In this document: positions 1-64,000 of the stretch, piece after piece
Numbering within the stretch: position 1 is the first letter of the stretch
How the letters are laid out: each line of letters starts with the position of its first letter
Sequence record: NC_070982.1
DNA from: Escherichia phage vB_EcoP-101114UKE3
Length of the DNA stretch: 64,000 bases
Reading direction: 5' to 3' (one strand)
Position numbers and translations under genes: made by a program
The notes under the pieces: generated by a model
Told to the model about the DNA's origin: nothing
Seen by the model: only the letters and a program-made list of their open reading frames with translations
The model's database searches: none

Positions 1-676
1 AAGACCTGACGGCGCTCTTGTTTTTGATACTACTTCACAAGACCAACTTCTTGCTGGACTTGACACTTATGGGCTGTGTGTGTTTAGGAATAACCAACAA
101 ATAGCAGCACCTTGGGACATATGGAACTACTCCTCAAACCTTTTCTTTAGGGCGGGTGACACATATAGTATGATAAGTATTCCGTTTGAGTCTGCCGGTA
201 AGATAAAAGTTTTTGGTGGTGCATCAGGCAGTGGGTGGAAAACCTCAAGGACGGTATATGATACTGTAAATACAACTGTTGACGTCAATGGCTTTATCAA
301 AGCAGCGTCACCAATAGTTAAGGTATTCCATGACGGAAGTTTTGAAACAAACGAACAATCTGATGGAGTTAGTGTTAAGAAAATCTCCACCGGGGTTTAT
401 TTAATTTCAGGGTGTCTTGGTCTTAATTCTGATGCAGGGTGGGGTGGGGTAGATGGAGGTTTTGAAATCCCAATAGACCGAAACAAACAACCTAGAGTTT
501 GGCTTGACTATGAGGTTAAAGAGGATGGTTCTCTTTTAATTAAAACTTATCATAGAACCCATTCAACATCCCCAGCTTTTGCTAGAAACGAGTTGGAAGG
601 TTTTTCTGACGGAGACCCTGTTGACATTCCTAAGGATGCGTTCATTTCGGTTCGTGTTGAAATGCCTTCTAAGTAA
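1..676 (+). CDS. virion structural protein, C-terminal part (5' end outside window)
   Basis: Frame open from nt 2 to stop 674-676; track Met at 80 is an internal GTG; Gly/Ser/Thr-rich; directly precedes tail fibre gene. Confidence 0.45.
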   Translation, partial: RPDGALVFDTTSQDQLLAGLDTYGLCVFRNNQQIAAPWDIWNYSSNLFFRAGDTYSMISIPFESAGKIKVFGGASGSGWKTSRTVYDTVNTTVDVNGFIKAASPIVKVFHDGSFETNEQSDGVSVKKISTGVYLISGCLGLNSDAGWGGVDGGFEIPIDRNKQPRVWLDYEVKEDGSLLIKTYHRTHSTSPAFARNELEGFSDGDPVDIPKDAFISVRVEMPSK

Positions 677-685
677 ATTAACAAT

Positions 686-705
686 GCTCCCTTCGGGGAG
701 CTTTA
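686..705 (+). terminator. GC hairpin with TTCG loop plus T-run
   Basis: gctccc-ttcg-gggagc followed by ttt; sits between stop 676 and SD/ATG 717. Confidence 0.45.
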
Positions 706-716
706 AGGAGATTTTA

Positions 717-2864
717 ATGTCTAGAGAACTAATGCCCAAATCTGGCATAATGATGCCTCATGTAGTTGTAACCAGAGATGCGGCTGTTGTTGGCGTTTCT
801 ACTGTAGATGGGGCCGCTGGTGCTATCAACTTAACAGAAAAATACCTTCAGAAATCTGACGCTGAAGCAACCTATCAAACGAAAGCAGAAGGGGCTACTA
901 AGCAATATGTAACCGACGCTATCAACCCCATTATGACAAATGCTCTTTTTAAAGATGACCCCTTTGTTAATAATGACACACCTATTCGCTCTGGCGGTGG
1001 TAATGGTGTTGAATCGGTAGATATGATTAAAGTCACCCCTGAGAACACCATCAAACTAGGGAGCTATGCTTCTTCTGTTCAGGGGGTTGAGATTCATTCT
1101 GCTGGTCGTCTTCAGGTTGTTGATCAGAATGATAGTGGTGTAGAAACTAAATACCCTGTGTATTCTAAGCGCTATCGTCCTGAGATTGAAGATTTACCTT
1201 TTGCTGCAATCGGTTCTTATGTTAAGGATTCAAAAGGTCGTACTGTTGGTGTAACCCGTACCGGTATCAACTCTGATATCAAACAACTTACACAGAAAGT
1301 CACTTTTACTCAACCTGTAACCGTAGCCGATGCTGTAGGCGATTATGATGCAGTGACACTGAGACAGCTTCGTAACAGTGGTGGTGGTTCTGGAGGTCCT
1401 ACCATGAGTGGTATCTCGAACTTTGGTATCGGTGATTTCCACTTACGCGATAGTCGTGCTTTTATCCCAGCTTTTGAAGTAGTGTCTGATGGTCAGCTTT
1501 TGAATCGTGCTGATTATCCAGATTTGTGGGCTTATGCTCAACTGCTATCTCCAATCGAGGATTCTCTTTGGTTATCTAACATCTACCAGAGGGGTAAATA
1601 CTCTACGGGTAACGGTACAACGACTTTCCGTGTTCCTGACCGAAATGGTATTCAAGAAGGGTCTCTGAAAGCTCTGTATGGTCGTGGTGATGGTGGAGCT
1701 TCGGCTGCTAATGGTCAAATATTTGATTCTGCTGCTCCTAACATTTATGGAGATATTGGTGGTGTTGTTGCTTATGGCCAGACTGGAGCTATTCTACGAG
1801 GTCAAGAGGAACAACCTCTCGCCCCTCAACCTTCAACTGGAAATGGTGTCTTGAGAGTTAGTTTAGACGCCTCAAAAGCAAGTCCTGTATATGGTCGTTC
1901 CACCGATGAAATCCTAACCCGTAACTTTGTTGGTGTTTGGACTATTCGTGCTCATGGTGGTTTTACTGCTGCTAATACTTCTTGGTCTGTTGTTAACAGT
2001 GACACAAATCGTCCTCCTAAAGGAACTAAAGCTTCTAGCGGTTCTGTTGTTGCTGAATATAAAATTGGTTCAGAAGTAGAGGCTTCTACTACGCTCCAAA
2101 CTGATGCTTATATCGACGGAGCTTATTATGGGATTATCAATGTTTATAATAAAACCAAAGGAGTTACCAAGCAATTAGCTTTTGACGATTCTGGAACCCT
2201 GAACTCTGATAGATATGTTGCTCGGTTTGGGACATTGATGTCTTGGAGTGAAACAGGAAGTCGCAGAGGGACGTTTTCTACAGACAACCAAGGGATCGGT
2301 GCTAACTACTCTTTTAACTCTATACTGAGTGCTTCCCAAGCATCCCAAGGTGGATACAAAACTACTACCCATGTAGGGATGATTCACAATGATGCTGGAA
2401 CTTTTGCTGATTCTTGTTGGCACGTAGCTGGGGATGAAGATAACAAGTATGGTTGTCGTTTAACTCTTCGACCAAACAGAAATGAGATTTATTACTACAC
2501 TTGGCAGCCAAGTTCAACCGGAACTTATACTCTTGCTATGAATCCTGTATCTGATGAAAAGTTGAAACATAACATCCAAGATATCTCTCCTGATGAAGCA
2601 ATTCGTGCGATAAAAGGTTTGGATTTCAAATCGTTTGTGTACAACAATGATAATCAAGGAAGAACTCGTCGTGGTATCATTGCACAGCAGGCAGAGAAAG
2701 TTGAACCTCTTTATGTTAAAACTCGTAAATTCCATGACAACGATGGGGTAGAGCAGGAACAGAAAGAGTTGGATGCAACTCCAATGCTTTTAGATACCAT
2801 GCAGGTTGTTCAAGATCTGCTGAAGCGTATTGAAGTTCTAGAAGCGAAGTTAGCAGAGAAGTGA
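717..2864 (+). CDS. tail fibre/tailspike with C-terminal intramolecular chaperone (peptidase S74-like) domain
   Basis: ATG 717 with AAGGAG SD (track start 579 lies upstream of hairpin); C-terminus VSDEKLKHNIQDISPDEAIRAIKGLDFKSF matches the S-D-x-x-L-K-x-N-I autocleavage motif of endosialidase/L-shaped fibre chaperone domains. Confidence 0.8.
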   Translation: MSRELMPKSGIMMPHVVVTRDAAVVGVSTVDGAAGAINLTEKYLQKSDAEATYQTKAEGATKQYVTDAINPIMTNALFKDDPFVNNDTPIRSGGGNGVESVDMIKVTPENTIKLGSYASSVQGVEIHSAGRLQVVDQNDSGVETKYPVYSKRYRPEIEDLPFAAIGSYVKDSKGRTVGVTRTGINSDIKQLTQKVTFTQPVTVADAVGDYDAVTLRQLRNSGGGSGGPTMSGISNFGIGDFHLRDSRAFIPAFEVVSDGQLLNRADYPDLWAYAQLLSPIEDSLWLSNIYQRGKYSTGNGTTTFRVPDRNGIQEGSLKALYGRGDGGASAANGQIFDSAAPNIYGDIGGVVAYGQTGAILRGQEEQPLAPQPSTGNGVLRVSLDASKASPVYGRSTDEILTRNFVGVWTIRAHGGFTAANTSWSVVNSDTNRPPKGTKASSGSVVAEYKIGSEVEASTTLQTDAYIDGAYYGIINVYNKTKGVTKQLAFDDSGTLNSDRYVARFGTLMSWSETGSRRGTFSTDNQGIGANYSFNSILSASQASQGGYKTTTHVGMIHNDAGTFADSCWHVAGDEDNKYGCRLTLRPNRNEIYYYTWQPSSTGTYTLAMNPVSDEKLKHNIQDISPDEAIRAIKGLDFKSFVYNNDNQGRTRRGIIAQQAEKVEPLYVKTRKFHDNDGVEQEQKELDATPMLLDTMQVVQDLLKRIEVLEAKLAEK

Positions 2865-2869
2865 GATAA

Positions 2870-2887
2870 GCCCCTTCGGGGGCTTTT
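2870..2887 (+). terminator. GC hairpin with TTCG loop plus T-run
   Basis: gcccc-ttcg-ggggc then tttt immediately after fibre stop. Confidence 0.45.
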
Positions 2888-2953
2888 AGGAGTGAAACTG
2901 GTGAATAAGTAATGAAACTACTATATCCAAAAGGAAAATGAAAGGAGAAGAAA

Positions 2954-3172
2954 ATGAAAATGATGAAACAGGTAACTTATGGTCTAGCTTGCTTAGGGAC
3001 AGGTTTTGTGATTTCCACAGCAGTACCTGTAAATGCAGTAGGCTCTCATTCTATTATAGAAGCTCCTGTAGAGAAGCTTAGTTCTCAATGTAAACAAAGG
3101 ACCATTCAAAATAATTTGGTTGTTATTTGCCCAGACGCTCAATCTTCAGCTCTGAGAAAAATTCTTCCTTAA
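2954..3172 (+). CDS. small membrane/secreted protein (holin candidate)
   Basis: SD aaaggag; N-terminal hydrophobic segment VTYGLACLGTGFVISTAVPV; immediately upstream of lysozyme. Confidence 0.35.
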   Translation: MKMMKQVTYGLACLGTGFVISTAVPVNAVGSHSIIEAPVEKLSSQCKQRTIQNNLVVICPDAQSSALRKILP

Positions 3173-3205
3173 TTGACCTAAAATAACAACAAAAGGAGGT
3201 CAAAG

Positions 3206-3697
3206 ATGGACGCTATCGCATTGCCGCCTATACAGATGAGCCTAAGTCCGGCTGGTATGGAGTTTATCATGAAGCATGAAGGCATGAGAACTAAAGCCTA
3301 TAAAGACTCCGCTGGAATCTGGACTATATGTGTAGGGGCTACGCGCGATATGAATGGGTATCCAGTAAGACAAGGATTAACGTATTCTATAGAGGATTGT
3401 CTAGCTCTGCTAGATAGAGACACACAAGACTCTGTTCGTGCTACTCAGAAAAACATAAGAGTTCCTATGCTAGCTCATGAATTTGATGCTGTCACTTCTT
3501 TCAACTTTAATGTTGGTGGTGGTGCTTTGTCAGCTTCAAAACTTAGGAAAGTGATCAACGGAGATGTGAAGGGTGATGTTTACTCAGAGTTCTTACGTTG
3601 GGATAAGATAACTGTTAAAGGTGTAAAGCAGCGGAGTCCGGGACTTCACAATCGCAGGGTTGCAGAAGCAAATCTATACACTACAGGAAAATATTAA
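3206..3697 (+). CDS. lysozyme (GH24 muramidase, endolysin)
   Basis: HEGMRTKAYKDSAGIWTICVGAT motif typical of T4/lambda-type lysozymes; SD aaggagg. Confidence 0.8.
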   Translation: MDAIALPPIQMSLSPAGMEFIMKHEGMRTKAYKDSAGIWTICVGATRDMNGYPVRQGLTYSIEDCLALLDRDTQDSVRATQKNIRVPMLAHEFDAVTSFNFNVGGGALSASKLRKVINGDVKGDVYSEFLRWDKITVKGVKQRSPGLHNRRVAEANLYTTGKY

Positions 3698-3709
3698 TGG
3701 AGGTGCCTT

Positions 3710-4513
3710 TTGGCTATCGAAACAACTGCGGTAGTTACTACCGATTTAAACCCCCTATACCCACGGGACAGGGATTATCTTTATGAAGGGGCTGCCCAGA
3801 TACGACTGGTCAAACAAGTATTAATTAACACCTTTCCTAACATCACAGAGCCAGTTCAACTTGACTCAGATTCTTTCAACATCTTAGCAAACAAGGTTTC
3901 CTTTACTGGAGATTCTATGGATGTTGGAGGTTTGATGATCAAAAACTTAACTCCGGGAACTGGTGATAAAGATGCTGTAACCAAAGGTCAGATGGAAGCT
4001 TTCATGTTAAACTGGATGCAGAATAAACTCTATCGTATTGGGGCTTACTATATCACTGAAGAAGATATCAACCCCGGAGATTCTAGCTCTCTTGGTTTTG
4101 GTTCTTGGGCTAAAGTAACTGGTGTTGTTATGGGTACTGGTGTTGTTAACCCTGATGGCTCTGTTCCTAATGCTCAGCGTGTAGAGTTCCAAGCAGGTGG
4201 TACTGGTGGTCGTGTATTTAACACAATTCGTGCTGACAACATGCCTCTGACTACAATCAATGGTTCTAGTTTTCAAGTTAGTTCTTATTCTCACTCACAT
4301 AATATCACAATGGGTCGTGGAGATGCTAGTGGTCACAACAGCAGTCCTAATTGGTATAGTCCGGGTGGTGGTTATACTCAGGTAACTGACACTAACACCC
4401 ACTCTCACTCAATTACAGGTTCTGTTAGTTTTGGACGTGATGATGTATCGAGACAACCCATCAACACTTTGCCGCCTTTCAGAGCAGCGCATATCTGGAG
4501 ACGTATTAGCTAA
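3710..4513 (+). CDS. tail fibre protein with HxH repeats; probable TTG start
   Basis: In-frame stop at 3695-3697 leaves TTG 3710 as only start, GGAGG SD 6 nt upstream; SHSHNIT and THSHSIT motifs resemble metal-binding HxH repeats of fibre tips. Confidence 0.5.
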   Translation: MAIETTAVVTTDLNPLYPRDRDYLYEGAAQIRLVKQVLINTFPNITEPVQLDSDSFNILANKVSFTGDSMDVGGLMIKNLTPGTGDKDAVTKGQMEAFMLNWMQNKLYRIGAYYITEEDINPGDSSSLGFGSWAKVTGVVMGTGVVNPDGSVPNAQRVEFQAGGTGGRVFNTIRADNMPLTTINGSSFQVSSYSHSHNITMGRGDASGHNSSPNWYSPGGGYTQVTDTNTHSHSITGSVSFGRDDVSRQPINTLPPFRAAHIWRRIS

Positions 4514-4522
4514 GGAGGAACT

Positions 4523-7500
4523 ATGGCGCTTTATCCAATAAAATCTTTAGGGGCTGTAGGGGTTATTGCTGACCAAGCTCCGACTGATTTAGCACCTAAT
4601 GCTTTCACTAATGCTATCAATGCCCGCTTTGTAGAGCAAAGAGTTTTTAAGACGGGGGGCAATGCCCCTCTTTCTTATGTAGAAGAAGATAAAGAGATTA
4701 CACCACTTTCTTTTATATCAATGCCTTTTGACTACTATAGTGCAGGTAATAGCTTTCTGATTGTTGGTACAGACAAAAAGCTATACAAGCTAACAGATGA
4801 AAGTTTGACAGATATTAGCCGAAAGGTTGCTACTGTCACAAAAAGAGCTTCCGCTTCTATTAAGATATATCCGGTTGTTTCTCAGATTGTTCCTAAAGAA
4901 ACTTCTATTTCAATGAATTTCAATCAAACTAAAACCTTGGAAGTTTCTATTCTTCCTGAAGATGCTAATAACACAGCTTTAGTTTGGGAGGTTAGTAATT
5001 CTTCTTATGGTAAAGTAGAAGCTGACACCGAGAACCCTAAAACTGCAACCTTGACGTCTTATGAAAAAGAAGGGAATTTAGTAGTTACTGTATCAACAGC
5101 TGATAAATCTATTAGTGCTCAGATTGCAGTAAACATCATAGATGGTGATTCTGGTATCTTCTTAAGTCAGGATACAATAACTGTCCGCAAAGGTGGTAAC
5201 ACAACACTAACTGCTGTTACTGGAAAAACTCCTGTAACTTGGGTCTCTAGTAATGCTTCTGTTGTGTCTGTAACACCTAATGCTAATACACTGACAGCTA
5301 CTTTGTCTGCTAATGGTGAGGGTACTGTAACAATAACTGCTGATAACGGAACTAAGAGTGCTTCTTGTCAAATTACTGTTATACCTCAGATAGACAGTAT
5401 CACTCTGAGTCAGACAAGCGTTCAAATGAGCAGGGGTACTCAGTATGTTTTAACTGCTACGGTTAATCCTTCAGATGCTCCCAATAAAAGCATAACTTGG
5501 ACTTCCTCTAATCCTGCCATTGCCACAGTTTCTGGAAATAGTACAGAAGCGGTAATAACAGGGTTACTAGCTGGGTTTACTGAAATCACAGCTGTTACTC
5601 AAGAGGGTGATAGATCAGCAACCTGTACAGTGAGAGTTGATTTAGCTGGGAGAATGATGCGAACTTCTGCAATGGCTTTATCAGAACCTGTTGTAGATTC
5701 TATACAAGAAGAAGAAACCAATAATACTCCTATCGAATCAGAAGAGGTTTTATATTTTGTTAATGAGCCATCTGGAGTTGATACCTCAGGGATGTATGAA
5801 GGTAACAACTTCTATGATTACTCAAACGTCAATGATATGGAAGGTTTTGCACGAGCTGCACTTATGTCCAGCGATACTCCGTTGCAATCTTTATCACTAG
5901 ATATCATCGATGCCTCTCTTGATGTTGGGGAAGATATTGTAATTACAGCCAATGCTTTGCCTGAGGGAGAGTATTTCTATCAGTGGACAGTGGACAAAGC
6001 AGGATATGTTTCAACCACATCTACTACCGGGAAATCTCTAAAACTGACAGCTATTCGTAAAGGTGAGATCAAAGTTACTTGTACTGCTAGTCAAATGACT
6101 CAGAAAGATTATGATGCTTTTGACGACTATCCTTGGTATCACACCATAATCTCTAACTGTGCAGTGGCTACCACTCACTATGAAACACCACAGGTCAAAG
6201 AATTTGAATCTGAGTATTTCGTAGATCTTCCGGGATGGGGTGAGCAAACAGTCGTTGATAATGATGGCAACCCTTCTGTTAAGAAATTTAACTGGAAGTG
6301 TGAGCGTATTCGTGCATTCAACAACAGACTTTTTGCTCTGAATATGAGGGAATCTAATGCATCTGGTGTAACTACTCACTACCCTCTAAGACTTCGGTGG
6401 TCGAATTTCGCTAACGAAAACAAAGCTCCATCTCTTTGGGATGATTATGCTTATGATCGTTTAACAACTTCAGACCTATCAGCAAACATTGTTGGTCAAA
6501 CTGAGGCTTTGGAAAATGGGTACGCTGGGTATATAGATTTAGCAGATTCTAACGGAAGCTTGATTGATGTACTTCCTCTGAAAGATTACCTTTTTGTTTA
6601 CACGGAGTTCGAAACCTACATTGGTTCTCCAACCAATAACACATATCAGCCTCTTATGTTTAAGAAGCTGTTTAATGACTCTGGCATACTTGCTCCTGAG
6701 TGTGCAGTTGAAGTCGAAGGTGGACACTTCGTAGTAACTCAAAATGATGTGATCTTACACAATGGTGCATCTAAAAAATCTATAGCATCTAACCGAGTCA
6801 AGAATCTTCTCATTAATGAGATCTGTCTAGTAAACCCTCTAGCTACTAGAGTTCACCTACACCAAGACAAGAAAGAGGTTTGGGTTTTATATGTAGGTCC
6901 GGGAGAGCCTAAAGAGAGTTTTGCTTGTAATAAAGCCGCTGTTTGGAATTATGAGTTTGACACTTGGTCTTTCCGTACAATACCATATGCTCAGTGTATT
7001 GGGTTAGTCGATCCACCAGTTCTTGAGAGAGGTCCAATCTGGGCAGATTTTCAAGAGATCACTTGGGATGATCCCTCTATTAACCAATTAGTCTGGAGAA
7101 AGGATGCTAATAACTTCCGTCAAAGGATTACAATAGTTGGCTCTTTCCTGAAAGGATTCTATCAAGTGGATGTTGGTGCTCTGGATTACATCTATGATAG
7201 AACCAACGATAGGATTATAGAAAAACCTTTAGAAATGAGGCTAGAAAGAACTGGTATTGATTTTGATAGTGTCACTAACGAGTGGAATCAAAAACATATT
7301 AATAGATTTAGACCTCAAGTCACTGGTACGGGTACCTATACTTTTGAAGTCGGTGGAAGTCAATTCTCAAACGAGTATGGACATAATCACTCAACTAAAG
7401 AGTTTAGGGTAGGCTCAGATCGTCATGTATCCGTGAGACTGAACCATCCATACCTATTCTATAATGTTATAGATAATGATGTTAACAGTAATGCTTCTAT

Positions 7501-7543
7501 GAATGGTTTAACTATAGAGTTTAGTGTTGGCGGTCGAAGATAA
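4523..7543 (+). CDS. large structural protein with tandem bacterial Ig-like (Big_2-type) repeats
   Basis: 1006 aa; repeated approx 80-aa T/S/V-rich segments (TLTA..TVTITA..) in N-terminal third; SD aaggagg. Confidence 0.6.
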   Translation: MALYPIKSLGAVGVIADQAPTDLAPNAFTNAINARFVEQRVFKTGGNAPLSYVEEDKEITPLSFISMPFDYYSAGNSFLIVGTDKKLYKLTDESLTDISRKVATVTKRASASIKIYPVVSQIVPKETSISMNFNQTKTLEVSILPEDANNTALVWEVSNSSYGKVEADTENPKTATLTSYEKEGNLVVTVSTADKSISAQIAVNIIDGDSGIFLSQDTITVRKGGNTTLTAVTGKTPVTWVSSNASVVSVTPNANTLTATLSANGEGTVTITADNGTKSASCQITVIPQIDSITLSQTSVQMSRGTQYVLTATVNPSDAPNKSITWTSSNPAIATVSGNSTEAVITGLLAGFTEITAVTQEGDRSATCTVRVDLAGRMMRTSAMALSEPVVDSIQEEETNNTPIESEEVLYFVNEPSGVDTSGMYEGNNFYDYSNVNDMEGFARAALMSSDTPLQSLSLDIIDASLDVGEDIVITANALPEGEYFYQWTVDKAGYVSTTSTTGKSLKLTAIRKGEIKVTCTASQMTQKDYDAFDDYPWYHTIISNCAVATTHYETPQVKEFESEYFVDLPGWGEQTVVDNDGNPSVKKFNWKCERIRAFNNRLFALNMRESNASGVTTHYPLRLRWSNFANENKAPSLWDDYAYDRLTTSDLSANIVGQTEALENGYAGYIDLADSNGSLIDVLPLKDYLFVYTEFETYIGSPTNNTYQPLMFKKLFNDSGILAPECAVEVEGGHFVVTQNDVILHNGASKKSIASNRVKNLLINEICLVNPLATRVHLHQDKKEVWVLYVGPGEPKESFACNKAAVWNYEFDTWSFRTIPYAQCIGLVDPPVLERGPIWADFQEITWDDPSINQLVWRKDANNFRQRITIVGSFLKGFYQVDVGALDYIYDRTNDRIIEKPLEMRLERTGIDFDSVTNEWNQKHINRFRPQVTGTGTYTFEVGGSQFSNEYGHNHSTKEFRVGSDRHVSVRLNHPYLFYNVIDNDVNSNASMNGLTIEFSVGGRR

Positions 7544-7549
7544 CAAATA

Positions 7550-7575
7550 GGGGCTTCGGCCCCTTTTATTGTTTT
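7550..7575 (+). terminator. GC hairpin with TTCG loop plus T-run
   Basis: ggggc-ttcg-gcccc then ttttattgttttt. Confidence 0.5.
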
Positions 7576-7590
7576 TAATTGGAGGTACTT

Positions 7591-8559
7591 ATGGGTGCTG
7601 GAGGTTTTCGAAAGAATACTGGTAGAAACAACACCACACTTCCGTACAATGTTGGTTTTCTAAACAATGTGCAGGATACAGAAACTTACAACGTTGCCGT
7701 CTATGATGAACTACAAAAAGTTAGTACAGCAACTAATCAGATGTTTCAAGCCATTGATGAAATACATGAAGAAATTGATGTTAGGATTAAAGCTCTTAAT
7801 GCAATGAATCTTCAATTTGATGAACTTGAAAACAGAATTACTACAGAGATCGAAACAGCTATTGCTGATATTCAAACACAGATGGGCAATCTGTCCACTG
7901 AAGATATTTGGGATAATTCAGTACAACCGCCAGTTAAGCTAGAAAGTTCTATGGCAGGGTTTAAAACTTCTATAGAAGGTAATGAGGTTAAGATACAATC
8001 TGTTGAGGGAATCGTAAACCAGCAGGGAGAGGAAATTGGCTTAGTTCAAACAGAGATCTCTAATATCAATAGCAGCCTATCTTCTTATATGAAGCTATCT
8101 GACTACGAGGCTACGTGGGGGGTTAACTCAAATGTCAACGGTAGGTATGCTGGTGTCAAACTAACTAACAATGGCACGAACAGTCAGTTCCAAGTTACGG
8201 CTGATAAGTTTGTTGTGGGTGACGGTAACTCAGGTAATACACCTTTTGTGTTTGAAGGAGGTCGAGCTAAGATAGAGTTTGCTGATATTAAGAATGTCAA
8301 TATCACAACTGCTCAGATTGCTAATGCTCGTATCCAGTTTGCTCAGATAGATAACGTGTGGATTACTGATGGTCAGATTGCCAATCTTACAGCTAACAAG
8401 ATCACTGCTGGCTCTATGTCCGGTTCTAACTGGAGACTTACAGTAGGTGGAGATTTTGTAATGGGTGGTACAGGCGGTTCTCAGTTATGGATGAACGGTA
8501 ATAGAATAGATTTTTATGATGGGAGTGGAACTCTTCGCATAAGAATAGGGAGTTGGTAA
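7591..8559 (+). CDS. tail fibre-like structural protein
   Basis: ATG 7591 with GGAGG SD (track start 7579 is TTG); coiled-coil N-terminus, Gly-rich beta C-terminus. Confidence 0.5.
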   Translation: MGAGGFRKNTGRNNTTLPYNVGFLNNVQDTETYNVAVYDELQKVSTATNQMFQAIDEIHEEIDVRIKALNAMNLQFDELENRITTEIETAIADIQTQMGNLSTEDIWDNSVQPPVKLESSMAGFKTSIEGNEVKIQSVEGIVNQQGEEIGLVQTEISNINSSLSSYMKLSDYEATWGVNSNVNGRYAGVKLTNNGTNSQFQVTADKFVVGDGNSGNTPFVFEGGRAKIEFADIKNVNITTAQIANARIQFAQIDNVWITDGQIANLTANKITAGSMSGSNWRLTVGGDFVMGGTGGSQLWMNGNRIDFYDGSGTLRIRIGSW

Positions 8560-8560
8560 T

Positions 8561-9595
8561 ATGGCATATGGAATATGGACAAGACCTGTTGGTCCGGGTC
8601 CGGCGGCACCTGCTGACATTTACATTGATAGTGGTAGCACGTTTCCTCAACTCAAGAATAGAGTTAGCGGTAACTTTGCATTTAGTGGAAACATTTGTGA
8701 CCTCCCTATAAACGGGTGGGATGGAAGTGGTCAAATAGTTATTGTCCCAACAGGCTCTGTGGTATGGGAAAGATACATACCGCCTAATGTGACCTCTGAC
8801 GTATACTGGATAAATAACATCTCAGTTATTAATAACTCTACTTTTCGAGTTACTATGGATTATAATGTTAATGGGTGGATATTTGATATGGCTTTTAATG
8901 TGTATCAGATATGGCCTAGAGCTAATAGAAACTACGGAATTACTTTTTCTAACACAGCTGATTACTTCTCTATTTCTGACTCTGGTACTGTTGGTCAGTG
9001 TATCTGGGCTTGGGAAGGTGACATAAACGGCTCTCTTCAGATACCAGATATTGGAGGTTTTGATATGAGCCGGGCAACTGTTTATGCAAACTGGAGTCAC
9101 GGAGGGGCTGGGTTGTTATATAACCCGTCTAACAGGGTTGTTTATGTGTACCAAAACAGGTCTCACGATAACAGTAACACAAACCAAACAGGATATATTG
9201 GTGGTGTTAGGATTGCTGTTTTCTGCGATGGTTCTGTGGTACCAACTCACAACGGTGGCCTAAATATCTTTTCCCCAAATGGGTCTCAGTGCGTATTCTC
9301 TACCTACAGAACCCCTTTTAGTGTTGAGGGGTTTATGCCTATGAGTGGAGGTAATACATCTCTGGCCTATCCAATGATACCACTGTCTTATGGGGCTGGG
9401 GCTATACGAGGAAGTGCTAGTGGTTGGTACTTTCAACACACAAGATCTCATATGATGAATGGATCTTCTTTTGGGACAGGGTATGGAAGAATGATATACT
9501 CTTGGTCAAATCAGTATGATCTCGGTGGTGGGGGTGCTCTAGGATTAAGTATTCCGGTATTAGACGCCAAGAAGATTTTTAGAAGCATACAATAA
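8561..9595 (+). CDS. virion structural protein
   Basis: 344 aa, N/G/S/Y-rich, start overlaps upstream stop, in late operon. Confidence 0.4.
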   Translation: MAYGIWTRPVGPGPAAPADIYIDSGSTFPQLKNRVSGNFAFSGNICDLPINGWDGSGQIVIVPTGSVVWERYIPPNVTSDVYWINNISVINNSTFRVTMDYNVNGWIFDMAFNVYQIWPRANRNYGITFSNTADYFSISDSGTVGQCIWAWEGDINGSLQIPDIGGFDMSRATVYANWSHGGAGLLYNPSNRVVYVYQNRSHDNSNTNQTGYIGGVRIAVFCDGSVVPTHNGGLNIFSPNGSQCVFSTYRTPFSVEGFMPMSGGNTSLAYPMIPLSYGAGAIRGSASGWYFQHTRSHMMNGSSFGTGYGRMIYSWSNQYDLGGGGALGLSIPVLDAKKIFRSIQ

Positions 9596-9604
9596 GGAGA
9601 GGAT

Positions 9605-10402
9605 ATGGATAGGATTTTAGGAGTTTCAGAACTAGACCCACTGGTTCAACAAGCTGCTAAGAAGTATGGTATTCCTGCTGCTCTTGTTCATGCGGTGATT
9701 CAGAGGGAGTCTAGTGGTAAACCCTCTGCCGCTTCAGGAACAGGGCCAGTAGGATTGATGCAGATTAGTAAAGGCTTGGCTAAAGATTATGGATATAAAC
9801 TTGAAGATAGGTTAGACCCTGCAAAGAATATTGACATGGGTGCTAGATATTTAAGAGATAACCTGAAAGCTTTTGACGGCGATGTGAGGAAGGCTTTGGT
9901 GGGGTATTCAGAAGGGACTGGTGGTGCTAAGCAAATGTTTGCTGGTAAGAAAGGGTTTACACCTCAAGCTTTAGATTCAATGAATAATAAGCTGTTCCTA
10001 CCATTCTTTGATAAGAACACAGCAGCGGCACAAGTGGCTAATCCTGTAGGTGCTTTGAAAGCAGTACAGCCTGTGGACCAGTTTGATTCTAATACGCTGA
10101 CTAGAGAAGGTGCTGCAAATGCTCCCACTCAAGCAGAGATGGCTGCAAGCAAGGCTGGGGCTTTGGGTGGTCGTCCTGTAGAGTTTTACTCTGATGAACA
10201 ACAGTCTGGAGAAGATCAAAAACCTCAACAGAACTTTGGTAATGCTGTGTTGGCAGCTGCTTCTATGCTTGCAGGAAAACAGCCTAACTCTCAAACTGTA
10301 CAGAGAGCACACGCCCCTACTCAAGCAGGTTCTCGATATAGTCCACAAACACAAGCTGTGCTGAGACGTCTGTCTAGCATAGGTACTGACATTTACAGAT
10401 AA
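9605..10402 (+). CDS. virion-associated lytic transglycosylase (SLT domain)
   Basis: IQRESSGKPSAASGTGPVGLMQI matches SLT catalytic E-S...GLMQ motif. Confidence 0.75.
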   Translation: MDRILGVSELDPLVQQAAKKYGIPAALVHAVIQRESSGKPSAASGTGPVGLMQISKGLAKDYGYKLEDRLDPAKNIDMGARYLRDNLKAFDGDVRKALVGYSEGTGGAKQMFAGKKGFTPQALDSMNNKLFLPFFDKNTAAAQVANPVGALKAVQPVDQFDSNTLTREGAANAPTQAEMAASKAGALGGRPVEFYSDEQQSGEDQKPQQNFGNAVLAAASMLAGKQPNSQTVQRAHAPTQAGSRYSPQTQAVLRRLSSIGTDIYR

Positions 10403-10411
10403 GGAGGACTT

Positions 10412-11464
10412 ATGTCTCTTTTCGGTTCTGCTCCTAAATCTAAGACTACGGTAGCTCCGTCTTCTCAGGTTGATGCTCTTCTGAAACAGATTGTAGCAAA
10501 TGCTCAGGCTATGAATCAAAACGATCAAGGTTTTATTAATCGTAACATAGCAGGTTTTAATGAAAATCAAACAGCAGCTCTTTCTAATTTAGCAAATTCT
10601 AACACACTCAACCAACTCAGTCAGATGTACACCCCTAGAACTCAACAAGGGTTGGACCAGATGAATGAGTTGGCTCAGAAATATCAAAACCTAGTTAATA
10701 AGGGTGGTATCTCCGCTCAAGATGTTAATAATTTTAGCTCTGGACTGAATAACTCTGCACTAGCTAAGTCTACAGGTAAAGCTGCTGCTAATATATCTCT
10801 TGGTAATGGCTCTGATTCAGGTTCTCTGAGACGTGCTGCTGCTCAAGGTGCTGCTCTCTCTTCAGCGAATACAAATCTTTCTCGTTCTATTCAAGGTAAG
10901 AATATGGGTGTTAACACTCTTCTGAATAACAACTCCTATCAGCAAGGTTTGCTCAATGCTCAGTCTGGTTTAGCAAATCAGAACCTGAATCTAGGAGCTG
11001 CTGGGGTACAAGCTGGTCAACAGGCAATACATAATCAGCTCACTGCCGGGAATCTTCAACAGCAGCAAGATCAACTCCAAGCTAACAACAATTGGGAGAA
11101 TGCTATTGGCAATCAGCAGTATGGTTGGAATCAGCTTAACAATCAGCTTAATGTATTAAACTCAGTAAGTCCAATGGCTGGGTACACTATTACTAATAGA
11201 GGTGCTGCCCCTAATGCTTCACAACAAATCCTTGGTGCTGGGGTTACTGGTCTTGGTATTGCTGGTCGTCTAGGTGCTTTTACCCCTAACCAGCAAACTA
11301 CTAATGCTTGGAATTCGTACAATGCTTCTGGAGGTCAAGCTGGGATGGCTGGTCCTATGATTGGTGGCTCAAACCTGTCTCAACAGAACGGTCAGAGCAA
11401 CTGGTTATCTACCGCAGGGAGTAATATCTTAGGTGGTGTTCTAGGAGCCTTTGGAGCAAATTAA
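10412..11464 (+). CDS. internal virion protein, Q/N/S-rich
   Basis: low-complexity Q/N/G/S composition typical of podovirus internal core proteins; SD aaggagg. Confidence 0.45.
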   Translation: MSLFGSAPKSKTTVAPSSQVDALLKQIVANAQAMNQNDQGFINRNIAGFNENQTAALSNLANSNTLNQLSQMYTPRTQQGLDQMNELAQKYQNLVNKGGISAQDVNNFSSGLNNSALAKSTGKAAANISLGNGSDSGSLRRAAAQGAALSSANTNLSRSIQGKNMGVNTLLNNNSYQQGLLNAQSGLANQNLNLGAAGVQAGQQAIHNQLTAGNLQQQQDQLQANNNWENAIGNQQYGWNQLNNQLNVLNSVSPMAGYTITNRGAAPNASQQILGAGVTGLGIAGRLGAFTPNQQTTNAWNSYNASGGQAGMAGPMIGGSNLSQQNGQSNWLSTAGSNILGGVLGAFGAN

Positions 11465-11473
11465 GGAGGAGCT

Positions 11474-12442
11474 ATGGCTTTATTTGGTGGTGGGAGTAGC
11501 AAGACTACTTCTAAAATGACAAGACCTGACTACATTCAATCCTATATTGATCAGTTGGTCAATCAGGTTAATAACACTAGTTCAGGCGATTATGTGTATC
11601 GAGAAAATGTTGGACTTAATCAAAACCAGCAAGAAGCTCTGAATAATCTATCACAATCTGGTGCATTAGGTGCACTTTCTTCTCAGTATATGGATGCTGC
11701 TCAATCTGGCTTAGGTTATCTAGATAATGCATACTCTGGATATAACAACCTGTCTAACTCTGGTCAAATCACTGGGGAACAGATTGGTGCTCTTGCAGGC
11801 CAGCTCTATGACGATGAGGCTGTGCAAGCAGCTATTGCAGCGAATAATGAACAAACCCAACAGAGTTTGGCTAGGAATGCACTTCCTCAAATCTCTCAGC
11901 AGTTTGCTGGTCAGCAAGGTTCTGGTGCACGTATGGCTAAATCTTTTGCTCAGGGTGATGCTCTGAACCAGATGCAGAACACAGCAACTAATATTACTAA
12001 TAGTGCCTATGACTCCGCTCTAACTCAAGCACAGAACATTCTTTCTGGTAATAGACAAACACAAGCATCTGCTTTAGGTGGTTTATCTAACATTGGCTCC
12101 AATCTTGCTAATCTAGGAAACCAAGCTGGTCAGTTATCACAACAGCAAATGATGAATCAGTGGAATGCAGGACTGCAACAGCAGCAACAACAGCAGTCTG
12201 ATTTGAACAATGCTTATGAGAATGCTCAGAATGCTGCTAATTGGGGTTGGCAGGATATTAACAATCAACTAGGTGCTGCCGGGGTTCTTAATGGAGCTTT
12301 AGGGACAACCACAACTACTAAAACATCTGGTGGTAGTGGAGGCTTCCTAGGTGGTGCTGCGAGTGGTGCTGCTGCTGGTTCAGCTTTTGGCCCTTGGGGT
12401 GCTTTAGCTGGCGGTGTTATCGGTGGATTAGCTAGCTCTTAA
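11474..12442 (+). CDS. internal virion protein, Q/N-rich with Gly-rich C-terminus
   Basis: composition and operon position. Confidence 0.45.
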   Translation: MALFGGGSSKTTSKMTRPDYIQSYIDQLVNQVNNTSSGDYVYRENVGLNQNQQEALNNLSQSGALGALSSQYMDAAQSGLGYLDNAYSGYNNLSNSGQITGEQIGALAGQLYDDEAVQAAIAANNEQTQQSLARNALPQISQQFAGQQGSGARMAKSFAQGDALNQMQNTATNITNSAYDSALTQAQNILSGNRQTQASALGGLSNIGSNLANLGNQAGQLSQQQMMNQWNAGLQQQQQQQSDLNNAYENAQNAANWGWQDINNQLGAAGVLNGALGTTTTTKTSGGSGGFLGGAASGAAAGSAFGPWGALAGGVIGGLASS

Positions 12443-12456
12443 TTAGGAGAATAATT

Positions 12457-14124
12457 ATGCAACAAACTTCTTATGCGTATCTTCGCAGTCAAGACCCAAG
12501 AAATCAGATTTATGGTGTTAAACAAGGGGCCGCTTCGGCCTCTCCATACATGGCAAGACCTGCTTATCCAGCTGCTGATGTTTCTATGTATAACCGGAGA
12601 CCTCCTGCTTCTCCTGTAGGTTTGTCTTCTCTTGTTGCCAATGCTCAAGAAGACCAAGAAGCTATGTTAAATCCGGGATTTAGACAGCGCCTTATGGAAG
12701 CAGAGAATCAAGGAACTCCTACAAGCCTTCAGGGTATTGATATTGGTGAACCAGCTCCTGCTATGAATAACCCAGATCTATCCTCTGATGAGGGTCTACA
12801 AGCTGCTGGGTTGATGCCTAGTGACCCACTTCCTGTTACTCCTCCTCGTAAACCTCTGGAAGAAACAGATAAAGAGTTCTCTCCAGTTCAGGTGGAACAG
12901 GCTCAGAATGTTATTAACACTTTAGCTAATAGTAATCCAGCTCCTGAAGGTATGGCTGGTGCAACTCGTGCTAAAGATCAAGAACGTATTAATAATGATA
13001 TTATGGAAGTAGCTAAAGCTAAAGACCCAGCACAAGCTTGGAATGAGCTTCAGAAGCAACCGTTCTATCAGAAGTCTAGTTTCTACACTGGCTTAATGGG
13101 TGTTGGTCTTTCTATCATGTCAGGTAAATCCCCTATTGAAGCTTTCCAGATTGGTTCTGGCTTAGCTGCTCAGGATGAAACTAAACAACAACTAGAAGCC
13201 AATCGCGATGCTCTGTTAGAACAAGGCTACTCTCAAGATTCAGTTGCTGCTGCAATTGCTTCGGGAGATCCTTCTCTTCTCAAGATGCGTCAGATGAGTC
13301 CTCAGGAGAAAATGGCTCTTGCTGCTCAGGATGAAGAACGTGCCAATCGTGAGTGGGATAGACGTCAACAGATTCAAGAGAATTCGATGCGGGAACGTGC
13401 TGCTGAAACTCGTCGTGCTGCTGAAGAACGTGCTAATGCTCAGTTCGAGAAACAGAAAGAACTTATTGGATATCGTGATCAAGTTAAAGCAGAGCGTGCA
13501 GAGAAAGCTGCTCAGAGCTTTACTTTCAACCCTAAAGAAGTTCGTCTGGCTCAGAATACAGCAGAAGGTACTGTTGCTAAACAGTGGGCAGAAAAAGCAG
13601 GTCTGTTTAATCAGTCTCACAAAGACTTGGATTTAGCTGACAAAGCTATTAAAGATAAGGATTATCAAACTGCTCGTTCTGCTTACATGCAGGCTATCAT
13701 GAACTCCGCAAGGGCAGAAATTGGTGCTAACCGCTCTCTCCAAGCTGATGACTTGGCTCACTTTGCAGAAGACCCGTCAATCTTTGTTAAGGTTGGTAAT
13801 ACTTGGTCCCTTAAAGCAGGCTATCGTCCTTCTGATGCTGCTCTGTCATATGCTCGTAAGCAGGCAACTGTTGGTGCTACTTCCGCTGAGAAAGGTGTGA
13901 AGGATGCTAAGAAAGCAACAATTGAGGCATATATCGGTTCTGGTATGGATAAGAAACGAGCGACAGCTCTTGTCAACCGTGCTATTCCTTCTGCTGGTTT
14001 CTATGACCCATTCGGTACGTTTGAGAGTGAAGCTGAAGCAGCTGTTGGTGGAGATGCTACAAATCCTCGATTAACAGGTGCTCTTTCTTCTTCAGCGGCA
14101 GATACGAGTTGGATGTTCCAGTAA
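12457..14124 (+). CDS. internal virion/ejection protein
   Basis: 555 aa, Pro/Ala-rich N-terminus, E/K/R-rich helical centre; SD aggag. Confidence 0.45.
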   Translation: MQQTSYAYLRSQDPRNQIYGVKQGAASASPYMARPAYPAADVSMYNRRPPASPVGLSSLVANAQEDQEAMLNPGFRQRLMEAENQGTPTSLQGIDIGEPAPAMNNPDLSSDEGLQAAGLMPSDPLPVTPPRKPLEETDKEFSPVQVEQAQNVINTLANSNPAPEGMAGATRAKDQERINNDIMEVAKAKDPAQAWNELQKQPFYQKSSFYTGLMGVGLSIMSGKSPIEAFQIGSGLAAQDETKQQLEANRDALLEQGYSQDSVAAAIASGDPSLLKMRQMSPQEKMALAAQDEERANREWDRRQQIQENSMRERAAETRRAAEERANAQFEKQKELIGYRDQVKAERAEKAAQSFTFNPKEVRLAQNTAEGTVAKQWAEKAGLFNQSHKDLDLADKAIKDKDYQTARSAYMQAIMNSARAEIGANRSLQADDLAHFAEDPSIFVKVGNTWSLKAGYRPSDAALSYARKQATVGATSAEKGVKDAKKATIEAYIGSGMDKKRATALVNRAIPSAGFYDPFGTFESEAEAAVGGDATNPRLTGALSSSAADTSWMFQ

Positions 14125-14148
14125 TCTAAGACCTAAGTCCTATCTCTT

Positions 14149-14159
14149 ATAATGTATAT
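14149..14159 (+). promoter_or_regulatory. phage-specific promoter-like motif TAATGTATATA
   Basis: motif 36 nt upstream of ATG 14195; near-identical copies upstream of three minus-strand genes. Confidence 0.5.
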
Positions 14160-14194
14160 AGGAGGTAGGACATTTTTATTTATAAGGAGACGTT

Positions 14195-17100
14195 ATGGCT
14201 AATTTAAAATCGTGGGAAGAAGCTTCCAAAGCTCCTGCGTATCTGAACGCCTCTCCAGAGCAACAGGCTCAAATGAGAGAACAATACAAGGCAGCAGGGG
14301 GCACTATTCCTGAGACTCAACCACAAGAGCAACCACAACAAGAAGAACGAGGTGCTATTGGGGAGTTTGCTCAAGGTGTGTCTAACGCTCTTCAATCAGG
14401 TGGTGCTAACATTGCAGCTAGTGCTGCTAAAGGTTTAGGTGGGCTGGTAGAGATTGGTGAAAACTTAACTGGTTCGGAAACAAGCTATGGTAAGCGCATT
14501 CAAGAGAACTCTAAACAGTTGCTGGAAGAACGCTTATCTAAGATAGAAGATGGTTTTGGTAAAACAGCTGGTCAGTATGCTGGTGTTGCTGCTGATATTG
14601 GTTTGACAGTTGCAAACCCTGCTGTTGCTGCTGCTGTTATCGCAGCTCGTGAAACAGGTCGTGCTTATGCTGATCAAACTCCTAAAGAAGATGAAGATAA
14701 ATCAGTCTTAGATGCTGCTCTTGTTGGTGGTGCTAACTACGCTGCTCAGAAGATCCTTCCGGGCATGACTGGTACAGCTTCTACTACTCTTGGTCGTGTA
14801 GGACAAAGCGTAGCCTCTAACGCAGTTGCTGGTGCTAAGGGTGGTGCTATTGTTGGTGCTGCTGAAGCTCAGAACAAATATGGGGATGACACTACTCTAG
14901 CTAACGTATTAGAAGGGGCTATTGAAGAGGGTGCACTCGGTGCTGCTTATGGTGGGGCGATTGGTGGGGTTCATGGGTTAATAAGCCGTCCTAGCCCTCA
15001 AGTGTTTGATCGTACTCCTGAGCATGTTAAGACTGACATTGCTGCTGAAGATGAGGCTATTCGTAAAGCTGCTAACGCTGATGAACTTCGTGAAGCCTAT
15101 GCTAAAGCTGAGAATGCTAATGCTGCCTCTGCTTTAAACCTTCTGGATGAAAATGGTTTCCGAATCACAGATGCAGTTGCTATGGACTCTCCTGCTGTTC
15201 AGCGTATATTAAATACAGACCAAAGTCGTGCAGAGAAAGCTGCTACGGTTCAGAAAGATAGCTCTAATGTTCCCGGTCTCAATCCTCTCGCTTCTCCTAA
15301 GAAGACTCAAGGTAAAGCTTTTGCTGACAATGAGTACAACCAGAAACAAGCTGTGGCAATGAAAGATGCAATGGCTGACTACACTAAAGATAACACCAAA
15401 GCCCTTACTGATGTTCTAGACAACCTAGACCGAGAGTTAGTAGCTCTGAGAGCAAGTGGTGATTTTACTGGTAGTGCTATTGACATTAAAAACCGTACTC
15501 AAGCTGATCGTGATTTTATTGATGCTTATAAAACTTTTTACAGTGAAGCTAATCGTTTCAAAGCTCGTGATGGTGAAGACCTAAACAACTTCATTGATAA
15601 AGCTACTCAGTTGCAGAAGCTATCTGAAAATGTTTCTCCAGAAATGAAGAAGGCCATTGGTGGATTAAAGAAACTAAAAGGTATGCCTGAAGGTTTTAAC
15701 CCTATCCAAGATGCTTTCACTCTGAATAATACAGCTAAGTTCATGAGTAACCAAGACCGTGGTTGGACCTCTCTGACTGATGACGGTTTTCGTGAAGCTC
15801 CGGCTCCTGTGTTAGTTAAGAATCCTCTCGGTGCAGCCAAGTATGTACTTAACCGCTTTACTTCCGATCGTGCTCGTGCTCAACGTGAGAAGCAACAGTC
15901 AGCTAATAGTGAAGCTATCCGCTCTTTGGCTAGGGCTGATTTAGAAGTACAACGAGCTAGGACTCAGGCTGAAGAAGCAAGAGCAAAAATGGAAGAAGAA
16001 CCAACCACAGAAGACATCAAATTCCGTACTCAAAATGATGCACCTTCCGAACCGGTTCGTGAGGAGCCTTCTGCTACTACTGTGACGGAAGAAATTCCGT
16101 CCTCTCCAGCTCCAACTGAAACACCTCTTACTGCGAGGGATTTGGTTGCTCAAAGACGTGCTCTCCAACAAGCAGAGCTTAGACGTCAAGAAGCTGAAGC
16201 TGCTCAGGCTCAAGAAAGTGCTACACCAGAACCTGAACCACAGCAAGAAGCTCTTACAGCTAGAGAATTAGTAGCTCAGCGTAGGGCTGTAGCAGAGGCT
16301 AAGAAACGTCAAGAGGCAGAAGAAGCAGAACGTGCTAAAGAAGCTCCTGAGGAAGCCGTAGAAGAGCCTAAAGAGAAACCTGAGCCATTACCTGCTCGTG
16401 CTCCTAAAGCTCCTGAGAAGGCTCCTGAGCCTGTTAAACCGTCACTTGGTGTAGAGCGTCTAGCTTCTATGTCAACTGCTGCTCGTCAAGCAACGAAAGA
16501 CCGTGCTGATCGATTTGCTCGTTCTTTGTATTCGGCTGCTGCTAAAGCTAAAGCCACTGCGGAAAATTTCCTTTCTTACAAGGGAGATCCTAAAGAGCTT
16601 ATGCGTCGTATCCGTCAGGAAGACCAAGCAAACAACACACAGCGTCATGAAGAGATGGCTAGAAACCAACTAGCTTCACAGCAAGGCATTGCTTCTGCTA
16701 AATCTCAACATGTTCGTGCTTCTTTTGCTGATTGGGTGAAAGAACGTGGGTTGCCTTCTGATATTGCTACTAAGGCTTTACGGGCTGAAGAGAAAGGTTT
16801 AGGTGGGAACGTCACAAGTCTAGATTCACTGAAGCGAAGAGCTGAGCGTTTATATCAGAAACAAAGAGATGATGAGTTTGACCGTCTCTATCGAGAGGCT
16901 CTGGAAGAGAATAAAGCTTTTGATAAGAGAGATGCTCCTAAACTGGTAGACCAGAAGAAAGAGCTTCAGGATGAAATTGGTGCGTTGCTTGATGCTGAAC
17001 CGTTACGTCCTGCTCAGAAAGATGCTATGCGTAGGATTATGGAAGACTTCGTGGAGAGTAAGTTTAAATCTTCAGAGAAAGCTGGAAGGGTTGAGGCTTT

Positions 17101-18640
17101 GGAAGTTGGTCAGATGAAGGATGTGTGGGATGGGTTTATTAATACCTATAACCGAGAAGTTAACATGTTCAACAAGGCTAACAAGAATTCTCAATACGAA
17201 GCAGCAGCTAAACACTTGCAAGCACGTCAAGAACGTCTTGAGACGCTCCGTAACAGAGCTAAAGCTCGCAGTGATGCTAAGGCAGCCATGGAGGCTGAGA
17301 AGCAGTCCTTGGAGGCTATAGCGGCTCAGAAATCAGAGATAGAGAAGATGTTCAAAGAATTGCCTGAAAGTGTCAGAGAGGCTCAGGAAGGGCGTACTTT
17401 GAAACAGCTTGCTGCTCACCATGATAAGAACTCTCCAGTACCACCAGAGCGTTTCCGTAGTATCATTGAACGTATTCACAACGCTGAGAGTGATTACCTC
17501 GATCGCAAACGTCGTTTGACCGAAGCAGAGGAAGATGCTCGTGAAGCTAAGTGGAATAGGATGTATGAACAGGCTGAGGAAATGAACCGTAAGTTTGATA
17601 TCGATGCTAGAGTGAAGAGAGATAAGGCTCTGAAGGAAGCTCAAGAACGAGAGAATGACTTAATGGCAGTTCAACGTCAGCGTGACGACATTCATAAGCG
17701 TTTGGTCAATACTCTGGAAGAGAAGGGAGTTTCTAGAGAAGATGCTGAAGCATATGCTGGGTCTTATATGGATAATCGGTATGCTTTGTTAGAGAAACCA
17801 ATGACTCCAGTGGAACATCAGAATGCTCGTGCTCGTATCGAATCTGACGTAGAGAAGTTTGTTAAGAAATACGAAACAGCTACTCCAATCGAAAGAGAGA
17901 TTGCTAAAGCAACTGGTGATGCAGATGGGAAACCTTCTGACTTAGATGCAGAAACATTAAAAGCTATCGAAGATGCTCGTAAAGTTGATTCCGATTTTAA
18001 GAAACTCTTAGATGAAGAGAAGGAAATGGAGAAGATTCGTTCAGCTCTACCTGAAGATGAAAGATCTCAGGCGAACTCTGATATTCTGGAAAGTATTAAG
18101 AAACAGGAAGATGATTTTGCTAGCAAAGCAGAGAAAGCTTTTATTGAAGGGAAGGACTTGCAGGAGTTAGCGAGTGTTGCAGAAGTTCTAGATAGGGTTC
18201 ATGGTGCAGACAAGGCTGGTAACAACCGTCGATTTGTACGTGCTCTACAGACTGCTGCCGAGAACAAGAAACGTTATGGGGATAATCCAGTGGCTTGGTT
18301 TAGTGCTGATGATTACTCTGCTATTGCGAAACTTGGTGCTGCTTCGGCAGGTGGTAACAAATCTCGAGCACTTGAGAAAATCTTTGGTTCTACAGCAGAA
18401 CAAGCTAAAGGGAAACTTTTAGGGCGGGATGATGTAGCTAAGATTAGACGTGTGATTGAAGCGAATCCCAATGTTAAGATTCCTTCTTACAAGACAACTA
18501 CTCGACAAGAGTACATGCAGTTCTTGGAGAAGTATAATGACGAGGGAGAGTTGAAAGTCAAACGTGGTTCTCTGTCTGACAAGTTGGAGAGAGGTAAGCG
18601 TCAAGCTAAACTCCGTGTTAGAGTTCGAGCTAAGGAGTAA
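14195..18640 (+). CDS. very large internal virion/DNA-ejection protein (1481 aa)
   Basis: A/E/K/R-rich with long predicted coiled coils and repeated QRRA..EA segments; last gene of late operon. Confidence 0.55.
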   Translation: MANLKSWEEASKAPAYLNASPEQQAQMREQYKAAGGTIPETQPQEQPQQEERGAIGEFAQGVSNALQSGGANIAASAAKGLGGLVEIGENLTGSETSYGKRIQENSKQLLEERLSKIEDGFGKTAGQYAGVAADIGLTVANPAVAAAVIAARETGRAYADQTPKEDEDKSVLDAALVGGANYAAQKILPGMTGTASTTLGRVGQSVASNAVAGAKGGAIVGAAEAQNKYGDDTTLANVLEGAIEEGALGAAYGGAIGGVHGLISRPSPQVFDRTPEHVKTDIAAEDEAIRKAANADELREAYAKAENANAASALNLLDENGFRITDAVAMDSPAVQRILNTDQSRAEKAATVQKDSSNVPGLNPLASPKKTQGKAFADNEYNQKQAVAMKDAMADYTKDNTKALTDVLDNLDRELVALRASGDFTGSAIDIKNRTQADRDFIDAYKTFYSEANRFKARDGEDLNNFIDKATQLQKLSENVSPEMKKAIGGLKKLKGMPEGFNPIQDAFTLNNTAKFMSNQDRGWTSLTDDGFREAPAPVLVKNPLGAAKYVLNRFTSDRARAQREKQQSANSEAIRSLARADLEVQRARTQAEEARAKMEEEPTTEDIKFRTQNDAPSEPVREEPSATTVTEEIPSSPAPTETPLTARDLVAQRRALQQAELRRQEAEAAQAQESATPEPEPQQEALTARELVAQRRAVAEAKKRQEAEEAERAKEAPEEAVEEPKEKPEPLPARAPKAPEKAPEPVKPSLGVERLASMSTAARQATKDRADRFARSLYSAAAKAKATAENFLSYKGDPKELMRRIRQEDQANNTQRHEEMARNQLASQQGIASAKSQHVRASFADWVKERGLPSDIATKALRAEEKGLGGNVTSLDSLKRRAERLYQKQRDDEFDRLYREALEENKAFDKRDAPKLVDQKKELQDEIGALLDAEPLRPAQKDAMRRIMEDFVESKFKSSEKAGRVEALEVGQMKDVWDGFINTYNREVNMFNKANKNSQYEAAAKHLQARQERLETLRNRAKARSDAKAAMEAEKQSLEAIAAQKSEIEKMFKELPESVREAQEGRTLKQLAAHHDKNSPVPPERFRSIIERIHNAESDYLDRKRRLTEAEEDAREAKWNRMYEQAEEMNRKFDIDARVKRDKALKEAQERENDLMAVQRQRDDIHKRLVNTLEEKGVSREDAEAYAGSYMDNRYALLEKPMTPVEHQNARARIESDVEKFVKKYETATPIEREIAKATGDADGKPSDLDAETLKAIEDARKVDSDFKKLLDEEKEMEKIRSALPEDERSQANSDILESIKKQEDDFASKAEKAFIEGKDLQELASVAEVLDRVHGADKAGNNRRFVRALQTAAENKKRYGDNPVAWFSADDYSAIAKLGAASAGGNKSRALEKIFGSTAEQAKGKLLGRDDVAKIRRVIEANPNVKIPSYKTTTRQEYMQFLEKYNDEGELKVKRGSLSDKLERGKRQAKLRVRVRAKE

Positions 18641-18648
18641 ACAAGAAA

Positions 18649-18690
18649 AGCCCCCAACCTGTAAAAAGGAAGGGGGCTTCTTTATTTCTA
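18649..18690. terminator. bidirectional terminator at convergence of plus and minus transcription
   Basis: gccccc...gggggc hairpin flanked by T-run on plus strand and gcttttcttg on minus strand. Confidence 0.5.
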
Positions 18691-18757
18691 GATGTTAGAA
18701 TCCATCAAATTCATCATACATCCCAATTTTCTTCTTCAAAGTCAATCATAAAACCTC

Positions 18758-19057
18758 CTAGATTAAATCGTAATACTTAATAATATCAGAGAGCTTAAAC
18801 TCTCTAATGTCATTCTTGTCATTATCCCAAGCAGTCATTATCCAACAAGGTTTGCCCCCATTATGATAAGGGGAAGAAGCAACTGAGGTTCGTATAGGAA
18901 TAACGGAGCGGTCTGCAATCTCGCCTCTCCAATTACGATAGCTAAAGCGAAGAATTTGTTTCGTAGATACTTGATCATTTGTGCTTTCCTTGTTCATTGA
19001 TTCAAAGACTTCTTTTTCTTCAGGAGTCTCTAGATTTTTTAAATTCACGTCTTGCAT
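18758..19057 (-). CDS. hypothetical protein
   Basis: ATG 19057 (MQDVNL) with AGAGGA SD; track start 19180 would overlap HNH gene by 160 nt. Confidence 0.4.
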   Translation of the reverse strand: MQDVNLKNLETPEEKEVFESMNKESTNDQVSTKQILRFSYRNWRGEIADRSVIPIRTSVASSPYHNGGKPCWIMTAWDNDKNDIREFKLSDIIKYYDLI

Positions 19058-19424
19058 CGTTTTCCTCTTTAGTTTTAATCTTATGGCATGGTTCTTTACA
19101 TAAGACCTGAAAGCCATCTTTCTCAACCAAAGCTCTCTCAATAATCTCATCCCAAGTAGCTTCATGGTCCACTGGAACAATAGGCTCGATGTGGTCGACA
19201 GCCACCTCTTTCAGAGGAGAGTCATTACCGCACATGGCACACTTGTAGTGCATTGCCAGCTTGCCAGTCTTAGGATTGATTTTACGTTCTGTCTGAGCTT
19301 CTTTGAGAGCATCAAACATAGGCTTCCACTTTCTAGTCAGAGAACGAATCCCTGACTTAATGAAGGAGTTGTAACGTGCTTCAGTCCACTGATTTGAACA
19401 TCTTGTCTTCTCAGCCTTCGCCAT
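19020..19424 (-). CDS. HNH endonuclease
   Basis: CAMCG...VDHIEPI...CKEPCH zinc/HNH motifs. Confidence 0.6.
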   Translation of the reverse strand: MAKAEKTRCSNQWTEARYNSFIKSGIRSLTRKWKPMFDALKEAQTERKINPKTGKLAMHYKCAMCGNDSPLKEVAVDHIEPIVPVDHEATWDEIIERALVEKDGFQVLCKEPCHKIKTKEENDARREFKKSRDS

Positions 19425-19602
19425 AACCTACATCCATATCAGCGTCTTCCCAAATGCGTTTATTGACTCGGTGTGATTCTTTATCAGCACGAGGGATACG
19501 ACCTGTGCGACGATCAAATGCTTGGTGCTTAATCTTTTGATCTTTACGAGATTCACGAGTAGAGAAGTTTTCATCATACGAACGATAGTCAAATTTACCC
19601 AT
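19411..19602 (-). CDS. hypothetical basic protein
   Basis: ORF with coupled start/stop. Confidence 0.3.
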   Translation of the reverse strand: MGKFDYRSYDENFSTRESRKDQKIKHQAFDRRTGRIPRADKESHRVNKRIWEDADMDVGYGEG

Positions 19603-19612
19603 TATAATATCC

Positions 19613-20461
19613 TTATTCCCAAGTTTTATCTAACCATGACCAATCAAAGAGGTCACCTTCAGCTTGTCCAACGAAGAGCAATCGAGCGTTTTCTAACATC
19701 TTATCTTCTGCTTCTTCCTCGAACCTCTTATAGTATTCCATTCGTATAATATGATAAAGAGTCCACTTATCGAATACCTTCTCAATAAGTTTGATTGCAG
19801 CCTTGCTACCAATGCCTTTACGGCGCATAACCAAGTTGCCACCCCACATCATTTCAACCTTCTCACCACAACCGGGAATATTATCTGTATTATCCCCAAT
19901 CAACATTTGGTAGAAGAAATTCTGCCATGCTACTTCTTCTGATACATAATGAGGAGGTACTTCTTTCTGTCTTTCTCCACAAGCCCAACGATAATGCCAT
20001 CCGGGAGTGATTAACAAATCTTTATCACGAGTACAGATAATCGTATTCTTATCTCGTCTCTGTCTTTCAGCTAGGGCATCATCTGCCTCTCTCCCAAAGA
20101 CTTCTACATACTCGTAATTTTCTTTAATATAATCACTAACGTTCTGCCAGTGGTGGGGTCTTTCTCCCGGTGGGCGATTAGCTTTGTAGCCTTGCTGTTT
20201 AGCAATGTTAAATCGAAAGTTACCACCTTCACTGAAGTAAAAGATTGTTTTCTCACAACCTGACCTTGCAATGATTACATCAATTTTGTGTTGAAGTCGT
20301 TCAATCAAGAATCCATAATCAACTGGAACACGACCTGTGTCTAGAAAAGGATGCTCTTGTGTAAGAGCACCGACTTCATATCGCAGAACATCTGCATCCA
20401 CAATTGCTACTTCAGGATAGATTACATCAGACATAGAGTTCTCTCCGTGTCCGTACAACAA
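19613..20461 (-). CDS. 5'-3' exonuclease/flap endonuclease
   Basis: N-terminal VAIVDADVL and H3TH-like GIGSKAAIKLIEKV motifs. Confidence 0.7.
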   Translation of the reverse strand: MLYGHGENSMSDVIYPEVAIVDADVLRYEVGALTQEHPFLDTGRVPVDYGFLIERLQHKIDVIIARSGCEKTIFYFSEGGNFRFNIAKQQGYKANRPPGERPHHWQNVSDYIKENYEYVEVFGREADDALAERQRRDKNTIICTRDKDLLITPGWHYRWACGERQKEVPPHYVSEEVAWQNFFYQMLIGDNTDNIPGCGEKVEMMWGGNLVMRRKGIGSKAAIKLIEKVFDKWTLYHIIRMEYYKRFEEEAEDKMLENARLLFVGQAEGDLFDWSWLDKTWE

Positions 20462-21023
20462 TCCAGTTTAAATAATCTACTGCATCTTCTACAGTAGAAT
20501 TATTCGCTAGGTAGTATGTATTTCTCTGACTACCTTCAATGTAGGAACGAGAATCTCCTTTAAAATCACAACCTTCACGAATCACCTGAATTACCTGAAC
20601 ATGGAAATGTTTCTCTAGTTCTTCAACTTCGGCTTTGAACCCACCATCAGAGAAGACGATAACATCATTCTGTGATGGGATACGTTGTTGAATACTGCTA
20701 ACAGCAAGTTTACCCATGCAGGTCTCACCAAACATAGGCTTCAGGTAATTCTCGCTAGTTGCAATCATCAAGTCTCGAACTGACTTACCGTCCCATTCAG
20801 GACGGCTATGTTCTTTCCACTCACGATCGTTGTACAGCTCCATGAACTCATAAAGAGGTAGACCTAATGCAGCAGCAGCCACTCGATACATAGGCTCCTT
20901 AAAAGCCTTTACATGAGGCCTAAACTCGGTGTTACCAAGTGTTTTCTCTAACCAAGAATTAGCGATTGTATCTTTACCACAACCCGGTGGTCCATTCAGA
21001 ATTACTACTAATGGTTTACTCAT
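20427..21023 (-). CDS. P-loop deoxynucleoside monophosphate kinase
   Basis: Walker A GPPGCGKDT; size and context. Confidence 0.55.
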   Translation of the reverse strand: MSKPLVVILNGPPGCGKDTIANSWLEKTLGNTEFRPHVKAFKEPMYRVAAAALGLPLYEFMELYNDREWKEHSRPEWDGKSVRDLMIATSENYLKPMFGETCMGKLAVSSIQQRIPSQNDVIVFSDGGFKAEVEELEKHFHVQVIQVIREGCDFKGDSRSYIEGSQRNTYYLANNSTVEDAVDYLNWIVVRTRRELYV

Positions 21024-21673
21024 TATTGAATCATCCCTTGAAGATCTTCTTTATCAAAGTGCTTCTCTACTACCGCTTCATACAGATCACGATTCTCTGA
21101 ATAACGACGATAGAAGGTTCCGTGTGAAATTCCCAACTCTTGCTGGATGTGATCATGTGGGATGCCGAGAAAGAGCATTGAGAACATGCTTGCCATCTTA
21201 CGGTTTTCCATAATGTCACTCAGGTCTTGGAAGAAGAAAAAGATTCTAGATTCCAAGAACGGGTCTCCAGTAGAATCATGCTTATCCATCGCAATCTCTA
21301 AAGGACTTTCCCATGAATTCATCTCAGGAGGTCTAAACATATCAGCCTCTGGAATAGAGTAGATACGTCGGTCTCCAACTGTCTGGCGATTAGAACGAAT
21401 CGACCAGATGATATTCTTGACACGATAAGTCATGTGCTCAATATCTTTTTCATCAGTGAGCAGAAGTTCTTCTTGCTTTGCAAACACAAAACGCCAAGCG
21501 TTCAGTAATACTTCCTGAGCAACATCCTCTGCCTCGTGATAGTCTTTAATGTCATACATAAAATACTTATGCACAACTTTCCAATTCTCTCGATAGAATT
21601 CATCGAAGGTTGGGTAGTACTTAATAGGTATGCCATGAATACGATAGCGTGTGGGTGTTGTCTTTTTCTTCAT
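21023..21673 (-). CDS. phage ECF-like sigma factor
   Basis: region-2-like [16 protein letters not shown] and C-terminal [24 protein letters not shown]. Confidence 0.65.
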
Positions 21674-21697
21674 AAGTCATCCTTAACTTACTTTACA

Positions 21698-21922
21698 TTA
21701 AACTACACAGAATAAATACATTGCTGTTTCAGGGGAAGGTATGTGGTCACTAGGATATCTAACCCTAATCCACTCATCATCTTCTGCTACATAATAAGCC
21801 CAATAAGACCCATTTTCATTAATAAAGAACTTGAAGGTACAACCAAAGATTTGGTTATTGTGTTCCCATACTGCATGAAACTGAGTAACACCTTCTGGTA
21901 TTGTAAGTTCCGCTCTGATCAT
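21698..21922 (-). CDS. hypothetical protein
   Basis: 74-aa ORF coupled to sigma gene. Confidence 0.35.
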   Translation of the reverse strand: MIRAELTIPEGVTQFHAVWEHNNQIFGCTFKFFINENGSYWAYYVAEDDEWIRVRYPSDHIPSPETAMYLFCVV

Positions 21923-22179
21923 TGTATTCCTCTCTCCTTTAGAGCTTTAAGCAAACCGTTGTGGTTAGCGGCACAGGTTGTATAAGTGTCCTGATACCAC
22001 TCGAGTGTTGTTGCAAGTGCTACTCCCTGTCCACTCTGAAGTAAAGGGAGGTCTACATCACATTCAGCTTTTAGGTTTGTTGGTAAGGGCATTAGCTGCC
22101 TGCTGTTGTCGCTCGTTGAACAAGCTGACATACTCATCACTAGCACACACATTGTAAAAAACTGGCTTAGTCTTTTCAT
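21919..22179 (-). CDS. o-spanin candidate (secreted/lipoprotein, Rz1-like)
   Basis: signal peptide ending SMSACS; overlaps 3' end of i-spanin gene in another frame. Confidence 0.55.
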   Translation of the reverse strand: MKRLSQFFTMCVLVMSMSACSTSDNSRQLMPLPTNLKAECDVDLPLLQSGQGVALATTLEWYQDTYTTCAANHNGLLKALKERGIQ

Positions 22180-22411
22180 AATGCATCTCTTTGTAAATAG
22201 TTTCCGTGTTCTTCTTCCAGTTAGATAAACCAGTCAGAACTTTCTGAGCCACTTCATCAGCAGCCTTAGCTCTCTCAACCTCAATCTCTTGCTGTTTCTT
22301 CTCATGGTCAAGAGCATTACTATCACTTCTGTATTGCTCAAACTTGACACCACCAAAGAAAATAATAGCTGTGAAAATAAGAAAGCCTATATTGTTTTGA
22401 AGCTTTTCCAT
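22064..22411 (-). CDS. i-spanin candidate (Rz-like)
   Basis: start MEKLQ at 22411 after terminator hairpin; N-terminal TM IGFLIFTAIIFFGGV then coiled coil. Confidence 0.55.
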   Translation of the reverse strand: MEKLQNNIGFLIFTAIIFFGGVKFEQYRSDSNALDHEKKQQEIEVERAKAADEVAQKVLTGLSNWKKNTETIYKEMHYEKTKPVFYNVCASDEYVSLFNERQQQAANALTNKPKS

Positions 22412-22423
22412 TTTAACTCCAAC

Positions 22424-22446
22424 GAAAAAAGCCACCCGAAGGTGGC
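22424..22446 (-). terminator. intrinsic terminator (TTCG hairpin plus U-run)
   Basis: minus-strand gccacc-ttcg-ggtggc followed by tttttt. Confidence 0.5.
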
Positions 22447-22470
22447 TAAGCTATTACAAGGAGAGATTCA

Positions 22471-23211
22471 TTAGAAAGGGCTGTCATCTTCTTCAAAGGT
22501 AGACTGCGGCTCTTCGTTAATAGTAGGGATACTTGGAGTAGCATCTTTCTGTTCAGTATCAGAAGCTTTAGTAACTTCACGACCAGCCAGAGGGATGTTC
22601 TTAGCATCATTAGCTTGGGTCAGAAGATTACGTTGGAATGGGAAGATTGCTTGATAAGCAGCCAAGTTAGCATCAGTCTCAGCATACGGTTCGAAGAAGA
22701 TCAACTCACTACGAGGGGCACCTACAGCATCACGATATTTGGTAGGGATTGGAGTGATACTCTTAATGGAGTTTTTCTTCTCACCAGCTTTGTTTACATA
22801 GGAATTAACCAGAATGTTAACAGGCTGACCTAGCAGCATATCTTTAAACCAACCCAAATCACCTTTCAGTGCTTGAACACTTGGGTCGATCATTTTAATC
22901 AGATTCAGAATACCAGAGTTCTTAGCTCGTGGGTTTACGTCGAAAGTTTTAAACTGGCAAGCAGGACGAGGGTCCAGAGGTTTGCCTTCATTATCAGTCC
23001 CTGTTGCATCTACGCCAATCAGCTCAAAAGCTAAGTCCATACGGAAAGCTGGGTTCTTAGGGGTAACTGCTTTGGTCTTAGGGTCAATCCAAGGGTCACG
23101 ATTGTGAACACCTAAACCTACAACACGAACAATACGTGCTTCGTACTCACCATCAGGGATTACATCGTAGTTGGATTTACGGGATACAGACAGTTCAGGG
23201 ATCATAGACAT
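22471..23211 (-). CDS. ssDNA-binding protein candidate
   Basis: acidic C-terminal tail ending EEDDSPF, as in SSB and T7 gp2.5. Confidence 0.5.
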   Translation of the reverse strand: MSMIPELSVSRKSNYDVIPDGEYEARIVRVVGLGVHNRDPWIDPKTKAVTPKNPAFRMDLAFELIGVDATGTDNEGKPLDPRPACQFKTFDVNPRAKNSGILNLIKMIDPSVQALKGDLGWFKDMLLGQPVNILVNSYVNKAGEKKNSIKSITPIPTKYRDAVGAPRSELIFFEPYAETDANLAAYQAIFPFQRNLLTQANDAKNIPLAGREVTKASDTEQKDATPSIPTINEEPQSTFEEDDSPF

Positions 23212-23268
23212 ATTAATATTTCCTTATATAAATTTAAGATTGTTGCTCTCTTTGAGCGGTTTGTATAC

Positions 23269-23279
23269 TATATACATTA
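23269..23279 (-). promoter_or_regulatory. promoter-like motif TAATGTATATA (minus)
   Basis: about 60 nt upstream of SSB start. Confidence 0.45.
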
Positions 23280-23341
23280 CACTTATACAGATAAGGTTCT
23301 ATTATACTATAACCTTTTTGGTAGTAGATAATGACAAGTAG

Positions 23342-23352
23342 TAATGTATATA
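23342..23352 (+). promoter_or_regulatory. promoter-like motif TAATGTATATA (plus, divergent)
   Basis: exact motif on plus strand in 410-bp ORF-free region; no downstream plus-strand gene. Confidence 0.35.
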
Positions 23353-23625
23353 TGGTATAGCTAGTAAAGCTATTGCAGGCTTGTATATTGGGCAATCATT
23401 GTAACCCTTGCAAGTACCGAAGGGCAGGAGACACCTGCGAGATAAAATAGAGAATTAAGGAAATCCTTGATTTAGGTTGTAGGGACTCCTAGGGACTTTG
23501 ATTCTCTATTTAAAAGAATATTAATTACTTACTACCTAAATAATTAACTAACTTACTTAAACCAAACTCAAGAATAATAGATAAAAAGATTATTCCTAAG
23601 AAAGCTAAAAAGTAAAGGATATAAG

Positions 23626-24246
23626 TTACCATTCAAGTAAACCTTTAAAGTTAGTTTGTTCTACTATCCTCTGATAAGGTAAGTTAGATTCTGCTTGTTT
23701 GCTTAACACCTCTTGTACTTTATCAGTAATTGAATAATCTTTTTGTAATAAAGAAGCTACCCACTCTTTCCTACTTTCCAGTTCTTTTCTAATCTCTTGC
23801 AGAGACACAGCTCTGTAATCAATTTGTTCCATAGAAGTACAGAAGTATCTCCAATCTCTGATAGTAGAATTATGAGTATGAGCATAGATATTATACTTTC
23901 CTCTCATTTCATCAGAGTGAATAGGAATATGAGTTACCCAAAACTCTTTGTACTTATAATCACCACTGATGTGTCTAAAGACTTTCATCATATCAGGGAG
24001 AAGTTCTAATCTGTCATGGTTTCCTAAGACAAGATGTTTCTCTCCTTTTACTTCAGCGATAATATCAAGTGCATATTTCTCAAACACCCAATCACCTGTA
24101 AAGAAAGTTTTATCACGTTTAGTAACATGGTCAAACGCTGCTAAGATAGCTTTGTCGTGTTCTTCAATACTACTAAACTTCTTCCTAAAGTTACAGATGT
24201 TACGATGGCCTAGGTGACCATCACCTGCAAAATAAACTTCAGCCAT
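23626..24246 (-). CDS. calcineurin-like metallophosphoesterase
   Basis: GDGHLGH ... GNHD motifs. Confidence 0.65.
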   Translation of the reverse strand: MAEVYFAGDGHLGHRNICNFRKKFSSIEEHDKAILAAFDHVTKRDKTFFTGDWVFEKYALDIIAEVKGEKHLVLGNHDRLELLPDMMKVFRHISGDYKYKEFWVTHIPIHSDEMRGKYNIYAHTHNSTIRDWRYFCTSMEQIDYRAVSLQEIRKELESRKEWVASLLQKDYSITDKVQEVLSKQAESNLPYQRIVEQTNFKGLLEW

Positions 24247-24457
24247 TCTCGTATGTGTCCTCGTAATATGAGTAGTTGAAGGATTCAGCTTTCGTTTCAG
24301 CCTCCTCCCTATCGTCTGTTTCTAAAATAACTCTCCAGCCAAAACCCTCAGGATACTCAGCCCCTTCGTCTAGCCAGACTTTATATCGTTTAGATAGTGC
24401 AACCATCGCAGATGTAATCTCCACTGAGTGACTCTTGTAGGAGGCGAGATTGTTCAT
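24239..24457 (-). CDS. small hypothetical protein (paralog of 24974..25153)
   Basis: shared KRYKVWLDEG...GWRVILETDD pattern; start uncertain. Confidence 0.35.
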   Translation of the reverse strand: MNNLASYKSHSVEITSAMVALSKRYKVWLDEGAEYPEGFGWRVILETDDREEAETKAESFNYSYYEDTYENG

Positions 24458-24593
24458 CTGACACCAGTTTGTCAACCTCCTCTTTCAGAGCCATAAGGTC
24501 AACAAAGGTTAGTAGCTCATGCCGGTCAGCAATTATTTGGTATTTGTAATCACTGATGTGCCCTACGGTTTGTGCGACGTAAATATTAGACAT
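24390..24593 (-). CDS. small hypothetical protein
   Basis: 67-aa ORF. Confidence 0.35.
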   Translation of the reverse strand: MSNIYVAQTVGHISDYKYQIIADRHELLTFVDLMALKEEVDKLVSDEQSRLLQESLSGDYICDGCTI

Positions 24594-24817
24594 TATAAGA
24601 TCTCCCTTTGTTTAGCGTTAATGACTGACATTGCTGTGATTGGATTATTTGTTCCGAGATACTCTAGAACAGGTGGACTGCTAACTGGTTTATCAGCCTC
24701 CACATAATTCTTAACCTTGCCACCAAGAACCGCTAGAGAAGCCTGAGCTTCCGCTTCATCATAGTGAATTCGGTCAACTGTTTTCTTTCCAATCCTATAA
24801 GTGTGAACGTAAATCAT
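24593..24817 (-). CDS. small hypothetical protein
   Basis: 74-aa ORF with coupled start/stop. Confidence 0.35.
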   Translation of the reverse strand: MIYVHTYRIGKKTVDRIHYDEAEAQASLAVLGGKVKNYVEADKPVSSPPVLEYLGTNNPITAMSVINAKQREIL

Positions 24818-25020
24818 TTAACTTCCTCAATATCAACTAATTCAAAACTTCCTATTTCTTCAAGCTTAATAATCTCTTTAACTTTCTCAACAGCTTTAAT
24901 AGGGTTTTCTTCTTCTACAACTTTACACCCTGATACTTCAAGACTGCCTGTTCCACGAAGGTATAAATTCAACTTATAAACTACTTTGTAGTATCTCATC
25001 GTGCTCCCAATTTCTTTCAT
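24814..25020 (-). CDS. small hypothetical protein
   Basis: 68-aa ORF. Confidence 0.35.
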   Translation of the reverse strand: MKEIGSTMRYYKVVYKLNLYLRGTGSLEVSGCKVVEEENPIKAVEKVKEIIKLEEIGSFELVDIEEVK

Positions 25021-25153
25021 AATATCCAGAGTTGTAGTTTAGGGCGCATTTCTCGGCCTCTTCTATGTCGTCTGTGTTTAGGATATTAACCCAACCACCA
25101 ACTTCATCAAAACCCTCTTCTACCTCATTGAACCACACGCTGTATTTCTTCAT
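24974..25153 (-). CDS. small hypothetical protein (paralog of 24239..24457)
   Basis: start MKKYSVW at 25153 overlaps upstream stop (ATGA). Confidence 0.4.
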   Translation of the reverse strand: MKKYSVWFNEVEEGFDEVGGWVNILNTDDIEEAEKCALNYNSGYYERNWEHDEILQSSL

Positions 25154-25329
25154 CTTGATAAGACCCTTCCCCAATCCTTGATGTAACATCGACCATCAAC
25201 CCACTTGGTCTCTGATTTAAACTTTTGAGAGATTCTTGTTTCACAGTCTTCTTTACTGTAATCACCAAGAGCATCCATCACCCAAAGAAACAGAGCAATT
25301 ACAATAGACCAGATTAGAAACTTCTTCAT
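25150..25329 (-). CDS. small membrane protein (59 aa), not in ORF track
   Basis: MKKFLIWSIVIALFLWV...; ATGA overlaps with both neighbours. Confidence 0.35.
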   Translation of the reverse strand: MKKFLIWSIVIALFLWVMDALGDYSKEDCETRISQKFKSETKWVDGRCYIKDWGRVLSR

Positions 25330-25718
25330 CGTATCACCAGAGGCTCTTCAGAGTACACAGGAGAGGTTATTTCTACCGGAGGTGCTGCTCTAAGGTCATT
25401 AAGCCTTACGCCCTTCAGCATACCATCTAGGTGGTCCATTTTAGGGATACCTACAGGGAAGTCATCAATCCAAACATCCACAAAGAAACCCAAGCTCTGA
25501 GTGACGGAATCCTTCTGAACACCATTGCAAAAGATAACAGGAATATCTAGACTTGCTGCATCTGCTAGAAGCTCCTCATTTGAATACCCATTAGGTTGAG
25601 CAAAACGATAGGTGACAATACGTACATCATGTCCACGAGATTTCATAAGACCTACAATGTGGGTCCACATCTCTTTGTCCACTGTAAAAGTGTCATCATA
25701 ATCTAAACCAATATTCAT
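25326..25718 (-). CDS. HAD-superfamily phosphatase (5'-nucleotidase-like)
   Basis: N-terminal DYDDT (DxDxT) motif. Confidence 0.5.
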   Translation of the reverse strand: MNIGLDYDDTFTVDKEMWTHIVGLMKSRGHDVRIVTYRFAQPNGYSNEELLADAASLDIPVIFCNGVQKDSVTQSLGFFVDVWIDDFPVGIPKMDHLDGMLKGVRLNDLRAAPPVEITSPVYSEEPLVIR

Positions 25719-25734
25719 ATTAGCCTCTTAGACA

Positions 25735-25756
25735 AGAAAAGCCACCCGAAGGTAGC
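25735..25756 (-). terminator. intrinsic terminator (TTCG hairpin plus U-run)
   Basis: minus-strand gcuacc-uucg-gguggc with G-U pair only on this strand, then uuuucuug. Confidence 0.45.
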
Positions 25757-26002
25757 TTATTTATTCTGTGTTTCCAGTTCGCTGATACGAACTTTCAAAC
25801 CGTTAATCTCAGCCTGAGCAGCTTCTAGTTTAATTAGAGCTTCTTCAGCGTCAGCTTCTGTTTGAAGAACCGCAGTGGTTAGTTCGTATAAAGCTTGGCG
25901 GAGAGAATCTTTTCCCATAGCATGAATCTGTGCAACAAAGAATTGCTTACCTTCCGTGGTTTCCAAAGTCTCTTTTAATTCTTTAGATGTTAAAGTCATC
26001 AT
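25757..26002 (-). CDS. hypothetical coiled-coil protein
   Basis: 81-aa helical ORF. Confidence 0.4.
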   Translation of the reverse strand: MMTLTSKELKETLETTEGKQFFVAQIHAMGKDSLRQALYELTTAVLQTEADAEEALIKLEAAQAEINGLKVRISELETQNK

Positions 26003-26381
26003 TACTCCCTTTCATAAATTTTAAGAACTGTACCGCCATCTGCTTCAATCTGAGCAACTACTTCATCGCGCTCTTCATCAGAATAAACCAGTTGGTTGTG
26101 AAATTTGCCTGTACTATCTTGGAAATACACATTCCATTTTGGAGCAGGTTTACGAATCAAATCCATCATTGATCTTTCTCCTCTCGTTCAACCCATGTAT
26201 GGAAAAGCTCCCCATACACTTTGGCATCATCAAAACGTCCTTCTTCCTGTGCGAGTTTTTGTTGCTTCAAGCACCATTCAGAACTTTTTACTTCTTCCAC
26301 TTCCTTGTCTCCTTAAAAAGAACTAATCAATAAGACTAGTTCATTTCATAATACGATTCAGCTCTTCCACTGAACTAATCA

Positions 26382-26693
26382 CTACTTCTCCACCACAAAG
26401 AGGTTAACTTCAATGAAAGTTTCGTATTGTGTTGACTCCTGCTTACGGGTGTAGTAGAAATGACGACCTTCTAATGCACCTCCGTACTGAGTGGCACATC
26501 TTTTAACCATCTCTTTTATCACATCTACAACTGATTCGCCTTTCCACGGACGTAACCCCTGAGTTGGGACTTTTGCTGTACAGGTTACTTGTGTGTAACC
26601 TACATCTTGTAGAGATATCTCAAGAATCAGCTTTGCCCAAGCATCAAAATTAAGCTTGGGGTTATATTTAACTTCAGTTTTGATATCAATCAT
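26382..26693 (-). CDS. hypothetical protein
   Basis: 103-aa ORF coupled downstream of DNA polymerase. Confidence 0.4.
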   Translation of the reverse strand: MIDIKTEVKYNPKLNFDAWAKLILEISLQDVGYTQVTCTAKVPTQGLRPWKGESVVDVIKEMVKRCATQYGGALEGRHFYYTRKQESTQYETFIEVNLFVVEK

Positions 26694-28537
26694 TAGTGAG
26701 TATGATTCCAGTTTAATCCAATCTTACAATCTGATGCAAGAGGACATTCCATCTTGAGGTATTCCCCTGCTTTACGAACACATTCTTCAGTGAGGGTACG
26801 AAGTTTGTTAACATCATCACGATGTACAGTGAACTGTCCTTCATCATGCATGTCAATAACCTTCGCACAACGAACACCATCCCGCTCAATCCATTTATTG
26901 AGGAATAGCATTGCATACTTCATAACAATCGCCCCAGCGCTCTGTAAGAGTGTATTTAAGGCTTTATGGACCATAACCTTTCCAGTTGCATCTCTTCTCA
27001 TTGTAATACGACGTCCATCCACACCGTAGATATATCCACTTTGCGCTTTCTCTGTCATACGTTCAATAAGGATTGCAATACAAGGGTTCTCTGCTAAGAA
27101 TCTTGCTCTCATGATAGCCCCTTCGTCAGAGCCACCACCTACAATACTTCCTAACTTAGCGTCACCTGCCCCATAGTTAAAGGCATAGATAAACGTTTTA
27201 GCATTATCACGAGTAGGAAGGCCAGCAAGTTTTTGGTTATGTGAGTGAATATCTCCTTCTAAAAGAATATCTCTATACATAACAGCAGAAGCTAGACCAC
27301 GTTCAGCTTCTCGTTTCTTAGCCGGGTTGTTTTCTCGCTCTGCTTCAGCGAGCATCTCACGACATTCTTTAATAAGGTAGTGAGCTAGCATCCTCAGCTC
27401 AAGACCAGAGCCATCGTAACCTAAGAAGATTTCACGACCAGCAGGAACATAGAACTTATAGGCACCTACGGGTTTGTCTTTCTTGCCCGGTTTTCCCACT
27501 TCGTAGATAATGTTAGTACCCTTTCGTACGTAACACCCATCAGGGATATGGTTGGTAATGATGAAAGGATGGTTATGACTATCGTCTGAGGAATAGTCAG
27601 ATTGAAAAAGACTGCGGCACTCGTGACCAAACAAACCGCGAGAAGGAATATTAACAACAATGCGATGTTTAAAACGAAATGTCGGAGTAGCGCAGCTATT
27701 AGCTTCGGCGGACAACTTACCATCTTTACGTTCCTTGTCGATAAGCCCGCTAATCAAACCTAGCCTGTGAGCCGCTACAACGCGTCTCTTAAGCAAACTT
27801 CCTACACCCCCTAGCTCACCCCCAAGCCCCTCTTCAAGAGTCTCCTCAAGGTTTGTAGGGGCTGTGGGCCACTTGTTTGATGTAGCCAAAGCTTTTTTGA
27901 TTTCATCAAAGGTTACAGGTTTCTTCCTATTCGGATTAAGACCTAAACCACTGACGTAGGCTTTCATGTAGTTGACAGTGTGATAACGGAAATGTTTATC
28001 CAAAAATCTTCGGATATCAGCATCTATCATCTCCGCTGTCTGTTTCTCTTTAGCATTACCTCGAATCCAAGCAGAATACCATGCAGAGTATGTACCATAC
28101 TTCTTCATAGCTCTACGGATTTCAAATGTATTCCAAGGTTTCTTAGAATAATTCCACTCTGGAGGTATGAAGCCCTCATCCATCAAGGCTTCTTTAATAC
28201 GTGCATCTTTCGATGGGTCGAAGTCTACATACTCAACGCAAGTAAACGCCCCACCGATATCTTCTCTTTTAAGACCAACCCTATCGCAATAGAGCTGAGG
28301 CCACTTCTGTAAAGCACCTGATTTCTTAAAAGGCTTAGCATAAGTTGAACCATCCACCCGCATTTTAGGGAGGAGAGGAATCAGTTCTTTATCAATATTG
28401 ACAATAATCTCTTTGAGAAGGTGAACAAACCACCGAGCGTTTCTTCTGTTGAAGTTGACTCCATGCTTCGCTTGTTTTGAGATTATATCAGCGACTGTCA
28501 TCTCCGTTATGAAAGGTAACTTATCAGGGTTATCCAT
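26693..28537 (-). CDS. DNA polymerase, family A (polymerase domain only)
   Basis: motif A FLGYDGSGLELRMLAHY, motif B RDNAKTFIYAFNYGAG, motif C VHDE; ATG 28537 with AAGGAG SD (track start 28540 is GTG). Confidence 0.85.
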   Translation of the reverse strand: MDNPDKLPFITEMTVADIISKQAKHGVNFNRRNARWFVHLLKEIIVNIDKELIPLLPKMRVDGSTYAKPFKKSGALQKWPQLYCDRVGLKREDIGGAFTCVEYVDFDPSKDARIKEALMDEGFIPPEWNYSKKPWNTFEIRRAMKKYGTYSAWYSAWIRGNAKEKQTAEMIDADIRRFLDKHFRYHTVNYMKAYVSGLGLNPNRKKPVTFDEIKKALATSNKWPTAPTNLEETLEEGLGGELGGVGSLLKRRVVAAHRLGLISGLIDKERKDGKLSAEANSCATPTFRFKHRIVVNIPSRGLFGHECRSLFQSDYSSDDSHNHPFIITNHIPDGCYVRKGTNIIYEVGKPGKKDKPVGAYKFYVPAGREIFLGYDGSGLELRMLAHYLIKECREMLAEAERENNPAKKREAERGLASAVMYRDILLEGDIHSHNQKLAGLPTRDNAKTFIYAFNYGAGDAKLGSIVGGGSDEGAIMRARFLAENPCIAILIERMTEKAQSGYIYGVDGRRITMRRDATGKVMVHKALNTLLQSAGAIVMKYAMLFLNKWIERDGVRCAKVIDMHDEGQFTVHRDDVNKLRTLTEECVRKAGEYLKMECPLASDCKIGLNWNHTH

Positions 28538-28553
28538 CACCCACTCCTTATAG

Positions 28554-28907
28554 TTATTGGTATATTAAGTCTGTGAATGCTTGGTTGTCTTCAACAATAT
28601 CTAAAGCTTCATATGAATCAGACAATTCATCCACATAAAAGACTGCTGGAATATCTTCTGCTCGCTGTCTACGAGATTCCCTTTGTTCATTGATATTTCT
28701 TTGAACCTGTGCAAGTTTCATACCCCACACCTGCTCATACAACTCTGGATATTTGTCACTAACCACTACATAATTTCGAGCTGGTTGGTTTCTATTAATC
28801 TTCGCTGTCAACTCAATAAACTGGCGAAACTCTTGAATAGAGAGGTTGTCATGAATATTATCCCATTTGAGAACGCAGTGACGTTCTAGGCATTGAGGTA
28901 CTGGCAT
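28554..28907 (-). CDS. hypothetical protein
   Basis: 117-aa ORF. Confidence 0.4.
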   Translation of the reverse strand: MPVPQCLERHCVLKWDNIHDNLSIQEFRQFIELTAKINRNQPARNYVVVSDKYPELYEQVWGMKLAQVQRNINEQRESRRQRAEDIPAVFYVDELSDSYEALDIVEDNQAFTDLIYQ

Positions 28908-28910
28908 AAC

Positions 28911-29180
28911 TTACTCCACTGTCGGGAATGGTTTTAGGTTGTTCATGGCTGTACGAACATCAGCACAGATTTCAGGATCACGATAAGAGAGGAATTTACC
29001 ATCCTTACCACGAATCATTACATTAGTCCGTGATGTTTTATTAGGCAATAAAGAAATCCCTCCAATAAGATGGTTGGTAGGGTGTTGTCCTTGATTAACC
29101 TTGTAGTCATGAGTCTGAGCGTCACCATTAAAGAGATGATCACGAATTTGGATTAAGCTAATCTTCATATTATGCACCAA
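28911..29180 (-). CDS. small protein, tandem paralog
   Basis: shares TxRTNVxxRGxDGKFxSxRD...NLKPFP with next gene. Confidence 0.4.
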   Translation of the reverse strand: MVHNMKISLIQIRDHLFNGDAQTHDYKVNQGQHPTNHLIGGISLLPNKTSRTNVMIRGKDGKFLSYRDPEICADVRTAMNNLKPFPTVE

Positions 29181-29421
29181 AGTTAGGGAAAGGTTTCAGA
29201 TTTTCAATAGACTTAGCAATACGCTTAGGAACAGCCTTATCACGGAAGGAGATGAACTTTCCATCAGGACCACGAAGGGCTACATTAGTACGAGCTGTTG
29301 TTTTGTTAAACTGAATCATCTCAACAGAGCTTGTAACATTTTCTACAGGAAAAGTATAGCTCTCAGTTGTGTTCAGAGAAGGGAGGAAATCAGTTACAGT
29401 GATGTAAGTTACTTTAGACAT
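29170..29421 (-). CDS. small protein, tandem paralog
   Basis: start MSKVTYI at 29421 after terminator hairpin. Confidence 0.4.
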   Translation of the reverse strand: MSKVTYITVTDFLPSLNTTESYTFPVENVTSSVEMIQFNKTTARTNVALRGPDGKFISFRDKAVPKRIAKSIENLKPFPNFGA

Positions 29422-29442
29422 ATTTATTACCTTAGGTTCTAT

Positions 29443-29472
29443 AAAAGAAAAGGCCACCCGAAATGGGTAGCC
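29443..29472 (-). terminator. intrinsic terminator
   Basis: minus-strand ggcuaccc-auuuc-ggguggcc (G-U on this strand) then uuuucuuuu. Confidence 0.5.
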
Positions 29473-29477
29473 TTATA

Positions 29478-29792
29478 TCAACTTGAGCTTAAAGCTCCTT
29501 TGCGACCGCCTGCTGATTTTCCAGCACGATCTCCACTTTTGCCGCCGTTCGAGCGATTTCGAGAGACTGATTCAACACGTAAGTTACTTGACGCATTAGA
29601 ACCTCCCGACTTGATTGATCGTTTGTGTCCAACATCTTTACCTCGGACAGCAGCTTTTCCATCGCGCTTTTCAACGATGCGACGTGCACGGTGGCGCTGA
29701 GCATCTCCGCTCTTGCTACCAACGCCGGTCTCACCCCTTGCGATTGCAGTTCTTCGTTCTTGTGCATAATCACGTTTCGCCTTATCGGTCAT
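29478..29792 (-). CDS. basic low-complexity protein
   Basis: strong AAGGAG SD before MTDKAK; K/R/G/S-rich; overlapping alternative frame 29489..29773 has weak start context. Confidence 0.3.
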   Translation of the reverse strand: MTDKAKRDYAQERRTAIARGETGVGSKSGDAQRHRARRIVEKRDGKAAVRGKDVGHKRSIKSGGSNASSNLRVESVSRNRSNGGKSGDRAGKSAGGRKGALSSS

Positions 29793-29826
29793 CATAACTC
29801 CTTAATATATCAGTGTACACTAAGGA

Positions 29827-29836
29827 GTATACATTA
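29827..29836 (-). promoter_or_regulatory. promoter-like motif TAATGTATAC
   Basis: variant of TAATGTATATA about 35 nt upstream of start at 29792. Confidence 0.35.
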
Positions 29837-29839
29837 TGT

Positions 29840-30577
29840 TTATGATTTTTCAGATTCCATTGCTTTAACAATAGCTTTACAGAAACCTGAACGAACAATA
29901 TCATCCGATTCGCCATCTACTAGAGCGGCAAATTCAAATAACTGGTGACGGTAGATGAAATCAGTAGCCCAATCAAGACCGCTCTCACCACGCATGTCGT
30001 GCTGGTTAGTGTCCCCCATGCAGAACATCTGAGAGGTTTCACCAAGACGTGTCATGATTGAATATGCTTCATCAGGAGTAGTGTTCTGGAACTCATCAAC
30101 AATCACGATAGCATCGTTGAACGAGCGACCACGTAGATATTCCAGAGGTACGAACTCAATATTACCATTACCTACTTGACATTCGTAGAAACCTTTACCG
30201 TAGCGCTGAGTAATAACATCAACGATTGGCATTAGGTATGGTTCAAACTTCTCACGAAGCCCACCGGGAAGTAATCCAAGACTATTACCCATACCAACAG
30301 CAGGTCGGCTTAGGATAATCTTCTCAATCTTCCCACTCTTCAGAGCATCAATCACTGTAGAAGTGATTACGAAGGTCTTACCACAACCAGCAGGAGCATC
30401 TGTGAATACAACCTGTTTGGTTTTAATTGCATCAAGCAGCTCACTCTGGAATTGGTTCTGAGGTACTACCGGCTTAGCAAGAACTACTTCTTCAAATTCC
30501 CGCTTTCCTTTCTTGGTGACGAGAGCTTCACGACGTAATTCTCTCCGTGATGCTTTCCGAGATTCTCTACGACTCAT
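29840..30577 (-). CDS. phoH: PhoH-like ATPase
   Basis: Walker A APAGCGKT and PhoH-like core. Confidence 0.8.
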   Translation of the reverse strand: MSRRESRKASRRELRREALVTKKGKREFEEVVLAKPVVPQNQFQSELLDAIKTKQVVFTDAPAGCGKTFVITSTVIDALKSGKIEKIILSRPAVGMGNSLGLLPGGLREKFEPYLMPIVDVITQRYGKGFYECQVGNGNIEFVPLEYLRGRSFNDAIVIVDEFQNTTPDEAYSIMTRLGETSQMFCMGDTNQHDMRGESGLDWATDFIYRHQLFEFAALVDGESDDIVRSGFCKAIVKAMESEKS

Positions 30578-30755
30578 TTCCTACCTCCGTGTTCTTCATA
30601 TAAGAAGCTACAGGATTTACACTCTGAGCAATGGATACCTATAACCTTAATTTCGACAAACTTCTTATTCTTCCCTTTAGTCGGGGAGCCTTTGGCAAGC
30701 TCCCGTATTACTTTCGAGTCCAAATGGAGAAGAGTTGATTCACATTTAAAACATT

Positions 30756-31076
30756 TCAGATTGATTTGTCCTTATGTAAACGGTATACTTCAGTAGCCAT
30801 ACAAGCTATACGCTCGTCATGTGGGAGATGCATACCAGTAGAGCCGTTCCATCCTTCGAACTCTGAATCAAAGAATCCAATAGGCTCGGGATACATCTCT
30901 TGCAAGGTGGTTAAGTCATCAGCCACTTGTTGCCACTTATCGTCAGACCAGATTGGGTCATCCAACCAATAATACAAATAGGAGTGGATAAGCATCTGTG
31001 TTCTATGTCGTTTAATCACTTCAGCAGGACTGATTTCATTTCCGTTACCAGTCCTAAATGTATTATTGTTGATCAT
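30756..31076 (-). CDS. NAD-dependent DNA ligase domain-Ia-like small protein
   Basis: HSYLYYWLDDPIWSDDKWQQVADDLTTLQEMYPE matches LigA N-terminal H-x-YLY-x-D-P-x-I-D-EYD-L-LE-HPE pattern; no adenylation domain. Confidence 0.45.
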   Translation of the reverse strand: MINNNTFRTGNGNEISPAEVIKRHRTQMLIHSYLYYWLDDPIWSDDKWQQVADDLTTLQEMYPEPIGFFDSEFEGWNGSTGMHLPHDERIACMATEVYRLHKDKSI

Positions 31077-31552
31077 TCCAAAACCCTTTCTTCTAAATCA
31101 TAAAAGATTTGATTTGTCCCATTATTCTCAACAAGCACTGTTCCATTATCTAGCAGGGTAGCAACTTGGGAATAAGGAATGTTCTTTAACATCAGAGCAT
31201 TAATGGTCGGCTTGTTTTTGAAGTAAGCGACAGGCTCAACATAGAAGGAAATCCCACGACTTCCTTTAATTGGGGTGCTTGAAGATAGAACCCAAATTGT
31301 TTCTGGCTTGTCTATTTCCTTTTCAACACCAACCTCAACAAGAGAGTCAGCAGCGAAACCTACAGGACGCCTAGAAGAACCAAGCAACCGAACATATCCC
31401 GGTAATTTTGACATATTAGACCAACTACCAGTGTTTTCATTAAACACAGGTCTTACATCACCATATGCCCAAACCAGATTATCATAGTCACGGGCTATGT
31501 ATTTAACCCAATCAGGAACATCATACTCCCTTCCTTCAAAAATAGCTTTCAT
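31073..31552 (-). CDS. hypothetical protein
   Basis: 159-aa ORF. Confidence 0.4.
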   Translation of the reverse strand: MKAIFEGREYDVPDWVKYIARDYDNLVWAYGDVRPVFNENTGSWSNMSKLPGYVRLLGSSRRPVGFAADSLVEVGVEKEIDKPETIWVLSSSTPIKGSRGISFYVEPVAYFKNKPTINALMLKNIPYSQVATLLDNGTVLVENNGTNQIFYDLEERVLE

Positions 31553-31747
31553 TTAGATAACCTTGTGCTTATAGATGTTAGGGTTGTAGTAATGCAACCA
31601 GTTTATGTATTGTTTCTGTTCAAGGTAGTGTCTGCAATCATGACAAAAAGCATGACCCAAACCTGTTTCCTCGTTCAGCTTGAAGTTGATAAGAAGCTTC
31701 TGCTTTTGACAGAAGCTACATGCTTTAGTGGGCTTCACGTAATGCAT
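31553..31747 (-). CDS. small zinc-ribbon protein
   Basis: CSFC...CHDC cysteine pairs; start chosen to minimise overlap with ThyX. Confidence 0.35.
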   Translation of the reverse strand: MHYVKPTKACSFCQKQKLLINFKLNEETGLGHAFCHDCRHYLEQKQYINWLHYYNPNIYKHKVI

Positions 31748-32375
31748 CCCATGAGATTGGGAAAAGTTTACGAAGCTCTTCATCAACAGTTGATGCGAAC
31801 ACTCGTACTTCATACTGAGCATGGTCGGACAGTCGCTGACGACATAACTCTGACCAGCCATATAAAGAACCTGTCCACACCCACTCAGTGATCATACCTT
31901 GAGGTAGAACGAATCGGGCTTGCTCTGGAGCAATAAACTTAATCAACTCATCATATGACTCAAGAGCTGTTTCATATGCCCGATTAATCAGAACTAGTGC
32001 AGAGTTTTGCGCTCCCGTGGTGAGGAGATTCCCCGCACCTGCATGGAGGTCCGAAGGTCTTTCAAAAATCTCTTTAGGGATGAAGAGTTCAACTGCTCCA
32101 TCTTTATACCGCCGGGACATTTCGTTCCACGAGAATCCAACTTGATGCTTGCCCAGCTGTCTCGCAATTGCGATTGGCGCTTTGCATCGGAAGCTAATTG
32201 TCGGATGGCGGAATGGTGTGACATGCTTTTCTCTGGCAAGGAACTTGATAAGGCGTTCATCTCGTTCATTTAACTCTCCTTCACGAGTAACCCCAAAGGA
32301 AACTCGAGCTGCATTAACAACAGATTTATCAGAACCCATTGCTTCAATTAGTGTTGCTTGTAATTGTTCGTTCAT
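31725..32375 (-). CDS. thyX: flavin-dependent thymidylate synthase-like (ThyX)
   Basis: PFRHPTISFRCKAPIAIARQLGKHQVGFSWNEMSRRY aligns to ThyX signature region, with K-H-Q in place of R-H-R. Confidence 0.7.
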   Translation of the reverse strand: MNEQLQATLIEAMGSDKSVVNAARVSFGVTREGELNERDERLIKFLAREKHVTPFRHPTISFRCKAPIAIARQLGKHQVGFSWNEMSRRYKDGAVELFIPKEIFERPSDLHAGAGNLLTTGAQNSALVLINRAYETALESYDELIKFIAPEQARFVLPQGMITEWVWTGSLYGWSELCRQRLSDHAQYEVRVFASTVDEELRKLFPISWDALREAH

Positions 32376-32389
32376 CCTTGAATTCTTCC

Positions 32390-32605
32390 TTAGTAATGAA
32401 TCTTTTTATAAATCAGGTTGCTTCCACTTTCTGTTTCAATCCCTTTCTGGATTGTAATCTTAGAAGCACCGGTATTAGCAATTTTTAAAGCTCGTTTAAA
32501 GCGGCGAGCCTCTCTCCGTGTTGTGTATGAGGAGAAGCTAGGGATTGTACTATCAAAATTAAACCACTTAACTACCCAAAAAGTAATCCAAGGTTTCTTT
32601 TCCAT
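32390..32605 (-). CDS. small protein, TR(Q/R)EAR family paralog
   Basis: TRREARRFKRAL ... KKIHY shared with 34470..34685 and 34685..34897. Confidence 0.4.
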   Translation of the reverse strand: MEKKPWITFWVVKWFNFDSTIPSFSSYTTRREARRFKRALKIANTGASKITIQKGIETESGSNLIYKKIHY

Positions 32606-32606
32606 A

Positions 32607-32882
32607 TTAAATACCTTTCAGAGCTGTATCTAAAAACGCACGGAGGTTTGATTCAGTTTGCATACCGGACAAGCTGTAGTGAGCACCACTGTTCATGTTA
32701 GGAACCACAAAGGCTGGGATACTGCGAACACCATATTCAATGGCTCGCTCTCGACCATTACCTTCAGAGATATTTACTTCTTCAACTTCTACGTTGTAAT
32801 CAGCTACAACTTTCTTAAACACAGGAGCCATAGCTGCACACGGAGCACAGGAATTACTATAAAACTTAATTACTTTACTCAT
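32607..32882 (-). CDS. thioredoxin/glutaredoxin-like protein
   Basis: start MSKVIKF; CAPC active-site motif. Confidence 0.65.
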   Translation of the reverse strand: MSKVIKFYSNSCAPCAAMAPVFKKVVADYNVEVEEVNISEGNGRERAIEYGVRSIPAFVVPNMNSGAHYSLSGMQTESNLRAFLDTALKGI

Positions 32883-33072
32883 TTTATTCCTTGTTAATAA
32901 ACAGATTGATATGACGTTGGGTAGCAGGAACAACAATAAAAGATTTATACTGACCTTTTGCTAAGTCATGAGCAATCTTCTTTGTCTGACTAAGACCCAT
33001 TACACAGCCACTAACAATAATAGCATGTGCTTGTAGCTCTTCAGGTAGGTTTAGTTTCACTCTTTGGGTTCC

Positions 33073-33258
33073 TTATAGCATACAAAGAATAATAACAAGA
33101 GGTAGTGTTATAGCAAAATGTACCAGAACAACACTACCTAGCTTGATAGCTTTAACATCCTCTTCTGCTGGGTTTTCTTTAATTGCTAAATTTCGAGCTT
33201 TATATATAACAGTACCAACTATTAACGACCACACGGCCCACACAATCAGTGAAATCAT
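33073..33258 (-). CDS. small membrane protein (tandem paralog)
   Basis: two TM segments; similar to 33268..33489. Confidence 0.45.
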   Translation of the reverse strand: MISLIVWAVWSLIVGTVIYKARNLAIKENPAEEDVKAIKLGSVVLVHFAITLPLVIILCML

Positions 33259-33267
33259 ATCAAACCC

Positions 33268-33489
33268 TTATGCAGTCAACAGGTGGAGAAGGAAAGGAAT
33301 GACAACAGAGAAGACTACCAGAGCAATGCTGCCATGTTTAATGGGTTTAGCGTCATTCGGGTTCTCTTTAAGCATCTGTTTCTGAGCTACATAAACGATA
33401 CCGCCAACAAAAATTGCCCATACAGACCATACGATTGCTGAAAACATACTCATATCCTTATAAAGAAGTTCGCCCCACCTCTTGAACAA
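33268..33489 (-). CDS. small membrane protein (tandem paralog)
   Basis: two TM segments. Confidence 0.45.
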   Translation of the reverse strand: MFKRWGELLYKDMSMFSAIVWSVWAIFVGGIVYVAQKQMLKENPNDAKPIKHGSIALVVFSVVIPFLLHLLTA

Positions 33490-33510
33490 AGAGACAGGGC
33501 GGAGGTTTGA

Positions 33511-34086
33511 TTAGTAAGACACATCACCACTGGAGTGGGACATGTTGCTCTTGACGAAGTAACAGAACTTGCCAAGACCTTCATTAATTTCTTGAAGCAT
33601 ACTCTGGTCCACTGGATAGGTGCACAAGTCTGAATCAAACTCATCCATCTTCTCAATGATACACATAAGAGTCATGCACATGTCGGAAAGCATACCGTCC
33701 ATGTCAAGATCAGCGTTACCTTCTCGGAACCAAGCATGACCTAAATAATTACTAGCAGTAGCATCCACTTTAACACAATGAAAGCGCATACGCTCTGCTA
33801 TTCGGTCGCCTGCCTCACGAGCATAATCTTCTAGTTCATCGAACATACCATGAACACCTTGGAAACCAGCTCCAGAGACGTTCCAGTGGTAGTTCTTTGC
33901 TTTGATGTGTAGAAGTTCAAGGTTAGCTTGCACACCACACAAGATGTGTTCTAAGCTGTTACCGCTAATCAGTTTATTCATTCCCTCAAGACGAGAGATA
34001 GAAGAGTCAGTAGCAGAGAATGGGTTGCTAGAACCCACTCGTGTTAGTTCTGGTAAGTCGAAGACATTATTATGCATTAGGTGCAT
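33511..34086 (-). CDS. Dps/ferritin-like protein
   Basis: YHWNVSGAGFQGVHGMFDELEDYAREAGDRIAER matches Dps ferroxidase-site region. Confidence 0.55.
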   Translation of the reverse strand: MHLMHNNVFDLPELTRVGSSNPFSATDSSISRLEGMNKLISGNSLEHILCGVQANLELLHIKAKNYHWNVSGAGFQGVHGMFDELEDYAREAGDRIAERMRFHCVKVDATASNYLGHAWFREGNADLDMDGMLSDMCMTLMCIIEKMDEFDSDLCTYPVDQSMLQEINEGLGKFCYFVKSNMSHSSGDVSY

Positions 34087-34399
34087 CCCCTTCTAAGTTA
34101 GTTGAATTAGCTACATTACGAGCAATGTTATCCATGACCTGCTGTGTAATAACAATGCAATTCTGAGGGTCTACTGATTTAGAACGCCCCATCTCAGGGT
34201 CATAGACTTTGACTCGCTTGGCTGTTGAGCCAGTAACTTGCAACACTTTGAGAAGATAGCCTTGGTTTCCAATAGACCATGCAACAACATCACGATTCTT
34301 GATATAACGACCAAGCATGTCACGATGATAGAACTGCTGCATAACTTTAGCTTTGCTAATCTCTTCAGATGGCGGGGCCACTTTACTCAAATCTAACAT
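34070..34399 (-). CDS. hypothetical protein
   Basis: second ATG (MLDLSKV, 34399) has AGGAG SD; promoter motif just upstream. Confidence 0.4.
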   Translation of the reverse strand: MLDLSKVAPPSEEISKAKVMQQFYHRDMLGRYIKNRDVVAWSIGNQGYLLKVLQVTGSTAKRVKVYDPEMGRSKSVDPQNCIVITQQVMDNIARNVANSTNLEGDAPNA

Positions 34400-34435
34400 A
34401 ACTCTCTCCTGTTTCATACAATATTCTTATACTGT

Positions 34436-34446
34436 ATATACATTTG
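34436..34446 (-). promoter_or_regulatory. promoter-like motif AAATGTATATA
   Basis: about 37 nt upstream of start at 34399. Confidence 0.45.
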
Positions 34447-34469
34447 AGAGTTATCATATCTACTACCAA

Positions 34470-34685
34470 CTAGTAATAAACCTTGCTGGATATGAATCCA
34501 GCACTGTTATGGATATTTTCAATCCAACGATGAATCTCCACCTTTTCAGCGATTCCTAAAGCTTTTGTAGCTTTTATAGTTTTCTTAGCAAGACGAGCCT
34601 CTTGTCTTGTGTTGAATAATTGAATACAATCACCACCAAGAGCTTTGTTAGCCCATTTAGTACGAACTGCCCATAATTTATCCAT
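34470..34685 (-). CDS. small protein, TR(Q/R)EAR family paralog
   Basis: NTRQEARLAKK. Confidence 0.4.
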   Translation of the reverse strand: MDKLWAVRTKWANKALGGDCIQLFNTRQEARLAKKTIKATKALGIAEKVEIHRWIENIHNSAGFISSKVYY

Positions 34686-34897
34686 TAGTAATGTACCTTT
34701 CCGCTGATATAGAAACGACCTGATTTAAAGTCTTGAGCTTTGTGGATAGTGATCTTATTAATTGTGCTTTCACAACTTAATAAGAACTTCTTATGAGCGC
34801 GAGCTTCTTGACGGGTATTCCTAATACCCATTGACTCTGTACCACTGCTCCAGTGAATACGAACTACCCAACGTCTTTTCATTGTTCCAAACTCCAC
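34685..34897 (-). CDS. small protein, TR(Q/R)EAR family paralog
   Basis: NTRQEARAHKK. Confidence 0.4.
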   Translation of the reverse strand: MEFGTMKRRWVVRIHWSSGTESMGIRNTRQEARAHKKFLLSCESTINKITIHKAQDFKSGRFYISGKVHY

Positions 34898-35088
34898 TAT
34901 CTGTCAACCGATTTAGGGACAAACTGCATTACACAGACCTGACTACGAGGGAGATTTATTTCACAAGCGGCTCTTCTCGTCTCAATCTTAACGCTAGAAT
35001 CTGGACCAACGTTAGATATAAATACTCCCATAGCAAATGCCCCAACTACAAAACCTATAGCTAAGTAAGTAGCTTTTTCTTCTTTCAT
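34897..35088 (-). CDS. small membrane protein
   Basis: TM segment LAIGFVVGAFAMGVFI. Confidence 0.35.
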   Translation of the reverse strand: MKEEKATYLAIGFVVGAFAMGVFISNVGPDSSVKIETRRAACEINLPRSQVCVMQFVPKSVDR

Positions 35089-35093
35089 CTTGG

Positions 35094-35627
35094 TTATACA
35101 CCCTTAGATGCAACTACACCATTACTGCCGTTGTATCGACCCTTCACTGCATAAGAGTCATCACCAGCGTGAGAGTGTTCGAACATAACCATTTGACCAA
35201 CACGCATCCCAGCACGAACTCGTAAGCTATGATTATGGGTAACGTTATGAAATTCAAAGGTTAGTTTACTGCTGTTAAACCCTGCATCAGCCCAACCAGC
35301 ATGGAGGTGGTTTAAACCACAACGAGCCATTGAGGAGCGAAGTACAAACAGGCTTGAGATGTTATCTGGAAGGTTAAACTCTTCCATTGAGTGCGCTAAG
35401 AAGAATTGCCCCGGAGTGATAACAATACCATCTTCAGGGATTTTTACTTCTTTCCACTTGAGGTTTTCTTTAGCATCAATGTCAACAATTCCGTCAGCCT
35501 GTTCTTCAACAAGGATAGTATCACCAATACGGATATCCACGCTAGCAGCGTTAACATATTTATGCTCCGCATCTAAAAAGCCATTATCAATAACGCTGTG
35601 TAATTCTTGAGAACCTAAAAGACTCAT
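35094..35627 (-). CDS. dcd: dCTP deaminase (dUTPase-fold)
   Basis: HAGWADAGFNSSKLTFEFHN motif. Confidence 0.7.
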   Translation of the reverse strand: MSLLGSQELHSVIDNGFLDAEHKYVNAASVDIRIGDTILVEEQADGIVDIDAKENLKWKEVKIPEDGIVITPGQFFLAHSMEEFNLPDNISSLFVLRSSMARCGLNHLHAGWADAGFNSSKLTFEFHNVTHNHSLRVRAGMRVGQMVMFEHSHAGDDSYAVKGRYNGSNGVVASKGV

Positions 35628-37087
35628 GAGTTTCTGTTTCCTTGTACAGATGATGCCAAATTATTAATCATGTTACGAGCTGTTTCACGAGATAGTGTAA
35701 CACCTGCTAAGTTGTTATGAAGCTCACCAGATAGCTCACGAGCAGCAGCTCGAAGTTCTGTACCAAGTGTAGTATCGGAGTGAGCCAAACCATTACGACG
35801 ACTATAAGGTCGAGGAGCTTCGTTAGCGTCATTAGCCAATGATGCAAAACCAATATGAGCAGCTTCACGAGACGCTATAGTTGACACTCGATCTTCCGTA
35901 GGGGTTGGCAAATCACCAACTTCTACACGTTCTATATCACCAGCACGTAGACCCTGAACGACTGAGCTTACTGTTTCCCATGAACGACGAGAACGCTGTA
36001 AATCACCCATTGACGGAGAAGAAGCAGGTCGAACAGTTACTCCACCTGTATCATGAGTGACATGCCATGTACGAGTATCCATTCCAGAAGAGCGTGCACT
36101 ACCAAAACTGCCAGTGAAAGTGTCACGAGGTGCCATTGTAGGAGGAACTGCGAATCTTTCCTGTTGCCAAGAATCGCGTCTGTTAGTTCCCGGAGTCCAA
36201 GGCTGCGTGATTGCTTCAGCACCTATAGTGGTTAATCCGCTAGACCATTCTGTCTGTAGGTTAACTTCCTCGTCCAGATAACTACGACCCCTTTCCTGAG
36301 GAATGTTTAATATAGTTTCCATCATCTTCAGGGTATAATGACGACGCTGATTCTGATATAAATTTACACCAGCCATAGGTCCAACTAAATCACTAATCAG
36401 GTGAACTTCTGGCTCACCGAAAGCTCCCATTGCAAGGTGCATATATTCGGTAGAACTGCTATAAACTGCAACAGTTGCTTCAGGCCACTTCTTGTGAACA
36501 TACTTCATTTCACGACCAGATACCACAGGAATGTCACGAGTGTATGACATTGCAAACAAACCTTCGTTTGACACATACATGTCATCAAGAGACATGAACC
36601 CCTGACAGATCATAGGAAAGCGACGGCTTAAAGTATCCATATCCAAAGGTAGATTAATCATCATCTGGATTTTAACTTGATCAATCTCAATTTCCAGAAT
36701 CTCTTGGAAAGTGAAAAGTGCTTCAGCGTAAGTTGTCCCACTAACAGGCTGAACTAGGCGAGATGTAGTTTGAAGCCCTTTACTCTCTGTCCAAGACAAG
36801 AAGTTGTCAAGGAACAGTGCAGCATTCATCACGTTAGCAGGGTTGTTTTCCTGACGGGTGTTCCAACGAAACCCTCCTTGGACTAGGAAGATATCCACAT
36901 CATTCGGAGTTCGGTTCTGGAAGAACGTATCACGGATAGCACCACCTGCAATAACAGGGTAGATACCATCAGGAACTACGTTGTCTCTGATCAGATTGCG
37001 AATCAGATCAAGCCCTACGCTGAGGGCTTCTCCTTCTTGAAGGTTTAATTCAGACAATGGAATCTTAATCATTTCTACATTTTCCAA
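35624..37087 (-). CDS. nucleotidyltransferase (CCA-adding/poly(A)-polymerase-type head) with low-complexity C-terminal half
   Basis: [10 protein letters not shown]...DVDIFLV polymerase-beta-type NTase motifs; C-terminal 230 aa S/T/R/A-rich. Confidence 0.5.
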
Positions 37088-37623
37088 TTTAGAGATGGGG
37101 GATTCTTATAATCAAATCCAGCCATTTGGCAAAGACACATGTAAACCTTAACTGTCAAGTTAACGTCTTGCTCACAATACGTGAACATGTCTTCAGTGAA
37201 TGCATCCCATGCTTCTTCCTGTTCACCATAATCACCCTTCAGCTCTCCCAGAAATTCGCCCCATTGCTTGAGGCCATGACCGCGAGGGCCATGTCTAGGG
37301 TCGCCTTTGGGGTATTCTGGACTATCACCAATACGGTCAGGCTTGAGATATCTACTCAGGCACAAAGTATCGAAGACGTTAAAGCGAAAAGGTATCACAT
37401 GAGAATAAAACTTAAACAAAGCAGGAAGGTCAAAATCAATAATATTGTGACCTATTACTACATCAGCTTCTTTCAGTTTGTGTAGTGCTTCTTCAATTTG
37501 GTGAGGGCGATACCCCCACCGCTCTCCAGATAATACATCAAATATCCAGATACACCAGACATTCTGAATACCATCATAGAGATTATCACCCTCGATATCA
37601 AACGCATACAGTTTCTTTACCAC
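37075..37623 (-). CDS. DnaQ-like 3'-5' exonuclease (stand-alone)
   Basis: Exo I YAFDIEGD, Exo II HNIIDFD, Exo III YCEQD. Confidence 0.6.
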
Positions 37624-39407
37624 GGACGTGCCTCCCCTTCCTGTGCAAGTAAGGAAGCTGCATCCTCTCCATTGGTAACGGTAAAAGGATGCTCTTCATC
37701 AACTTCATGATCTTCTCGTTCTACAAGACGACCTGTTTCGTTAATGTATTTGGTATAGCAAACCCCTGTCTGTCCATAGTTACGCTCTTTGAGCAGTCGT
37801 ATGATTGACAAGTTTTTACCTAACCCATCCGCTTGTTTGTTACGTTCAAAACCAATAATACACTGACACCAGCGCATCAATGAACGTGAACCAGTAAACT
37901 GTACTTCTTTAACCTGACCACCTTCTTCGTGAGGTGCACCACCTGCCGGAGCGTTCAAGTGAGATAATACAAAAGCAGTGAAGTCTAATTCCTTACACAT
38001 ACCAGCAAGCTCTGAAGCAATCTTGCTGATTTCTGTGTTTACCTCAGATGGGGTTAAGTGAGATACCAATGCAGTGATGTTATCAAGAATGATAAATTTA
38101 CACTGATTCTCAACTACCCAAAAGCGAATACACTGCTTAATGTCTTCCCACTCGTTCTGCCCAAAGTTGTCATACAAGAAAAACTTATCAGCGTATCGAA
38201 GTGCTTCATCTCGTAGCTGGCTTTCTTCGTACTCAACATCTGGTCGGTGGAATGGAATAGATGCAGATTTACCTGCAATGTTCTTAACAGACATGCCTAC
38301 CTTCTCTTCCAAGAAGAAGCCACCACCATTAAAACCATGCTCAAGGCAAAGCCATGCTACTAGTTCGTGTGCGATTAAGGTTTTACCTGAACCAACACCA
38401 CCGCCGATTGCAACCATCTCTCCCCAACGAATACCAAAGGTCATGTCGTTAAGAGTTTTCCACGGATAAGGAATACCCCATTCCGCTTTCTTCAGAGCAT
38501 CTTCGAGGCAATCAAAAACTGTAACAGCTCCAGCAGGAGATTCCCGCTTAGCTGAATATTTCAGATTGTTGAAAAGCTCTTGACCTCTCCCTGCAAGTAA
38601 CATGTCGTTTGCATCTTTGATTTCCTTTTCTTGTCCGTTATAAGTGAACGTACCTTTTGGAATCCTTGCAAACTTAACATGCGGGTACAGAGAACGACCC
38701 TTAGTTAAAGCAATCTCACCTGCATCATCATTGTCCATGCAGAGTACAATCTCCTCGAAACCATTAATAAAATCACGGTTTCTTGATAATACAGAAGAGA
38801 TTGAACCTGCACCGAACGGAAGAGAGACGCAAGCAGGTTTGATGTTAGTTGCGTTTGTAAACGCGGTAAGTACGTGGAACCCAGACATACAAGAGAGAGG
38901 ATCTTCAAAGATGAAGAGTTTCTTGTTGTATACGTCACCACGTTGTGCTTGAGCCATACCAAACAAGTCGGCTTCTTTCACATTACCTACATAATAGAAC
39001 TTCTTGCTGTCTAGAAGTTTTACTTCATATCCAACAATGTTCCCATCACGTTCACGAGGGAAGAAGTAGCTGTCAGGAGTTTGACCATCTGTTTGGCTTA
39101 AACCGATACGGCATCCATAACGTTCAGATACAGCTTTAGGAATTAAGCGACGAGTCAACTCTCCCTGAGGAAGCTCTAAGCAATCGTCTAAGACTTCTCG
39201 GAGTTCTTCAGGGGACAGCTCTTTCTTTTCATTAGGAGTGGGCGTCGTTCCTTTCTCGAAGATTTCATACGCACCACATCTGTTACATGAACCCCACTCC
39301 TCACCGGACTCTTCATTTCGGAAGAGAATCATGTGATTGCGGGTCTTATCACGACCATGAGAGATACACTCTTTACAGCCTGTGTCTCCCAAAATGATCT
39401 TTGACAT
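37617..39407 (-). CDS. primase-helicase
   Basis: N-terminal Cys4 zinc ribbon, [13 protein letters not shown], Walker [10 protein letters not shown]. Confidence 0.85.
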
Positions 39408-39442
39408 GCTCTATCCTCCTTGGAATTCCTTGAGCAATCTTC

Positions 39443-39650
39443 TTAGTAAAACGATCGTATTTCTTCCCACACATCATCTTGCAAGTTTCTAAAACCCTGC
39501 AAGGTTTGCTTTGTTCTGTGAATAAATTCTTCAGAGTGCTTATCAGGTGTGAGCATACTGACAAACTTTTCATAGCGATTAATCTTCCACCGCATCTTCA
39601 AGTAGTCAGATTCCAGCTTTCTTAACTTCTGCCTGTCAGTTACTGTCATC
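39443..39650 (-). CDS. hypothetical protein
   Basis: start MTVTDRQ at 39650; track start 39745 would overlap GGCT gene. Confidence 0.3.
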
Positions 39651-40067
39651 CTTCTCACCTGCCAGATATGCTGTCCAGTCACCAGATTCAACCAGAACAT
39701 CTTGTTCTTCGTCGATGTGATAAATCCACGCTTCCACAGTTTCACCGCTGTCCAATAATACTGGAATCAGTGTACGCTTGTAAAAGGTGTATGGGTTATC
39801 ATTACCACGATGACCTTCCAGACCGTCATACGGACCTTCCAGACCAGCTTGGGTTGTTTCAAAGACTTCTACACGAACAGGCTTACCATTGCTGTCATGC
39901 TCCAAAGATACACTTGGGAAGTATGCTGTGCAATACTGATACAGGTTACAGTTGTTTACTGTCCACCCTTCACCAATAGACACACCACCTGCACGAGCAT
40001 TGATAGCGTGGTTGTGTTGACCTTTACGAAGAGAACCATACGTTGCAACTAATACTTTATCAGACAT
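39636..40067 (-). CDS. gamma-glutamyl cyclotransferase-like (AIG2/GGCT fold)
   Basis: N-terminal VATYGSLRKG motif. Confidence 0.6.
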   Translation of the reverse strand: MSDKVLVATYGSLRKGQHNHAINARAGGVSIGEGWTVNNCNLYQYCTAYFPSVSLEHDSNGKPVRVEVFETTQAGLEGPYDGLEGHRGNDNPYTFYKRTLIPVLLDSGETVEAWIYHIDEEQDVLVESGDWTAYLAGEKDDSN

Positions 40068-40071
40068 TACA

Positions 40072-40269
40072 TTACCTTTTGTTTAAAATTTCTTTTGTAC
40101 AAGAAGTCCCGTTACACACGAGAACTGTTTGAGTTATAGAATCGACAACTGTTACATGGCTGCCGCATTGAGTTATGATTTGACCTCTCCCTGAATCTTT
40201 AGAGATGCATTCATCAGCGGCGATCGCTGACACACTGAATAAGGAGAGGAAAAATAGAATCTTTTTCAT
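40072..40269 (-). CDS. small secreted Cys-rich protein
   Basis: signal peptide MKKILFFLSLFSVSAIAA; 6 Cys in mature part. Confidence 0.4.
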   Translation of the reverse strand: MKKILFFLSLFSVSAIAADECISKDSGRGQIITQCGSHVTVVDSITQTVLVCNGTSCTKEILNKR

Positions 40270-40275
40270 GGCTGC

Positions 40276-40692
40276 TTACCAATCATGTTGGAAACCAGAA
40301 TATCCAGAGAAGATGATTGATCGGATTGGCTTTTCAGGGAATCCTTCAAAACATCCCTTAATGGCTTTCTTGGTTTCATCAGAAATTGACTCTTTTTCAC
40401 CAAACCAATATTCTTCAAAAATATCAGAGAAGATATAAGTTCGGTATCTTTCCAAGTCATAAAAACCTTCCACTGCACTTGTAACAGCTCTACTAATTAC
40501 ACTTGAAGCTACAGGAAATAAGTCACCGTGTTCCAGAAACAAGCACCAACGATCAAAGAGAGGAATCTCTTCATCTTTCAGAAGACTTTCTAACTCTTCC
40601 TTTGCCTCTTTCTTGTGCTTCTCAAAGAGGTTTTTGGAATACTCTACATCTAAGATACGACTTTTAAACATATCCAGTTTATTATTAACCAT
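40276..40692 (-). CDS. hypothetical protein
   Basis: 138-aa ORF. Confidence 0.4.
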   Translation of the reverse strand: MVNNKLDMFKSRILDVEYSKNLFEKHKKEAKEELESLLKDEEIPLFDRWCLFLEHGDLFPVASSVISRAVTSAVEGFYDLERYRTYIFSDIFEEYWFGEKESISDETKKAIKGCFEGFPEKPIRSIIFSGYSGFQHDW

Positions 40693-40718
40693 TTTACAAC
40701 CTCTAGTTAAATTCGAAC

Positions 40719-40742
40719 TAGCCTCCTCTTTCGAAGAGGCTA
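40719..40742 (-). promoter_or_regulatory. intergenic RNA hairpin with GAAA tetraloop
   Basis: perfect 10-bp stem on minus strand (C-A mismatch on plus strand); no U-run. Confidence 0.35.
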
Positions 40743-40749
40743 AAGCAAA

Positions 40750-40935
40750 TTATTCTACTTCGAAGTGTTTGATCACACCAGTCAGTACATCAGATTGGAA
40801 TGTACCCACTAGCTCTGTACCTCGGAAAAAGTTAACACTTGTTCCAAGTGATTCAAAGCGATCTGCTTGAATGTCCAGAGATTGAATATTTCCTTCTGCT
40901 GACATTGTACGAAACATGATTGTGTATTTATTCAC
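40750..40935 (-). CDS. small hypothetical protein
   Basis: 61-aa ORF. Confidence 0.35.
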   Translation of the reverse strand: MNKYTIMFRTMSAEGNIQSLDIQADRFESLGTSVNFFRGTELVGTFQSDVLTGVIKHFEVE

Positions 40936-41174
40936 AGACTCGTTACTCCCTTATCTGCTTGTGCAATTGCGATGATACGCTCAGCACATTCCATTGAATA
41001 CTTATCACCTCGTTTGAGGAAGGTGATGATTGCAGAGAACTGATTACCAATCATTCTCTTATTTGTGATACCAAACTCTTCACAGAGTTGGTTGATAGCT
41101 TTACGAGAGCCTACAATCAGAGGCTCTTTTTCTTCGGTCATTCCACGGCTGATCAAATCTTCGATAGACAACAT
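40932..41174 (-). CDS. small hypothetical protein
   Basis: 80-aa ORF. Confidence 0.35.
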   Translation of the reverse strand: MLSIEDLISRGMTEEKEPLIVGSRKAINQLCEEFGITNKRMIGNQFSAIITFLKRGDKYSMECAERIIAIAQADKGVTSL

Positions 41175-41200
41175 TACAAATTCCTTTTTGTTTAATTTAA

Positions 41201-42436
41201 TTACAGAGTTACTGCTACTTCGCTACCTTCAACATTGACAGACTCTAACTTGCGAGGGTTATGAATCTGGACTGGATTGACCGGAACGTTCCAACCACTG
41301 CGGTAGAAGTTACGACCATCACAGAACAAAATGACATTGGCAGACATTGCATTCGGTTGAAGGTTGTTGTGGACGTGACGGATATCTGCAATCCAGTAAC
41401 CACGAGACAAAGTGTAACCAGTAGGTGCATTACGAATAGTTTGAGTATTCATCTGACCTTCTAGCTGCATTTCTTCAGGAACTACATCTACCGAATCAAC
41501 CGGCTGTGCTACTTGTCCTTCCAGTGCAAAGTTTTCATCATCAGCACTTTCAATATCATCCACTAACTCACCGTCTCCATCTTCAATCGGAGTCTGGTAA
41601 ACCACTTTATACTGAGGAGTATAGAGAGGGTTCTGAGCTTTAACAAACTCAAGAATGTTATGACGGTAGGTATCCAGAGTTGTACCAGTCAGGCCCGGTG
41701 CTGTATTAACTTCCAGTACCCACGCTTCTTGACCTTTGGTGATAATATCAACTGCACCGAAATCCAGACCCATTGATTCAACAGCTTTCACTGCATTGAT
41801 CAGAGAGGCGTCATTCGGAGCATCTGTGAAGGAGCTTGAGTAAACCCAGCCAGTGTGGTGATTACGAATATCTTCACGATAGTTAGGGTCTTCGCGATAA
41901 CCATTGCGACGAATCTTCTTCTGAACATAGGTGATTACACCTTTGAACACATGGACACGCCACTCACGACGTGGGCCTTGAATGCCTTTAGTGTACAGTT
42001 CAGCTCGACCAAGACCATCACCCGGTTCTACAACAACAATGCCCGAACCAGAGTGACCAGTCAGCTCATGGCGCTCATACACAATATTACCAGTGTTTGA
42101 CCACTCTTGAGCAGTCTCTTGAACATCTGTGTATTCCACAGTTTTAACACCTGCTTGGTCCATCACGCTGAAAGCACGACGTTTGTTCGCTGCCATATGT
42201 AAGGCTGCGGTACGGTTAAGGACGGTTGCAGAACCAAAGAATGATTCAGGATAGCGACGGTTCCCGTAGTTAACAACCACATCACCTTCACGAGAACGCC
42301 AGCGGCTATTCTCTGAAAGAAGACCCATCACGTTAGCATTGATGCGTTCATCACGGATAGTATCACTGATAGCAGATACTAGAGCGTTAACAGAATCAGA
42401 CGGGCCATACGGAAGAACACGGATACGAGTAGTCAT
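41201..42436 (-). CDS. ATP-grasp amidoligase
   Basis: C-terminal WVLEVNTAPGLTG ATP-grasp signature. Confidence 0.75.
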   Translation of the reverse strand: MTTRIRVLPYGPSDSVNALVSAISDTIRDERINANVMGLLSENSRWRSREGDVVVNYGNRRYPESFFGSATVLNRTAALHMAANKRRAFSVMDQAGVKTVEYTDVQETAQEWSNTGNIVYERHELTGHSGSGIVVVEPGDGLGRAELYTKGIQGPRREWRVHVFKGVITYVQKKIRRNGYREDPNYREDIRNHHTGWVYSSSFTDAPNDASLINAVKAVESMGLDFGAVDIITKGQEAWVLEVNTAPGLTGTTLDTYRHNILEFVKAQNPLYTPQYKVVYQTPIEDGDGELVDDIESADDENFALEGQVAQPVDSVDVVPEEMQLEGQMNTQTIRNAPTGYTLSRGYWIADIRHVHNNLQPNAMSANVILFCDGRNFYRSGWNVPVNPVQIHNPRKLESVNVEGSEVAVTL

Positions 42437-42438
42437 TT

Positions 42439-42669
42439 TTAGATACCTTTTAGTTTAAGAATTTCGTTACGACAGGATTGAATTTTAGCTTCGATTGCCC
42501 AATACTCAGCGAACATTTCGTCTTCTTGGGCATCGCTTGGAGAGTCGATTAAGTTAAAAGCAAACGGATACAGCTTTCGCTGCTCCGTTACCAGTTGTTG
42601 AAGTCGGAGTTGTTGATACTCCAGCATTGTCAGGTGAGGCTTAGCTCCCTTGCTTGACATGAGGCTCAA
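42439..42669 (-). CDS. small hypothetical protein
   Basis: 76-aa ORF. Confidence 0.35.
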   Translation of the reverse strand: MSLMSSKGAKPHLTMLEYQQLRLQQLVTEQRKLYPFAFNLIDSPSDAQEDEMFAEYWAIEAKIQSCRNEILKLKGI

Positions 42670-42874
42670 CTTTAATCCCCTTCATTTTAACATAGTCAGC
42701 CAACACGTTATTGATAACGGTTGGAAAAGGGATTTCTACTGGAGAGTCAACCAGCTTCCCAATACCTTCTTGCATCCACTTCTGGATTGCTCGGAGGTTA
42801 TCACATCCTGTGCTTGTCATCGGAATACGGCGGGTAGTTACCACGTTATCCAACATCAGTTTACGAACTTCCAT
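42641..42874 (-). CDS. small hypothetical protein
   Basis: 77-aa ORF overlapping previous by 29 nt. Confidence 0.35.
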   Translation of the reverse strand: MEVRKLMLDNVVTTRRIPMTSTGCDNLRAIQKWMQEGIGKLVDSPVEIPFPTVINNVLADYVKMKGIKVEPHVKQGS

Positions 42875-42885
42875 AACTATACCTC

Positions 42886-44919
42886 TTAGTGTTTACCTTT
42901 ACAGTAATCTGAATTACAGATCACCCTGTTTTCTTTGTTCAGTGAGCAAGTTTCTGCATCACGCCACGGAATTTGTTTATAACAGACTGCACAAAACCCA
43001 ATTGAAGTCCAGAGGGCTTTTGTAAACTCAGCTGTTCGTTGTCCATCGTAACTGACAACTGTTTTTCGGAGAGAGGTTGACTTTTCTGGAAATGTCTCCG
43101 CTTTCTCAGCGGGTACCTCCTTTGGGGCATTCTTTGGACCATAAACAGAGATGGCATAAGTATCACCACCACGTTTTTCCAAATACGAATTAGGAACATC
43201 TGCAAGTGTGATGTCCCCTGAACGTTTTGCTGAGCTGACCATTACAATCATACGGCTAAGCATACGTTCATCAACACGAACAGCTACTTCAGGACGACGT
43301 GGGTTGGTTGTGTCTACTGCTTTAGTCCAAATATAACCTTCAGATAGAGTAACATTCTTTACTTTATCTTTGATTTCTTTGGAGCAGATATAACAAACGT
43401 CTTCACCACGAAGTTTACTCATTTCGTTGTCAAACTCGAAATCAGTCTTGACTTCACCACAGATAGCACATACACCCAAAGGCACATCTTCTTCCTCTTC
43501 AGAGGTTTTAGATAACGCTTCGAAGCATTCTGGATGCCAGTATGCCTGATAAGCAAACACAGCCTTACGAGCATCTTTCCAGTCAATGTGCTTATCACAA
43601 CCACCACAGTCACCATGAGAGTGAGATTCCCAGAACTTACGAGTGACTTCTACACCATTCTTAGTGATGAAGGAGTCCTCTGCATCAAAAGGGATATCAT
43701 CATCAAAATCAGCAGTAGTGCTTTGAGGCTCCTTATCTGTAGCATCAACAAACAGCCCTGAAGTTAGTACGAGGCGAATCATACTGTCCACTTCGGAGAT
43801 ACAAGCAATCGTCCCGCGATATACTACCTTTGGGTTTTCAAGAGCCTTAAGATATTCATCTTTGGCTACGTTGTGAACATCCCCTTCGACATACTCTTGA
43901 GCTTTATCATCGTAGATGTAACCAACCATCTTACCACGATCTGTGTTGTTATAAGCATGGAACTCGTGAGGAATAATATCCACACGACCATCACGACGAT
44001 AAGGAAGACCGCGATCGGCAGCCAGTTTGTTCTGGTCTTCAATCGCTTTACGACGACGAATGTCTCCGCTTGTCACGCCGGGCTTGTCGTCTTTGTTTCC
44101 GTAAATGTCGCTTGTGCTGCTGCTTGATTTGTTTGTCTGTTGGTTCTGATAAAGAGAGGAGTTCGAGTAATAGCCGCCCCAGCGACTCGTTACCGTAAAA
44201 ACCGGAAGCGTGTGCTCCACCTCTTGAACCAGAGTCATACGACTGTTAGACACATCAAAGATATACTCAGTTCCCACTTTACATTCGAAGTGGTCATTGA
44301 TATGGTTCTTATGGGACTTAGAACGCTCTAAAATCCACATAAGCATAGCTTCTTCAGAAGCTCCAAACCAATCCAAACCACAGCGGGCTAGGTGGAAAGG
44401 ACGCTCATCATTACGGATAATGTGAAGTGTGTTGTCTTTAGCATCATGCCAAATCAAAGTGAATGCACCATCCAGTTTTTGGATAGTCTCTGCTGCTCCA
44501 ATGGTGTTAATTGAGTGGCAGATGTTTTCACTATCAACTTCGAAACGCTTACTGTCAGGAAGGAGATCTTGATCTAACAGGGTTCCATTATGAACCAGAG
44601 TAATATCCCCGTGAGTAAATGGGTGAGCATTTCGAGCATTGACAGCCCCACGAGTGGCATGTCGGCTGTGACCAACAATCCACGAAGGAGGAACTACGTA
44701 GTTCGTAAGCCCTTTGGTAATATTTGTATATTCTGTCTGGAGCATAAAAGCATAAGAAGGAAGAGCTTCTTTATAAGAGAAGACTTGCTTTTCACCTTTA
44801 CGCTGACCAAACACACCAGTTGAGTGCTGTCCACGGAAAACACCAGCATACAGAAGTTGGTTGAAAATGTCCAAATCTGCTGAGGTCATGTTGCCGCCAG
44901 CTAATACGATACCACAAAT
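42886..44919 (-). CDS. class-II (Ntn) glutamine amidotransferase fused to Cys-rich Zn-ribbon region; proposed AUU start
   Basis: CGIVLAGGN...YAGVFRGQHSTGVFG and HSRHATRGAVNARNAHPF...LVHNGTL match PurF/AsnB-type domain; catalytic Cys lies 9 codons upstream of track ATG (44889), preceded only by ATT then AAA then TAG, with AGGTGG SD 8 nt before ATT. Confidence 0.65.
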   Translation of the reverse strand: MCGIVLAGGNMTSADLDIFNQLLYAGVFRGQHSTGVFGQRKGEKQVFSYKEALPSYAFMLQTEYTNITKGLTNYVVPPSWIVGHSRHATRGAVNARNAHPFTHGDITLVHNGTLLDQDLLPDSKRFEVDSENICHSINTIGAAETIQKLDGAFTLIWHDAKDNTLHIIRNDERPFHLARCGLDWFGASEEAMLMWILERSKSHKNHINDHFECKVGTEYIFDVSNSRMTLVQEVEHTLPVFTVTSRWGGYYSNSSLYQNQQTNKSSSSTSDIYGNKDDKPGVTSGDIRRRKAIEDQNKLAADRGLPYRRDGRVDIIPHEFHAYNNTDRGKMVGYIYDDKAQEYVEGDVHNVAKDEYLKALENPKVVYRGTIACISEVDSMIRLVLTSGLFVDATDKEPQSTTADFDDDIPFDAEDSFITKNGVEVTRKFWESHSHGDCGGCDKHIDWKDARKAVFAYQAYWHPECFEALSKTSEEEEDVPLGVCAICGEVKTDFEFDNEMSKLRGEDVCYICSKEIKDKVKNVTLSEGYIWTKAVDTTNPRRPEVAVRVDERMLSRMIVMVSSAKRSGDITLADVPNSYLEKRGGDTYAISVYGPKNAPKEVPAEKAETFPEKSTSLRKTVVSYDGQRTAEFTKALWTSIGFCAVCYKQIPWRDAETCSLNKENRVICNSDYCKGKH

Positions 44920-44996
44920 TTTCTAATCCACCTGAAGGGTAAACCCTTTCATCTAATTAACCTTTAAATGCGCCCTGTATAAGAGCGCCCGTTGTG

Positions 44997-46097
44997 TTAC
45001 AGCAGTCGTTCTAATTGCATTTCCAGATGGTCTGGAATATAACCAGTGACGTTATCATCACTGCTACCTGATTCACGCATCAATGCAAACATGTGACGAA
45101 TTTCACGAACCGTTGCGATTCGAGTGCTTTCAATCTGAGGGGTGTAGTAGGTCATGATCTCTTCGTAGACACTGTTGGCATTACCGCGCACATATCCCAA
45201 GAAACCATAGAAGTCATTCATATCACGTAAGTTGATAAGGACTTCACCATCAGGGCCAGTCTGTTGCACACGAACACGACCAACCAAAGTTACAGATTGC
45301 TCACGACAGAAGAGAATATCACGAGCAAGACGATACCCTTCAGTGAGATCACTGTCTCTTGGAGTATAGTCTAGGGGTAGATGTTGAATCATAGGAGCGA
45401 AGCGCAGCTCATTCAACTTCTCAACATAAGCTTCATTGTCTAAATCTGCATATTCAACAGCCAGTTTCTTGAGAACCAAGAAGCGGTTGACCAGATTCAG
45501 AAGTTGGCTCTTTTTCCACTTCGGCTCTGAGATACGGAACTCAACAGAACCAAATTGAGATAGAGGCAAAAGATTAAGGGAGGTGTATTTATCCCAGCTA
45601 TTAACAAGAGAGTGGAAGAAAGCTTCCCCGTCTCGGTTGAACGCTGACGAAGCATTCATAACTTGTGCTTGAACGACAGCAAAAGCTGGACAGAAGTTGC
45701 TACGATAGCGATGGTATCCAGAACATTTGAACATCATCTTTTCATAGAACGTCCATCCAAGAATAACTTTCTTAAGGATATTACTATCAGCGTCACGCAT
45801 ATCCATATGAACGTGAGTGGAGCAGCGCCAAGTTCCCTCGGCTCCAGAATCCTGTACTGCTTCACTCAGATTGTTAATAGCACGAAGTAATTCTTCACCG
45901 TTGTAAGGTCGTGCACATACTAATTCACAACCATCACGAAGAGAGCCATCTTCAGTACAAACCCACATATCAGCGTCAATGTCAGTTGTACCTTCGACTT
46001 CTAACTCAATACCAACACCACACTGAAAAGCAATACTTGGATGCGGTTCAGATAAGCGAGGGTTACGGTATCCAAAAACTTGTGCTACGGTTGTCAT
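44997..46097 (-). CDS. amidoligase (glutamine synthetase/GCS-like fold)
   Basis: GIELEVEG ... CSTHVH motif pattern. Confidence 0.5.
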   Translation of the reverse strand: MTTVAQVFGYRNPRLSEPHPSIAFQCGVGIELEVEGTTDIDADMWVCTEDGSLRDGCELVCARPYNGEELLRAINNLSEAVQDSGAEGTWRCSTHVHMDMRDADSNILKKVILGWTFYEKMMFKCSGYHRYRSNFCPAFAVVQAQVMNASSAFNRDGEAFFHSLVNSWDKYTSLNLLPLSQFGSVEFRISEPKWKKSQLLNLVNRFLVLKKLAVEYADLDNEAYVEKLNELRFAPMIQHLPLDYTPRDSDLTEGYRLARDILFCREQSVTLVGRVRVQQTGPDGEVLINLRDMNDFYGFLGYVRGNANSVYEEIMTYYTPQIESTRIATVREIRHMFALMRESGSSDDNVTGYIPDHLEMQLERLL

Positions 46098-46720
46098 AAT
46101 GATTCCACCAACTCTACATTATATGATGACAGGTCTGAAGAAATATGCTTGAACTTCTCCAGAAGGTTTAAAGATTGACGACCATTGTCGCCATAACCAG
46201 CTTCAAGAAGCACGTTTCCAACGTAAGCCCCTTTGTAATAAACTTTTCCATCGACAGGATTGATATAGATGAAACGAGTAACCAACCCTTCAAACTCTGG
46301 ATTAAACAGGTTATACACCAAATCACCCGGAATCGAACGTCCGAGAGAAGGTGGAGTACCACGAAGTTTATTCCCCATCAAGCCTTTAGCTCGCTGACGA
46401 ACAGGGTTGATATGGGTCCAGCTCACCACGTTATTACCATGCTGAAGGTATCCTACATCTGGAGACTCCAGAATGAGGCTGTGATCAAACACTGGGATAT
46501 TACTAACAATCTGACGTTCAAACTGACCTTCGGAGTTTTTAGTCCAGCGTTCCGCCTCAAACACTAAAGACATTTCAGCGTCGTGTGAGTAGTCGTCGAT
46601 ATCAAAGTTACCTTGCTGACGAACATCAAGCACATATAGAGGGAGGTTTTTACCATCAGGTGATCGCTGAGCAATCCATGTTCCACAATAATAGTGTTGA
46701 AAATCTCTTAACAAGCTCAC
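46094..46720 (-). CDS. hypothetical protein (cassette member)
   Basis: 208-aa ORF translationally coupled within cassette. Confidence 0.4.
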   Translation of the reverse strand: MSLLRDFQHYYCGTWIAQRSPDGKNLPLYVLDVRQQGNFDIDDYSHDAEMSLVFEAERWTKNSEGQFERQIVSNIPVFDHSLILESPDVGYLQHGNNVVSWTHINPVRQRAKGLMGNKLRGTPPSLGRSIPGDLVYNLFNPEFEGLVTRFIYINPVDGKVYYKGAYVGNVLLEAGYGDNGRQSLNLLEKFKHISSDLSSYNVELVESL

Positions 46721-46729
46721 AATATCACC

Positions 46730-47536
46730 TTATACAATCTGGAGTTTAGAGGAGAATTTATCTGCTTCTTTAACATCGTTACTGTTGATGATGTTGTGAA
46801 GCTTTTCAATTGGAAGGCGAGAGTGAAGTGACATCAATACTTCCATATCACAGCCTTGAACAACCTTATCAACTTGCTCATAAACAAACTTGCGGGTTGA
46901 CTTCTCGCCAATCCAGAAGTTAGAAAGAGAACGATATTCAATACCGTAATCCTTGTAACGAATGGCAGAAGCCTTTCCGTATAACTCTTTACGACGAGTG
47001 TCTTTATCCATGATTACAGCTGGCAAGGACAGGAAATAATCACACAACACACCCAACATCATTTGAGTTTGTCGAGTAATCTCTAAAGTCCCGGAGACAC
47101 CAAGGTGCACATGACCCCCAGCAGTACGCAAACCCTTATTAGTTGCGACCGGTGAAGGGTTCTTTTGTCCAGTGAAGGCATTGAAATCAGGAGTACAACC
47201 AAATACAAAGGCTGACGGATGGAAAGATTCAAGCTCTTCTGAAGTGAACACATGAGAGCTAATCCCAAGTGCTGCCTCCATGCCACGTTCATTGAGAACT
47301 TTGTTAGTCAGATCAATACCACGCTGAATGTTATCATCAAACGCTTCAAACCCTTCCTGTGGGTTAATATCAAACTCGGCCAGAACGTTGTCTTCTTGAA
47401 GACGAACATCAGGAGCCAGATCAATTTTATTGTCTTTAGAACAGCCCAGCTTACCAGCCACAGAGGTGATAATACCGGAAGCAGTACGAACAAACATTTC
47501 AGGGTCAGAGCCAATAAGGAAAGCGCGCTTAGTCAT
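46730..47536 (-). CDS. COOH-NH2 ligase-like protein (second amidoligase)
   Basis: start MTKRAF at 47536 with GGAG SD; GSDPEMF ... GCTPDF ... GGHVHLG motifs. Confidence 0.5.
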   Translation of the reverse strand: MTKRAFLIGSDPEMFVRTASGIITSVAGKLGCSKDNKIDLAPDVRLQEDNVLAEFDINPQEGFEAFDDNIQRGIDLTNKVLNERGMEAALGISSHVFTSEELESFHPSAFVFGCTPDFNAFTGQKNPSPVATNKGLRTAGGHVHLGVSGTLEITRQTQMMLGVLCDYFLSLPAVIMDKDTRRKELYGKASAIRYKDYGIEYRSLSNFWIGEKSTRKFVYEQVDKVVQGCDMEVLMSLHSRLPIEKLHNIINSNDVKEADKFSSKLQIV

Positions 47537-48479
47537 TGTAATACTCCACGAGTTCATCAAAAAGGGAAACAACACGAGCACCAGCTTCTTCTGGTGTCAT
47601 TGAGGAAGGTACTGCTTGCATCAGACGTTCGATAAAACTTTGAACAGTAATTCTGTCCATACGCTGATCTAATACTTCTCGCTTGTGACCTGCACAAGTT
47701 GACCAGAGACGTAACCACTCACTCATACTCTCATAATGGTCAGGGTCTTGGTCACGACGACGTGCCATACGACGGAGAACTCCATCATTATGGTTTCGTA
47801 CATAACCATCTCGGTTGTCATCAACACCGAATACATTCTGAACCCATACGTTTTCAGAAAATTCATCAGTGGTGCAAATTAATGGCAGAAATGCAATTGC
47901 ACTCATGTCGCCATCAAAATAAGTCGCTGCTGACTCATCGGTTGAGTCTACGTCATTACTATAACACCAGCGACCAAAGAAGTTACGACTTAAACCAGCT
48001 AAGCGTAGAGCTAAACCGATTCGTTGTCGCTTAAGCAACTCTTCCTTGTCTTGTACGCCTTCCTGAAGGAACTCCATTCCATTAAAATCACCATCCAAAT
48101 AGCTACGGATGGTCATTAGTCCAGTAAACACCTTGTCTGCTGGATGGTTTCGAAGGTTCACGGCAATAGAGTTCACCGAAGTGACAGAGAACATATCTTT
48201 ATAGCAAGACATTGAGTTAAAAATGTCTGTTGCTTCAACTAAAGCTCTTTCGATATCTTTAGCTGGTACGCCATAAAAATTGTGAGGCCAGAAGTTAATA
48301 ACTTCAATTTCTGAAGTTCTGTCACGAAGGCTTGTTCGGTTACGACTTTCACCGTTAATGTCTGTAACAGAATACATGTGCATACAGTTAAAAGTACCAA
48401 AGCAAGCTCTTCCTTTGAACACTGACTCACCGAAATCCTCTGCCGGTGTTACCGGAGCAATCGATGCGGAGATTGACAT
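47529..48479 (-). CDS. hypothetical protein (cassette member)
   Basis: 316-aa ORF. Confidence 0.45.
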   Translation of the reverse strand: MSISASIAPVTPAEDFGESVFKGRACFGTFNCMHMYSVTDINGESRNRTSLRDRTSEIEVINFWPHNFYGVPAKDIERALVEATDIFNSMSCYKDMFSVTSVNSIAVNLRNHPADKVFTGLMTIRSYLDGDFNGMEFLQEGVQDKEELLKRQRIGLALRLAGLSRNFFGRWCYSNDVDSTDESAATYFDGDMSAIAFLPLICTTDEFSENVWVQNVFGVDDNRDGYVRNHNDGVLRRMARRRDQDPDHYESMSEWLRLWSTCAGHKREVLDQRMDRITVQSFIERLMQAVPSSMTPEEAGARVVSLFDELVEYYND

Positions 48480-48487
48480 ATTCGCCT

Positions 48488-49705
48488 CTATTTATTAAAG
48501 AATAATTTTTCCATAATGGTTTCCCACTCTTCTGAGGGGAGGGTTGAGAACCCGTTTCCGTGAAGCCTGTTTGTCATGCAACTAATAATATTGTACATGT
48601 TGTAGCTTCGGGTGGATTCTGTTCCATTGTTCCAGTTATAACCGAAAACAATTTTATCGAAGGAGGTTTTATCCGTAGTTACTTCTCGGATGAACTCAAC
48701 CAAGAGCGATTTCTCTGTGATGACCGCACGTTCACCATCTGGCAGATTACAATACTGAGGAAGAAGAATTGGTAAGAACATCGAATTGTTCACTCGACAA
48801 TCACGAACATCTTCACTGCGATAGATTAGGCTTGAGAAGTCTTCATCACGCAGGTGTCCTTCACCTTCAGTGTATTCACACTGTCGCCATTTGGTCTGAC
48901 GAGGTTCAATCATTGTACTACCAACGCCTACTGTATACAGAGACGCTTGGAAGATACACGAGTCGTAATCATTCCCTGTTAAAGCAACTTGCTCATTGCC
49001 GAACACATCCACTGAAGAGTTAATCAGTCGGCTGAATGCAAGAGAGGCTAGTGGAGACCAACCTTTCTTATACATCTTGTTCAGCATTTCATACACAGCA
49101 GATTTTTCATCATCTGTATAGAATGTACGATTCAGCATCAGATAGAACAGAGCGCGATCAGCAGGACAACCATCAGTACAAACACCCATGAATCCTACTT
49201 CATGCCATACCAGACATGAGTCAGAATCTTTATCCATGAATGCTTCAAAGGCTTCCATTACAGCCCTGTCAGTAACATCAGGACGGTTGTTTTCTTCTGC
49301 CCATGTTTCTACATGAGAAGGAGGACGAGGGTCTCCATTCTCCACCCCTTCGCGGAAATATTGAGTGGTAATAGGCTTTTTATCACCATAACGTTTTACA
49401 CCATAAGCGGGAAGGTGTGTACCAGAGTTCCAGATGTACTTAATTTCGGACATAGGCATCATGTTTTCGAGAACGTTCTCTTCAGCAGTGCCTTGACGAA
49501 CCATCATATTTTCACTCCACACCTTAATGCGGATATTCCAGCCGTAGTTGCTGTCATACGTGTTATAATAATCAGGATCACCATCTTCATCTTCATCATA
49601 ATCACCACCCTGATAGTAACCTGCTTTCAGGAAACCATAACAAGGAGGCCAGACGGTTACAACATCATCTGATTCTTTCCAGCTTTGAAGTGTTACAGGG
49701 AACAT
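48488..49705 (-). CDS. hypothetical protein (cassette member)
   Basis: 405-aa ORF, acidic N-terminus. Confidence 0.45.
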   Translation of the reverse strand: MFPVTLQSWKESDDVVTVWPPCYGFLKAGYYQGGDYDEDEDGDPDYYNTYDSNYGWNIRIKVWSENMMVRQGTAEENVLENMMPMSEIKYIWNSGTHLPAYGVKRYGDKKPITTQYFREGVENGDPRPPSHVETWAEENNRPDVTDRAVMEAFEAFMDKDSDSCLVWHEVGFMGVCTDGCPADRALFYLMLNRTFYTDDEKSAVYEMLNKMYKKGWSPLASLAFSRLINSSVDVFGNEQVALTGNDYDSCIFQASLYTVGVGSTMIEPRQTKWRQCEYTEGEGHLRDEDFSSLIYRSEDVRDCRVNNSMFLPILLPQYCNLPDGERAVITEKSLLVEFIREVTTDKTSFDKIVFGYNWNNGTESTRSYNMYNIISCMTNRLHGNGFSTLPSEEWETIMEKLFFNK

Positions 49706-49716
49706 CTTTTACCTCT

Positions 49717-50079
49717 TTACTCTGCTACCAAAAGGCTCAGAGATTTGCGAATGTAGTCAATACTACGGAAGTTTCGATAGTTCTCTTGGAAGCGCATTTT
49801 TTCAAACTCTGCTTCCTGAAGCTCTACCTCTGCTGCTTTATATCCTGATAAAGCTAAACTTACCACATCCTGAGGTAAGGTATTACGACGGCGAATAAGA
49901 TATTTATTCGCTTTTAGTTTACCTTGTGCACGAGCCATTTTGGCCTTTGCCGCCTTGATACCATGAGAAATCCAAAGCAGTTGCTGTTTCAGATCTTCCT
50001 CATCCATACCACCTAAATCATTTGCTACTTTATGCAGCGTAGACAGGTTCACATGGCCTTTAATGGGGCGTAGGTTCAT
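49717..50079 (-). CDS. hypothetical protein
   Basis: 120-aa basic helical ORF. Confidence 0.4.
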   Translation of the reverse strand: MNLRPIKGHVNLSTLHKVANDLGGMDEEDLKQQLLWISHGIKAAKAKMARAQGKLKANKYLIRRRNTLPQDVVSLALSGYKAAEVELQEAEFEKMRFQENYRNFRSIDYIRKSLSLLVAE

Positions 50080-50243
50080 AACTTCTCCTGTTTGTCACAT
50101 TGATTGGTTAGCCAGTTGTAAGACCCACTGTTGTTCTTGCTTAACTCGCAAGATGCAAAAGAGTACATCCTGACAAACCCCACAGTGGCTAAGCAAATAA
50201 AGATTGCTGCCAATAAGAATTTAGCTTTCAACTTATTATCCAT
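50076..50243 (-). CDS. small membrane/secreted protein (55 aa), not in ORF track
   Basis: MDNKLKAKFLLAAIFICLATVGFV...; GAGG SD; stop overlaps next ATG. Confidence 0.35.
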   Translation of the reverse strand: MDNKLKAKFLLAAIFICLATVGFVRMYSFASCELSKNNSGSYNWLTNQCDKQEKL

Positions 50244-50446
50244 ACAACCTCTTCTTTGAGCTTAAAAAAGGACTCTCCTAAGAGAGCCAAGCTTTAAGGC
50301 CAATTAAATAGATATCACCCAATATCTGTGGATAACCTGCTCTTAAAATATTCTATCCGACGGATGTTCGAGGATTATTCCTCTCCCTAGCATCGGCCCC
50401 ATACGGGAAAGATTAAATTAAGTTTAGGTTAGTTGAGCCAGAATAG

Positions 50447-50489
50447 CTCACATAGCCCTCTGATACTCACAAGGGCTATAGATGTTACT
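50447..50489 (-). repeat. conserved hairpin element, copy A
   Basis: CACATAGCCCTCTGATACTCACAAGGGCTATAG directly after stop codon; 8-bp stem, 12-nt loop; near-identical copy at 56084-56130. Confidence 0.5.
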
Positions 50490-50733
50490 CTGTGGCTCCG
50501 TCGAATCGGAGGATTGCTGCTGGAACAGGGTATGCTTCCAGATCTTCATCCAGTCGGTATAGATGCCCTGTACTTAAATTTACAGCTGTTACTGGCTTAG
50601 AGTGGCCTCCAGCCTGTATGGAAGGAACTCTGATAAAGAACTCTTCTGGATATTCAACAGAGTGGAACACACTTCCTGAATAAAGATCTTTTATTTTAGA
50701 AGTTTGTTTAGGAGTTTTATCAGCAATTTTCAT
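50485..50733 (-). CDS. small protein, five-member paralog family
   Basis: L-x-x-G-[DS]-x-F ... V-x-L-S-x-G pattern shared with 51854, 52124, 54939, 56130 ORFs. Confidence 0.45.
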   Translation of the reverse strand: MKIADKTPKQTSKIKDLYSGSVFHSVEYPEEFFIRVPSIQAGGHSKPVTAVNLSTGHLYRLDEDLEAYPVPAAILRFDGATE

Positions 50734-50966
50734 TACAGACCTTTCTTAGCACGATCTTTGGCAGTTTTGCCAGTGCGGATACGATGGGAAACATTAACCA
50801 GCTCGCCACCTTCGACGATGGTTACGCTTTTGTTTTTCGCAATATCAAACACAGTTTTCTCTGTGCCGCCCAGACGAATCTGTTTAGGCTCACTGTGGGT
50901 CTGAGTTGATTTAGACTGGAACTGGAACGGCTGACGGATGGCATCAATTGCGCTAACTTTAGACAT
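50733..50966 (-). CDS. small hypothetical protein
   Basis: 77-aa ORF. Confidence 0.4.
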   Translation of the reverse strand: MSKVSAIDAIRQPFQFQSKSTQTHSEPKQIRLGGTEKTVFDIAKNKSVTIVEGGELVNVSHRIRTGKTAKDRAKKGL

Positions 50967-50994
50967 GTTTTTATTACCTTACATTAAAGAGAGA

Positions 50995-51408
50995 TTAAAC
51001 AACGAATTGGAACGCTTCGTATCCAAACTTGTATAAGAAATCGTGTTTGAACTTTACTACACGACCACGATCGCGGAAAGCTTTCAGGCGACTGCTGAAC
51101 CCAACCATTGGCTCAGGGTCAATAGGGCTACGAATCTTCATAGCTACAGAGTGCAGCTTGAAGCGTTTACCAGTGCTACAGGCCATCATCACATACTCCA
51201 TACGAGTAGTCCAGATGTTGAGCACCATGCTTGTTTTCTCCGCTGACCAACCAGTCTTGCGGGCGATTTCTTTATGGACATTAAGCTCCAAAGGAAGAGG
51301 GAATTGCTTGTTGAATGAAGCCGGATATAGCTTGACCAGAAGGTCAATGTTTTCTTTATACGTTAAGTAAGCCAATTTCTTGCTTACGTTAGGGAATTTC
51401 CCAGACAT
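50995..51408 (-). CDS. ProQ/FinO-domain-like RNA-binding protein
   Basis: KENIDLLVKLYPASF..PLPLELNVHKEIARKTGWSAEKTSMVLNIWTTRMEYV...GKRFKLHS aligns by pattern to E. coli ProQ N-terminal domain. Confidence 0.45.
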   Translation of the reverse strand: MSGKFPNVSKKLAYLTYKENIDLLVKLYPASFNKQFPLPLELNVHKEIARKTGWSAEKTSMVLNIWTTRMEYVMMACSTGKRFKLHSVAMKIRSPIDPEPMVGFSSRLKAFRDRGRVVKFKHDFLYKFGYEAFQFVV

Positions 51409-51606
51409 TTTTGAAGCTCCAAAACAGCGCCGAAAAGAGAGGCGTCATAGTAGCTAAAAGGAGGAGAGAAGAGGGCTTATTTACTTGCCTTTTTCTGTCC
51501 GTTAATGTACCAGATAACTGAACCGTCAGGCTGTCGTTGACCGAAGCCTTTCAAGTTAACCATTTCTTCTTCAGAGTAGGCACGTTTTCTCACTGATTTT
51601 CTCCTG

Positions 51607-51864
51607 TCAGTAGAAGGTGTGTGTAGAGTCGTCGTTCATAGATAACCAAACGAAGAAGACAATCACACAGAAAGCAATAATACCGAGAGTTGCAAGGATT
51701 ATAGTGTTAGCTAATGTGATATCTAACACGCTTTGCAGATATATAAAGAACTGTACGACACCACATACCATCAGCACAACCCCAACGACAATGAGGAGCC
51801 AATATGTGCAGAGAAGGACTGCATCTAATAGTGATACATACTTTGGATGATCTTTATGTCTCAC
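51607..51864 (-). CDS. small membrane protein
   Basis: two or three TM segments. Confidence 0.4.
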   Translation of the reverse strand: MRHKDHPKYVSLLDAVLLCTYWLLIVVGVVLMVCGVVQFFIYLQSVLDITLANTIILATLGIIAFCVIVFFVWLSMNDDSTHTFY

Positions 51865-52120
51865 TGATCTTTTCCACTAAATCCAGAGTTGCTGATTCAA
51901 ATACAACACCAACTACCATATTAGGTGCCATATTACGAACGTATCCGCTCTGCATAGACACGGCCCGAGAGTATTCAGAACCGTTAGAACTTTTGTTTAC
52001 CTTCATGTAAAGGGTTTGCTCTTTATCTTCTTTCAGAGTAAAGAAAGAGCCGGGAAGAAGCCTCTGAACAGTCAGAGGGATATCTGCAACATGAGTCTTA
52101 TTGATAGTAAGAACTGTCAT
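51854..52120 (-). CDS. small protein, five-member paralog family
   Basis: LLPGSFFTLKEDKEQTLYMKV. Confidence 0.45.
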   Translation of the reverse strand: MTVLTINKTHVADIPLTVQRLLPGSFFTLKEDKEQTLYMKVNKSSNGSEYSRAVSMQSGYVRNMAPNMVVGVVFESATLDLVEKISET

Positions 52121-52123
52121 TGC

Positions 52124-52378
52124 TTATTCCTTAATAGTTGCTTCAGCTTTAATAGGAATAACAGCAACATCTTTACGAGGTGCTGTCGCTCGACCTGTGT
52201 TAAGGCAGGCTACAAGTCTATGCTCGTCCGCACCCTTGATGCAGAGTCGAGTTGAGAACTCAGTAGACAGCAAGATGTACAAATCATCATCTTCACTGTT
52301 AGGGTACATGAAGCAATCCCCAAGTCGTAAAGCACTGAGAGGTATTGCACTCTTACCTGCTGGTTTATTAACTTTCAT
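52124..52378 (-). CDS. small protein, five-member paralog family
   Basis: LRLGDCFMYPNSEDDDLYILLS. Confidence 0.45.
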   Translation of the reverse strand: MKVNKPAGKSAIPLSALRLGDCFMYPNSEDDDLYILLSTEFSTRLCIKGADEHRLVACLNTGRATAPRKDVAVIPIKAEATIKE

Positions 52379-52654
52379 TTTACCACCTTTAGTTATGGAC
52401 CAATTTATGAGAGAACTCTCGGAAGAATGCTTTCATAAATAGGGGGAGGGGACGAATCCTCCCATATCCTATTAATTAATATTGCATGTAAGATCTAACA
52501 ATTCGATGCTGTAGTGGATAGCGTAAAACGCTTACCGGCATTAAACCCAGCCCATGAGGGGCTTATGTGAATAAAATGCTCAACATTGAGCGGTTAGTTG
52601 ATAGGAGATCTGAAGTCCTATCTCAAAGGACTCTCGTAAGAATCCTTCACGATA

Positions 52655-52909
52655 TCACTTAGTAAGAAAGATTATCAACTTATCCGCTACCCAGCCTATT
52701 AACATAAGGACAGGTAAGAAGAAGATAAAGATCAGCATAAAAGGCCAGAAGAATATCACCGTCCAAATAGAAAGTATATCAGGCTGACCACTCCATGAGC
52801 AGTGGAAGAAGTTGTAGAGTGTATTGGTTTTGAAGCACCATTTAACTACAATGGCTGCTAACCACCAACCAATAACATAAATCAGGAGGACATACGCTGC
52901 TGTAACCAT
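52655..52909 (-). CDS. small membrane protein
   Basis: multiple TM segments. Confidence 0.4.
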   Translation of the reverse strand: MVTAAYVLLIYVIGWWLAAIVVKWCFKTNTLYNFFHCSWSGQPDILSIWTVIFFWPFMLIFIFFLPVLMLIGWVADKLIIFLTK

Positions 52910-53136
52910 TCACCGTTCCATTGATAGTTGCGAGTTACCACGTTTCCGTGGATAAGGAAGTGCTGGCGGCGAAGGATATCTTTAACGTTGTAGTAGGCAG
53001 CGTTACCGAGATGACCTTCTTTAATAAGCCAACGAAGATTACGGATATCAACCAACAGCATTTTTACTTGCTGTTGGCATGAAGTTTGAGCTGCTGTTTC
53101 AAGTAGAGCTTTCGTATCAGAATAATGACCGGACAT
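52882..53136 (-). CDS. hypothetical protein
   Basis: 84-aa ORF. Confidence 0.35.
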   Translation of the reverse strand: MSGHYSDTKALLETAAQTSCQQQVKMLLVDIRNLRWLIKEGHLGNAAYYNVKDILRRQHFLIHGNVVTRNYQWNGEWLQQRMSS

Positions 53137-53137
53137 A

Positions 53138-53464
53138 TCACCACTCCTTACCCTTTGTTGTTACAGAGCCACTACACTGTACACCACGGGAGATAAAGTC
53201 ATAACGCGACCAATCACCTTGTGTCTCCATATCACGCCCTACATAAGCCTTCTCATCAACAGCACCGCCGTTGGAACAAGAAGCACCAGCATAACGCATA
53301 TCAATTTCACCACTAGGAATCTTCTCCCCGCTGTGCCAACGGGAAACACAGACACCTTCTACCGATAATGCACACCATCCATCAGGACGATGCTGTACGC
53401 AGCCTGTAAGAGCTACACAGGCGATAAAGATACAGGTTAAGGTAATTACACCACCCCAGCTCAT
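53138..53464 (-). CDS. secreted protein/lipoprotein candidate
   Basis: signal peptide with LTGC lipobox-like motif. Confidence 0.5.
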   Translation of the reverse strand: MSWGGVITLTCIFIACVALTGCVQHRPDGWCALSVEGVCVSRWHSGEKIPSGEIDMRYAGASCSNGGAVDEKAYVGRDMETQGDWSRYDFISRGVQCSGSVTTKGKEW

Positions 53465-53601
53465 AATCCCTCCTGAAGCGCCTTACGGCGGCTATCTCGC
53501 CAAGCCATCCATAGGTAGGTTTTAAGTTCTTCTCTTTCTTCTTCGCTGAACAAAGGAGAAGTAAAGATATCATCGAACCACTCATTAAACTCAGGGGTCA
53601 T
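53461..53601 (-). CDS. small acidic protein (46 aa), replaces track ORF 53382..53585
   Basis: AGGAGG SD 4 nt before ATG 53601; TGA overlaps ATG of downstream gene. Confidence 0.35.
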   Translation of the reverse strand: MTPEFNEWFDDIFTSPLFSEEEREELKTYLWMAWRDSRRKALQEGL

Positions 53602-53740
53602 AAACCCTCCTATTTGATTTGGTGGACTATCTGGAATCGAACCAGAAGCTCACTAAGAAAGCAATTCCCACTGTTATAAAAGCACTTGCCTCAACAGGGA
53701 TACACTAACTTTGGTGCCGCACCCATACTAGCCCTAAATG

Positions 53741-53816
53741 TGGTGCGCCCTACAGGACTCGAACCTGTAACCAATAGCTTAGAAGGCTACTGCTCTATCC
53801 GTTGAGCTAAGAGCGC
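53741..53816 (-). tRNA. tRNA-Arg(UCU): tRNA-Arg (anticodon UCU), CCA encoded
   Basis: hand-folded cloverleaf: 7-bp acceptor, D arm GCTC/GAGC, anticodon loop CTTCTAA, T arm ACAGG-TTCGAGT-CCTGT, discriminator A plus CCA. Confidence 0.85.
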
Positions 53817-53824
53817 GGAATTGT

Positions 53825-54034
53825 TTAACTGAAGATACGCAAGGCCACATCATGACCAATATGACCGGGAACTTTATGCTGCTCTATTTTCAAGCAGCGC
53901 TTACAGATACGAGATACACGAGACTCTTTTCTCTCTACTGGAGTGTCTTTAGCGTGAGTGATGTGTAGGTTTTCAGTGATCACCCACTCGTGTTTACATC
54001 CAGAATCTTCGGGCTTTTTCTTACGAAAGAACAT
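53825..54034 (-). CDS. small zinc-ribbon protein (triplet member)
   Basis: start MFFRKKK; CKHEW ... CKRC. Confidence 0.4.
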   Translation of the reverse strand: MFFRKKKPEDSGCKHEWVITENLHITHAKDTPVERKESRVSRICKRCLKIEQHKVPGHIGHDVALRIFS

Positions 54035-54042
54035 AACACCTC

Positions 54043-54207
54043 TTAGATCAGATCTGTTTTCTTGTGCAGACCACACACTTTACAGCGAGAGTAGATACGC
54101 AACCCTTGTCGCTCTCTGTCAGTAAGTTTATTTGTGATCGTCAGTTCATAAGTATGAAGATCTTCCCACTCATGGAAATGAAATAGACGTTTGAACCATT
54201 TGATCAT
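54043..54207 (-). CDS. small zinc-ribbon protein (triplet member), not in ORF track
   Basis: 54 aa MIKWFKRLFHFHEW...CKVCG; near-duplicate N-terminus of 54217..54402. Confidence 0.4.
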   Translation of the reverse strand: MIKWFKRLFHFHEWEDLHTYELTITNKLTDRERQGLRIYSRCKVCGLHKKTDLI

Positions 54208-54216
54208 AATGATTCC

Positions 54217-54402
54217 TTAGATTACATCACGATGACTAATATCACCACACACCTTACACTGAATAATGTAACGTGTGCCCTTGTCATTGTTCCCATCTGA
54301 ATCCGTATAGACCAGAGGACGGGTGTTAATAATCTTCCAATCATGACAATGGAAGACACGCTTTAGCCACTTAATCATATTAAGCACACGCCGGTAATTC
54401 AA
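54217..54402 (-). CDS. small zinc-ribbon protein (triplet member)
   Basis: MIKWLKRVFHCHDW...CKVCG. Confidence 0.4.
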   Translation of the reverse strand: MNYRRVLNMIKWLKRVFHCHDWKIINTRPLVYTDSDGNNDKGTRYIIQCKVCGDISHRDVI

Positions 54403-54637
54403 TTAACTGAGGAGTACGACAAGGGCCATCCTCATACACACCTACCAGTGTTGGCATGTAAGGCCCAGCGCACTGGTATTCATCGAACAGTTCATTGTAA
54501 GTAGGCTTCCACTTCCAAGCCCACACATAACCCATTCGATCAATGGCAATGTAACGAGTGTTCAGAGGAACCTGCATCATCACATCACCAACTGCTATTA
54601 CTTTCGTAATAACTGCTGCTCGGAAGTTTGTCTTCAT
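54380..54637 (-). CDS. hypothetical protein
   Basis: 85-aa ORF. Confidence 0.35.
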   Translation of the reverse strand: MKTNFRAAVITKVIAVGDVMMQVPLNTRYIAIDRMGYVWAWKWKPTYNELFDEYQCAGPYMPTLVGVYEDGPCRTPQLIELPACA

Positions 54638-54942
54638 GACTTTGCAGCCTCCATCATTTTATTCATTTTAGCCACACCTTTACGGATAAGAGGCATAAAT
54701 TCATCAGCCAGTTCAGTGGATAAAAGTTTAAGCCCGCCTGATTTAATACCGTTCACCGCCTTCTCAACTTCATCCGACAGCAATGTCATTGTTAACCACG
54801 GGGATTTTATTACCACAGTAAAGCCCGGTTCATACCGCGAGTGACTGTAGGTGAACTCTAAATGAGTAACACCGGGCATCTTAGACATTTGAGCACGGAT
54901 ATCTACATTAGGGTTGCAGCGAGTTGAAGATGAAATTGTCAT
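54634..54942 (-). CDS. hypothetical protein
   Basis: 102-aa ORF. Confidence 0.35.
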   Translation of the reverse strand: MTISSSTRCNPNVDIRAQMSKMPGVTHLEFTYSHSRYEPGFTVVIKSPWLTMTLLSDEVEKAVNGIKSGGLKLLSTELADEFMPLIRKGVAKMNKMMEAAKS

Positions 54943-55190
54943 GGCGCTTTAATCTCAATCTGAACGTTGACGACGAATACAGTATGGTTTGCACTGTACA
55001 CTGAAGTGCCTATGATTGGCTTATCATCACTGAGGATTTCAACAGCGTGCTCAAGGTTAATCTTCAGATGAAGACGCCCTGATTCCATGAAGAAATCACC
55101 AGCACGTATCTCACCGAACTTAGCTGGCACACCGATAGAGGGTATCAGTATGTCAGTGCGACCTTTACGGTCAAATAAACGATTGAACAT
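54939..55190 (-). CDS. small protein, five-member paralog family
   Basis: IRAGDFFMESGRLHLKIN. Confidence 0.45.
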   Translation of the reverse strand: MFNRLFDRKGRTDILIPSIGVPAKFGEIRAGDFFMESGRLHLKINLEHAVEILSDDKPIIGTSVYSANHTVFVVNVQIEIKAP

Positions 55191-55199
55191 ATCACCCCC

Positions 55200-55409
55200 T
55201 TATGTAATATCAACCTCAAACCAACAGGTAAGAGCTTTTTCATTGTTGCGTTTTGGCTCAAAGGATTTAACAACCGATAACACTCGGCGCTGTTCTCCAT
55301 CAAACCAGATAGTTTCATCTTTTTCAGGGAGTAGGTTGTGTGCAGCACAAACAATCTCACCTAGTACAACCTGTCTGCCATCTTGCTTACGAACTAAACG
55401 AATGTTCAT
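55200..55409 (-). CDS. small hypothetical protein
   Basis: start MNIRLV after terminator hairpin. Confidence 0.35.
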   Translation of the reverse strand: MNIRLVRKQDGRQVVLGEIVCAAHNLLPEKDETIWFDGEQRRVLSVVKSFEPKRNNEKALTCWFEVDIT

Positions 55410-55452
55410 AACAACCTCTCTTGTTAGTTTAAGTAAGAGTTGTCCCTTAATT

Positions 55453-55483
55453 AAAACAACAAAGGCCACCCCTAAGGGCAGCC
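55453..55483 (-). terminator. intrinsic terminator
   Basis: minus-strand ggcugccc-uuag-ggguggcc with two G-U pairs (C-A on plus strand), then U-rich run. Confidence 0.5.
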
Positions 55484-55489
55484 TCTTAT

Positions 55490-55693
55490 TTAAGCGCAAG
55501 CACTACGCAGTTTGTTATTCAAGAAGCGATCTTCTGCATTATACAGGAATGCATAGAACAACTCTTTTGCTACATCCCGATCGCAATTGAGACATTTAGA
55601 GATCTGTAACAACAAACCATCACGACTATTAGGATGGTCAATTATCGCAAGACGAATAATCTCACGAATACCAATGTCATGCTCAGCCGCCAT
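55490..55693 (-). CDS. small hypothetical protein
   Basis: 67-aa ORF. Confidence 0.35.
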   Translation of the reverse strand: MAAEHDIGIREIIRLAIIDHPNSRDGLLLQISKCLNCDRDVAKELFYAFLYNAEDRFLNNKLRSACA

Positions 55694-56083
55694 AGAACCA
55701 ATCACCCTGACGTTTACGAATGTTAGTTGTCAGACGAAGCATGGCAGACTCAATCTTCAGAGCACCATTTGCTACTGCATCCATACGTTCAGGACGGTTC
55801 ATACGTTTGGTTGTCTTTTTCATAATGTTCTCTCTTTATTGATGGAGGCAGGATTGCCAGTTAATATAAAGGGAAGCCCTACACGTTAAGACTTCCGCTT
55901 GTACAAACTGTCGAGAACTCTCTACCCCTAGATTGTTCTCTATCCCAAACCGATACATACCCCTACATATCGGAAAGCTGTTCGAAAATTAACAGGTTTT
56001 AGTCTATCACCGGATGTTTGAGACAAGTCTCGCCCTAGCGGTGAGCCATATGGCGTTGAGATTATAGTTAATTGAGGAACACC

Positions 56084-56130
56084 CTCACATAGCCCTCTGA
56101 TAAACACAAGGGCTATAAGTCGATGTTACT
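56084..56130 (-). repeat. conserved hairpin element, copy B
   Basis: CACATAGCCCTCTGATAAACACAAGGGCTATAAG directly after stop of 56130..56360. Confidence 0.5.
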
Positions 56131-56360
56131 TAACCATTAATATGAGTTACTTGAACATCAGGTACAGGGATAACTTCATGGTCTTCCTGTAATTGGAACA
56201 GTGTCCCCTGACTAAGACCAACCACACGATGCATATCGTTAAGTCTAGTGTCTGTCTTTAGGTAGACATTTTCAGAGTTAGTTGGTAAACGGAACACATC
56301 GCCCGGACGTAACTCACTGAGCTTTTTAGTAACAACTACAGAGAAGAGATTAATTTTCAT
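56130..56360 (-). CDS. small protein, five-member paralog family
   Basis: LRPGDVFRLPTNSENVYLKT ... VVGLSQGTLFQLQED. Confidence 0.45.
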   Translation of the reverse strand: MKINLFSVVVTKKLSELRPGDVFRLPTNSENVYLKTDTRLNDMHRVVGLSQGTLFQLQEDHEVIPVPDVQVTHING

Positions 56361-56533
56361 TTGATTAACACCAAATCAGTACGACGTTCGAAGGAAGGGG
56401 AGGATTCACCATTCCACTGAACAAGATAACAGAGAACACCATCAATCGTTGTTCTCCGACGAATAACACCTGTAACAGTTCCACCAACAAGACGAACGGT
56501 GTCGCCAACGGTAAATTTAACCTTTGAGCGCAT
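56357..56533 (-). CDS. small hypothetical protein
   Basis: start MRSKVKF with AGGAG SD. Confidence 0.35.
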   Translation of the reverse strand: MRSKVKFTVGDTVRLVGGTVTGVIRRRTTIDGVLCYLVQWNGESSPSFERRTDLVLIK

Positions 56534-56822
56534 CTCCTGTTTCCTCATTCTGGCGTTTAATTTCTTCAGTGAGTTGCTTATTAAGATCTTGAATACGCTT
56601 AATCTCCCAACCCAAAGAAGCCAAACGATCGTTACGTGCTTCGATTTGTTCCTGCATTTTAAGTAATTTGGAACGAACATCAGCATTAAAAACTTCTTCT
56701 TGCTTAAGAAGGAACTCGTAACGACGCTTCCAGCTTGCTGATTTATTTCTTAAAATAATAAACCCTAGAGTAGAAACCGTTACAGTGAGTACGAAAAGGA
56801 ACTTATAAACCTCTAAAGACAT
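56517..56822 (-). CDS. membrane-anchored coiled-coil protein
   Basis: N-terminal TM then helical E/K-rich region. Confidence 0.4.
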   Translation of the reverse strand: MSLEVYKFLFVLTVTVSTLGFIILRNKSASWKRRYEFLLKQEEVFNADVRSKLLKMQEQIEARNDRLASLGWEIKRIQDLNKQLTEEIKRQNEETGDALKG

Positions 56823-57023
56823 ATCTTTATCCTCTTAAAGTAAGATATTATAAGAAATATTATTTAGAATTTATTATTTCTAAACTTAATTCCTATCAAT
56901 AATTTTCAGAGGTCTATATACAGTCATTACCTCTGGTCCCAAATCACTTCCACTTTTTACAGAGAAAATCATAAGTGTGTGATTTATAAGGAAATTTAGT
57001 TTGTCAATATTGGCACTTATGAA

Positions 57024-57410
57024 TCAGTCACGGGAGCTGTTATTGAACACTAAATCACCACAATACATCGGATTGGTATACCACTTTGGCACCCCTTCGC
57101 TCTTACTCTGAAAGTATGTACCGCTGTACAAAGGCACATAACCTTTCTTCAGTGCACGCCTTGCAAGCCGCTCGCTCTCTCTGATTGATTTCTTTATCAG
57201 AGGGTTATCATCACGAATTAGCTTTACATAACGCTTAAAAGGTTTCTCCTTCTTTAATAGGACGGGTATCCACTCGAACTGGTTTCGTTGATTTATAACC
57301 TGCTCGGCAGTCAGTTTTCGTTGTGACATTCTGTTTATTACGGTATCCGCTACTAATGCTTTGCAAGCGGTTGGCTGATTCCCTGCCTCATAATAAATAG
57401 TCAATGTCAA
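57024..57410 (-). CDS. SleB/CwlJ-like cell-wall hydrolase domain protein
   Basis: IYYEAGNQPTACKALVADTVINR matches IYAEARGEP..AV..V.NR core motif. Confidence 0.5.
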   Translation of the reverse strand: MTLTIYYEAGNQPTACKALVADTVINRMSQRKLTAEQVINQRNQFEWIPVLLKKEKPFKRYVKLIRDDNPLIKKSIRESERLARRALKKGYVPLYSGTYFQSKSEGVPKWYTNPMYCGDLVFNNSSRD

Positions 57411-57462
57411 AAGTAGCTGGGCTGTCGTTATCAGAACTTACTACCCCCTTGTTTTACGGGCA

Positions 57463-57489
57463 TAAAAAAGCCCCATCCGAAGACGGGGC
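57463..57489 (-). terminator. intrinsic terminator (TTCG hairpin plus U6)
   Basis: minus-strand gccccguc-uucg-gauggggc (G-U only on this strand) then uuuuuu. Confidence 0.55.
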
Positions 57490-57727
57490 GACCTGAAAGA
57501 GTGAACATGACCTCACTCATTTAAGAATCCTCGTAAAGACTCTTAAAAAAGAGGCCTCGTTAAAGGCCCGGTCAAATGACCATCCAATAGGGATTGAACC
57601 ATGCCAATGATTCACAAAGGGAGTTCCCTTTAGGTATCACTAGCTACGCAAAAAGCCGCACAAAGGCGGCAGACAAAGACGCTCAAGAAGAGCGTCATAG
57701 TAGTTGACCACTGGTCCAGAAGAGGGC

Positions 57728-58171
57728 TTACTTAACTCTTGCTGTTTTGAGTGGGTCAATATATTTTTCAACTCCCCACTTATGTTTACTATCAGCGTAG
57801 AAAACATCTGGTGCACATTGGCTAGTAGTAGGAAATGCTTTCGGTGGCTTAGTGCTACCTTTATTCTTCTGCTTACCTTTAGTGCGACCATTACAAAAGA
57901 TTTCTAAACGTTTTTCTTGTTCTGTTTTTGCTGCACCATTGGTTAACAGAGAACGCTTGTGATCAGCAAGAAGAAGCGCATCAGCACGATGAACACGACG
58001 ACCTAACACCTTCGCTACGGTAGAAGGTTTATGTTCTTGAGCGGCTTGTTTGATAGCTCTTCGTTTAAGGCTACGTTTGCTAATATGGTTAACAGCGGCT
58101 GGCTTTTCTTTTTCCAGCTCATTCATAGAGAACACTCGTCCGCCTTTCATGCTGATTTTAGATTTAGCCAT
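57728..58171 (-). CDS. hypothetical basic protein
   Basis: 147-aa K/R-rich ORF. Confidence 0.4.
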   Translation of the reverse strand: MAKSKISMKGGRVFSMNELEKEKPAAVNHISKRSLKRRAIKQAAQEHKPSTVAKVLGRRVHRADALLLADHKRSLLTNGAAKTEQEKRLEIFCNGRTKGKQKNKGSTKPPKAFPTTSQCAPDVFYADSKHKWGVEKYIDPLKTARVK

Positions 58172-58241
58172 TGTTTTATTCCTTTCGCTGATAAATTATA
58201 TCATGCAAGCCTTACCACATAGCAAGGCTTAACCAAATAAC

Positions 58242-58451
58242 TTAATCAATTAAACTAAACGATTTCCAACTACGTGTAATTGCTACCTTTTCGCCATCAA
58301 AGAGAACACTTACAGAGATCAGTTTACCGCGACAACTGGATACCGTGGTAATACGTCCGGTTAATGCCTTACCTTTATTCAGGTAGTGATAGCGGACACG
58401 ACGTCCTAACAAACGAGTAGCTTTCTTCTCTAACGTGCTTAAGCTGGTCAT
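58242..58451 (-). CDS. small hypothetical protein
   Basis: 69-aa ORF. Confidence 0.35.
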   Translation of the reverse strand: MTSLSTLEKKATRLLGRRVRYHYLNKGKALTGRITTVSSCRGKLISVSVLFDGEKVAITRSWKSFSLID

Positions 58452-58672
58452 TAAATAGCCCCTTTATGTTGGAGTGATCTTACACGACGATACATAACAG
58501 TTGATGCACTAATCGCCGCTTGTTTTCTTTCGTGCTCATGCTGATTCTTTCGAATCTTATCCATCTCGGCATCATTACGACGACGTTGTAAGATTCTGCT
58601 ACATTTGCGATGGTTGTTATTAGCACGTGCTTTCTTACAGATAGGGCAAAGGTGGGATTGAGTTAAAATCAT
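58451..58672 (-). CDS. small basic zinc-finger protein
   Basis: CPIC...C motif. Confidence 0.35.
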   Translation of the reverse strand: MILTQSHLCPICKKARANNNHRKCSRILQRRRNDAEMDKIRKNQHEHERKQAAISASTVMYRRVRSLQHKGAI

Positions 58673-58893
58673 TTGCGAAGCCCTAACTTACGAAGGAATC
58701 GGCCTAGCTTAGTTTCCTGCGTGATAGTGTAAGTAACAGAGTTTTCAATCAATGCTTGTTCTTGAATCGGCGACGGATACCACTCGCCAGTAAGAATGCA
58801 TTTGCATTCGATTCCGTATTTATCGGTTTTACGATATGTCATGTTGTTGAGAATGTTACGATACATCTTAACTTCTGTTTTCAGTTTTGGCAT
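58669..58893 (-). CDS. small hypothetical protein
   Basis: 74-aa ORF. Confidence 0.35.
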   Translation of the reverse strand: MPKLKTEVKMYRNILNNMTYRKTDKYGIECKCILTGEWYPSPIQEQALIENSVTYTITQETKLGRFLRKLGLRK

Positions 58894-59001
58894 GGTGTTT
58901 ATCTCTTTTTAGTTTCTTTGATTAGTACACTGAATCAATGCACTAGTAAAAGAAAAGGCGCTACCCTTTCGAATAGCGCCTTATGTGTTCTTTATTGTTG
59001 G

Positions 59002-59904
59002 TTATGCTGCCTGTTGGCGTGCTGCCATGATTTCGGCAGCTTTGCGCAACACTTCTTCTTCTTCCTGCGCAGCTTTCTCGTTCGCTTTGATAGTTGAAGC
59101 ATTTGAGATGCGACCACGAAGGTTAGACAATTTTTCAGTCATTTCGTTGATCGCTTTTTCCATTTCATCAGCGTATGAGTCCAGAGATTCAAGCTCTTTA
59201 GTCGAGGCATTAATCAGGTAGTCGTCGCTGATAGATACAGTTGATGCGGTCACTTTCTTAAGGAGTGAATCGAAAGTTTTCTTAACTTTGCCTACTTCTT
59301 CACTCAATGCGATAGTATTGTCAGAAGATGCGCCGTTGCGTTCATCTGCCAGTAGTGCCGCTTCAATACGGATTGCAGCCAGACGGTCAACCAGTGCATA
59401 AATATCCTGATTAAAGTTTTCGTTAACCTTCTGGTTGATTTGATTTGCTACCGGAACATTGTCGTTGCAACCTTTGTAGAATGCTGGGTTATCAACCTGC
59501 ACGTCTTCACCTTTAGCAAAGCGTTCAAAGGAATTAGACCAGCGGGCGCGGTTTTGTTCCATTTTGGCCTTAACTTGTTCCGGTTTAGCATCCTCTTTCG
59601 CTTTCGCTTCACCTTCCAGATTAATCCATTTCTTTTTACCGTTCGCCCCGTCAGTGTTATATTTGATAGGAGTAAGGAAAGAGATTGCAACCGAAATTAC
59701 ATCTAAATCACGATAACGCTCAGTTAACAAGAAATCAACCGCCGCCTGCAATACATCCAGTTTCTTACCGTTGGTGCGGAAGTGCTGCAAATGGCCTAAC
59801 AGGAAGTTAGAAACATCTTGTTTGATTGCCGCGTTGTTGCTACGAATGTTGTTAGCCAGTGCATTAAAGCCGGATTCGTTAACCAGATTAAAAACTTTAG
59901 CCAT
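59002..59904 (-). CDS. hypothetical early protein
   Basis: ATG 59904 (MAKVFNL) with AAGGTG SD; helical with E/K-rich C-terminus. Confidence 0.45.
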   Translation of the reverse strand: MAKVFNLVNESGFNALANNIRSNNAAIKQDVSNFLLGHLQHFRTNGKKLDVLQAAVDFLLTERYRDLDVISVAISFLTPIKYNTDGANGKKKWINLEGEAKAKEDAKPEQVKAKMEQNRARWSNSFERFAKGEDVQVDNPAFYKGCNDNVPVANQINQKVNENFNQDIYALVDRLAAIRIEAALLADERNGASSDNTIALSEEVGKVKKTFDSLLKKVTASTVSISDDYLINASTKELESLDSYADEMEKAINEMTEKLSNLRGRISNASTIKANEKAAQEEEEVLRKAAEIMAARQQAA

Positions 59905-59971
59905 GATATTCACCTTTCAATTGTAAGGGCACTATGCCCCGCTCTCTATGAGCTTTTTAAGTCACTATTGA

Positions 59972-60007
59972 CTTATCAATAATCACTCAATATCAAGTAA
60001 TTATTGA
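59972..60007. promoter_or_regulatory. perfect 11-bp inverted repeat TTATCAATAAT / ATTATTGATAA
   Basis: arms separated by about 15 bp, 70 nt upstream of first early gene. Confidence 0.4.
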
Positions 60008-60720
60008 TAAGCGAGGCGGTCTTATCAGGAGTTAACCTTGCCGCCTCCTTATCCGTGATGTTTCATCTGGTATCTTTAATTAGTCGCTATAAATAAAGCC
60101 GACCTGATAGCGATGATCAATCATCACAATAAGGCAGTGCGTCCGACTCTATTTAATTACTTTATCGTAACCGTCGGCAATATCGTCTACTTTGCTTTCG
60201 CTCCCGCCTATCCTTTTGTACTAACTCTCAATCGCTAACCATCGCCCACTACGGGAGGTTATTGCGAAAGAGTCATTAGCCGTCTAATACATTGACGTTT
60301 TATATCTTTCAGCAGGTTTACTACATAAACTGATTATGTACGCCATCAATAGTGGCCTCAAATCATTCACATCGTAAACGTTCACACTAAACCTTATTGT
60401 TAAATAGCAATTTGCCACTTTTTAACCATTCACCGCCGCCCCCAATTGGGCGTTAATTCGTCGGATTTGCCTACCCTGATAAACTTCTTTCACTGTAGCA
60501 CCTTGTTAGCGATGGCCGCCGCTACCCTTTAACCGTGGGCGATTAGTTTAGGCCGTTGCGTGTACTCAATGAATCCGTTTTATCAGTGGTGACGTTTCCA
60601 GTTAAGGGATTGTAAAAACTGTTTACCCTGATAATTTAGGGAGTCTTACGCCGTTTTATCTGGTATGTTTTCCGATGGTTATTATCATCCAACATATTCA
60701 ACCGATATAGGAGAATGTTT

Positions 60721-60737
60721 AAATTGTTAAAGAGCGG
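60721..60737. repeat. 17-bp repeat AAATTGTTAAAGAGCGG (copy 1)
   Basis: exact copy at 61088-61104; core TTAAAGAGCGG also near 60958 and partial near 61498. Confidence 0.5.
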
Positions 60738-60823
60738 TAAATCTATCAGTGTGCTTTCTCACACTATGCAACTGTTAGCCGTTGTTACGCTTTTCTTAAG
60801 CGGTGAATTGCTTAAGTGTGCTC

Positions 60824-60852
60824 ATTATGAATCATGCTGTTTTAGCTGTCAA
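60824..60852 (-). promoter_or_regulatory. sigma70-type early promoter P1
   Basis: minus-strand TTGACA, 17-nt spacer, CATAAT. Confidence 0.5.
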
Positions 60853-60990
60853 CCGCTTTTTTAATCTTTTTCGTCGTTCCCTTTATTGGGAGGATATATC
60901 AATCAGCTATATTTGATTGAAGATTAAGCGGTAAGGCTTAACTCACGATTCATATTTTTAAAGAGCGGTGTTTCTTACTGCTTGGTGAAC

Positions 60991-61018
60991 ATTCTATCAG
61001 AGTATTTCACCTTGTCAA
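60991..61018 (-). promoter_or_regulatory. sigma70-type early promoter P2
   Basis: minus-strand TTGACA, 16-nt spacer, extended -10 TGATAGAAT. Confidence 0.5.
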
Positions 61019-61087
61019 CTCTTTTTATCATCTTCTTTTATTCTATTCCCTTATCTCGCTTGAATCTATGCGAAAGGGCAAGATGAT

Positions 61088-61104
61088 AAATTGTTAAAGA
61101 GCGG
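61088..61104. repeat. 17-bp repeat AAATTGTTAAAGAGCGG (copy 2)
   Basis: exact repeat of 60721-60737. Confidence 0.5.
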
Positions 61105-61149
61105 GGCACTAAGTGCCGGATGTTTCAAGTCATCGCTGACCGTGTGAAC

Positions 61150-61177
61150 ATCTTATCATAATGATTCGATGTGTCAA
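61150..61177 (-). promoter_or_regulatory. sigma70-type early promoter P3
   Basis: minus-strand TTGACA, 16-nt spacer, extended -10 TGATAAGAT. Confidence 0.45.
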
Positions 61178-61239
61178 CAACTATTTTTCGATTAATGCAT
61201 CTTGATAAACTAGCGACCGTTAAGGCCGCTAACCTTACC

Positions 61240-61440
61240 TTAGTTCATACGTTTAAAGGTTAAATCTTTATCTGTACTTACCAGCGATAACACCGCAATA
61301 GCTTTGCCTTTATCGGCATCGGCTACCATCTCTTTTGCCTGCTGTAATGTACTACCGACTATTCTCATAATCATGTTAGTAACGTTAATGCTAGTGCAAG
61401 TGATTTGCGTGTCTTTGCTTGAGAAGGTGTAGATGTTCAT
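61240..61440 (-). CDS. small hypothetical protein
   Basis: start MNIYTF with GAGGA SD. Confidence 0.35.
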   Translation of the reverse strand: MNIYTFSSKDTQITCTSINVTNMIMRIVGSTLQQAKEMVADADKGKAIAVLSLVSTDKDLTFKRMN

Positions 61441-61799
61441 TGATAAATCCTCGTTATGGCATGGTTGAGAGTTTATCAAGATACACTAATCGAATTATTA
61501 AAGAGCAAGGCTAAACATCTAGCCTATCAGGAGGTAACTTACTGCATCACGTCCTGATAAGATTCAATATACACTATCCTAAAACCGTTGCAAGTCTTTT
61601 TCTAAAATAATTTCACTTTCTTTTAGGCATAAAGGAACGAACACACGAATAACATCAAGGGAGGAAGAAAACAAGCTCTATAATCGAAATCTAGGCACAT
61701 AGGAAGCATCCTAGCGAGCTAAACAGGGGCAAGATGTGCAATCACCTTAGAAATGAAAAAAGCGCCTCAAAAGGGCGCTTAGAGAGTCTTACGGATTGG

Positions 61800-62126
61800 T
61801 TACGGATTGGTGCAAGTGCCGTTACCGGATGATATTTCGTTCATCGACTCATCGAACAACGTCATGCTAGACCGCATCATGTGATCTATAGTGATTTGCT
61901 TTCCGGTAATTTCGTTAACAAGCATTGCAGACTTACTATCAACTATCTTGCTGTCGTAGTCGTTCAGGTCAATCAATACTACCTTGCTGGACTTCTTGCC
62001 AGTGTCGTAGTTTTCCATAAGATAGGTGCATTGCAGACCATCTAAACTAGCCTCGTTGAATACGGCAGCATAGGACACGGAAGAAATAGCGAACAAAGCA
62101 GAACATACAGCTAATTTAATTTTCAT
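61800..62126 (-). CDS. small secreted protein
   Basis: signal peptide MKIKLAVCSALFAISSVSYAA. Confidence 0.45.
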   Translation of the reverse strand: MKIKLAVCSALFAISSVSYAAVFNEASLDGLQCTYLMENYDTGKKSSKVVLIDLNDYDSKIVDSKSAMLVNEITGKQITIDHMMRSSMTLFDESMNEISSGNGTCTNP

Positions 62127-62218
62127 GATCCAACCCTTAAGCGGAACGTGCAACAAAGAAAAACAAGTCATAGATAAATGCTATGATACAGAGAACTAAC
62201 AGACAATGCAAAAAATAC

Positions 62219-62491
62219 TTATGTAACATTACTCACCACTTTATCTAGATGATCATCGAACGTTTCACAAATGGATTGCACTTCGTCAATATCTAGTAAC
62301 AGACCGTGACGGGCAAAGAATTGAGCTAACTCAAGATAATCCGCACCAATAAGCATGACACCATTGAAAGGGGCGATCTTAACATCTTGAGATGTTACCA
62401 ATAATAAATTACCAATATCAGCAATAGCGTCATAATTCAGCGTAACGCCTACACCGTAATTGTGTGTTTCAATAATGGCAATAGTTTCCAT
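62219..62491 (-). CDS. hypothetical acidic protein
   Basis: 90-aa ORF coupled to upstream gene. Confidence 0.4.
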   Translation of the reverse strand: METIAIIETHNYGVGVTLNYDAIADIGNLLLVTSQDVKIAPFNGVMLIGADYLELAQFFARHGLLLDIDEVQSICETFDDHLDKVVSNVT

Positions 62492-62493
62492 CG

Positions 62494-62742
62494 TTAATTA
62501 TCCTCGACGGTTAGTAGTTCTTCCAGTGACAAACCGGATTTAACCAGCAAATCACGATATTCGTTAGCATCCATCGGATCGAGGCCGGATAATCGGGCAA
62601 CGGTCATGCGTGCATGTGCTGAAGACAAGGAAGCTAAAGCACGGATAGGGATCAATACAAGCCCATATTTACCGCTGATAACTAAATCACCGTGCTGGAT
62701 GCACATATGAGCATTTACTACGATTGCAAATGATTCATTCAC
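62494..62742 (-). CDS. hypothetical protein
   Basis: 82-aa ORF, start overlaps upstream stop. Confidence 0.4.
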   Translation of the reverse strand: MNESFAIVVNAHMCIQHGDLVISGKYGLVLIPIRALASLSSAHARMTVARLSGLDPMDANEYRDLLVKSGLSLEELLTVEDN

Positions 62743-63239
62743 TGGATAGCCTCACAATTAGCAAAGTTAATAAAGGTTGTATAAACTGCTACACCGTCAT
62801 GATATGCAGTCGTAGCGAGTATGGTTTCACTTACATCACCATAGCTAACGAGATTAGTTACAAACTGTAATTTCTCTTTCTCAACCTTCTGATACAGAGA
62901 ATACGTCACCATATCGTGATCACTATCAGCACGTTTCAATTTAATGACTGACTGAGTGCCGGATTTCTCGCCCAATGGGGTAAGAGTGACACGCACATTA
63001 GCGGTAGTGACTTCATTGAAGTGAACACGCCAGAATGCATCATTGCCATCACTTCCAACGTCACGGCAAGCCATATCAGGAGCGTTCTTAAATGTGCTAA
63101 CAAAAGATTGCAGACCAGTAGGAGCGGATAACCTCTTATCATCTTTAGCCTGCACATTGGTAGCGATAGCACTAACACCGATAGCTGCAACCAGTGCATA
63201 AGACGCTAGATTGATAGCCTGCATTGCTTTGATAGCCAT
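62739..63239 (-). CDS. secreted/periplasmic protein
   Basis: start MAIKAMQ with AGGAG SD; signal peptide ending ATNVQA. Confidence 0.45.
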   Translation of the reverse strand: MAIKAMQAINLASYALVAAIGVSAIATNVQAKDDKRLSAPTGLQSFVSTFKNAPDMACRDVGSDGNDAFWRVHFNEVTTANVRVTLTPLGEKSGTQSVIKLKRADSDHDMVTYSLYQKVEKEKLQFVTNLVSYGDVSETILATTAYHDGVAVYTTFINFANCEAIQ

Positions 63240-63520
63240 TATTACTACTCCTGATAGATGAAAGATTGTTTGTCGTGTGTAGTTACTTAGGCTGATCAAC
63301 CTTCACTACTCACTATCACCGCTAACTACTTTACATCACTGCTTCATTAACGATAATTCAAACTACGATTGCAACTATATATTAAAGGAAAAACATGTCA
63401 ACCACTTATTTTCAAACTCTTTCATAACTCACTGAATATAAAAGGAATTTAATTTACTAAACTTTCTTACTCAGAGATACAGCTTACCAAATAGATGTTA
63501 TTTTATAACACTTACAGAAC

Positions 63521-63615
63521 GGGTAGCAGACCAACGGGATAGATAGATGGGTAAGACGTGCCGCATAGGTTAGCCAATGGGTAAGAAGCCTAACGAGGAA
63601 GGGGAAACGGGTAGG
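63521..63615. repeat. cluster of five GGGTA(A/G)G-type short repeats
   Basis: GGGTAG, GGGATAG, GGGTAAG, GGGTAAG, GGGTAGG at 13-30 bp spacing in ORF-free DNA. Confidence 0.45.
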
Positions 63616-63688
63616 ATATAATGTAAGTTAGTTACAGGTAACAGGTCAGACCATGCGGTAATAAATTACCAGTCAAATTCCTACTCAT

Positions 63689-63760
63689 CAAAAGAAAAAA
63701 GAAACGCTGAAAAAAGAAAAGAATAAAAGAAAGAATAAAAATAATAACTAAAGTAAACAA
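63689..63760. repeat. 70-bp purine (A/G) tract on plus strand
   Basis: aaaagaaaaaagaaacgctgaaaaaagaaaagaataaaagaaagaataaaaataataa. Confidence 0.5.
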
Positions 63761-63848
63761 CTACCAGTCTAATGATACATACATCAATAATCCACTCATG
63801 AAACATTAACATAGGTTATTACTATTAAACTTGGGGTAGTGTGAGGAT

Positions 63849-63857
63849 TGTTATAAT
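63849..63857 (+). promoter_or_regulatory. extended -10 element TGtTATAAT (rightward)
   Basis: perfect TGnTATAAT; weak -35; target lies beyond window. Confidence 0.3.
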
Positions 63858-64000
63858 TGCATGGTGTTACCATTACTAACCTCACTATGATAGCCCTTAC
63901 TATTAGCCCTCTTATTATCACCCCTTAACAGTACATCAGAGTCTAGCCTTTCATCCTTCCTTAACATGAGTAGAAGAAATACGGGTGGGATATTACTGGT

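Follow-up and report, generated by a model that had tools for sequence, protein, structure and literature searches.

The sigma factor gp36 of phage phiEco32 recognizes promoters with the consensus tAATGTAtA, and transcription starts 6-8 nt downstream of this element (PMC8948821, PMC4331800, PMC4281155, PMC12276001); the same papers cite Pavlova et al. 2012 as the source of the promoters. Six gp36 promoters are listed for phiEco32, located before genes 6, 13, 26, 40, 58, and 68 (PMC8948821, Table S3). In this single conserved element, AATGTA spans -14 to -9. In the structure of the open complex, AATG occupies positions -14 to -11, and the C-terminal domain of gp36 contacts -37G and -34A, both of which are essential (PMC12276001). 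These contacts are made by R187 and Y186, and the open complex solved by cryo-EM (PDB 9m7y) was formed on P68 (PMC12276001). For P26, in vitro transcription depends on gp36 and gp79 (PMC12276001). With gp36 and gp79, phiEco32 serves as a structural and biochemical model of sigma replacement by a phage, and the accepted promoter map consists of six promoters.

We analyzed a stretch of 64,000 nt, here called the window, of the genome of Escherichia phage vB_EcoP-101114UKE3 (NC_070982.1). The window belongs to a phiEco32-like Kuravirus and is 100% identical to Escherichia phage vB_EcoP-101114BS3. It encodes orthologues of both gp36 and gp79, the latter an inhibitor of sigma70 transcription and co-activator of gp36 (Table 1). 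An earlier sequence-only reading had named the gp36 orthologue as a phage sigma factor and had linked the motif to a phiEco32 consensus. The first statement is borne out by the match to chain F of PDB 9m7y, and the consensus is indeed the one published for gp36 promoters. The gp36 orthologue keeps all published DNA-contact residues, i.e., E79, H80, Y83, R84, W90, S94, Y186, and R187.

Table 1. Positions of the promoters, genes, and predicted RNA elements in the window
Feature	Position	Strand	Sequence, evidence, or remarks
P26 orthologue, late	14127..14158	+	TAATGTATA 14150-14158, upstream TAAGACCTA 14127-14135; position and flanks as in phiEco32 P26
Gene 26 orthologue, 1481 aa, first gene after P26	14195..18640	+	full-length phrog_14629; synteny with phi32_26
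Phage sigma factor, gp36 orthologue	21023..21673	-	PDB 9m7y chain F, E = 1e-117; phrog_1740 sigma factor
Gene 40 orthologue, 246 aa, transcribed from P40	22471..23211	-	core gene; gp048 in phage 7-11
P40 orthologue, middle	23271..23279	-	TAATGTATA; PMC8948821 Table S3; invariant in 17/17 phages of alignment A1
Candidate orphan promoter, upstream (-35 region) element	23318..23330	+	TTGGTAGTAGATA; G23320 = -37, A23323 = -34
Candidate orphan promoter, -10-like element	23342..23352	+	TAATGTATATA; phiEco32 counterpart 36704(+)
Predicted non-coding RNA, ~156 nt	23357..23512	+	5' end from promoter register; 3' end from conservation stop and end of P4
P1, 5'-terminal hairpin	23357..23373	+	AUAGCU-AGUAA-AGCUAU; covariation
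Central module	23374..23423	+	two unrelated alleles: type A here; type B, 76 nt, in 12 phage records
P3 hairpin	23424..23438	+	GCAGG-AGACA-CCUGC; stem invariant in 21/21 sequences; variation in loop only (A/C)
P4, long 3' hairpin	23445..23511	+	outer stem 15-16 bp, two G-U pairs; conservation stops at last base
Direct repeat in P4	23480..23497	+	TAGGGACT; copies 23480-23487 and 23490-23497
phi32_41 homologue, 35 aa, hydrophobic, bounds the non-coding gap	23525..23632	-	phrog_24970, E = 4e-23
P58 orthologue, middle	29828..29836	-	TAATGTATA; upstream of gene 29478..29795; PMC8948821 Table S3
P68 orthologue, middle	34437..34469	-	AAATGTATA 34437-34445 and TTGGTAGTAGATA 34457-34469; upstream of gene 34070..34417; PMC8948821 Table S3
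gp79 orthologue, sigma70 transcription inhibitor and gp36 co-activator	40932..41174	-	PDB 9m7y_G, E = 5e-37

Motif copies and the phiEco32 promoter map

Exact copies of the 9-mer TAATGTATA were found four times in the window, at 14150(+), 23271-23279(-), 23342(+), and 29828-29836(-), whereas 0.62 copies were expected and none of 100 shuffled sequences reached four. The variant AAATGTATA is present in a single copy at 34437-34445(-). When the motif was extended to the 11-mer TAATGTATATA, exact copies were located at 14150-14160(+), 23269-23279(-), and 23342-23352(+); the site at 29827 matches over the 9-mer only, its 11-mer being TAATGTATACT, and the site at 34436 reads AAATGTATATA (34435-34445(-)). 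With one mismatch allowed, the enrichment of the 11-mer was weak (6 matches versus 1.64 expected; 2 of 100 shuffles reached 6). The sequence-only reading had placed copies upstream of a large ejection-protein gene and of three minus-strand genes, and a further exact copy, pointing rightward, at 23342. All of these placements hold, and only the first coordinate is off by one (14150 instead of 14149). From the first base of the motif, the distance to the start codon is 45 nt for the gene at 14195, 68 nt for the gene 40 homologue (ATG 23211), 41 nt for the gene starting with ATG 29795, and 28 nt for that starting with ATG 34417.

None of the five copies, four of TAATGTATA and one of AAATGTATA, lies inside a conserved gene, and about 10% of the window is intergenic in a crude gene map. 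This map scores the copies at 23271 and 23342 as coding because it retains a non-conserved 53-aa ORF (23234..23395). When the complete genome (75.7 kb) was scanned, the only further sites were the orthologues of P6 and P13, which lie outside the window. The same seven sites are found in phiEco32 in syntenic places, including 36704(+).

Based on synteny with phiEco32 (NC_010324), the sites at 14150(+), 23271(-), 29828(-), and 34437(-) are positional orthologues of P26, P40, P58, and P68, i.e., already known biology, and each precedes, on the strand of that gene, the orthologue of gene 26, 40, 58, or 68, respectively. The AAATGTATA copy is identical to the published P68 variant (PMC8948821, Table S3). 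Transcription is predicted to start at about G14165 for the P26 orthologue, at about A23264 for the P40 orthologue, where an invariant leader follows, and at about 29821 and 34430 for the orthologues of P58 and P68. The -34A is found in all seven promoters when the rightward site is counted, and the -37G in P68, the rightward site, phiEco32 P6, and the window's own P58. TAATGTATA, the repeated motif, is the promoter signal already published for the phiEco32-type sigma factor, in agreement with the earlier proposal that it is read by the phage sigma factor. This part of the analysis re-finds published biology and transfers the phiEco32 promoter map to the window phage.

The rightward copy and the predicted RNA

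The copy at 23342 differs from the four orthologous sites in having no gene downstream. It is absent from the published list of six promoters (PMC8948821, Table S3); the primary paper, Pavlova et al. 2012, may mention the site. Its upstream region contains the 13-mer TTGGTAGTAGATA, of which the window holds exactly two copies, one here and one in the P68 orthologue, each located 11 nt before the 9-mer. The two promoters share the 13-mer and its spacing in phiEco32 as well. The stretch TGGTAGTA of the -35 region is kept in all relatives, and the -10-like element is preserved in 23 of the 24 distinct related sequences. The exception is the metagenome contig L032, in which TAATATATA changes the essential -11G and the downstream sequence is retained. 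Conservation extends to both promoter elements, whereas the DNA separating P40 from the rightward site has, in some phages, an insertion of 120 bp or a deletion of 11 bp. Pairing in the hairpin P1, which has compensatory changes, begins with A23357, the predicted start. Judged by these sequence features, the copy looks like an unlisted seventh gp36 promoter of the P68 type, which would give rise to a non-coding RNA of about 156 nt that is conserved and folded.

The surrounding region had been described as 410 bp long, free of ORFs, and containing palindromes and a direct repeat. The palindromes and the repeat, TAGGGACT, are present; however, the region is overlapped by two mechanical ORFs of 50 aa or more, and the gap is reduced to 313 bp (23212-23524) because it is trimmed by the small conserved ORF of the phi32_41 homologue, which is missing from several relatives. 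The 53-aa minus-strand ORF mentioned above, annotated as 101114BS3_016, was rejected as coding, as its frame is not conserved among relatives; we flag it as a spurious "hypothetical protein" annotation that spans both promoters. A 25-aa ORF on the plus strand was rejected for the same reason. Within the predicted RNA, no reading frame is conserved, and indels of 1-2 nt inside the core separate close relatives.

The predicted RNA is modular. In P1, two pairs are changed on both sides with pairing kept (UA/GC; CG/UA/AU), and one G-C pair is replaced by G-U in nine sequences; the covariation comprises 7 cells, and none of 500 shuffles reached the observed cell count or covariation score. The alleles of the central module reassort with the P1 variants (SR02 versus MN05), and type B contains one compensatory change from U-A to C-G, in ECBP2. 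Type B was considered as a mobile element and rejected, as it was found at this locus only. The 3' domain of about 90 nt is nearly invariant and is the best-conserved stretch of the 2 kb compared: identity reaches its maximum of 0.96 in the bin 23450-23499, versus 0.28-0.62 in the flanking bins. The two copies of TAGGGACT are shortened together, from GGG to GG, in five of 21 aligned sequences (ECBP2, XT32, Paul, TH34, and mgL049).

P1, P3, and P4 were recovered independently by RNAalifold. The two strands differ in how well they support the fold: 98.8% of the pairs are standard when read as plus strand and 90.1% when read as minus strand, and 68 G-U cells on the plus strand compare with one on the minus strand. 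The minimum free energy of the RNA is -45.5 kcal/mol on the plus strand versus -36.4 on the minus strand, and P4 ranges from -20.4 to -24.5 kcal/mol versus -14.3 to -19.0. Covariation is limited to P1 and one pair of module B; the invariance of P3 and P4 is neutral on pairing, and a DNA-level site would fit it as well. The P68-type -35 element, the conservation of the -10-like element, the position of P1 at +1, and the G-U bias of the plus strand argue for the non-coding transcript that the sequence-only reading had suggested as one possibility.

Relatives and partners of the RNA were searched for in several collections. With a permissive E-value, the best Rfam 15 matches of the region 23200-23650 had E-values of at least 1.2, far under the gathering scores, and the sole Rfam match of the window is a tRNA (53744-53816). 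Blastn gave no match in 5,426 E. coli genomes that would indicate an E. coli homologue or mimic. Elsewhere in the phage, complementary 10-12-mers occurred at chance level only, and complementarity yielded no antisense target. RNAs that sequester CsrA/RsmA carry many GGA motifs, largely located in hairpin loops. The idea of such a sponge was not retained: the 93-nt core contains four GGA motifs, an enrichment that is not significant (p = 0.09, shuffling), and most of them are predicted to be paired. A scan of 23212-23524 for intrinsic terminators, which consist of a G+C-rich stem and an immediately adjoining U tract, found none on either strand; P4 is rich in A-U at its base, and the plus strand continues into UUUAAAAG. 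In front of the gene 40 homologue, more distant relatives (7-11, GAP52, and Proteus, Aeromonas, and Vibrio phages) have only about 75-250 bp. If this upstream gap survives, it contains one forward promoter of the 7-11 type, and in GAP52 the spot is occupied by an HNH endonuclease gene and has no motif match. As no divergent promoter was found in the distant relatives examined, the element appears to be confined to the Gordonclarkvirinae.

Proposed model and alternative explanations

We consider it probable, on sequence grounds, that the TAATGTATA sites are gp36/gp79 promoters and that 23342 is an orphan promoter for a structured non-coding RNA of about 156 nt. In this model, TAATGTATA would be the -10-like element read by E. 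coli RNA polymerase with gp36, aided by gp79, and the orthologues of P26, P40, P58, and P68 would drive late gene 26 and three middle operons. At the orphan promoter, TTGGTAGTAGATA, a spacing of 11 nt, and TAATGTATA would direct transcription from A23357, yielding an RNA that comprises P1, the exchangeable central module, the invariant P3, and the long invariant P4 with its duplicated GGGACU. In the mechanism that we prefer, production of the RNA would fall in the middle and late phases, and its invariant 3' domain would bind a protein or RNA partner. Because leftward transcripts that read through into gene 40 from gene 41 and beyond would be fully complementary to the RNA, the two would also have to form an RNase III-sensitive duplex. 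As no canonical terminator follows P4, the 3' end would result from termination, Rho-dependent or by collision, in the G-poor stretch 23513-23560, and the transcript would then be trimmed back to P4; with no intrinsic terminator on the plus strand past P4, a discrete species of 156 nt is an assumption. Promoter activity, the exact RNA ends, and the function of the RNA are what we infer, and a trans-acting regulator, a cis-antisense RNA, and an origin primer are possible candidate roles. An orphan promoter with a non-coding product would account for the conservation of this intergenic stretch, the highest in its neighborhood.

By analogy with other phages, the orphan promoter and the DNA downstream could also constitute a transcription-activated replication origin, with the gp36 transcript as R-loop or primer and 23513-23560 as unwinding element. 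We regard this as unlikely. A promoter without a downstream gene would suit an origin, as would the composition of 23513-23560 (83% A+T, 2% G) and the location in a replication-gene cluster, with genes for DNA polymerase, exonuclease, and primase-helicase nearby and gene 40 annotated as a single-stranded DNA-binding protein in some records. The copies of TAGGGACT change together, like iterons of one binding protein, and no origin was found reported for Kuraviruses in the cited phiEco32 literature. However, the repeats are only two and short, no DnaA boxes were seen, and the A+T-rich stretch overlaps the phi32_41 ORF in part and is replaced in several relatives. The skew does not change at 23.4 kb, a test that is uninformative because GC skew here tracks gene orientation. 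The strand-specific G-U pairs and the covariation in P1 suggest selection on a folded RNA, which origins of the T7/T4 type do not need. The origin and the RNA are compatible with one another, since the RNA could serve as primer.

Even less probable is a role of the hairpins in the leftward mRNA (3' end, RNase III site, or insulator between gene 41 and P40) or as protein-binding DNA, with the rightward TAATGTATA being silent or incidental. P3 and P4 fold on the minus strand too, where UUUU(U)AU comes after P4; an invariant core would suit any sequence-specific site, and contig L032 retains the core despite its mutated -10-like element. Yet the geometry of the pairs, i.e., the G-U cells and the fraction of standard pairs, favors the plus strand, 23212-23524 lacks a terminator in either direction, and P1 begins exactly at the predicted +1. 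A silent motif is also difficult to reconcile with -35 and -10 elements of 13 and 9 nt kept at fixed spacing in 23 of the 24 sequences while the neighboring DNA has indels. That the motif copies as a whole are chance matches in A+T-rich intergenic DNA is scarcely credible. The weak enrichment of the one-mismatch 11-mer would be in line with chance, but the excess of the exact 9-mer is not, the sites spare conserved genes and are all correctly oriented, and synteny with the experimentally mapped phiEco32 promoters already refutes this explanation.

Returning to the preferred orphan promoter and its RNA, we propose, more tentatively, that the locus may be a previously unrecognized Kuravirus gene for a phage-sigma-dependent, modular RNA of about 156 nt that acts either as a trans-acting regulator or decoy of a host or phage protein, or as an origin primer. 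If true, a seventh promoter would mean that the middle/late program of about 100 sequenced coliphages that are therapeutic candidates includes a non-coding product. The locus is a concrete candidate for a phage riboregulator or a Kuravirus replication origin.

Comparison with known systems

The four orthologous sites do not differ materially from the gp36 promoters of phiEco32, with which they share the element, the positions, the sigma contact residues, and gp79. In contrast to the six phiEco32 promoters, 23342(+) is unlisted, directed away from every gene, and followed by non-coding DNA. With P68, it has the 13-mer TTGGTAGTAGATA in common 11 nt before the 9-mer, including -37G and -34A; P68 has aAATGTATA and protein-coding middle genes, whereas the orphan site has the full-consensus TAATGTATA and no ORF.

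The 77-nt OOP RNA of phage lambda is a product of the sigma70 holoenzyme of the host; it stops at a canonical terminator and overlaps a coding gene at that gene's 3' end. Like OOP, the RNA predicted here would be small and structured, with a dedicated promoter, an orientation opposite to the operon, and a sequence antisense to read-through. Unlike OOP, to which it has no sequence or Rfam relationship, it is predicted to depend on a phage sigma factor, to be about 156 nt long, to lack a canonical terminator, and to overlap intergenic read-through only.

The primary origin of T7 consists of the phi1.1A/B promoters and an AT-rich region, and oriF and oriG of T4 combine a middle promoter with an unwinding element. 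The locus would resemble these origins in having a putative phage-specific promoter without an obligatory gene, followed by A+T-rich DNA in a region of replication genes. It differs from them in the approximately 156 nt of conserved, structured, non-A+T-rich DNA that lie between the promoter and the A+T-rich stretch.

Published gp36 promoters and their orthologues

For phiEco32, six promoters have been described for the RNA polymerase holoenzyme with the phage sigma factor gp36: P6, P13, and P26 are late, and P40, P58, and P68 are middle promoters. They contain a single common element, tAATGTAtA, and transcription starts 6-8 nt downstream (PMC8948821, PMC4331800, PMC4281155). The elements listed in Table S3 are TAATGTAgA for P6, TAATGTATA for P13, P26, P40, and P58, and aAATGTATA for P68 (PMC8948821). 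By cryo-EM in 2025, AATG was assigned to -14 to -11 and the C-terminal domain of gp36 was found to touch -37G and -34A; mutation of -37G/-34A abolishes transcription, and P26 and P68 are activated by the co-activator gp79 (PMC12276001). Our scan of phiEco32 recovered the Table S3 variants exactly, at the expected places, and the sites in the window are their positional orthologues. Both proteins are encoded here (see the table), and gp36 residues E79, H80, Y83, R84, W90, S94, Y186, and R187 are all retained. The sequence-only reading had linked the motif to a phage sigma factor and to a phiEco32 consensus. The gene was confirmed as a gp36 orthologue, and the consensus is the published one (PMC8948821). 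Because this consensus and the orthologous sites match and both gp36 and gp79 are encoded, the promoter interpretation is correct, and it is already published biology.

The exact 11-mer TAATGTATATA was found at 14150(+), 23269(-), and 23342(+), and the exact 9-mer TAATGTATA at 14150(+), 23271(-), 23342(+), and 29828(-); 0.62 copies were expected, and none of 100 shuffles reached four. The near-identical copies noticed earlier were thus real, except that 14149 was off by one and the copy at 29827 matched only the 9-mer. Extending the scan genome-wide, as had been proposed, added only TAATGTAGA before the gene 6 orthologue and TAATGTATA before the gene 13 orthologue. Equal frequency inside coding regions had been named as counter-evidence; conserved genes contained none of the motif sites, and all sites face a gene except 23342(+).

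Three further copies carried one mismatch to the 9-mer: the P6 variant TAATGTAGA at 46113-46121(-), 15 nt before the ATG of a 366-aa ORF (44997..46097), a second TAATGTAGA at 54902-54910(-), inside ORF 54634..54942, and TAATGTAAA at 21692-21700(-), 18 nt ahead of the sigma-gene ATG. They may be additional weak promoters or may have arisen by chance.

The 2-kb stretch around 23342 matched Escherichia phage vB_EcoP-101114BS3 (MZ234015.1) at 100% identity; with about 96 other phiEco32-like phages (Gordonclarkvirinae, genera Kuravirus and Suseptimavirus), identity was 80-95%. Gene order matched phiEco32 (NC_010324) gene for gene, with late genes on the plus strand to 18.6 kb, followed by the middle and early genes on the minus strand.

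Features in the window and in the alignment of relatives
Feature	Position	Strand	Remark
gp36 orthologue	21023..21673	-	9m7y_F, E = 1e-117
gp79 orthologue	40932..41174	-	9m7y_G, E = 5e-37
P68-variant element	34437-34445	-	AAATGTATA
tRNA gene	53744-53816	-	Rfam tRNA, 70.8 bits; early region
Hypothetical protein 101114BS3_016	23234-23395	-	53 aa; source record; spans both promoter elements
Helix P1	23357-23373	+	AUAGCU/AGCUAU; compensated variation
Helix P3	23424-23438	+	almost invariant
Helix P4	23445-23511	+	long hairpin; almost invariant
Spacer insertion in relatives	L014 (myPSH2311) 490-620 and L006		columns 121-240 of the 17-phage alignment (A1)

A predicted rightward promoter in the gap beside gene 40

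The copy at 23342(+), here called the orphan promoter, is divergent from P40 and lies in a gap that had been described as a 410-bp ORF-free region. The gap is real, and its length is 313 bp (23212-23524) when the conserved 35-aa phi32_41 homologue at its right edge is counted. The palindromes and the TAGGGACT direct repeat (23480-23487 and 23490-23497) are present as reported. phiEco32 has an equivalent exact copy at 36704(+), at a distance of 63 bp from its P40 element and within the 315 bp that separate genes 40 and 41. The annotated 53-aa ORF, which resembles one annotated in phage 4E8, does not keep its frame across relatives and is probably a spurious gene call.

The rightward site is not among the six promoters in Table S3 of PMC8948821, its novelty resting on sources later than the 2012 primary paper. 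The six were recovered again in an in-silico study whose search was limited to the strand of the downstream gene (PMC4331800), and no plus-strand feature is annotated at the site in the records of SU7 and 4E8.

The 13-mer TTGGTAGTAGATA sits 11 nt upstream of the 9-mer, and its one further exact copy in the window belongs to P68, where the register is the same, as is likewise the case in phiEco32. Positions -37 and -34 are G23320 and A23323, and AATG at -14 to -11 puts +1 on A23357, 7 nt past the element, where the pairing of a hairpin begins. The TGGTAGTA block and (G/A)TAATGTATA were both invariant in the 17-phage alignment, and with metagenomic relatives included, 23 of 24 distinct sequences kept the 9-mer intact. 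In the sole relative with TAATATATA (L032, metagenome contig ERZ1034915 NODE-75, about 8935-8945), A replaces the essential -11G; the downstream RNA sequence is otherwise intact, and the change may reflect either natural promoter-down variation or an error in assembly. Since the spacer to P40 has gained about 120 bp by insertion in the myPSH2311 group and lost about 11 bp in SR02 and MN05, the divergent promoters would need no fixed spacing. The comparison showed that a predicted promoter of the P68 type is complete at this site; the 13-mer, the invariance, the retention, and the register of +1 with the hairpin make it credible as a real promoter.

The -35-region sequence sorts gp36 promoters into classes (14127-14135 and 34457-34469 in the window; P13, P26, and P68 in phiEco32). 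P68 and the orphan promoter belong together by TTGGTAGTAGATA, and late P13 and P26 have TAAGACCTA in common, beginning 23 nt ahead of the 9-mer. These classes might underlie middle versus late timing, or a difference in gp79 dependence. The predicted P68 transcript (34430-34412, minus strand) starts with a short hairpin, ACAGUAU-AAGA-AUAUUGU (UACAA/UUGUA in phiEco32), and gp36 transcripts may generally begin with such hairpins.

On the minus strand, the P40 leader of gene 40, AACCGCUCAAAGAGAGCAACAAUCUU (23238-23263), was invariant in 17 of 17 aligned phages, and the distant relatives 7-11 and PKM.Lu.22.1 have a similar GAGCGA..CAUAAACAG..UCUC leader ahead of their gene 40 homologue. For the putative ssDNA-binding protein that gene 40 encodes, the P40 leader is a candidate translational operator.

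A predicted structured RNA downstream

Alignments revealed a fixed architecture downstream of the orphan promoter: helix P1, a central module, P3, and P4. P1 varies with compensation, as AUAGUU/AACUAU in ECBP2, AUAGA/UCUAU in KBNP1711 and Bas89, and AGAGUUA/UAACUCU in SR02 and MN05, and a G-C pair is G-U in nine sequences. Two pairs changed on both sides (7 cells); none of 500 shuffles reached the observed covariation score or cell number, and RNAalifold recovered the helix unaided. The central module has two unrelated alleles, which reassort with the P1 variants. Type A occurs here and in phiEco32; type B (76 nt, 12 records, only at this locus) folds into a three-way junction with one U-A to C-G compensation. 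Mean pairwise identity in the 50-nt bin at 23450 was 0.96, the top of the 2 kb compared, with 0.28-0.62 in adjoining bins, and conservation ends at the last base of P4. The GGGACU repeats change jointly (GGG to GG in 5 of 21 aligned sequences). As judged from the alignments, the 3' domain is under strong purifying selection.

A coding function was rejected, as 1-2-nt indels inside the core shift frames between close relatives. Host origin was rejected as well, with no blastn match in 5,426 E. coli genomes, and the RNA region matched no Rfam family. Covariation is limited to P1 plus a single pair of module B, and the helices that do not vary would fit a DNA site equally well. The two strands differ: helices contained 68 G-U cells on the plus strand (A-C mismatches on the minus strand) versus one in the opposite sense, standard pairs amounted to 98.8% versus 90.1%, and minimum free energies were -45.5 versus -36.4 kcal/mol. 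For P4 alone, the values were -20.4 to -24.5 versus -14.3 to -19.0, with the same preference in every variant. The strand favoured by folding is the one that the orphan promoter would transcribe, and the predicted transcript template was shown to be structured and plus-strand-biased.

In the proposed mechanism, gp36/gp79-dependent transcription would take place in the middle and late phases, start at A23357, and yield an RNA of about 156 nt with the P1 hairpin at one end and the P4 hairpin at the other. Because a canonical terminator was found on neither strand and the 48 nt after P4 are 83% A+T, 15% C, and 2% G, the 3' end would presumably arise by Rho-dependent or collision termination and trimming back to P4. 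By construction, the RNA would be complementary to any transcript reading leftward into gene 40 from genes 41 and beyond; if both were made, a duplex would be unavoidable. A sequence-specific partner is suggested by the unpaired segments, which do not vary, and by the repeats, which change together. Among possible roles, a trans-acting or partner-binding regulator ranks before an origin primer, and this before a pure antisense insulator.

In more distant Grimontviridae, the element is absent, and a short gap upstream of the gene 40 homologue contains only a forward 7-11-type promoter; in GAP52, an HNH endonuclease gene fills this position. In summary, the earlier suggestion of a non-coding transcript from 23342 gained a credible predicted promoter and a plus-strand-biased fold downstream, with no conserved ORF. 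Next to the six promoters of phiEco32, the site divergent from P40 is credible as a seventh gp36 promoter, predicted to drive a new, subfamily-wide non-coding RNA.

Follow-up and report, generated by a model that had tools for sequence, protein, structure and literature searches.

Strand-specific G·U pairing and covariation in intergenic hairpins of a Kuravirus genome, including probable Rho-independent terminators

The intergenic hairpins in the 64,000-nucleotide stretch of DNA analyzed here (the window), from Escherichia phage vB_EcoP-101114UKE3 (NC_070982.1), very probably act as RNA elements of the early/middle transcripts on the minus strand and the late transcripts on the plus strand, with four of the five hairpins named in a first-pass annotation and about eight others serving as Rho-independent terminators. 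The original observation, that these stems carry G·U pairs on the transcribed strand only, was confirmed, and its interpretation as selection on RNA is supported, while the biology is ordinary. Terminator hairpins with G·U pairs have long been known, as have C(UUCG)G hairpins; G·U pairs within terminator stems are a described feature (e.g., PMC8060035), and the sense-strand wobble pattern is not specific to the five named hairpins. The window is 100% identical to Escherichia phage vB_EcoP-101114BS3 (MZ234015), a phiEco32-like Kuravirus, and the CDS coordinates and gene gaps used here are those of MZ234015.

The five hairpins, at 25739, 29450, 55461, 57470, and 40719, are present as claimed, the intervals first given for them taking in a flanking A-run that is the U-tract of the minus strand. 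All are intergenic with minus-strand genes on both sides, and each lies shortly after a stop codon in a gap of 40 to 80 nt, co-oriented with the flanking CDSs. Every imperfect stem position in the five is A·C on the plus strand and G·U in minus-strand RNA, which is why the minus-strand RNA folds better. Folding of both strands, proposed earlier as a check, gave unequal stabilities, with minus- versus plus-strand minimum free energies of -11.3 versus -6.6 kcal/mol at 25739, -17.4 versus -13.6 at 29450, -18.8 versus -10.0 at 55461, -16.2 versus -11.3 at 57470, and -19.1 versus -12.1 at 40719, an advantage of 3.8 to 8.8 kcal/mol. Minus-strand z-scores against dinucleotide shuffles ranged from -3.7 to -5.4. 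On the transcribed strand all five have the GC-rich stem (~5 to 14 bp) and 3- to 8-nt loop of an intrinsic terminator hairpin, with sense free energies of -11.3 to -19.1 kcal/mol.

The label of terminator, first given to all five, suits the four in which a U-tract immediately follows the stem. The putative terminator after gene 026 (25730 to 25758, minus strand) has an 8-bp stem (25758 to 25739; AAGCUACC/GGUGGCUU) with one U·G pair, a UUCG loop, and the tail UUCUUGUCU, and that after gene 034 (29441 to 29474, minus) has a 10-bp stem (29474 to 29450) with one U·G pair, an AUUUC loop, and the tail UUCUUUUAU. After gene 092 (55449 to 55486, minus), an 11-bp stem (55486 to 55461) with three G·U pairs, two of them in tandem, is capped by UUAG, and its tail, GUUGUUUUA, follows three U that form the closing pairs of the stem. 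The fourth (57463 to 57489, minus) has an 8-bp stem (57489 to 57470; GCCCCGUC/GAUGGGGC) with one G·U pair, a UUCG loop, and the tail UUUUUUA. The GenBank record calls a 29-amino-acid CDS at window positions 57431 to 57520, on top of this last hairpin; the call is probably spurious.

Further candidate terminators occur on the minus strand. One after gene 107 (58946 to 58982), absent from the first-pass list, has a 12-bp stem with two G·U pairs, a GAAA loop, and a U-tract, and one at 50271 (50262 to 50288) has a 7-bp stem with one G·U pair, a UUAG loop, and the tail CUUUUUU. Others are perfect: that after gene 015 (22424 to 22447; hairpin 22430), a 7-bp C(UUCG)G stem with a UUUUUU tail; a tandem pair (57678 to 57696 and 57655 to 57670, within 57646 to 57696) with a U-run after each; and 61760 (61751 to 61780), 7 bp with a UUUUUU tail. 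One stem sequence, GCYRCC...GGYGGC, is common to four terminators. In phage SU7 (MZ342906), ARNold-predicted terminators lie at the orthologues of 25739, 29450, 50271, 57678, 58955 (the hairpin after gene 107), and 61760 (PMC8399022); 55461, 57470, and 40719 are not annotated there, and otherwise we see no difference of substance. A GC-rich stem of 7 to 12 bp, a 4- to 5-nt loop, a 3′ U-tract, placement just after a stop codon, and co-orientation with genes are features held in common with the Rho-independent terminators of E. coli and of its phages, among them the ones predicted for SU7, SU10, and phiEco32.

The first-pass annotation contrasted these imperfect minus-strand stems with perfect hairpins in the late, plus-strand operon. 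This stands for three hairpins with UUCG loops and perfect stems of 6 to 7 bp: 686 to 701 (6 bp, directly upstream of the next late gene's ribosome-binding site), 2868 to 2885 (7 bp, preceding the next late gene), and 7549 to 7575 (6 bp with a strong U-tract, a probable late-operon terminator). It does not stand for 14137 to 14181, where a 15-bp stem (14137 to 14171) with two plus-strand G·U pairs is followed by a U-tract, nor for 4654 to 4670, with one plus-strand G·U pair, and as a rule it is further contradicted by the perfect minus-strand hairpins 22430, 57655, 57678, and 61760. At the apex of hairpin 14137 lies TAATGTATA (14150 to 14158), the gp36-sigma promoter consensus (PMC8948821 and PMC4331800). 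We considered hairpin 4654 as a frameshift signal and rejected it, since no canonical slippery heptamer lies upstream and the reported site in SU10, GGGAAAG in the head gene, is elsewhere.

A strand-symmetric scan, in which G·T and A·C were handled alike, found wobbles on the sense strand only in 17 intergenic hairpins and on the antisense strand only in 1. Relative to the ratio of 0.57 obtained from shuffles this gives P = 6e-4, and relative to the background of 0.745 in coding sequence, P = 0.036. When polarity was taken from the U-tract alone, nine wobbles fell on the U-tract strand and none on the opposite strand. C(UUCG)G hairpins whose stem reaches at least 5 bp (25739, 57470, 22430, 686, 2868, and 7549) are on the sense strand in 6/6 cases, while 0/10 antisense CTTCGG hexamers have a stem of more than 3 bp. 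The wobble side, the U-tract side, and the side of the UUCG loop are independent markers of polarity, and the three agree with one another and with gene orientation, in support of the claim that the wobble side reveals minus-strand transcript polarity. That polarity was already known from gene orientation and U-tracts; as a strand indicator the wobble side is usable but redundant. Unrelated viral contigs obey the same wobble rule, 18:3.

Hairpins within genes provide the background for these counts. In early/middle coding sequence, sense-only G·U hairpins outnumber antisense ones 41:14 (~3:1), and the 41 compare with 20.9 in synonymous-codon shuffles, an excess limited to early/middle genes and absent in late genes. 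Among relatives these coding hairpins are not conserved, with 92 disrupting versus 13 compensatory changes. The excess hairpins lack U-tracts (mean of 2.5 T per 8 nt; expectation, 2.3) and do not favor the ends of genes, and together with the lack of conservation this led us to reject them as hidden terminators or gene-boundary elements. Since hairpins that are not conserved show the bias, part of the asymmetry is background, and the asymmetry of any single hairpin is weak evidence of function. In bacteria, Katz and Burge (2003) reportedly described coding regions as being under selection for local secondary structure of the RNA. The twofold sense-only excess here is similar, but it is confined to early/middle genes, and the individual hairpins are not kept among relatives.

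Conservation distinguishes the intergenic hairpins from this background. We compared 21 hairpin families (80 distinct variants) across 13 related Kuravirus genomes, mostly from GenBank records, IMG/VR containing five Kuravirus genomes only. The hairpins are kept although their flanks are 70 to 95% identical, and they are conserved much better than those flanks. Across the families, 87 positions are sense G·U and 6 are A·C. Among stem substitutions, compensatory double changes numbered 11 and one-sided transitions that created or removed a G·U pair numbered 30, against at most 6 changes to A·C, most of these at terminal pairs or in stems with indels. In orthologues of the coding hairpins the corresponding changes were 80:60 toward G·U, and the difference is significant by Fisher test (P = 0.0025 for column counts; P = 1.6e-10 for structure-based counts). 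Column-wise counts came from MAFFT alignments, in which stems with indels (2868, 7549, 33471, 44970, and 58207) gave spurious A·C or mismatch states, so the per-sequence hairpin analysis is more reliable.

The individual changes fit the same pattern. At 25739, an A-U pair is replaced by G-C in KBNP1711, NJ01, and PE006 with the U·G retained, and at 57470 a U-A pair is replaced by G-C in NJ01, TH06, and PE006 with the G·U retained. The wobble position of 29450 is C-G in TH06, and G·U becomes G-C at 55461 in phiEco32 and Ec3, the loop of the relatives being UUCG. Hairpin 686 shows two compensatory double changes (in ECBP2, NC-B, TH34, and TH42), and 40719 has gained further sense-strand wobbles, from U-A to U·G in TH34 and TH42 and from C-G to U·G in KBNP1711; a longer outer helix around 40719 could be aligned in two relatives only. 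Pairing on the transcribed strand has therefore been maintained through covariation, and the first-pass proposal of selection at the RNA level gains support from both the double changes and the one-sided transitions through sense G·U. We also asked whether the U·G common to three similar terminators is conserved for itself; it changes once (in TH06) and its neighbors twice, a record that adds nothing to the overall conservation of the hairpins.

Could the asymmetry have arisen from composition or mutation bias instead? If G exceeds C on the sense strand and C-to-T deamination acts on the non-template strand, chance palindromes would decay preferentially into sense-strand G·T. The early/middle region does have a sense-strand GC skew of +0.09, shuffles alone yield 1.3:1 in favor of sense G·U, and both the coding hairpins and the changes in their orthologues lean the same way. 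We nevertheless consider this account improbable, given that the bias is far stronger in the conserved intergenic hairpins than in coding sequence, that stems have acquired compensatory double substitutions and are better preserved than their flanks, and that the wobble, U-tract, and UUCG sides coincide. Still harder to credit is that the inverted repeats act in DNA, for instance as operators bound by protein or as cruciforms, with an incidental RNA fold. They are indeed DNA palindromes, and that at 14137 is centered on a promoter consensus, but such elements give no reason for imperfections to be solely G·T on one strand or for UUCG and a T-run to lie on that same strand, and the substitutions keep RNA pairing rather than DNA sequence.

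A more serious alternative, possible but clearly less probable than termination, is that the hairpins are active in RNA mainly as elements of mRNA stability, processing, or translation, such as exonuclease barriers or structures near ribosome-binding sites. Precedents exist among C(UUCG)G hairpins. In phage 7-11, an intergenic hairpin with a GUUCGG loop was proposed to boost production of the phage sigma factor, and a primer-extension stop there was attributed to processing or stalling (PMC8948821). As cited in that paper, Tuerk et al. (1988) described hairpins of the form (X)nCUUCGG(Y)n, with G-U allowed, mainly between phage genes, and C(UUCG)G hairpins that stabilize T4 gene 32 mRNA. The six sense-strand C(UUCG)G hairpins of the window resemble these in having a UUCG loop, C-G closure, and a complementary stem, while 29450, 55461, and 40719 have other loops and fall outside the class, as do window hairpins with UUAG, GAAA, or 5-nt loops generally. 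According to the same citing paper, some of the T4 hairpins stabilize mRNA rather than terminate transcription; here most are followed by U-tracts. Hairpins 686 and 2868 are followed by only 3 to 4 U and abut the next ribosome-binding site, and so may terminate leakily or not at all. Moreover, more than 10 hairpins follow one another in a single 44-kb block of co-oriented genes, so that most must be leaky. On the other side, 25739, 29450, 55461, and 57470 have a canonical U-tract right after a GC-rich stem, and orthologues of the first two were called as terminators by ARNold. The two roles are also compatible, because a hairpin that ends transcription shields the 3′ end as well.

Hairpin 40719 (40719 to 40742, minus strand), a conserved GAAA-capped stem of 10 to 11 bp with one or two G·U pairs in the gap between genes 059 and 058, is a candidate for such a role. 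Its stem is followed by GUUCGAAUUUAA, and as this is not a U-tract we do not file it as an intrinsic terminator. With the same RNA-level signature as the others, it is more likely an intercistronic mRNA hairpin, which might, for instance, block 3′ exonucleases or influence mRNA stability or translation. Hairpins 44970 and 58207, absent from the first-pass list, likewise have no U-tract. It is conceivable, if unlikely, that these three hairpins, the excess coding hairpins, and the common GCYRCC...GGYGGC stem belong to a phage-specific program acting on mRNA; early/middle transcripts would then be shielded from host RNases, or a phage factor would read the common hairpin to control read-through.

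For the hairpins that we regard as terminators, we infer termination and its efficiency from these features; in the literature searched we found no transcript 3′ ends (Term-seq or RNA-seq) for Kuravirus phages. The phage is not known to encode an RNA polymerase and is transcribed by that of E. coli. A GC-rich stem with a stable UUCG, UUAG, or GAAA cap, followed directly by a U-tract, would fold in the nascent RNA within the exit channel of the polymerase, after which the weakness of the rU:dA hybrid would free the transcript. Because pairing would be needed in RNA only, transitions giving G·U on the transcribed strand would be tolerated or fixed and those giving A·C removed, leaving DNA palindromes imperfect in one strand-specific way. 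On this reading, the hairpins delimit transcription units at about a dozen places in a Kuravirus genome that has no terminators annotated in its own record. They have little importance beyond annotation, and the ~3:1 bias of the coding control is the more useful lesson. An Rfam scan of the whole window matched tRNA-Arg only, which places these hairpins outside the known RNA families. One of the conserved hairpins, 33471, loses little stability when its antisense RNA is folded instead (-17.8 against -16.0 kcal/mol).

Over two 5-kb stretches, the window is 100% identical to Escherichia phage vB_EcoP-101114BS3 (MZ234015.1), a phiEco32-like phage classified in Gordonclarkvirinae, Kuravirus; positions in that record were converted to window positions by adding 9800. 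The plus strand carries the late structural genes, from 1 to about 18640, and the minus strand about 110 early and middle genes, from about 18750 to 63300. A tRNA-Arg gene (anticodon TCT; 53741-53816, minus strand) sits amid the early genes, as has likewise been reported for SU7 and SU10. Phages of this type encode no RNA polymerase and rely on the host enzyme, first with sigma-70 and later with gp36, a phage sigma factor with the promoter consensus tAATGTAtA (PMC8948821, PMC4331800, PMC4281155).

Five minus-strand intergenic hairpins, designated here like all others by position (25739, 29450, 55461, 57470, and 40719), had been described in the first-pass annotation as carrying G·U pairs only in minus-strand RNA. 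All five were found, and their pairing bears this out: wherever a stem departs from Watson-Crick pairing, the minus strand has G·U and the plus strand A·C. Minus-strand stems have 8, 10, 11, 8, and 10 to 11 pairs, respectively, with UUCG, AUUUC, UUAG, UUCG, and GAAA loops. Rather than being equally stable on both strands, all five favored the minus strand in ViennaRNA (minus/plus, −11.3/−6.6, −17.4/−13.6, −18.8/−10.0, −16.2/−11.3, and −19.1/−12.1 kcal/mol). The late plus-strand hairpins 686, 2868, and 7549 have perfect stems, as claimed. This contrast between imperfect minus-strand and perfect plus-strand stems holds for the named hairpins but fails as a rule, given plus-strand G·U pairs in two plus-strand hairpins (two at 14137-14171 and one at 4654-4670) and perfect minus-strand hairpins at 22430, 57655, 57678, and 61760. 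The actual rule is that wobbles, if any, sit on the transcribed strand.

We extracted 21 hairpins with orthologues from 13 Kuravirus genomes, obtained from IMG/VR (ECBP2, phiEco32, KBNP1711, NJ01, and one metagenomic genome) and GenBank (SU7, NC-B, TH34, TH42, TH43, TH06, PE006, and Ec3). The hairpins were nearly intact, while their flanks were only 70 to 95% identical. In 80 distinct variants, the sense strand had 87 G·U and 6 A·C stem positions, and the more stable RNA was sense in 61 variants and antisense in 6. Compensatory double changes occurred in 686 (U-A to C-G and C-G to U-A), 25739 (A-U to G-C), 57470 (U-A to G-C), and 44970 (C-G to U-A). One-sided transitions via G·U were seen in 14137 (five), 40719 (two), and 50271 (two) and also in 29450, 55461, 55872, 57678, and 58955. 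By alignment column, 11 changes were compensatory, 30 created or removed G·U, and 6 gave A·C, the last mostly reflecting indel misalignment or terminal pairs. Orthologue changes in nonconserved coding hairpins divide 80:60, in contrast to the conserved hairpins (Fisher P = 0.0025 by column counts and 1.6e-10 by structure-based counts). Such a pattern is what selection on RNA pairing leaves behind, and mutation bias is insufficient by itself to account for it.

We also scanned the window for hairpins, giving G·T and A·C mismatches equal treatment to avoid favoring either strand. In the early/middle region, 58 hairpins had wobbles in minus-strand RNA only, versus 21 ± 3 in dinucleotide shuffles, and plus-only hairpins matched expectation (15 versus 16); no such hairpin excess was found in the late region by the same scan. 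Intergenic hairpins had sense-only wobbles in 17 cases and antisense-only wobbles in 1. For this bias, P is 6e-4 with the shuffle ratio as reference but only 0.036 with hairpins inside coding sequence. The latter are themselves biased: in minus-strand genes (19613-63300), sense-only and antisense-only G·U hairpins numbered 41 and 14, against 20.9 ± 4.2 and 15.2 ± 3.4 expected from synonymous-codon shuffles. Antisense-only hairpins were thus at expectation, and sense-only hairpins were at about twice the shuffle level (41 was reached in 0 of 60 shuffles); no sense-only excess over synonymous-codon shuffles was found in late coding sequence. The coding excess is real against codon shuffles. A diffuse mRNA folding tendency fits it better than discrete elements do, since these hairpins are dispersed, without U-tracts, and not conserved among relatives; they also show no gene-end preference. 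Given the coding bias and the P value of 0.036, the wobble side of one lone hairpin is therefore weak evidence; that of the whole set is not.

Polarity was also assigned solely by the side bearing a T-run. In the window, wobbles fell on the U-tract strand rather than the other by 9:0; distant relatives gave 10:0 and unrelated viral contigs 18:3. The rule holds for phage terminators generally. Furthermore, all six C(UUCG)G hairpins in the window whose stems reach 5 bp or more were on the sense strand, while none of 10 antisense CTTCGG hexamers had a stem longer than 3 bp. This loop asymmetry assigns the perfect stems 686, 2868, 7549, and 22430 the same RNA-level polarity, which the first-pass annotation had seen only in the wobbles.

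Hairpins 25739, 29450, 55461, and 57470 are GC-rich and lie just 3′ of a stop codon, with a U-tract immediately after the stem, and match Rho-independent terminators in every sequence feature. Termination there is what we infer, since a literature search found no published 3′-end mapping for phiEco32-like phages. The SU7 record carries ARNold-predicted terminators at orthologues of 25739, 29450, 50271, 57678, 58955, and 61760 (PMC8399022), and SU10 is reported to have four Rho-independent terminators, similarly arranged (PMC4281155). G·U pairs within intrinsic terminator stems have been described (e.g., PMC8060035), and (X)nCUUCGG(Y)n hairpins, with G-U allowed, occur chiefly in phage intergenic regions according to Tuerk et al. 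(1988), as cited in PMC8948821. No Rfam family was found for these elements. With short U-runs and the next ribosome-binding site directly adjoining, 686 and 2868 may at most be leaky terminators. A core, GCYRCC...GGYGGC, is common to four minus-strand terminators (22431-22446, 25741-25756, 29453-29471, and 55465-55482; 0.05 matches expected by chance), three of which share an identical U·G wobble at an identical position; shared ancestry or convergence toward a favorable stem could account for it. A 29-aa coding sequence annotated in GenBank, 101114BS3_100 (57431-57520, minus strand), overlaps the terminator at 57470-57489 and its U-tract and is probably a spurious gene call.

Hairpin 40719 is conserved, with sense-only wobbles like the other named hairpins, but its stem is followed by GUUCGAAUUUAA, and the label of terminator was not borne out. 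A role between cistrons in mRNA stability or translation is more likely, similar to those suggested for C(UUCG)G-type hairpins in T4 and for one hairpin in phage 7-11 (PMC8948821). Altogether, the first-pass observation is confirmed and its interpretation supported, with caveats for 40719 and the background bias; the pattern reflects terminator biology that is ordinary and already known, in a phage family that is likewise known. Another conserved minus-strand hairpin with sense-only G·U and no U-tract, at 58207-58230, is directly followed by TGATATAAT, a sequence similar to an extended −10 promoter element; none of the 13 relatives has its TG, and in the phiEco32 group the final T of the hexamer is missing as well.

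A terminator-like 15-bp hairpin with a U-tract at 14137-14181 (plus strand) carries the gp36 consensus TAATGTATA at its apex (14150-14158). It is kept in 13 genomes, with 5 of 5 stem changes passing via plus-strand G·U. A start 6 to 8 nt 3′ of TAATGTATA would fall within the 3′ arm; transcripts initiated upstream would contain the whole hairpin/terminator, and those from its own promoter only the 3′ arm. Minus-strand copies at 29836-29828 and 23279-23271 (motif regions 29797-29836 and 23271-23279) precede, respectively, gene 034, which ends at terminator 29450, and gene 015, which ends at terminator 22430. With a promoter motif upstream and a terminator at the gene end, each gene looks like a single-gene cassette. 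The predicted 5′ leader after the 29836 motif (ACUCCUUA...UAAGGAGU) pairs with the gene 034 Shine-Dalgarno sequence. A fourth copy (23342-23350, plus strand) is antisense to early/middle genes.

At 4654-4670 (plus strand), 131 nt inside a 1006-aa late gene, the hairpin GGGGGGC-AAT-GCCCCTC is followed by UUUCUUAU and reads TGGNAPL in frame. Of 13 relatives, 11 have it unchanged, although their flanks are 80 to 84% identical, and it may be an internal attenuator or reflect mere protein constraint. Finally, an AT-rich 16-bp inverted repeat, CTTATCAATAATTACT...AGTGATTATTGATAAG, lies at 59972-60011 within an ORF-poor stretch (59900-61800); the only ORFs annotated around the repeat are tiny and on the plus strand. 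In SU10, early sigma-70 promoters were placed in a spacer that separates early genes 120 and 121 (PMC4281155).

Follow-up and report, generated by a model that had tools for sequence, protein, structure and literature searches.

What kind of replicase is encoded by a phage whose DNA polymerase and 3'-5' exonuclease lie in two genes 8.5 kb apart? The question is raised by a 64,000-nucleotide stretch of Escherichia phage vB_EcoP-101114UKE3 (sequence record NC_070982.1; the whole stretch is referred to here as the window), for which the initial annotation proposed a split replicase or an accessory proofreading subunit. That proposal fits all of the sequence evidence, namely two products that resemble halves of T7 gp5, a conserved active site and the gene order; the separation of the genes is likewise as described (Table 1). 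The best explanation, to which we assign a probability of roughly 0.8, is fission of a gp5-like gene and insertion of cargo genes between its halves, with the exonuclease serving as a non-covalent proofreading subunit.

Table 1. Features of the split polymerase locus, in window coordinates.
Feature	Position	Strand	Description
Primase-helicase, T7 gp4-like	37617..39407	-	596 aa; PHROG 239 'DNA primase/helicase' (E=5.9e-175); Pfam DnaB_C and Toprim_2
DEDDy 3'-5' exonuclease, stand-alone (predicted)	37075..37623	-	182 aa; N-terminal half of a gp5-like polymerase
Cargo region between exonuclease and polymerase	28538..37074	-	8,537 bp; all genes on the same strand
Nucleotidyltransferase-like gene	35624-~37072	-	Pfam/PHROG and annotation of relatives
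dCTP deaminase	35094-35627	-	Pfam/PHROG and annotation of relatives
DNA-binding protein	33511-34086	-	Pfam/PHROG and annotation of relatives
Thioredoxin	32607-32882	-	Pfam/PHROG and annotation of relatives
ThyX	31725-32375	-	Pfam/PHROG and annotation of relatives
NAD-ligase Ia domain, stand-alone	30756-31076	-	Pfam/PHROG and annotation of relatives
PhoH	29840-30577	-	Pfam/PHROG and annotation of relatives
DNA polymerase, family A, catalytic subunit (predicted)	26693..28537	-	614 aa; thumb, palm and fingers only

The polymerase gene begins with an ATG at 28537, 6 nt after an AGGAG sequence, and its stop is at 26693. Pfam DNA_pol_A covers residues 363-612 of the product (E=4.5e-24; 85.5 bits against a cut-off of 34.3), and no Pfam exonuclease family matches the 614-residue protein. 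Motif A reads YDGSGLELR (D375, E380) and aligns with T7 'GIDASGLELR'; motif B, the RxxxKxxxYxxxYG pattern of the fingers O-helix, is RDNAKTFIYAFNYG and near-identical to T7 'RDNAKTFIYGFLYG'; motif C is HDE. Invariant positions in 32 homologues include D375, G376, L379, E380, L381 and R382 of motif A, R443, K447, Y451, Y455 and G456 of motif B, and H564, D565 and E566 of motif C. The coordinates and the minus strand are correct, and the Pfam search bears out the initial annotation, in which the polymerase carries motifs A, B and C but lacks exonuclease motifs. The AlphaFold model (pLDDT 88.9) predicts a right-hand fold of thumb, palm and fingers that opens with two long N-terminal helices and lacks an RNase-H-like sheet. 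T7 gp5 structures fill the first 27 places of a Foldseek search with this model (lowest E 1.9e-25), with a TM-score against gp5 of 0.58 when normalised to the query. Direct comparison with T7 gp5 gives a significant match over 491-696 and weak collinear pieces farther upstream. Relative to fused relatives, the polymerase carries clade-specific insertions at about residues 133-244, 310-360 and 390-420, which have no counterpart in T7 gp5, and the sole alignment of its thumb-tip element (residues 56-105) to the T7 thioredoxin-binding domain has an independent E-value of 2.9. The protein is thus a predicted DNA-dependent DNA polymerase of the T7 gp5-like branch of family A (PF00476).

The exonuclease gene has a GTG start at 37623-37621, 8 nt after GGAGG, and shares 7 nt (GTGGTAA) with the primase-helicase gene. 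The primase-helicase gene is directly upstream; its product ends in EGEARPW, and its TAA stop (37619-37617) falls within the overlap. Pfam DNA_pol_A_exo1 (PF01612) is matched marginally (24.2 bits against a cut-off of 23.6), so that a domain search of both proteins, as proposed at the outset, returns a polymerase domain from one and an exonuclease domain from the other. The exonuclease also matches PHROG 38876 (E=2.6e-67) and PHROG 403 (E=3.1e-37), both of which carry the name 'DNA polymerase exonuclease subunit', and it is matched by the T7 gp5 exonuclease domain over gp5 residues 4-142 (E=4e-8). All five DEDDy catalytic residues are present. Across 22 homologues with identity down to 35%, the invariant residues are D9, I10 and E11 of Exo I (FDIEGD, aligned to T7 D5/E7), residue 58, H59, N60 and D65 of Exo II (Nx3(F/Y)D, aligned with T7 'FHNGHKYDVPAL'), and Y149, C150 and D153 of Exo III (Yx3D, here YCEQD). 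In the same set, F170, P175 and P176 of a C-terminal tail, AGFDxxNPP, are conserved at 90% or more. Judged by these alignments, purifying selection acts on the active site, and the protein is a predicted DEDDy (DnaQ-like) 3'-5' exonuclease; the invariant residues, the PHROG matches and the 7-nt overlap bear out the earlier description of an exonuclease with Exo I-III beside the primase-helicase.

Several comparisons with single-chain polymerases locate the break. For both proteins the best relative of known structure is T7 gp5, over complementary parts. The full-length polymerase profile PHROG 17 is matched by the exonuclease at positions 670-826 and by the polymerase at positions 837-1233, two adjacent stretches without overlap. 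Similarly, in the fused 611-residue relative P0145 the exonuclease corresponds to residues 2-148 (41% identity) and the polymerase to residues 164-281 and 304-611. An alignment of the joined window proteins to 8 fused relatives shows only about 15 extra residues at the junction (NWKM plus MDNPDKLPFIT), within the linker. Among fused proteins whose polymerase match reaches the domain start, that match begins at profile position 3-8, no more than about 10 residues from where the exonuclease match ends, and the window polymerase starts at the residue that opens the polymerase domain of fused relatives. By these alignments, the break sits in the linker between exonuclease and polymerase, and nothing has been lost.

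Relatives of the window phage differ in whether this break is present. Over a 14-kb region, identity is 100% with Escherichia phage vB_EcoP-101114BS3 (Gordonclarkvirinae) and 90-99% with IME267, ECBP2, Bas86-88 and others; at the DNA level the layout is found in 97 phage records, 17 of which cover at least 80% of the region. Close relatives have 20-24 annotated genes in the cargo region, which in the window also holds many small ORFs. Of 80 IMG/VR loci, the 11 closest carry the exonuclease as a gene of its own immediately after the primase-helicase gene, with the polymerase 6.7-9.6 kb downstream in the 7 whose DNA is long enough. A further 63, more distant, have a fused exonuclease-polymerase ORF (about 574-596 residues where complete), which usually starts between -15 and +8 nt relative to the primase-helicase gene. 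The order primase-helicase, exonuclease, polymerase is the same in Bas87, SU7, IME267, clash and 4_4572, and the gap between the latter two genes is 1.6 kb in Pseudomonas phage clash (Bruynoghevirus) and 9.6 kb in Aeromonas phage 4_4572 (Lahexavirus). Both genes occur together, in this order, in every related genome with enough sequence visible. A neighbour-joining tree built on the C-terminal part of the polymerase places 89 exonuclease-less polymerases, including the window protein, in an unmixed clade, in a sample biased by having been gathered with the window proteins as queries. A few exonuclease-less polymerases stand among fused ones in the sister group, so that the tree does not prove a single fission event.

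The arrangement reportedly goes back in the literature to the phiEco32 genome paper, so that its presence here leaves current understanding unchanged. The split layout is already known for the phiEco32-like phage group. It has been reported in phiEco32 and LUZ24-like phages, the separation in the latter being likened to that in phiEco32 (PMC3517423), and the polymerase, 3'-5' exonuclease and 5'-3' exonuclease are encoded separately in all members of the Kuravirus-like group (PMC9965538). The phiEco32 or Kuravirus-like phages (Gordonclarkvirinae) have the same split polymerase, with no difference of substance from the window; the exonuclease gene of Bas87 is annotated as 'DNA polymerase exonuclease subunit', and named relatives of the group with the split include Salmonella phage 7-11, Proteus phage Privateer, Vibrio phage Vp_R1 and Aeromonas phage BUCT695. 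The LUZ24-like Pseudomonas phages (Bruynoghevirus) share the gene order and an overlapping exonuclease gene, the two genes being called 'DNA polymerase part I' and 'part II'. Their polymerases are 41-42% identical to the window polymerase over the full length and shorter (about 545 against 614 residues), their exonucleases are about 32-34% identical, and their gap holds 6 small genes in 1.6 kb as opposed to 20-24 genes in 8.5 kb. T7 gene 5 (PDB 1T7P and 6N7W, among others) has the same Exo I-III and motifs A-C, with Y526 of its motif B equivalent to Y451, and, like the window exonuclease gene, it follows the primase-helicase gene. However, T7 carries exonuclease and polymerase on one 704-residue chain instead of two, and takes its processivity factor, thioredoxin, from the host; the window phage encodes a thioredoxin of its own. 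A literature search on the biochemistry of split phage family A polymerases returned genome descriptions only.

The proposed history would start with a single T7 gp5-like family A gene that was cut in the linker between its 3'-5' exonuclease and polymerase domains. The exonuclease half would have stayed at the ancestral place after the primase-helicase gene, where the overlap of its start with the primase-helicase stop suggests translational coupling, and the polymerase half would have acquired its own ribosome-binding site and ATG. Variable nucleotide-metabolism genes and small genes would then have built up between the halves, reaching 8.5 kb here. We infer that the direction was fission rather than fusion. 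The 182-residue exonuclease may bind the 614-residue polymerase non-covalently to rebuild a gp5-like enzyme; a mismatched primer terminus would then shift between the two active sites of this complex, from polymerase to exonuclease, in the manner of the single-chain enzyme. Also inferred are complex formation and proofreading in trans; the exonuclease is most likely a non-covalent proofreading subunit. The AlphaFold model of a joined 796-residue exonuclease-polymerase chain is poor (pLDDT 63 and pTM 0.40, with linker and insertions below 50 and only 9 alignment rows) and so says nothing on an interface. A working precedent is E. coli Pol III, whose DEDD exonuclease, epsilon, is a proofreading subunit distinct from the polymerase alpha but bound to it. 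The E. coli polymerase belongs to family C and the window polymerase to family A, the separation having arisen independently, and epsilon uses a C-terminal peptide to bind the PHP domain, for which the window phage has no counterpart.

An unlikely alternative is that the exonuclease works independently of the polymerase, which would then have no dedicated proofreader. The exonuclease might edit in trans with no stable association, might be tethered to its co-translated partner, the primase-helicase, or might act in repair, recombination or host-DNA breakdown. Its start overlaps the primase-helicase stop and not the polymerase gene, and all relatives keep it next to the primase-helicase, whereas its distance from the polymerase ranges between 1.6 and 9.6 kb. 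The joined-chain model gave no readable interface. Two intergenic terminator-like hairpins lie between exonuclease and polymerase on the coding strand (33501-33471 and 29474-29450), suggesting that the halves may not be expressed in fixed proportion. Terminator-like hairpins in total are at chance level (12 against 10.9 expected), as are the counts from a consensus scan for promoters and terminators, and two intergenic hairpins prove nothing on transcription. As for adjacency, the 63 fused loci put the whole fused gene beside the primase-helicase ancestrally, so that the position of the exonuclease needs no special explanation. Moreover, its nearest relatives outside the clade are N-terminal domains of polymerases rather than free nucleases, and the conserved AGFDxxNPP tail is the counterpart of the old linker packing onto the polymerase domain. 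Both points argue against an independent nuclease.

It is still less probable that the split is exploited rather than neutral. With translation of the exonuclease probably coupled to that of the primase-helicase, and two terminator-like hairpins between exonuclease and polymerase, the proofreader-to-polymerase ratio could shift during infection and so make the mutation rate tunable. Alternatively, the proofreader could ride on the helicase and not the polymerase, so that editing would belong to the replisome as a whole. In that case, the clade-specific insertions of the polymerase at about 133-244 and 310-360 would be new docking surfaces.

It is hardly credible that RNA or protein splicing joins the two ORFs as exons of a single gene, or that the split is an artefact of assembly or annotation. 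One LUZ24-like phage paper does name them 'two exons', and introns or homing endonuclease insertions occur elsewhere in related phage polymerase genes; in SU7 and several metagenomic relatives an HNH gene additionally interrupts the polymerase gene (near its 3' end in SU7), which is intact in the window. However, the exonuclease ORF has its own stop and the polymerase ORF its own Shine-Dalgarno sequence and ATG, and the 8.5 kb between them contains 20-24 conserved protein genes on the same strand. No Rfam intron family matches anywhere in the window, and Pfam detects no intein domain. Splicing is rejected given the lack of an intron RNA family and the separate translation signals of each ORF, and the recurrence of the layout in 97 phage records speaks against an artefact.

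Equally improbable is a cryptic or vestigial exonuclease domain within the polymerase, as in Taq polymerase, with the 182-residue protein an unrelated extra nuclease: the polymerase is about 100 residues longer than the polymerase part of T7 gp5 and Pfam matches only residues 363-612, but the extra length consists of the internal insertions and not an N-terminal domain, the FDPSK thumb motif is already reached at residue 106 (T7 gp5 residue 334, in numbering derived from the alignment), and this reading, like the intact N-terminal exonuclease domain that the initial annotation had named as its refutation, is rejected on a helical N-terminus in the model and a probability of 0.16% when the exonuclease and polymerase families are compared profile to profile.

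For annotation, the 182-residue protein is best named a proofreading subunit of the phage polymerase rather than a 'hypothetical protein' or a second 'DNA polymerase'. In comparative terms, the exonuclease would mark the ancestral position, and 1.6-9.6 kb of cargo would have built up inside what was formerly a single gene. The locus would also offer a natural family A replicase cut at the linker between exonuclease and polymerase, one that may be usable for studying proofreading between separate chains.

As judged by sequence, the family-A polymerase and the 3'-5' exonuclease of this phage are two halves of a single T7-gp5-like enzyme, encoded 8,537 bp apart (28538-37074). Each half has an intact active site that is kept under purifying selection. 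The polymerase matches Pfam DNA_pol_A over residues 363-612 (E=4.5e-24). Across 32 aligned homologues with identities down to 37%, its motifs A (YDGSGLELR), B (RDNAKTFIYAFNYG) and C (HDE) do not vary. Its AlphaFold model (mean pLDDT 88.9) opens with long helices at residues 6-25 and 31-55, and the top structural matches are T7 gp5 structures, with E down to 1.9e-25. The exonuclease matches PHROG 38876 (2.6e-67) and PHROG 403 (3.1e-37), both labelled 'DNA polymerase exonuclease subunit', and the exonuclease domain of T7 gp5 (4e-8); its Pfam DNA_pol_A_exo1 match is marginal (24.2 bits against a threshold of 23.6). The key residues of Exo I (D9/E11), Exo II (N60/D65) and Exo III (Y149/D153) do not change in any of 22 homologues with identities down to 35%. 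The initial annotation, which described a polymerase with motifs A to C and no exonuclease, a 182-aa exonuclease with Exo I to III, and a distance of about 8.5 kb between the genes, is correct in every detail, and its reading of a split replicase or accessory proofreading subunit is likewise supported.

Several comparisons place the two proteins end to end. On PHROG 17, a full-length polymerase profile, the exonuclease occupies positions 670-826 and the polymerase 837-1233. The fused 611-aa relative P0145 aligns with the exonuclease over 2-148 (41% identity, E=4e-35) and with the polymerase over 164-281 (37%) and 304-611 (43%). Joining the window proteins and aligning them to eight fused relatives leaves only ~15 extra residues at the junction, NWKM from the exonuclease end and MDNPDKLPFIT from the polymerase start, which fall inside the fused-protein linker 'DWGESIxLEH'. 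Stand-alone exonucleases keep a C-terminal tail, AGFDxxNPP (F170, P175 and P176 at >=90%), that corresponds to the former interdomain linker. Among fused proteins whose polymerase match extends to the domain start, that match begins at profile position 3-8, at most ~10 residues past the end of the exonuclease match. The 305 related proteins gathered divide into those with the polymerase part alone (112), both parts (105) and the exonuclease part alone (88). An exhaustive profile search with the exonuclease family yielded 4,452 proteins. Of the top 150, 43 have at most 250 aa and 83 at least 550 aa, and in the long ones the exonuclease match mostly begins in the first 20 residues.

Gene order in relatives suggests how the split arose. 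We fetched and scanned 80 IMG/VR loci encoding exonuclease relatives. In all 11 of the closest (42-95% identity) a stand-alone exonuclease ORF directly follows the primase-helicase gene, and the seven of these with enough fetched DNA have the polymerase ORF 6.7-9.6 kb farther down the same strand. In 63 more distant loci (37-42% identity) there is a single fused ORF, ~574-596 aa where complete, and its start is usually -15 to +8 nt from where the primase-helicase gene ends. The window exonuclease thus occupies the former place of the whole gene and, through its 7-nt overlap with the primase-helicase gene (GTGGTAA), still overlaps its upstream neighbour. This order is also found in Pseudomonas phage clash (Bruynoghevirus, LUZ24-like), where 'DNA polymerase part I' and 'part II' are 1.6 kb apart, and in Aeromonas phage 4_4572 (Lahexavirus), with a gap of 9.6 kb.

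A neighbour-joining tree built from the C-terminal region of the polymerase (167 sequences over 209 columns, with sampling that favours relatives of the window proteins) groups 89 exonuclease-less polymerases, the window protein among them, in an unmixed clade; the next branches hold eight fused proteins mixed with a few exonuclease-less ones. The simplest reading of this topology would be a single old fission, and recurrent fission is possible. Some relatives are interrupted elsewhere. In Escherichia phage SU7 the polymerase gene is cut again, with an HNH endonuclease gene between a 570-aa part and a 51-aa C-terminal part (2195-4646 of fetched locus L002), and many metagenomic relatives are ~450-aa N-terminal pieces covering 72-74% of the window polymerase (P0050-P0053, P0114, P0117 and others). 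These cases suggest homing-endonuclease or intron insertions at a different site; unlike that of SU7, the window polymerase is uninterrupted.

The exonuclease most likely acts with the polymerase in a non-covalent complex, a gp5-like enzyme in which binding of the detached half would restore proofreading. A DEDD proofreader that forms a subunit of its own has a precedent in Escherichia coli Pol III, with its alpha and epsilon subunits. AlphaFold gives only a low-confidence model of the joined exonuclease-polymerase chain (pLDDT 63, pTM 0.40), and our literature search found no biochemical study of such a split polymerase. The extra length of the window polymerase relative to fused relatives is due to internal insertions at ~133-244, 310-360 and 390-420. 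The first two, one a helical and one a beta-hairpin region in the AlphaFold model, occur in the exonuclease-less clade and are lacking from fused relatives and T7 gp5; the detached exonuclease or other parts of the replisome could make contact there.

Alternatively, the exonuclease may work alone or ride on the primase-helicase that its gene adjoins, although that adjacency is explained by inheritance from a fused ancestor, as in the 63 fused loci. The wording of one paper implies that the two ORFs are exons joined by splicing. Against this, the two ORFs have separate translation signals (GGAGG 8 nt ahead of the exonuclease GTG, AGGAG 6 nt ahead of the polymerase ATG), 20-24 conserved genes lie between them, and Rfam intron families have no matches in the window. 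That the polymerase itself conceals an exonuclease domain is rejected: an intact domain was looked for at its N-terminus and is absent, with no exonuclease family matched in Pfam, no RNase-H-like sheet in the AlphaFold model, a profile-profile probability between the exonuclease and polymerase families of 0.16%, and the conserved thumb motif FDPSK at residue 106, where its T7 gp5 counterpart FNPSS is at 334 (counted from the alignment with the polymerase), so that a ~190-residue exonuclease domain cannot fit.

Features of the split polymerase and its surroundings (all on the minus strand)
Feature	Position	Description
5'-3' exonuclease	19613-20461	third separate gene; 'exonuclease' in IME267 annotation
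Family-A polymerase	26693-28537	614 aa; ATG at 28537, stop at 26693
Polymerase insertion, residues ~310-360	~27458-27610	modelled confidently
Polymerase insertion, residues ~133-244	~27806-28141	modelled confidently
Polymerase thumb-tip element, residues 56-105	~28223-28372	
Terminator-like hairpin, intergenic	29474-29450	10-bp stem, T-rich tail
NAD+-binding Ia domain protein	30756-31076	106 aa; Pfam Nlig-Ia, E=8.2e-34
Thioredoxin	32607-32882	Pfam E=2.1e-12; CAPC active site; between polymerase halves
Terminator-like hairpin, intergenic	33501-33471	13-bp stem, T-rich tail
Nucleotidyltransferase-like	35624-~37072	~482-487 aa; PHROG 12715 'nucleotidyltransferase', full-length, E=2.2e-165
3'-5' exonuclease	37075-37623	182 aa; GTG start 37623-37621
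Primase-helicase C-terminus	37620-37700	acidic stretch, last residue aromatic
Gamma-glutamyl cyclotransferase	39636-40067	Pfam GGACT, E=8.9e-16; upstream of primase-helicase
tRNA-Arg	53741-53816	anticodon TCT; sole tRNA gene

Other genes and elements accompany the two halves. The primase-helicase C-terminus resembles the gp5-binding tail of T7 gp4, which is acidic and ends in Phe. Just before FDPSK, at the thumb tip, the polymerase has a ~50-residue, partly beta-strand element in the place where T7 gp5 has its thioredoxin-binding domain, but similarity between the two is not significant (independent E-value 2.9). Phage thioredoxin was already proposed as the processivity factor in the Privateer paper (PMC7881722). 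The Ia-domain protein has only that N-terminal domain of NAD-dependent DNA ligase, without the adenylation and OB domains, and its counterparts are labelled 'DNA ligase' or 'NAD-dependent DNA ligase'; it may target the host ligase and not itself be a ligase. The nucleotidyltransferase-like protein, which has no Pfam match, directly follows the exonuclease and is followed by a dCTP deaminase. Between the exonuclease gene and the polymerase gene, the coding strand has two terminator-like hairpins; the hairpin count over the region is at chance level. The annotated terminator of SU7 (5548-5592 of locus L002) apparently matches the position of the one at 29474-29450. Upstream of the primase-helicase, relatives add an ATP-grasp enzyme, an amidoligase and an amidotransferase to the cyclotransferase. 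The same cluster holds the same position in clash (listed at 2525-6921 of fetched locus L004), so that what it shares with the phiEco32 group is a larger early-gene module, beyond the split polymerase.

The minus strand carries every gene from ~19 kb to past 40 kb. Positions 26000-40000 match Escherichia phage vB_EcoP-101114BS3 (MZ234015.1) at 100% identity and IME267, HC-25922, MLP3, ECBP2, Bas86-88 and others at 90-99%; those named belong to the phiEco32 group of podophages (Gordonclarkvirinae), with IME267 and SU7 assigned to the genus Suseptimavirus. Separate polymerase and 3'-exonuclease genes were reported for all LUZ24-group phages in 2012 (PMC3517423), and a passage of that paper, citing Savalia et al. 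2008, describes a similar organisation in phiEco32. PMC9965538 reports a polymerase encoded apart from both exonucleases in all Kuravirus-like phages, and describes this arrangement for 7-11, Privateer, Vp_R1 and BUCT695 too. The separate 5'-3' exonuclease gene agrees with that report; its matches to Pfam 5_3_exonuc_N (E=2.7e-6) and 5_3_exonuc (3.6e-4) are weak and under threshold. Recent annotations name the 3'-5' exonuclease gene 'DNA polymerase exonuclease subunit'. The split polymerase noted here is thus a trait that was already known and has been correctly found again, to which three modest additions are made: the break falls exactly within the linker with no sequence lost, the exonuclease has kept the ancestral place after the primase-helicase, and the inserted cargo ranges from 1.6 to 9.6 kb across related phage groups.

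Follow-up and report, generated by a model that had tools for sequence, protein, structure and literature searches.

We found that a short gene of Escherichia phage vB_EcoP-101114UKE3 (NC_070982.1) encodes a free-standing protein in which residues 17 to 61 are, on sequence comparison, a true homologue of the domain Ia hairpin in LigA, the NAD+-dependent DNA ligase, joined to a C-terminal half that is specific to its own family. The analysis covered a stretch of 64,000 nucleotides, referred to here as the window. The only Pfam domain in the 106-amino-acid (aa) protein is PF22745, titled "Nlig-Ia: DNA ligase-like, N-terminal NAD+-binding domain," which matched at 116.6 bits (cutoff, 27; E = 8.2e-34) over profile positions 1 to 91 of 92; PHROG 6466 also matched (E = 2.8e-38). 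NCBIfam has no dedicated model for the solo Nlig-Ia proteins and gave only subthreshold matches to the LigA N terminus.

Both this finding and its reading are already known, as the family was published in 2022 and is curated in Pfam. Iyer, Burroughs, Anantharaman, and Aravind (Viruses 2022; PMC9503650) described it with ECBP2_0056 as the exemplar, and that gene is the syntenic orthologue of the one studied here (97.2% identity, located between PhoH and ThyX in both genomes). The protein thus shares its family, its orthologous gene, its architecture, and its full-length profile match with the solo Nlig-Ia proteins of other phages. In the portion of PMC9503650 available to us, the reading is likewise that of a stand-alone NAD+-binding domain in a ligase-less phage, with no essential difference from ours. 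Relative to that portion, the new elements here are the two-part anatomy, the residue statistics, a tally of genomic contexts, a helicase fusion, and a record of mis-annotation.

Escherichia phage vB_EcoP-101114BS3 (MZ234015.1), a phiEco32/ECBP2-like podophage belonging to the Gordonclarkvirinae, matches the window at 100% identity (adding 9800 to a record coordinate gives the window coordinate); there, the gene has the locus tag 101114BS3_037 and the product name "hypothetical protein." It lies in a minus-strand operon with the order Pol A, five small open reading frames (ORFs), PhoH, a 49-aa ORF, Nlig-Ia, a 159-aa ORF, a small Zn-ribbon ORF, and ThyX (Table 1). The ATGA overlap between Nlig-Ia and the 159-aa ORF, an arrangement also present in ECBP2 (0057/0056) and in MZ234015.1, implies that the two genes may be translationally coupled inside this long operon. 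Elsewhere in the window, we observed two adjacent pairs of similar small proteins, a ferritin/Dps-like protein, and a phiEco32-type cluster of RimK-like and amidoligase genes that is already known for this phage group.

Table 1. Coordinates of the solo Nlig-Ia gene, its parts, and other features of the window
Feature	Coordinates	Strand	Basis or remark
Solo Nlig-Ia gene	30756..31076	minus	Complete ATG-to-stop ORF, 106 aa
LigA Ia-like two-helix hairpin, residues 17-61	30894..31028	minus	hhalign, PDB profile, PF22745 control, model
Solo-specific C-terminal half, residues 62-103	30768..30893	minus	No LigA counterpart
Most conserved family block, FEGWNGSTGMHLP, residues 73-85	30822..30860	minus	131-member counts
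Upstream 159-aa ORF	31073..31552	minus	Partner in ATGA overlap
ATGA start/stop overlap, Nlig-Ia with 159-aa ORF	31073..31076	minus	Coordinates and sequence
Shine-Dalgarno-like AAGGG, 7 nt 5' of Nlig-Ia ATG	31084..31088	minus	Sequence inspection
PhoH-like ATPase	29840..30577	minus	Within 5 kb of Nlig-Ia
5'-3' exonuclease of DNA polymerase I	19613..20461	minus	One of three Pol I genes
Polymerase of DNA polymerase I	26693..28540	minus	One of three Pol I genes
3'-5' exonuclease of DNA polymerase I	37075..37623	minus	One of three Pol I genes
Adjacent small paralogue pair	28911..29180 and 29170..29457	minus	Common ...RTNV.(I/L)RG.DGKF.S(Y/F)RD...NLKPFP
Adjacent pair of similar small membrane proteins	33073..33258 and 33268..33489	minus	
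191-aa ferritin/Dps-like protein	33511..34086	minus	Pfam Ferritin, E = 7e-8; Bas87 label "DNA binding protein"
487-aa protein	35624..37087	minus	PHROG 12715
phiEco32-type cluster	41201..49705	minus	RimK-like ATP-grasp, glutamine amidotransferase, amidoligase, COOH-NH2 ligase
Three large proteins of that cluster	46094..46720, 47529..48479, and 48488..49705	minus	No Pfam match

Relationship to LigA

Because solo proteins make up most of PF22745, a match to it is not sufficient proof of a relationship to LigA. As a control, E. coli LigA (translated from the K-12 genome) matched this profile at 44.8 bits (E = 2e-11) over profile positions 2 to 52 only, corresponding to LigA residues 4 to 54. When a profile built from alignment A1 (63 solo proteins) was searched against all PDB sequences, the LigA proteins of about 15 species came out on top with individually modest E values (0.01 to 0.4), and the register was constant, with solo residues 16 to 62 aligned to LigA residues 3 to 49. 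Alignment of A1 with E. coli LigA residues 1 to 159 by hhalign gave a probability of 92.7% over 45 columns (solo 17 to 61 with LigA 4 to 48). The NCBIfam LigA models TIGR00575 (15.7 bits; cutoff, 444.45) and NF005932 (15.1 bits; cutoff, 369) matched over only their first ~45 positions. It is because the LigA control, the A1 profile, hhalign, and NCBIfam agree that we regard the hairpin as a true Ia homologue.

In the structure model of the protein, the two helices of this hairpin span residues 17 to 38 and 45 to 61, and fold searches with the model pointed to LigA, with PDB entry 8jyd among the structural matches. A single-sequence phmmer search of the PDB instead placed STN1, a subunit of CST, on top (E of ~0.1) through a YY.VDDPVW-like string. 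We consider this match to be due to chance, since LigA, and never STN1, emerged from the profile, hhalign, and fold searches alike. An initial annotation, made from the sequence alone, had called the product a 106-aa stand-alone protein resembling LigA domain Ia, and its reading is supported by the PF22745 match, which is far beyond chance, by the hhalign result, and by the predicted two-helix hairpin; the strand, which it left unstated, is minus. The peptide that it quoted as fitting the LigA N terminus, HSYLYYWLDDPIWSDDKWQQVADDLTTLQEMYPE (residues 31 to 64), aligns without gaps to E. coli LigA residues 18 to 51 with 11 identities in 34 positions.

The homologous hairpin of LigA domain Ia (E. 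coli LigA residues 1 to 69; PDB codes 5tt5, 2owo, and 4glx) is always fused to the NTase-OB-Zn-HhH-BRCT body of the enzyme, where the NAD+ pocket is formed jointly with the NTase domain. The phage protein, in contrast, is free-standing and has an extra C-terminal half of 45 residues with an invariant motif of its own. E. coli LigA showed its NTase, OB, Zn, HhH, and BRCT domains in a control run, whereas the 106-aa protein matched neither PF01653 nor the OB, Zn finger, HhH, and BRCT models and contains no K.DG motif; Ia is the only LigA feature present in it.

Searches beyond the gene gave the same result. A tblastn search of the whole window with host LigA returned only LigA residues 12 to 53, at 31004..30879 (E = 0.009), with no NTase, OB, HhH, or BRCT region. 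Pfam scanning of 31 window proteins, comprising nearly all window ORFs of at least 150 aa and the small ones flanking the gene, found no ligase domain besides Nlig-Ia among products that included Pol A, separate 3'-5' and 5'-3' exonucleases, a primase-helicase, a GATase, amidoligases, and virion proteins. For the remaining 11.7 kb of the genome, the absence of a ligase was judged from the annotation of the BASEL phage Bas87, a complete genome 96% identical in this region, which lists no ligase besides a mislabelled Nlig-Ia gene (Bas87_0052). Accordingly, the initial statements that neither the protein nor its neighbors have an adenylation domain or KxDG motif (checked by the K.DG and Pfam scans) and that the window has no DNA ligase (checked by tblastn and the Pfam scan) both hold. 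The four K.DG strings that an all-frame scan located outside the gene lie in two short ORFs, a tail-fibre-like ORF, and the GATase protein, and we attribute each of them to chance. We also rejected the 487-aa "nucleotidyltransferase" as a hidden ligase module, as it carries a Pol-beta/CCA-type GGAIRD..DVDIF motif instead. Pfam, NCBIfam, and PDB sequences gave no match to this protein, which is conserved within the phage group, has a low-complexity C-terminal region of ~200 residues, and is encoded between a dCTP-deaminase-like gene and the 3'-5' exonuclease gene. DNA polymerase I is divided among three genes in the window, and a split DNA polymerase I is typical of this phage group (PMC9965538).

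On these sequence comparisons, the solo Nlig-Ia protein is neither a ligase nor a ligase subunit. Since the protein, the window, and the Bas87 genome all lack a catalytic module, the labels "DNA ligase" and "NAD-dependent DNA ligase" given to solo Nlig-Ia proteins are wrong. Mislabelled records include many from Kuravirus, some 50 to 60 Arthrobacter phages, and Dp-1 gp16, and the solo protein gp57 of phage YF01 is called a DNA ligase in the text of PMC9965538. Such mis-annotation extends over GenBank, RefSeq, SEA-PHAGES, and at least one publication, and it gives the false impression that these phages are ligase independent. T5-like phages likewise carry pieces of LigA as separate genes ("subunit A/B"); however, those pieces include the catalytic NTase and OB parts and together make up a ligase, and none of them occurs in the Nlig-Ia phage genome. 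In T5-like coliphages (e.g., NC_017969.1 and MT843274.1), the NAD+-dependent ligase is annotated as "subunit A" and "subunit B," and a LigA catalytic module is carried by 1204 phage records overall.

Conserved residues and the C-terminal half

Sriskanda and Shuman reportedly found in 2002 that five Ia residues are required for the reaction with NAD+, and we take these five to be Y22, H23, D32, Y35, and D36 of LigA. In the common register, these E. coli residues correspond to Y35, Y36, D45, W48, and Q49 of the solo protein. We assessed conservation in a set of 131 diverse members that are 26 to 53% identical to the query. Y35 and Y36 are each tyrosine in 130 members, D45 is aspartate in all 131, and position 48 is always aromatic (W in 107, F in 18, and Y in 6). 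Position 49 is glutamine in 77 and aspartate in 34, and thus one or the other in 111 of the 131. At positions 48 and 49, then, most members have W-Q, whereas LigA has Y/F-D, a pairing (F/Y-D) that a minority of solo proteins retain. The aromatic pair that holds the nicotinamide in LigA and the accompanying aspartate are conserved, and at the level of sequence, the positions equivalent to the NMN contacts of LigA are strongly conserved in the solo proteins.

A review (PMC7470946) describes the NAD+ pocket of NAD+-dependent ligases as built jointly by the Ia and NT domains, with the nicotinamide stacked on a tyrosine pair. The available text of PMC9503650 states that the ligand-binding residues are conserved in solo proteins, and our counts support this because the aromatic sandwich and the aspartate are retained. 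Covariation among 264 nonredundant members (mutual information with APC correction, kinship ignored) paired Q49 with D53, D70, and F68, which is suggestive of a link between position 49 and the loop residues D70 and F68.

The second half of the protein was absent from the initial annotation and is not described in the portion of PMC9503650 available to us. In the structure model, it comprises an ordered nonhelical segment (residues 62 to 87) and a third helix (residues 88 to 103), with pLDDT values of 81 to 95. PF22745 positions 53 to 92 are matched by solo proteins and not by LigA. In a BFVD fold search, phage solo proteins and the N terminus of ReqiPoco6 Gp102 superposed over 87 to 105 columns (TM score, 0.74 to 0.89), whereas only 47 to 61 columns of genuine phage LigAs were aligned (TM score, ~0.41 to 0.44). 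The strongest motif of the family lies in this half and reads F73-x-x-W76-x-G78-S-T80-G81-x-H83-L84-P85. F73 and G81 are invariant in the 131 members, G78 is found in 109 and L84 in 127, position 76 is W (115) or F (16), and position 80 is T (109) or S (22); in the closer set A1, the whole block is invariant. The solo protein lacks the NT half of the pocket, and the GSTG.HLP loop may therefore replace it. Residues 73 to 85 would then constitute a lid or a phosphate-contacting loop that completes the ligand pocket.

Distribution and genomic neighborhoods

An exhaustive HMM search of 1.84 billion representative proteins recovered 996 clusters at E values of ≤1e-3, 550 of them at ≤1e-10, and the best 150 of the 996 measure 61 to 315 aa. 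A second search, in a 90%-identity collection, gave 988 clusters at E values of ≤1e-5 (91 to 135 aa in the best 120 of the 988), and the close homologue clusters (n = 92) all fall between 73 and 167 aa. We found no effector domain in the solo Nlig-Ia protein. Few fusions exist. One was observed in gp102 of the Rhodococcus phages ReqiPoco6 and ReqiPepy6 (541 aa; RefSeq label, "DNA ligase"), in which a complete Nlig-Ia module with GSTGFHLP (residues 16 to 101) is joined to an SF2 DNA helicase (PHROG 62, E = 8e-66, residues 98 to 537; 3959..5584 of the ReqiPoco6 locus, L009). Gordonia, Arthrobacter, and Streptomyces phages have homologous helicases without the Nlig-Ia module, and we rejected helicase fusion as a general rule, since only two sequenced phages have it. 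Separately, the metagenomic proteins P0171 and P0184 combine Nlig-Ia with a conserved C-terminal region of ~200 aa whose sole match is PHROG 13900 ("minor head protein"); these may be true fusions or gene-calling artefacts.

We then compared 15 loci. Nlig-Ia neighbors Pol I in Arthrobacter phages and Pol I, ThyX, and a deaminase in Rhodococcus phage RGL3; it lies between a UvsX-like recombinase and a clamp loader in Streptococcus phage Dp-1, between DnaN and Pol III genes in Clostridium phage phiCTP1, and near thymidylate kinase in Erwinia phage Phobos. Its neighbors are gp32, gp59, and PhoH in T4-like contigs, RecA and clamp-loader genes in three further contigs, and ribonucleotide reductase and dCMP deaminase in one more, while a Marinobacter prophage has only small hypothetical genes there. 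Genes for replication, recombination, or nucleotide metabolism thus occur within 5 kb in 14 of the 15 loci, representing at least nine phage types, although a position near replication genes is probable a priori for every early or middle gene of a phage. No recognizable NAD-salvage or ADP-ribose-processing gene was present at the 15 loci, and a phmmer comparison of eight window neighbors with the ORFs of eight loci found no partner gene conserved across lineages (one low-complexity match). Three T4-like contigs (L012, L017, and L018) have the set DUF932, Hydrolase_2, Trans_coact, and gp32 in common around Nlig-Ia, and a PhoH-like ATPase lies within 5 kb in two unrelated contigs of this kind (L017 and L018), as it does in the window; both recurrences may be coincidental.

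Possible functions

The reading that we favor, at roughly even chances, is that solo Nlig-Ia is a self-sufficient NAD+/NMN binder, made together with the replication genes, that acts as a ligand-gated regulator or sensor. Its homology, its fold, the lack of a catalytic module, and the conserved NMN-contact positions are observed; that it binds NAD+ or NMN is what we infer. The Ia-like hairpin and the family-specific C-terminal loop and helix would together make a self-sufficient helical fold of ~12 kDa. Within it, the nicotinamide would be stacked between Y35 and W48, D45 would contact the ribose or the amide, and the invariant G-S-T-G-x-H-L-P loop would take over contacts that the NTase domain provides in LigA. 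The protein would be coproduced with the phage replication and nucleotide-metabolism genes and, more speculatively, might report or buffer nicotinamide-nucleotide status for the replication program through a protein partner. The change of contact position D36 of E. coli LigA to glutamine in most members speaks against a binder or sensor, and the affinity of an isolated hairpin is uncertain, given that the LigA pocket is completed by the NTase domain. Further points against a sensor are the lack of an effector domain and of a partner gene shared by different lineages, the absence of NAD- or ADP-ribose-metabolism genes around it at the 15 loci, and the low weight that nearness to replication genes carries for an early or middle phage gene.

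In essence, the sensor reading was put forward by Iyer et al. (2022), who, in the available part of PMC9503650, suggest that solo proteins either sense NAD+ or shield it from host NADase effectors. A search of the literature available to us found no experimental follow-up or binding experiment on solo Ia proteins. Bulk shielding appears unlikely to us. Cellular NAD+ is millimolar, which makes such a role implausible for a stoichiometric binder. Small single-domain phage sponges such as Tad1, Tad2, and Acb2 act against nucleotide-based immunity, and they sequester low-abundance signalling molecules without a nicotinamide moiety. NAD+ sensors have also been engineered from LigA, presumably using Ia together with the adenylation domain. 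These constructs (e.g., PDB code 8jyd, a genetically encoded sensor) indicate that the NAD+-binding parts of LigA can sense without ligation, although they are artificial, whereas the solo protein is natural. NAD+ reconstitution by NARP1 and NARP2 (NARP1 is mentioned in the available part of PMC12774641) is likewise a phage response to NAD-based immunity, but one that relies on catalytic enzymes. The folds of Tad1, Tad2, Acb2, and NARP1/NARP2 are unrelated to Nlig-Ia, and no evidence links it to them.

An unlikely reading, yet the best surviving of the alternatives, is that solo Ia acts on host LigA, which a ligase-less phage needs for Okazaki sealing. Docked to the NTase domain of LigA or to the replisome of the phage, it might load NAD+, lower the NAD+ requirement, remove NMN (the product that reverses adenylation), or bring LigA to phage forks. 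The phage encodes no ligase itself, and of the 81 solo-carrying phages in the available text of PMC9503650, 80 are without the catalytic module of an NAD+- or ATP-dependent ligase, a pattern that fits functional substitution. The location of the gene inside replication modules in many lineages, the helicase fusion in ReqiPoco6 and ReqiPepy6, the reversibility of LigA step 1 with NMN (the exchange reaction; PMC4797296), and the split LigAs of T5-like phages also argue for such a role. Against it, the solo family is only ~24 to 33% identical to host Ia, varies little between phages whose hosts are unrelated (a feature at odds with host-specific docking), and has a C-terminal half that LigA lacks. 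Only two sequenced phages have the helicase fusion, and most ligase-less phages manage without solo Nlig-Ia. A more specific form, which we think rather improbable, is a trans-acting accessory subunit of LigA, a viral version of its cofactor-handling domain with a phage-specific C-terminal extension, that would keep up Okazaki sealing at low NAD+, for example during NADase-based immunity, or tether LigA to the phage replisome; it would explain the near-perfect exclusion of ligases, the location in replication modules, and the helicase fusion.

We regard it as more doubtful still that the hairpin has been reused as a ligand-independent adaptor, a helical protein-binding module such as an inhibitor, in which the conserved residues are structural or form an interface. 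The positions equivalent to the LigA NMN contacts are the most conserved, the invariant acidic D45 is unlikely to be a core residue, and the glycine-rich GSTG loop appears to resemble a ligand or phosphate loop. Finally, it is extremely improbable that the protein is a DNA ligase, a ligase subunit, or a decayed remnant of a phage ligA, despite the database labels and the "NAD-dependent DNA ligase" name of PHROG 6466, because at 106 aa, it has no NTase domain, KxDG lysine, or OB, Zn, HhH, or BRCT domain, reaches only 15.7 bits with TIGR00575 (cutoff, 444), and has no catalytic partner gene in the genome, while a family of ~1000 clusters with constant size and its own conserved C-terminal motif excludes a remnant.

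The depletion of NAD+ is a major bacterial antiphage strategy, and it is LigA that makes replication in bacteria dependent on NAD+. The sensor idea has been in print since 2022, and the value now lies in experiments rather than in discovery. Because this widespread protein (~1000 clusters) keeps only the nicotinamide-nucleotide-binding piece of LigA, solo Nlig-Ia is a good candidate, on the strength of its sequence, for a phage NAD+ sensor or ligase helper.
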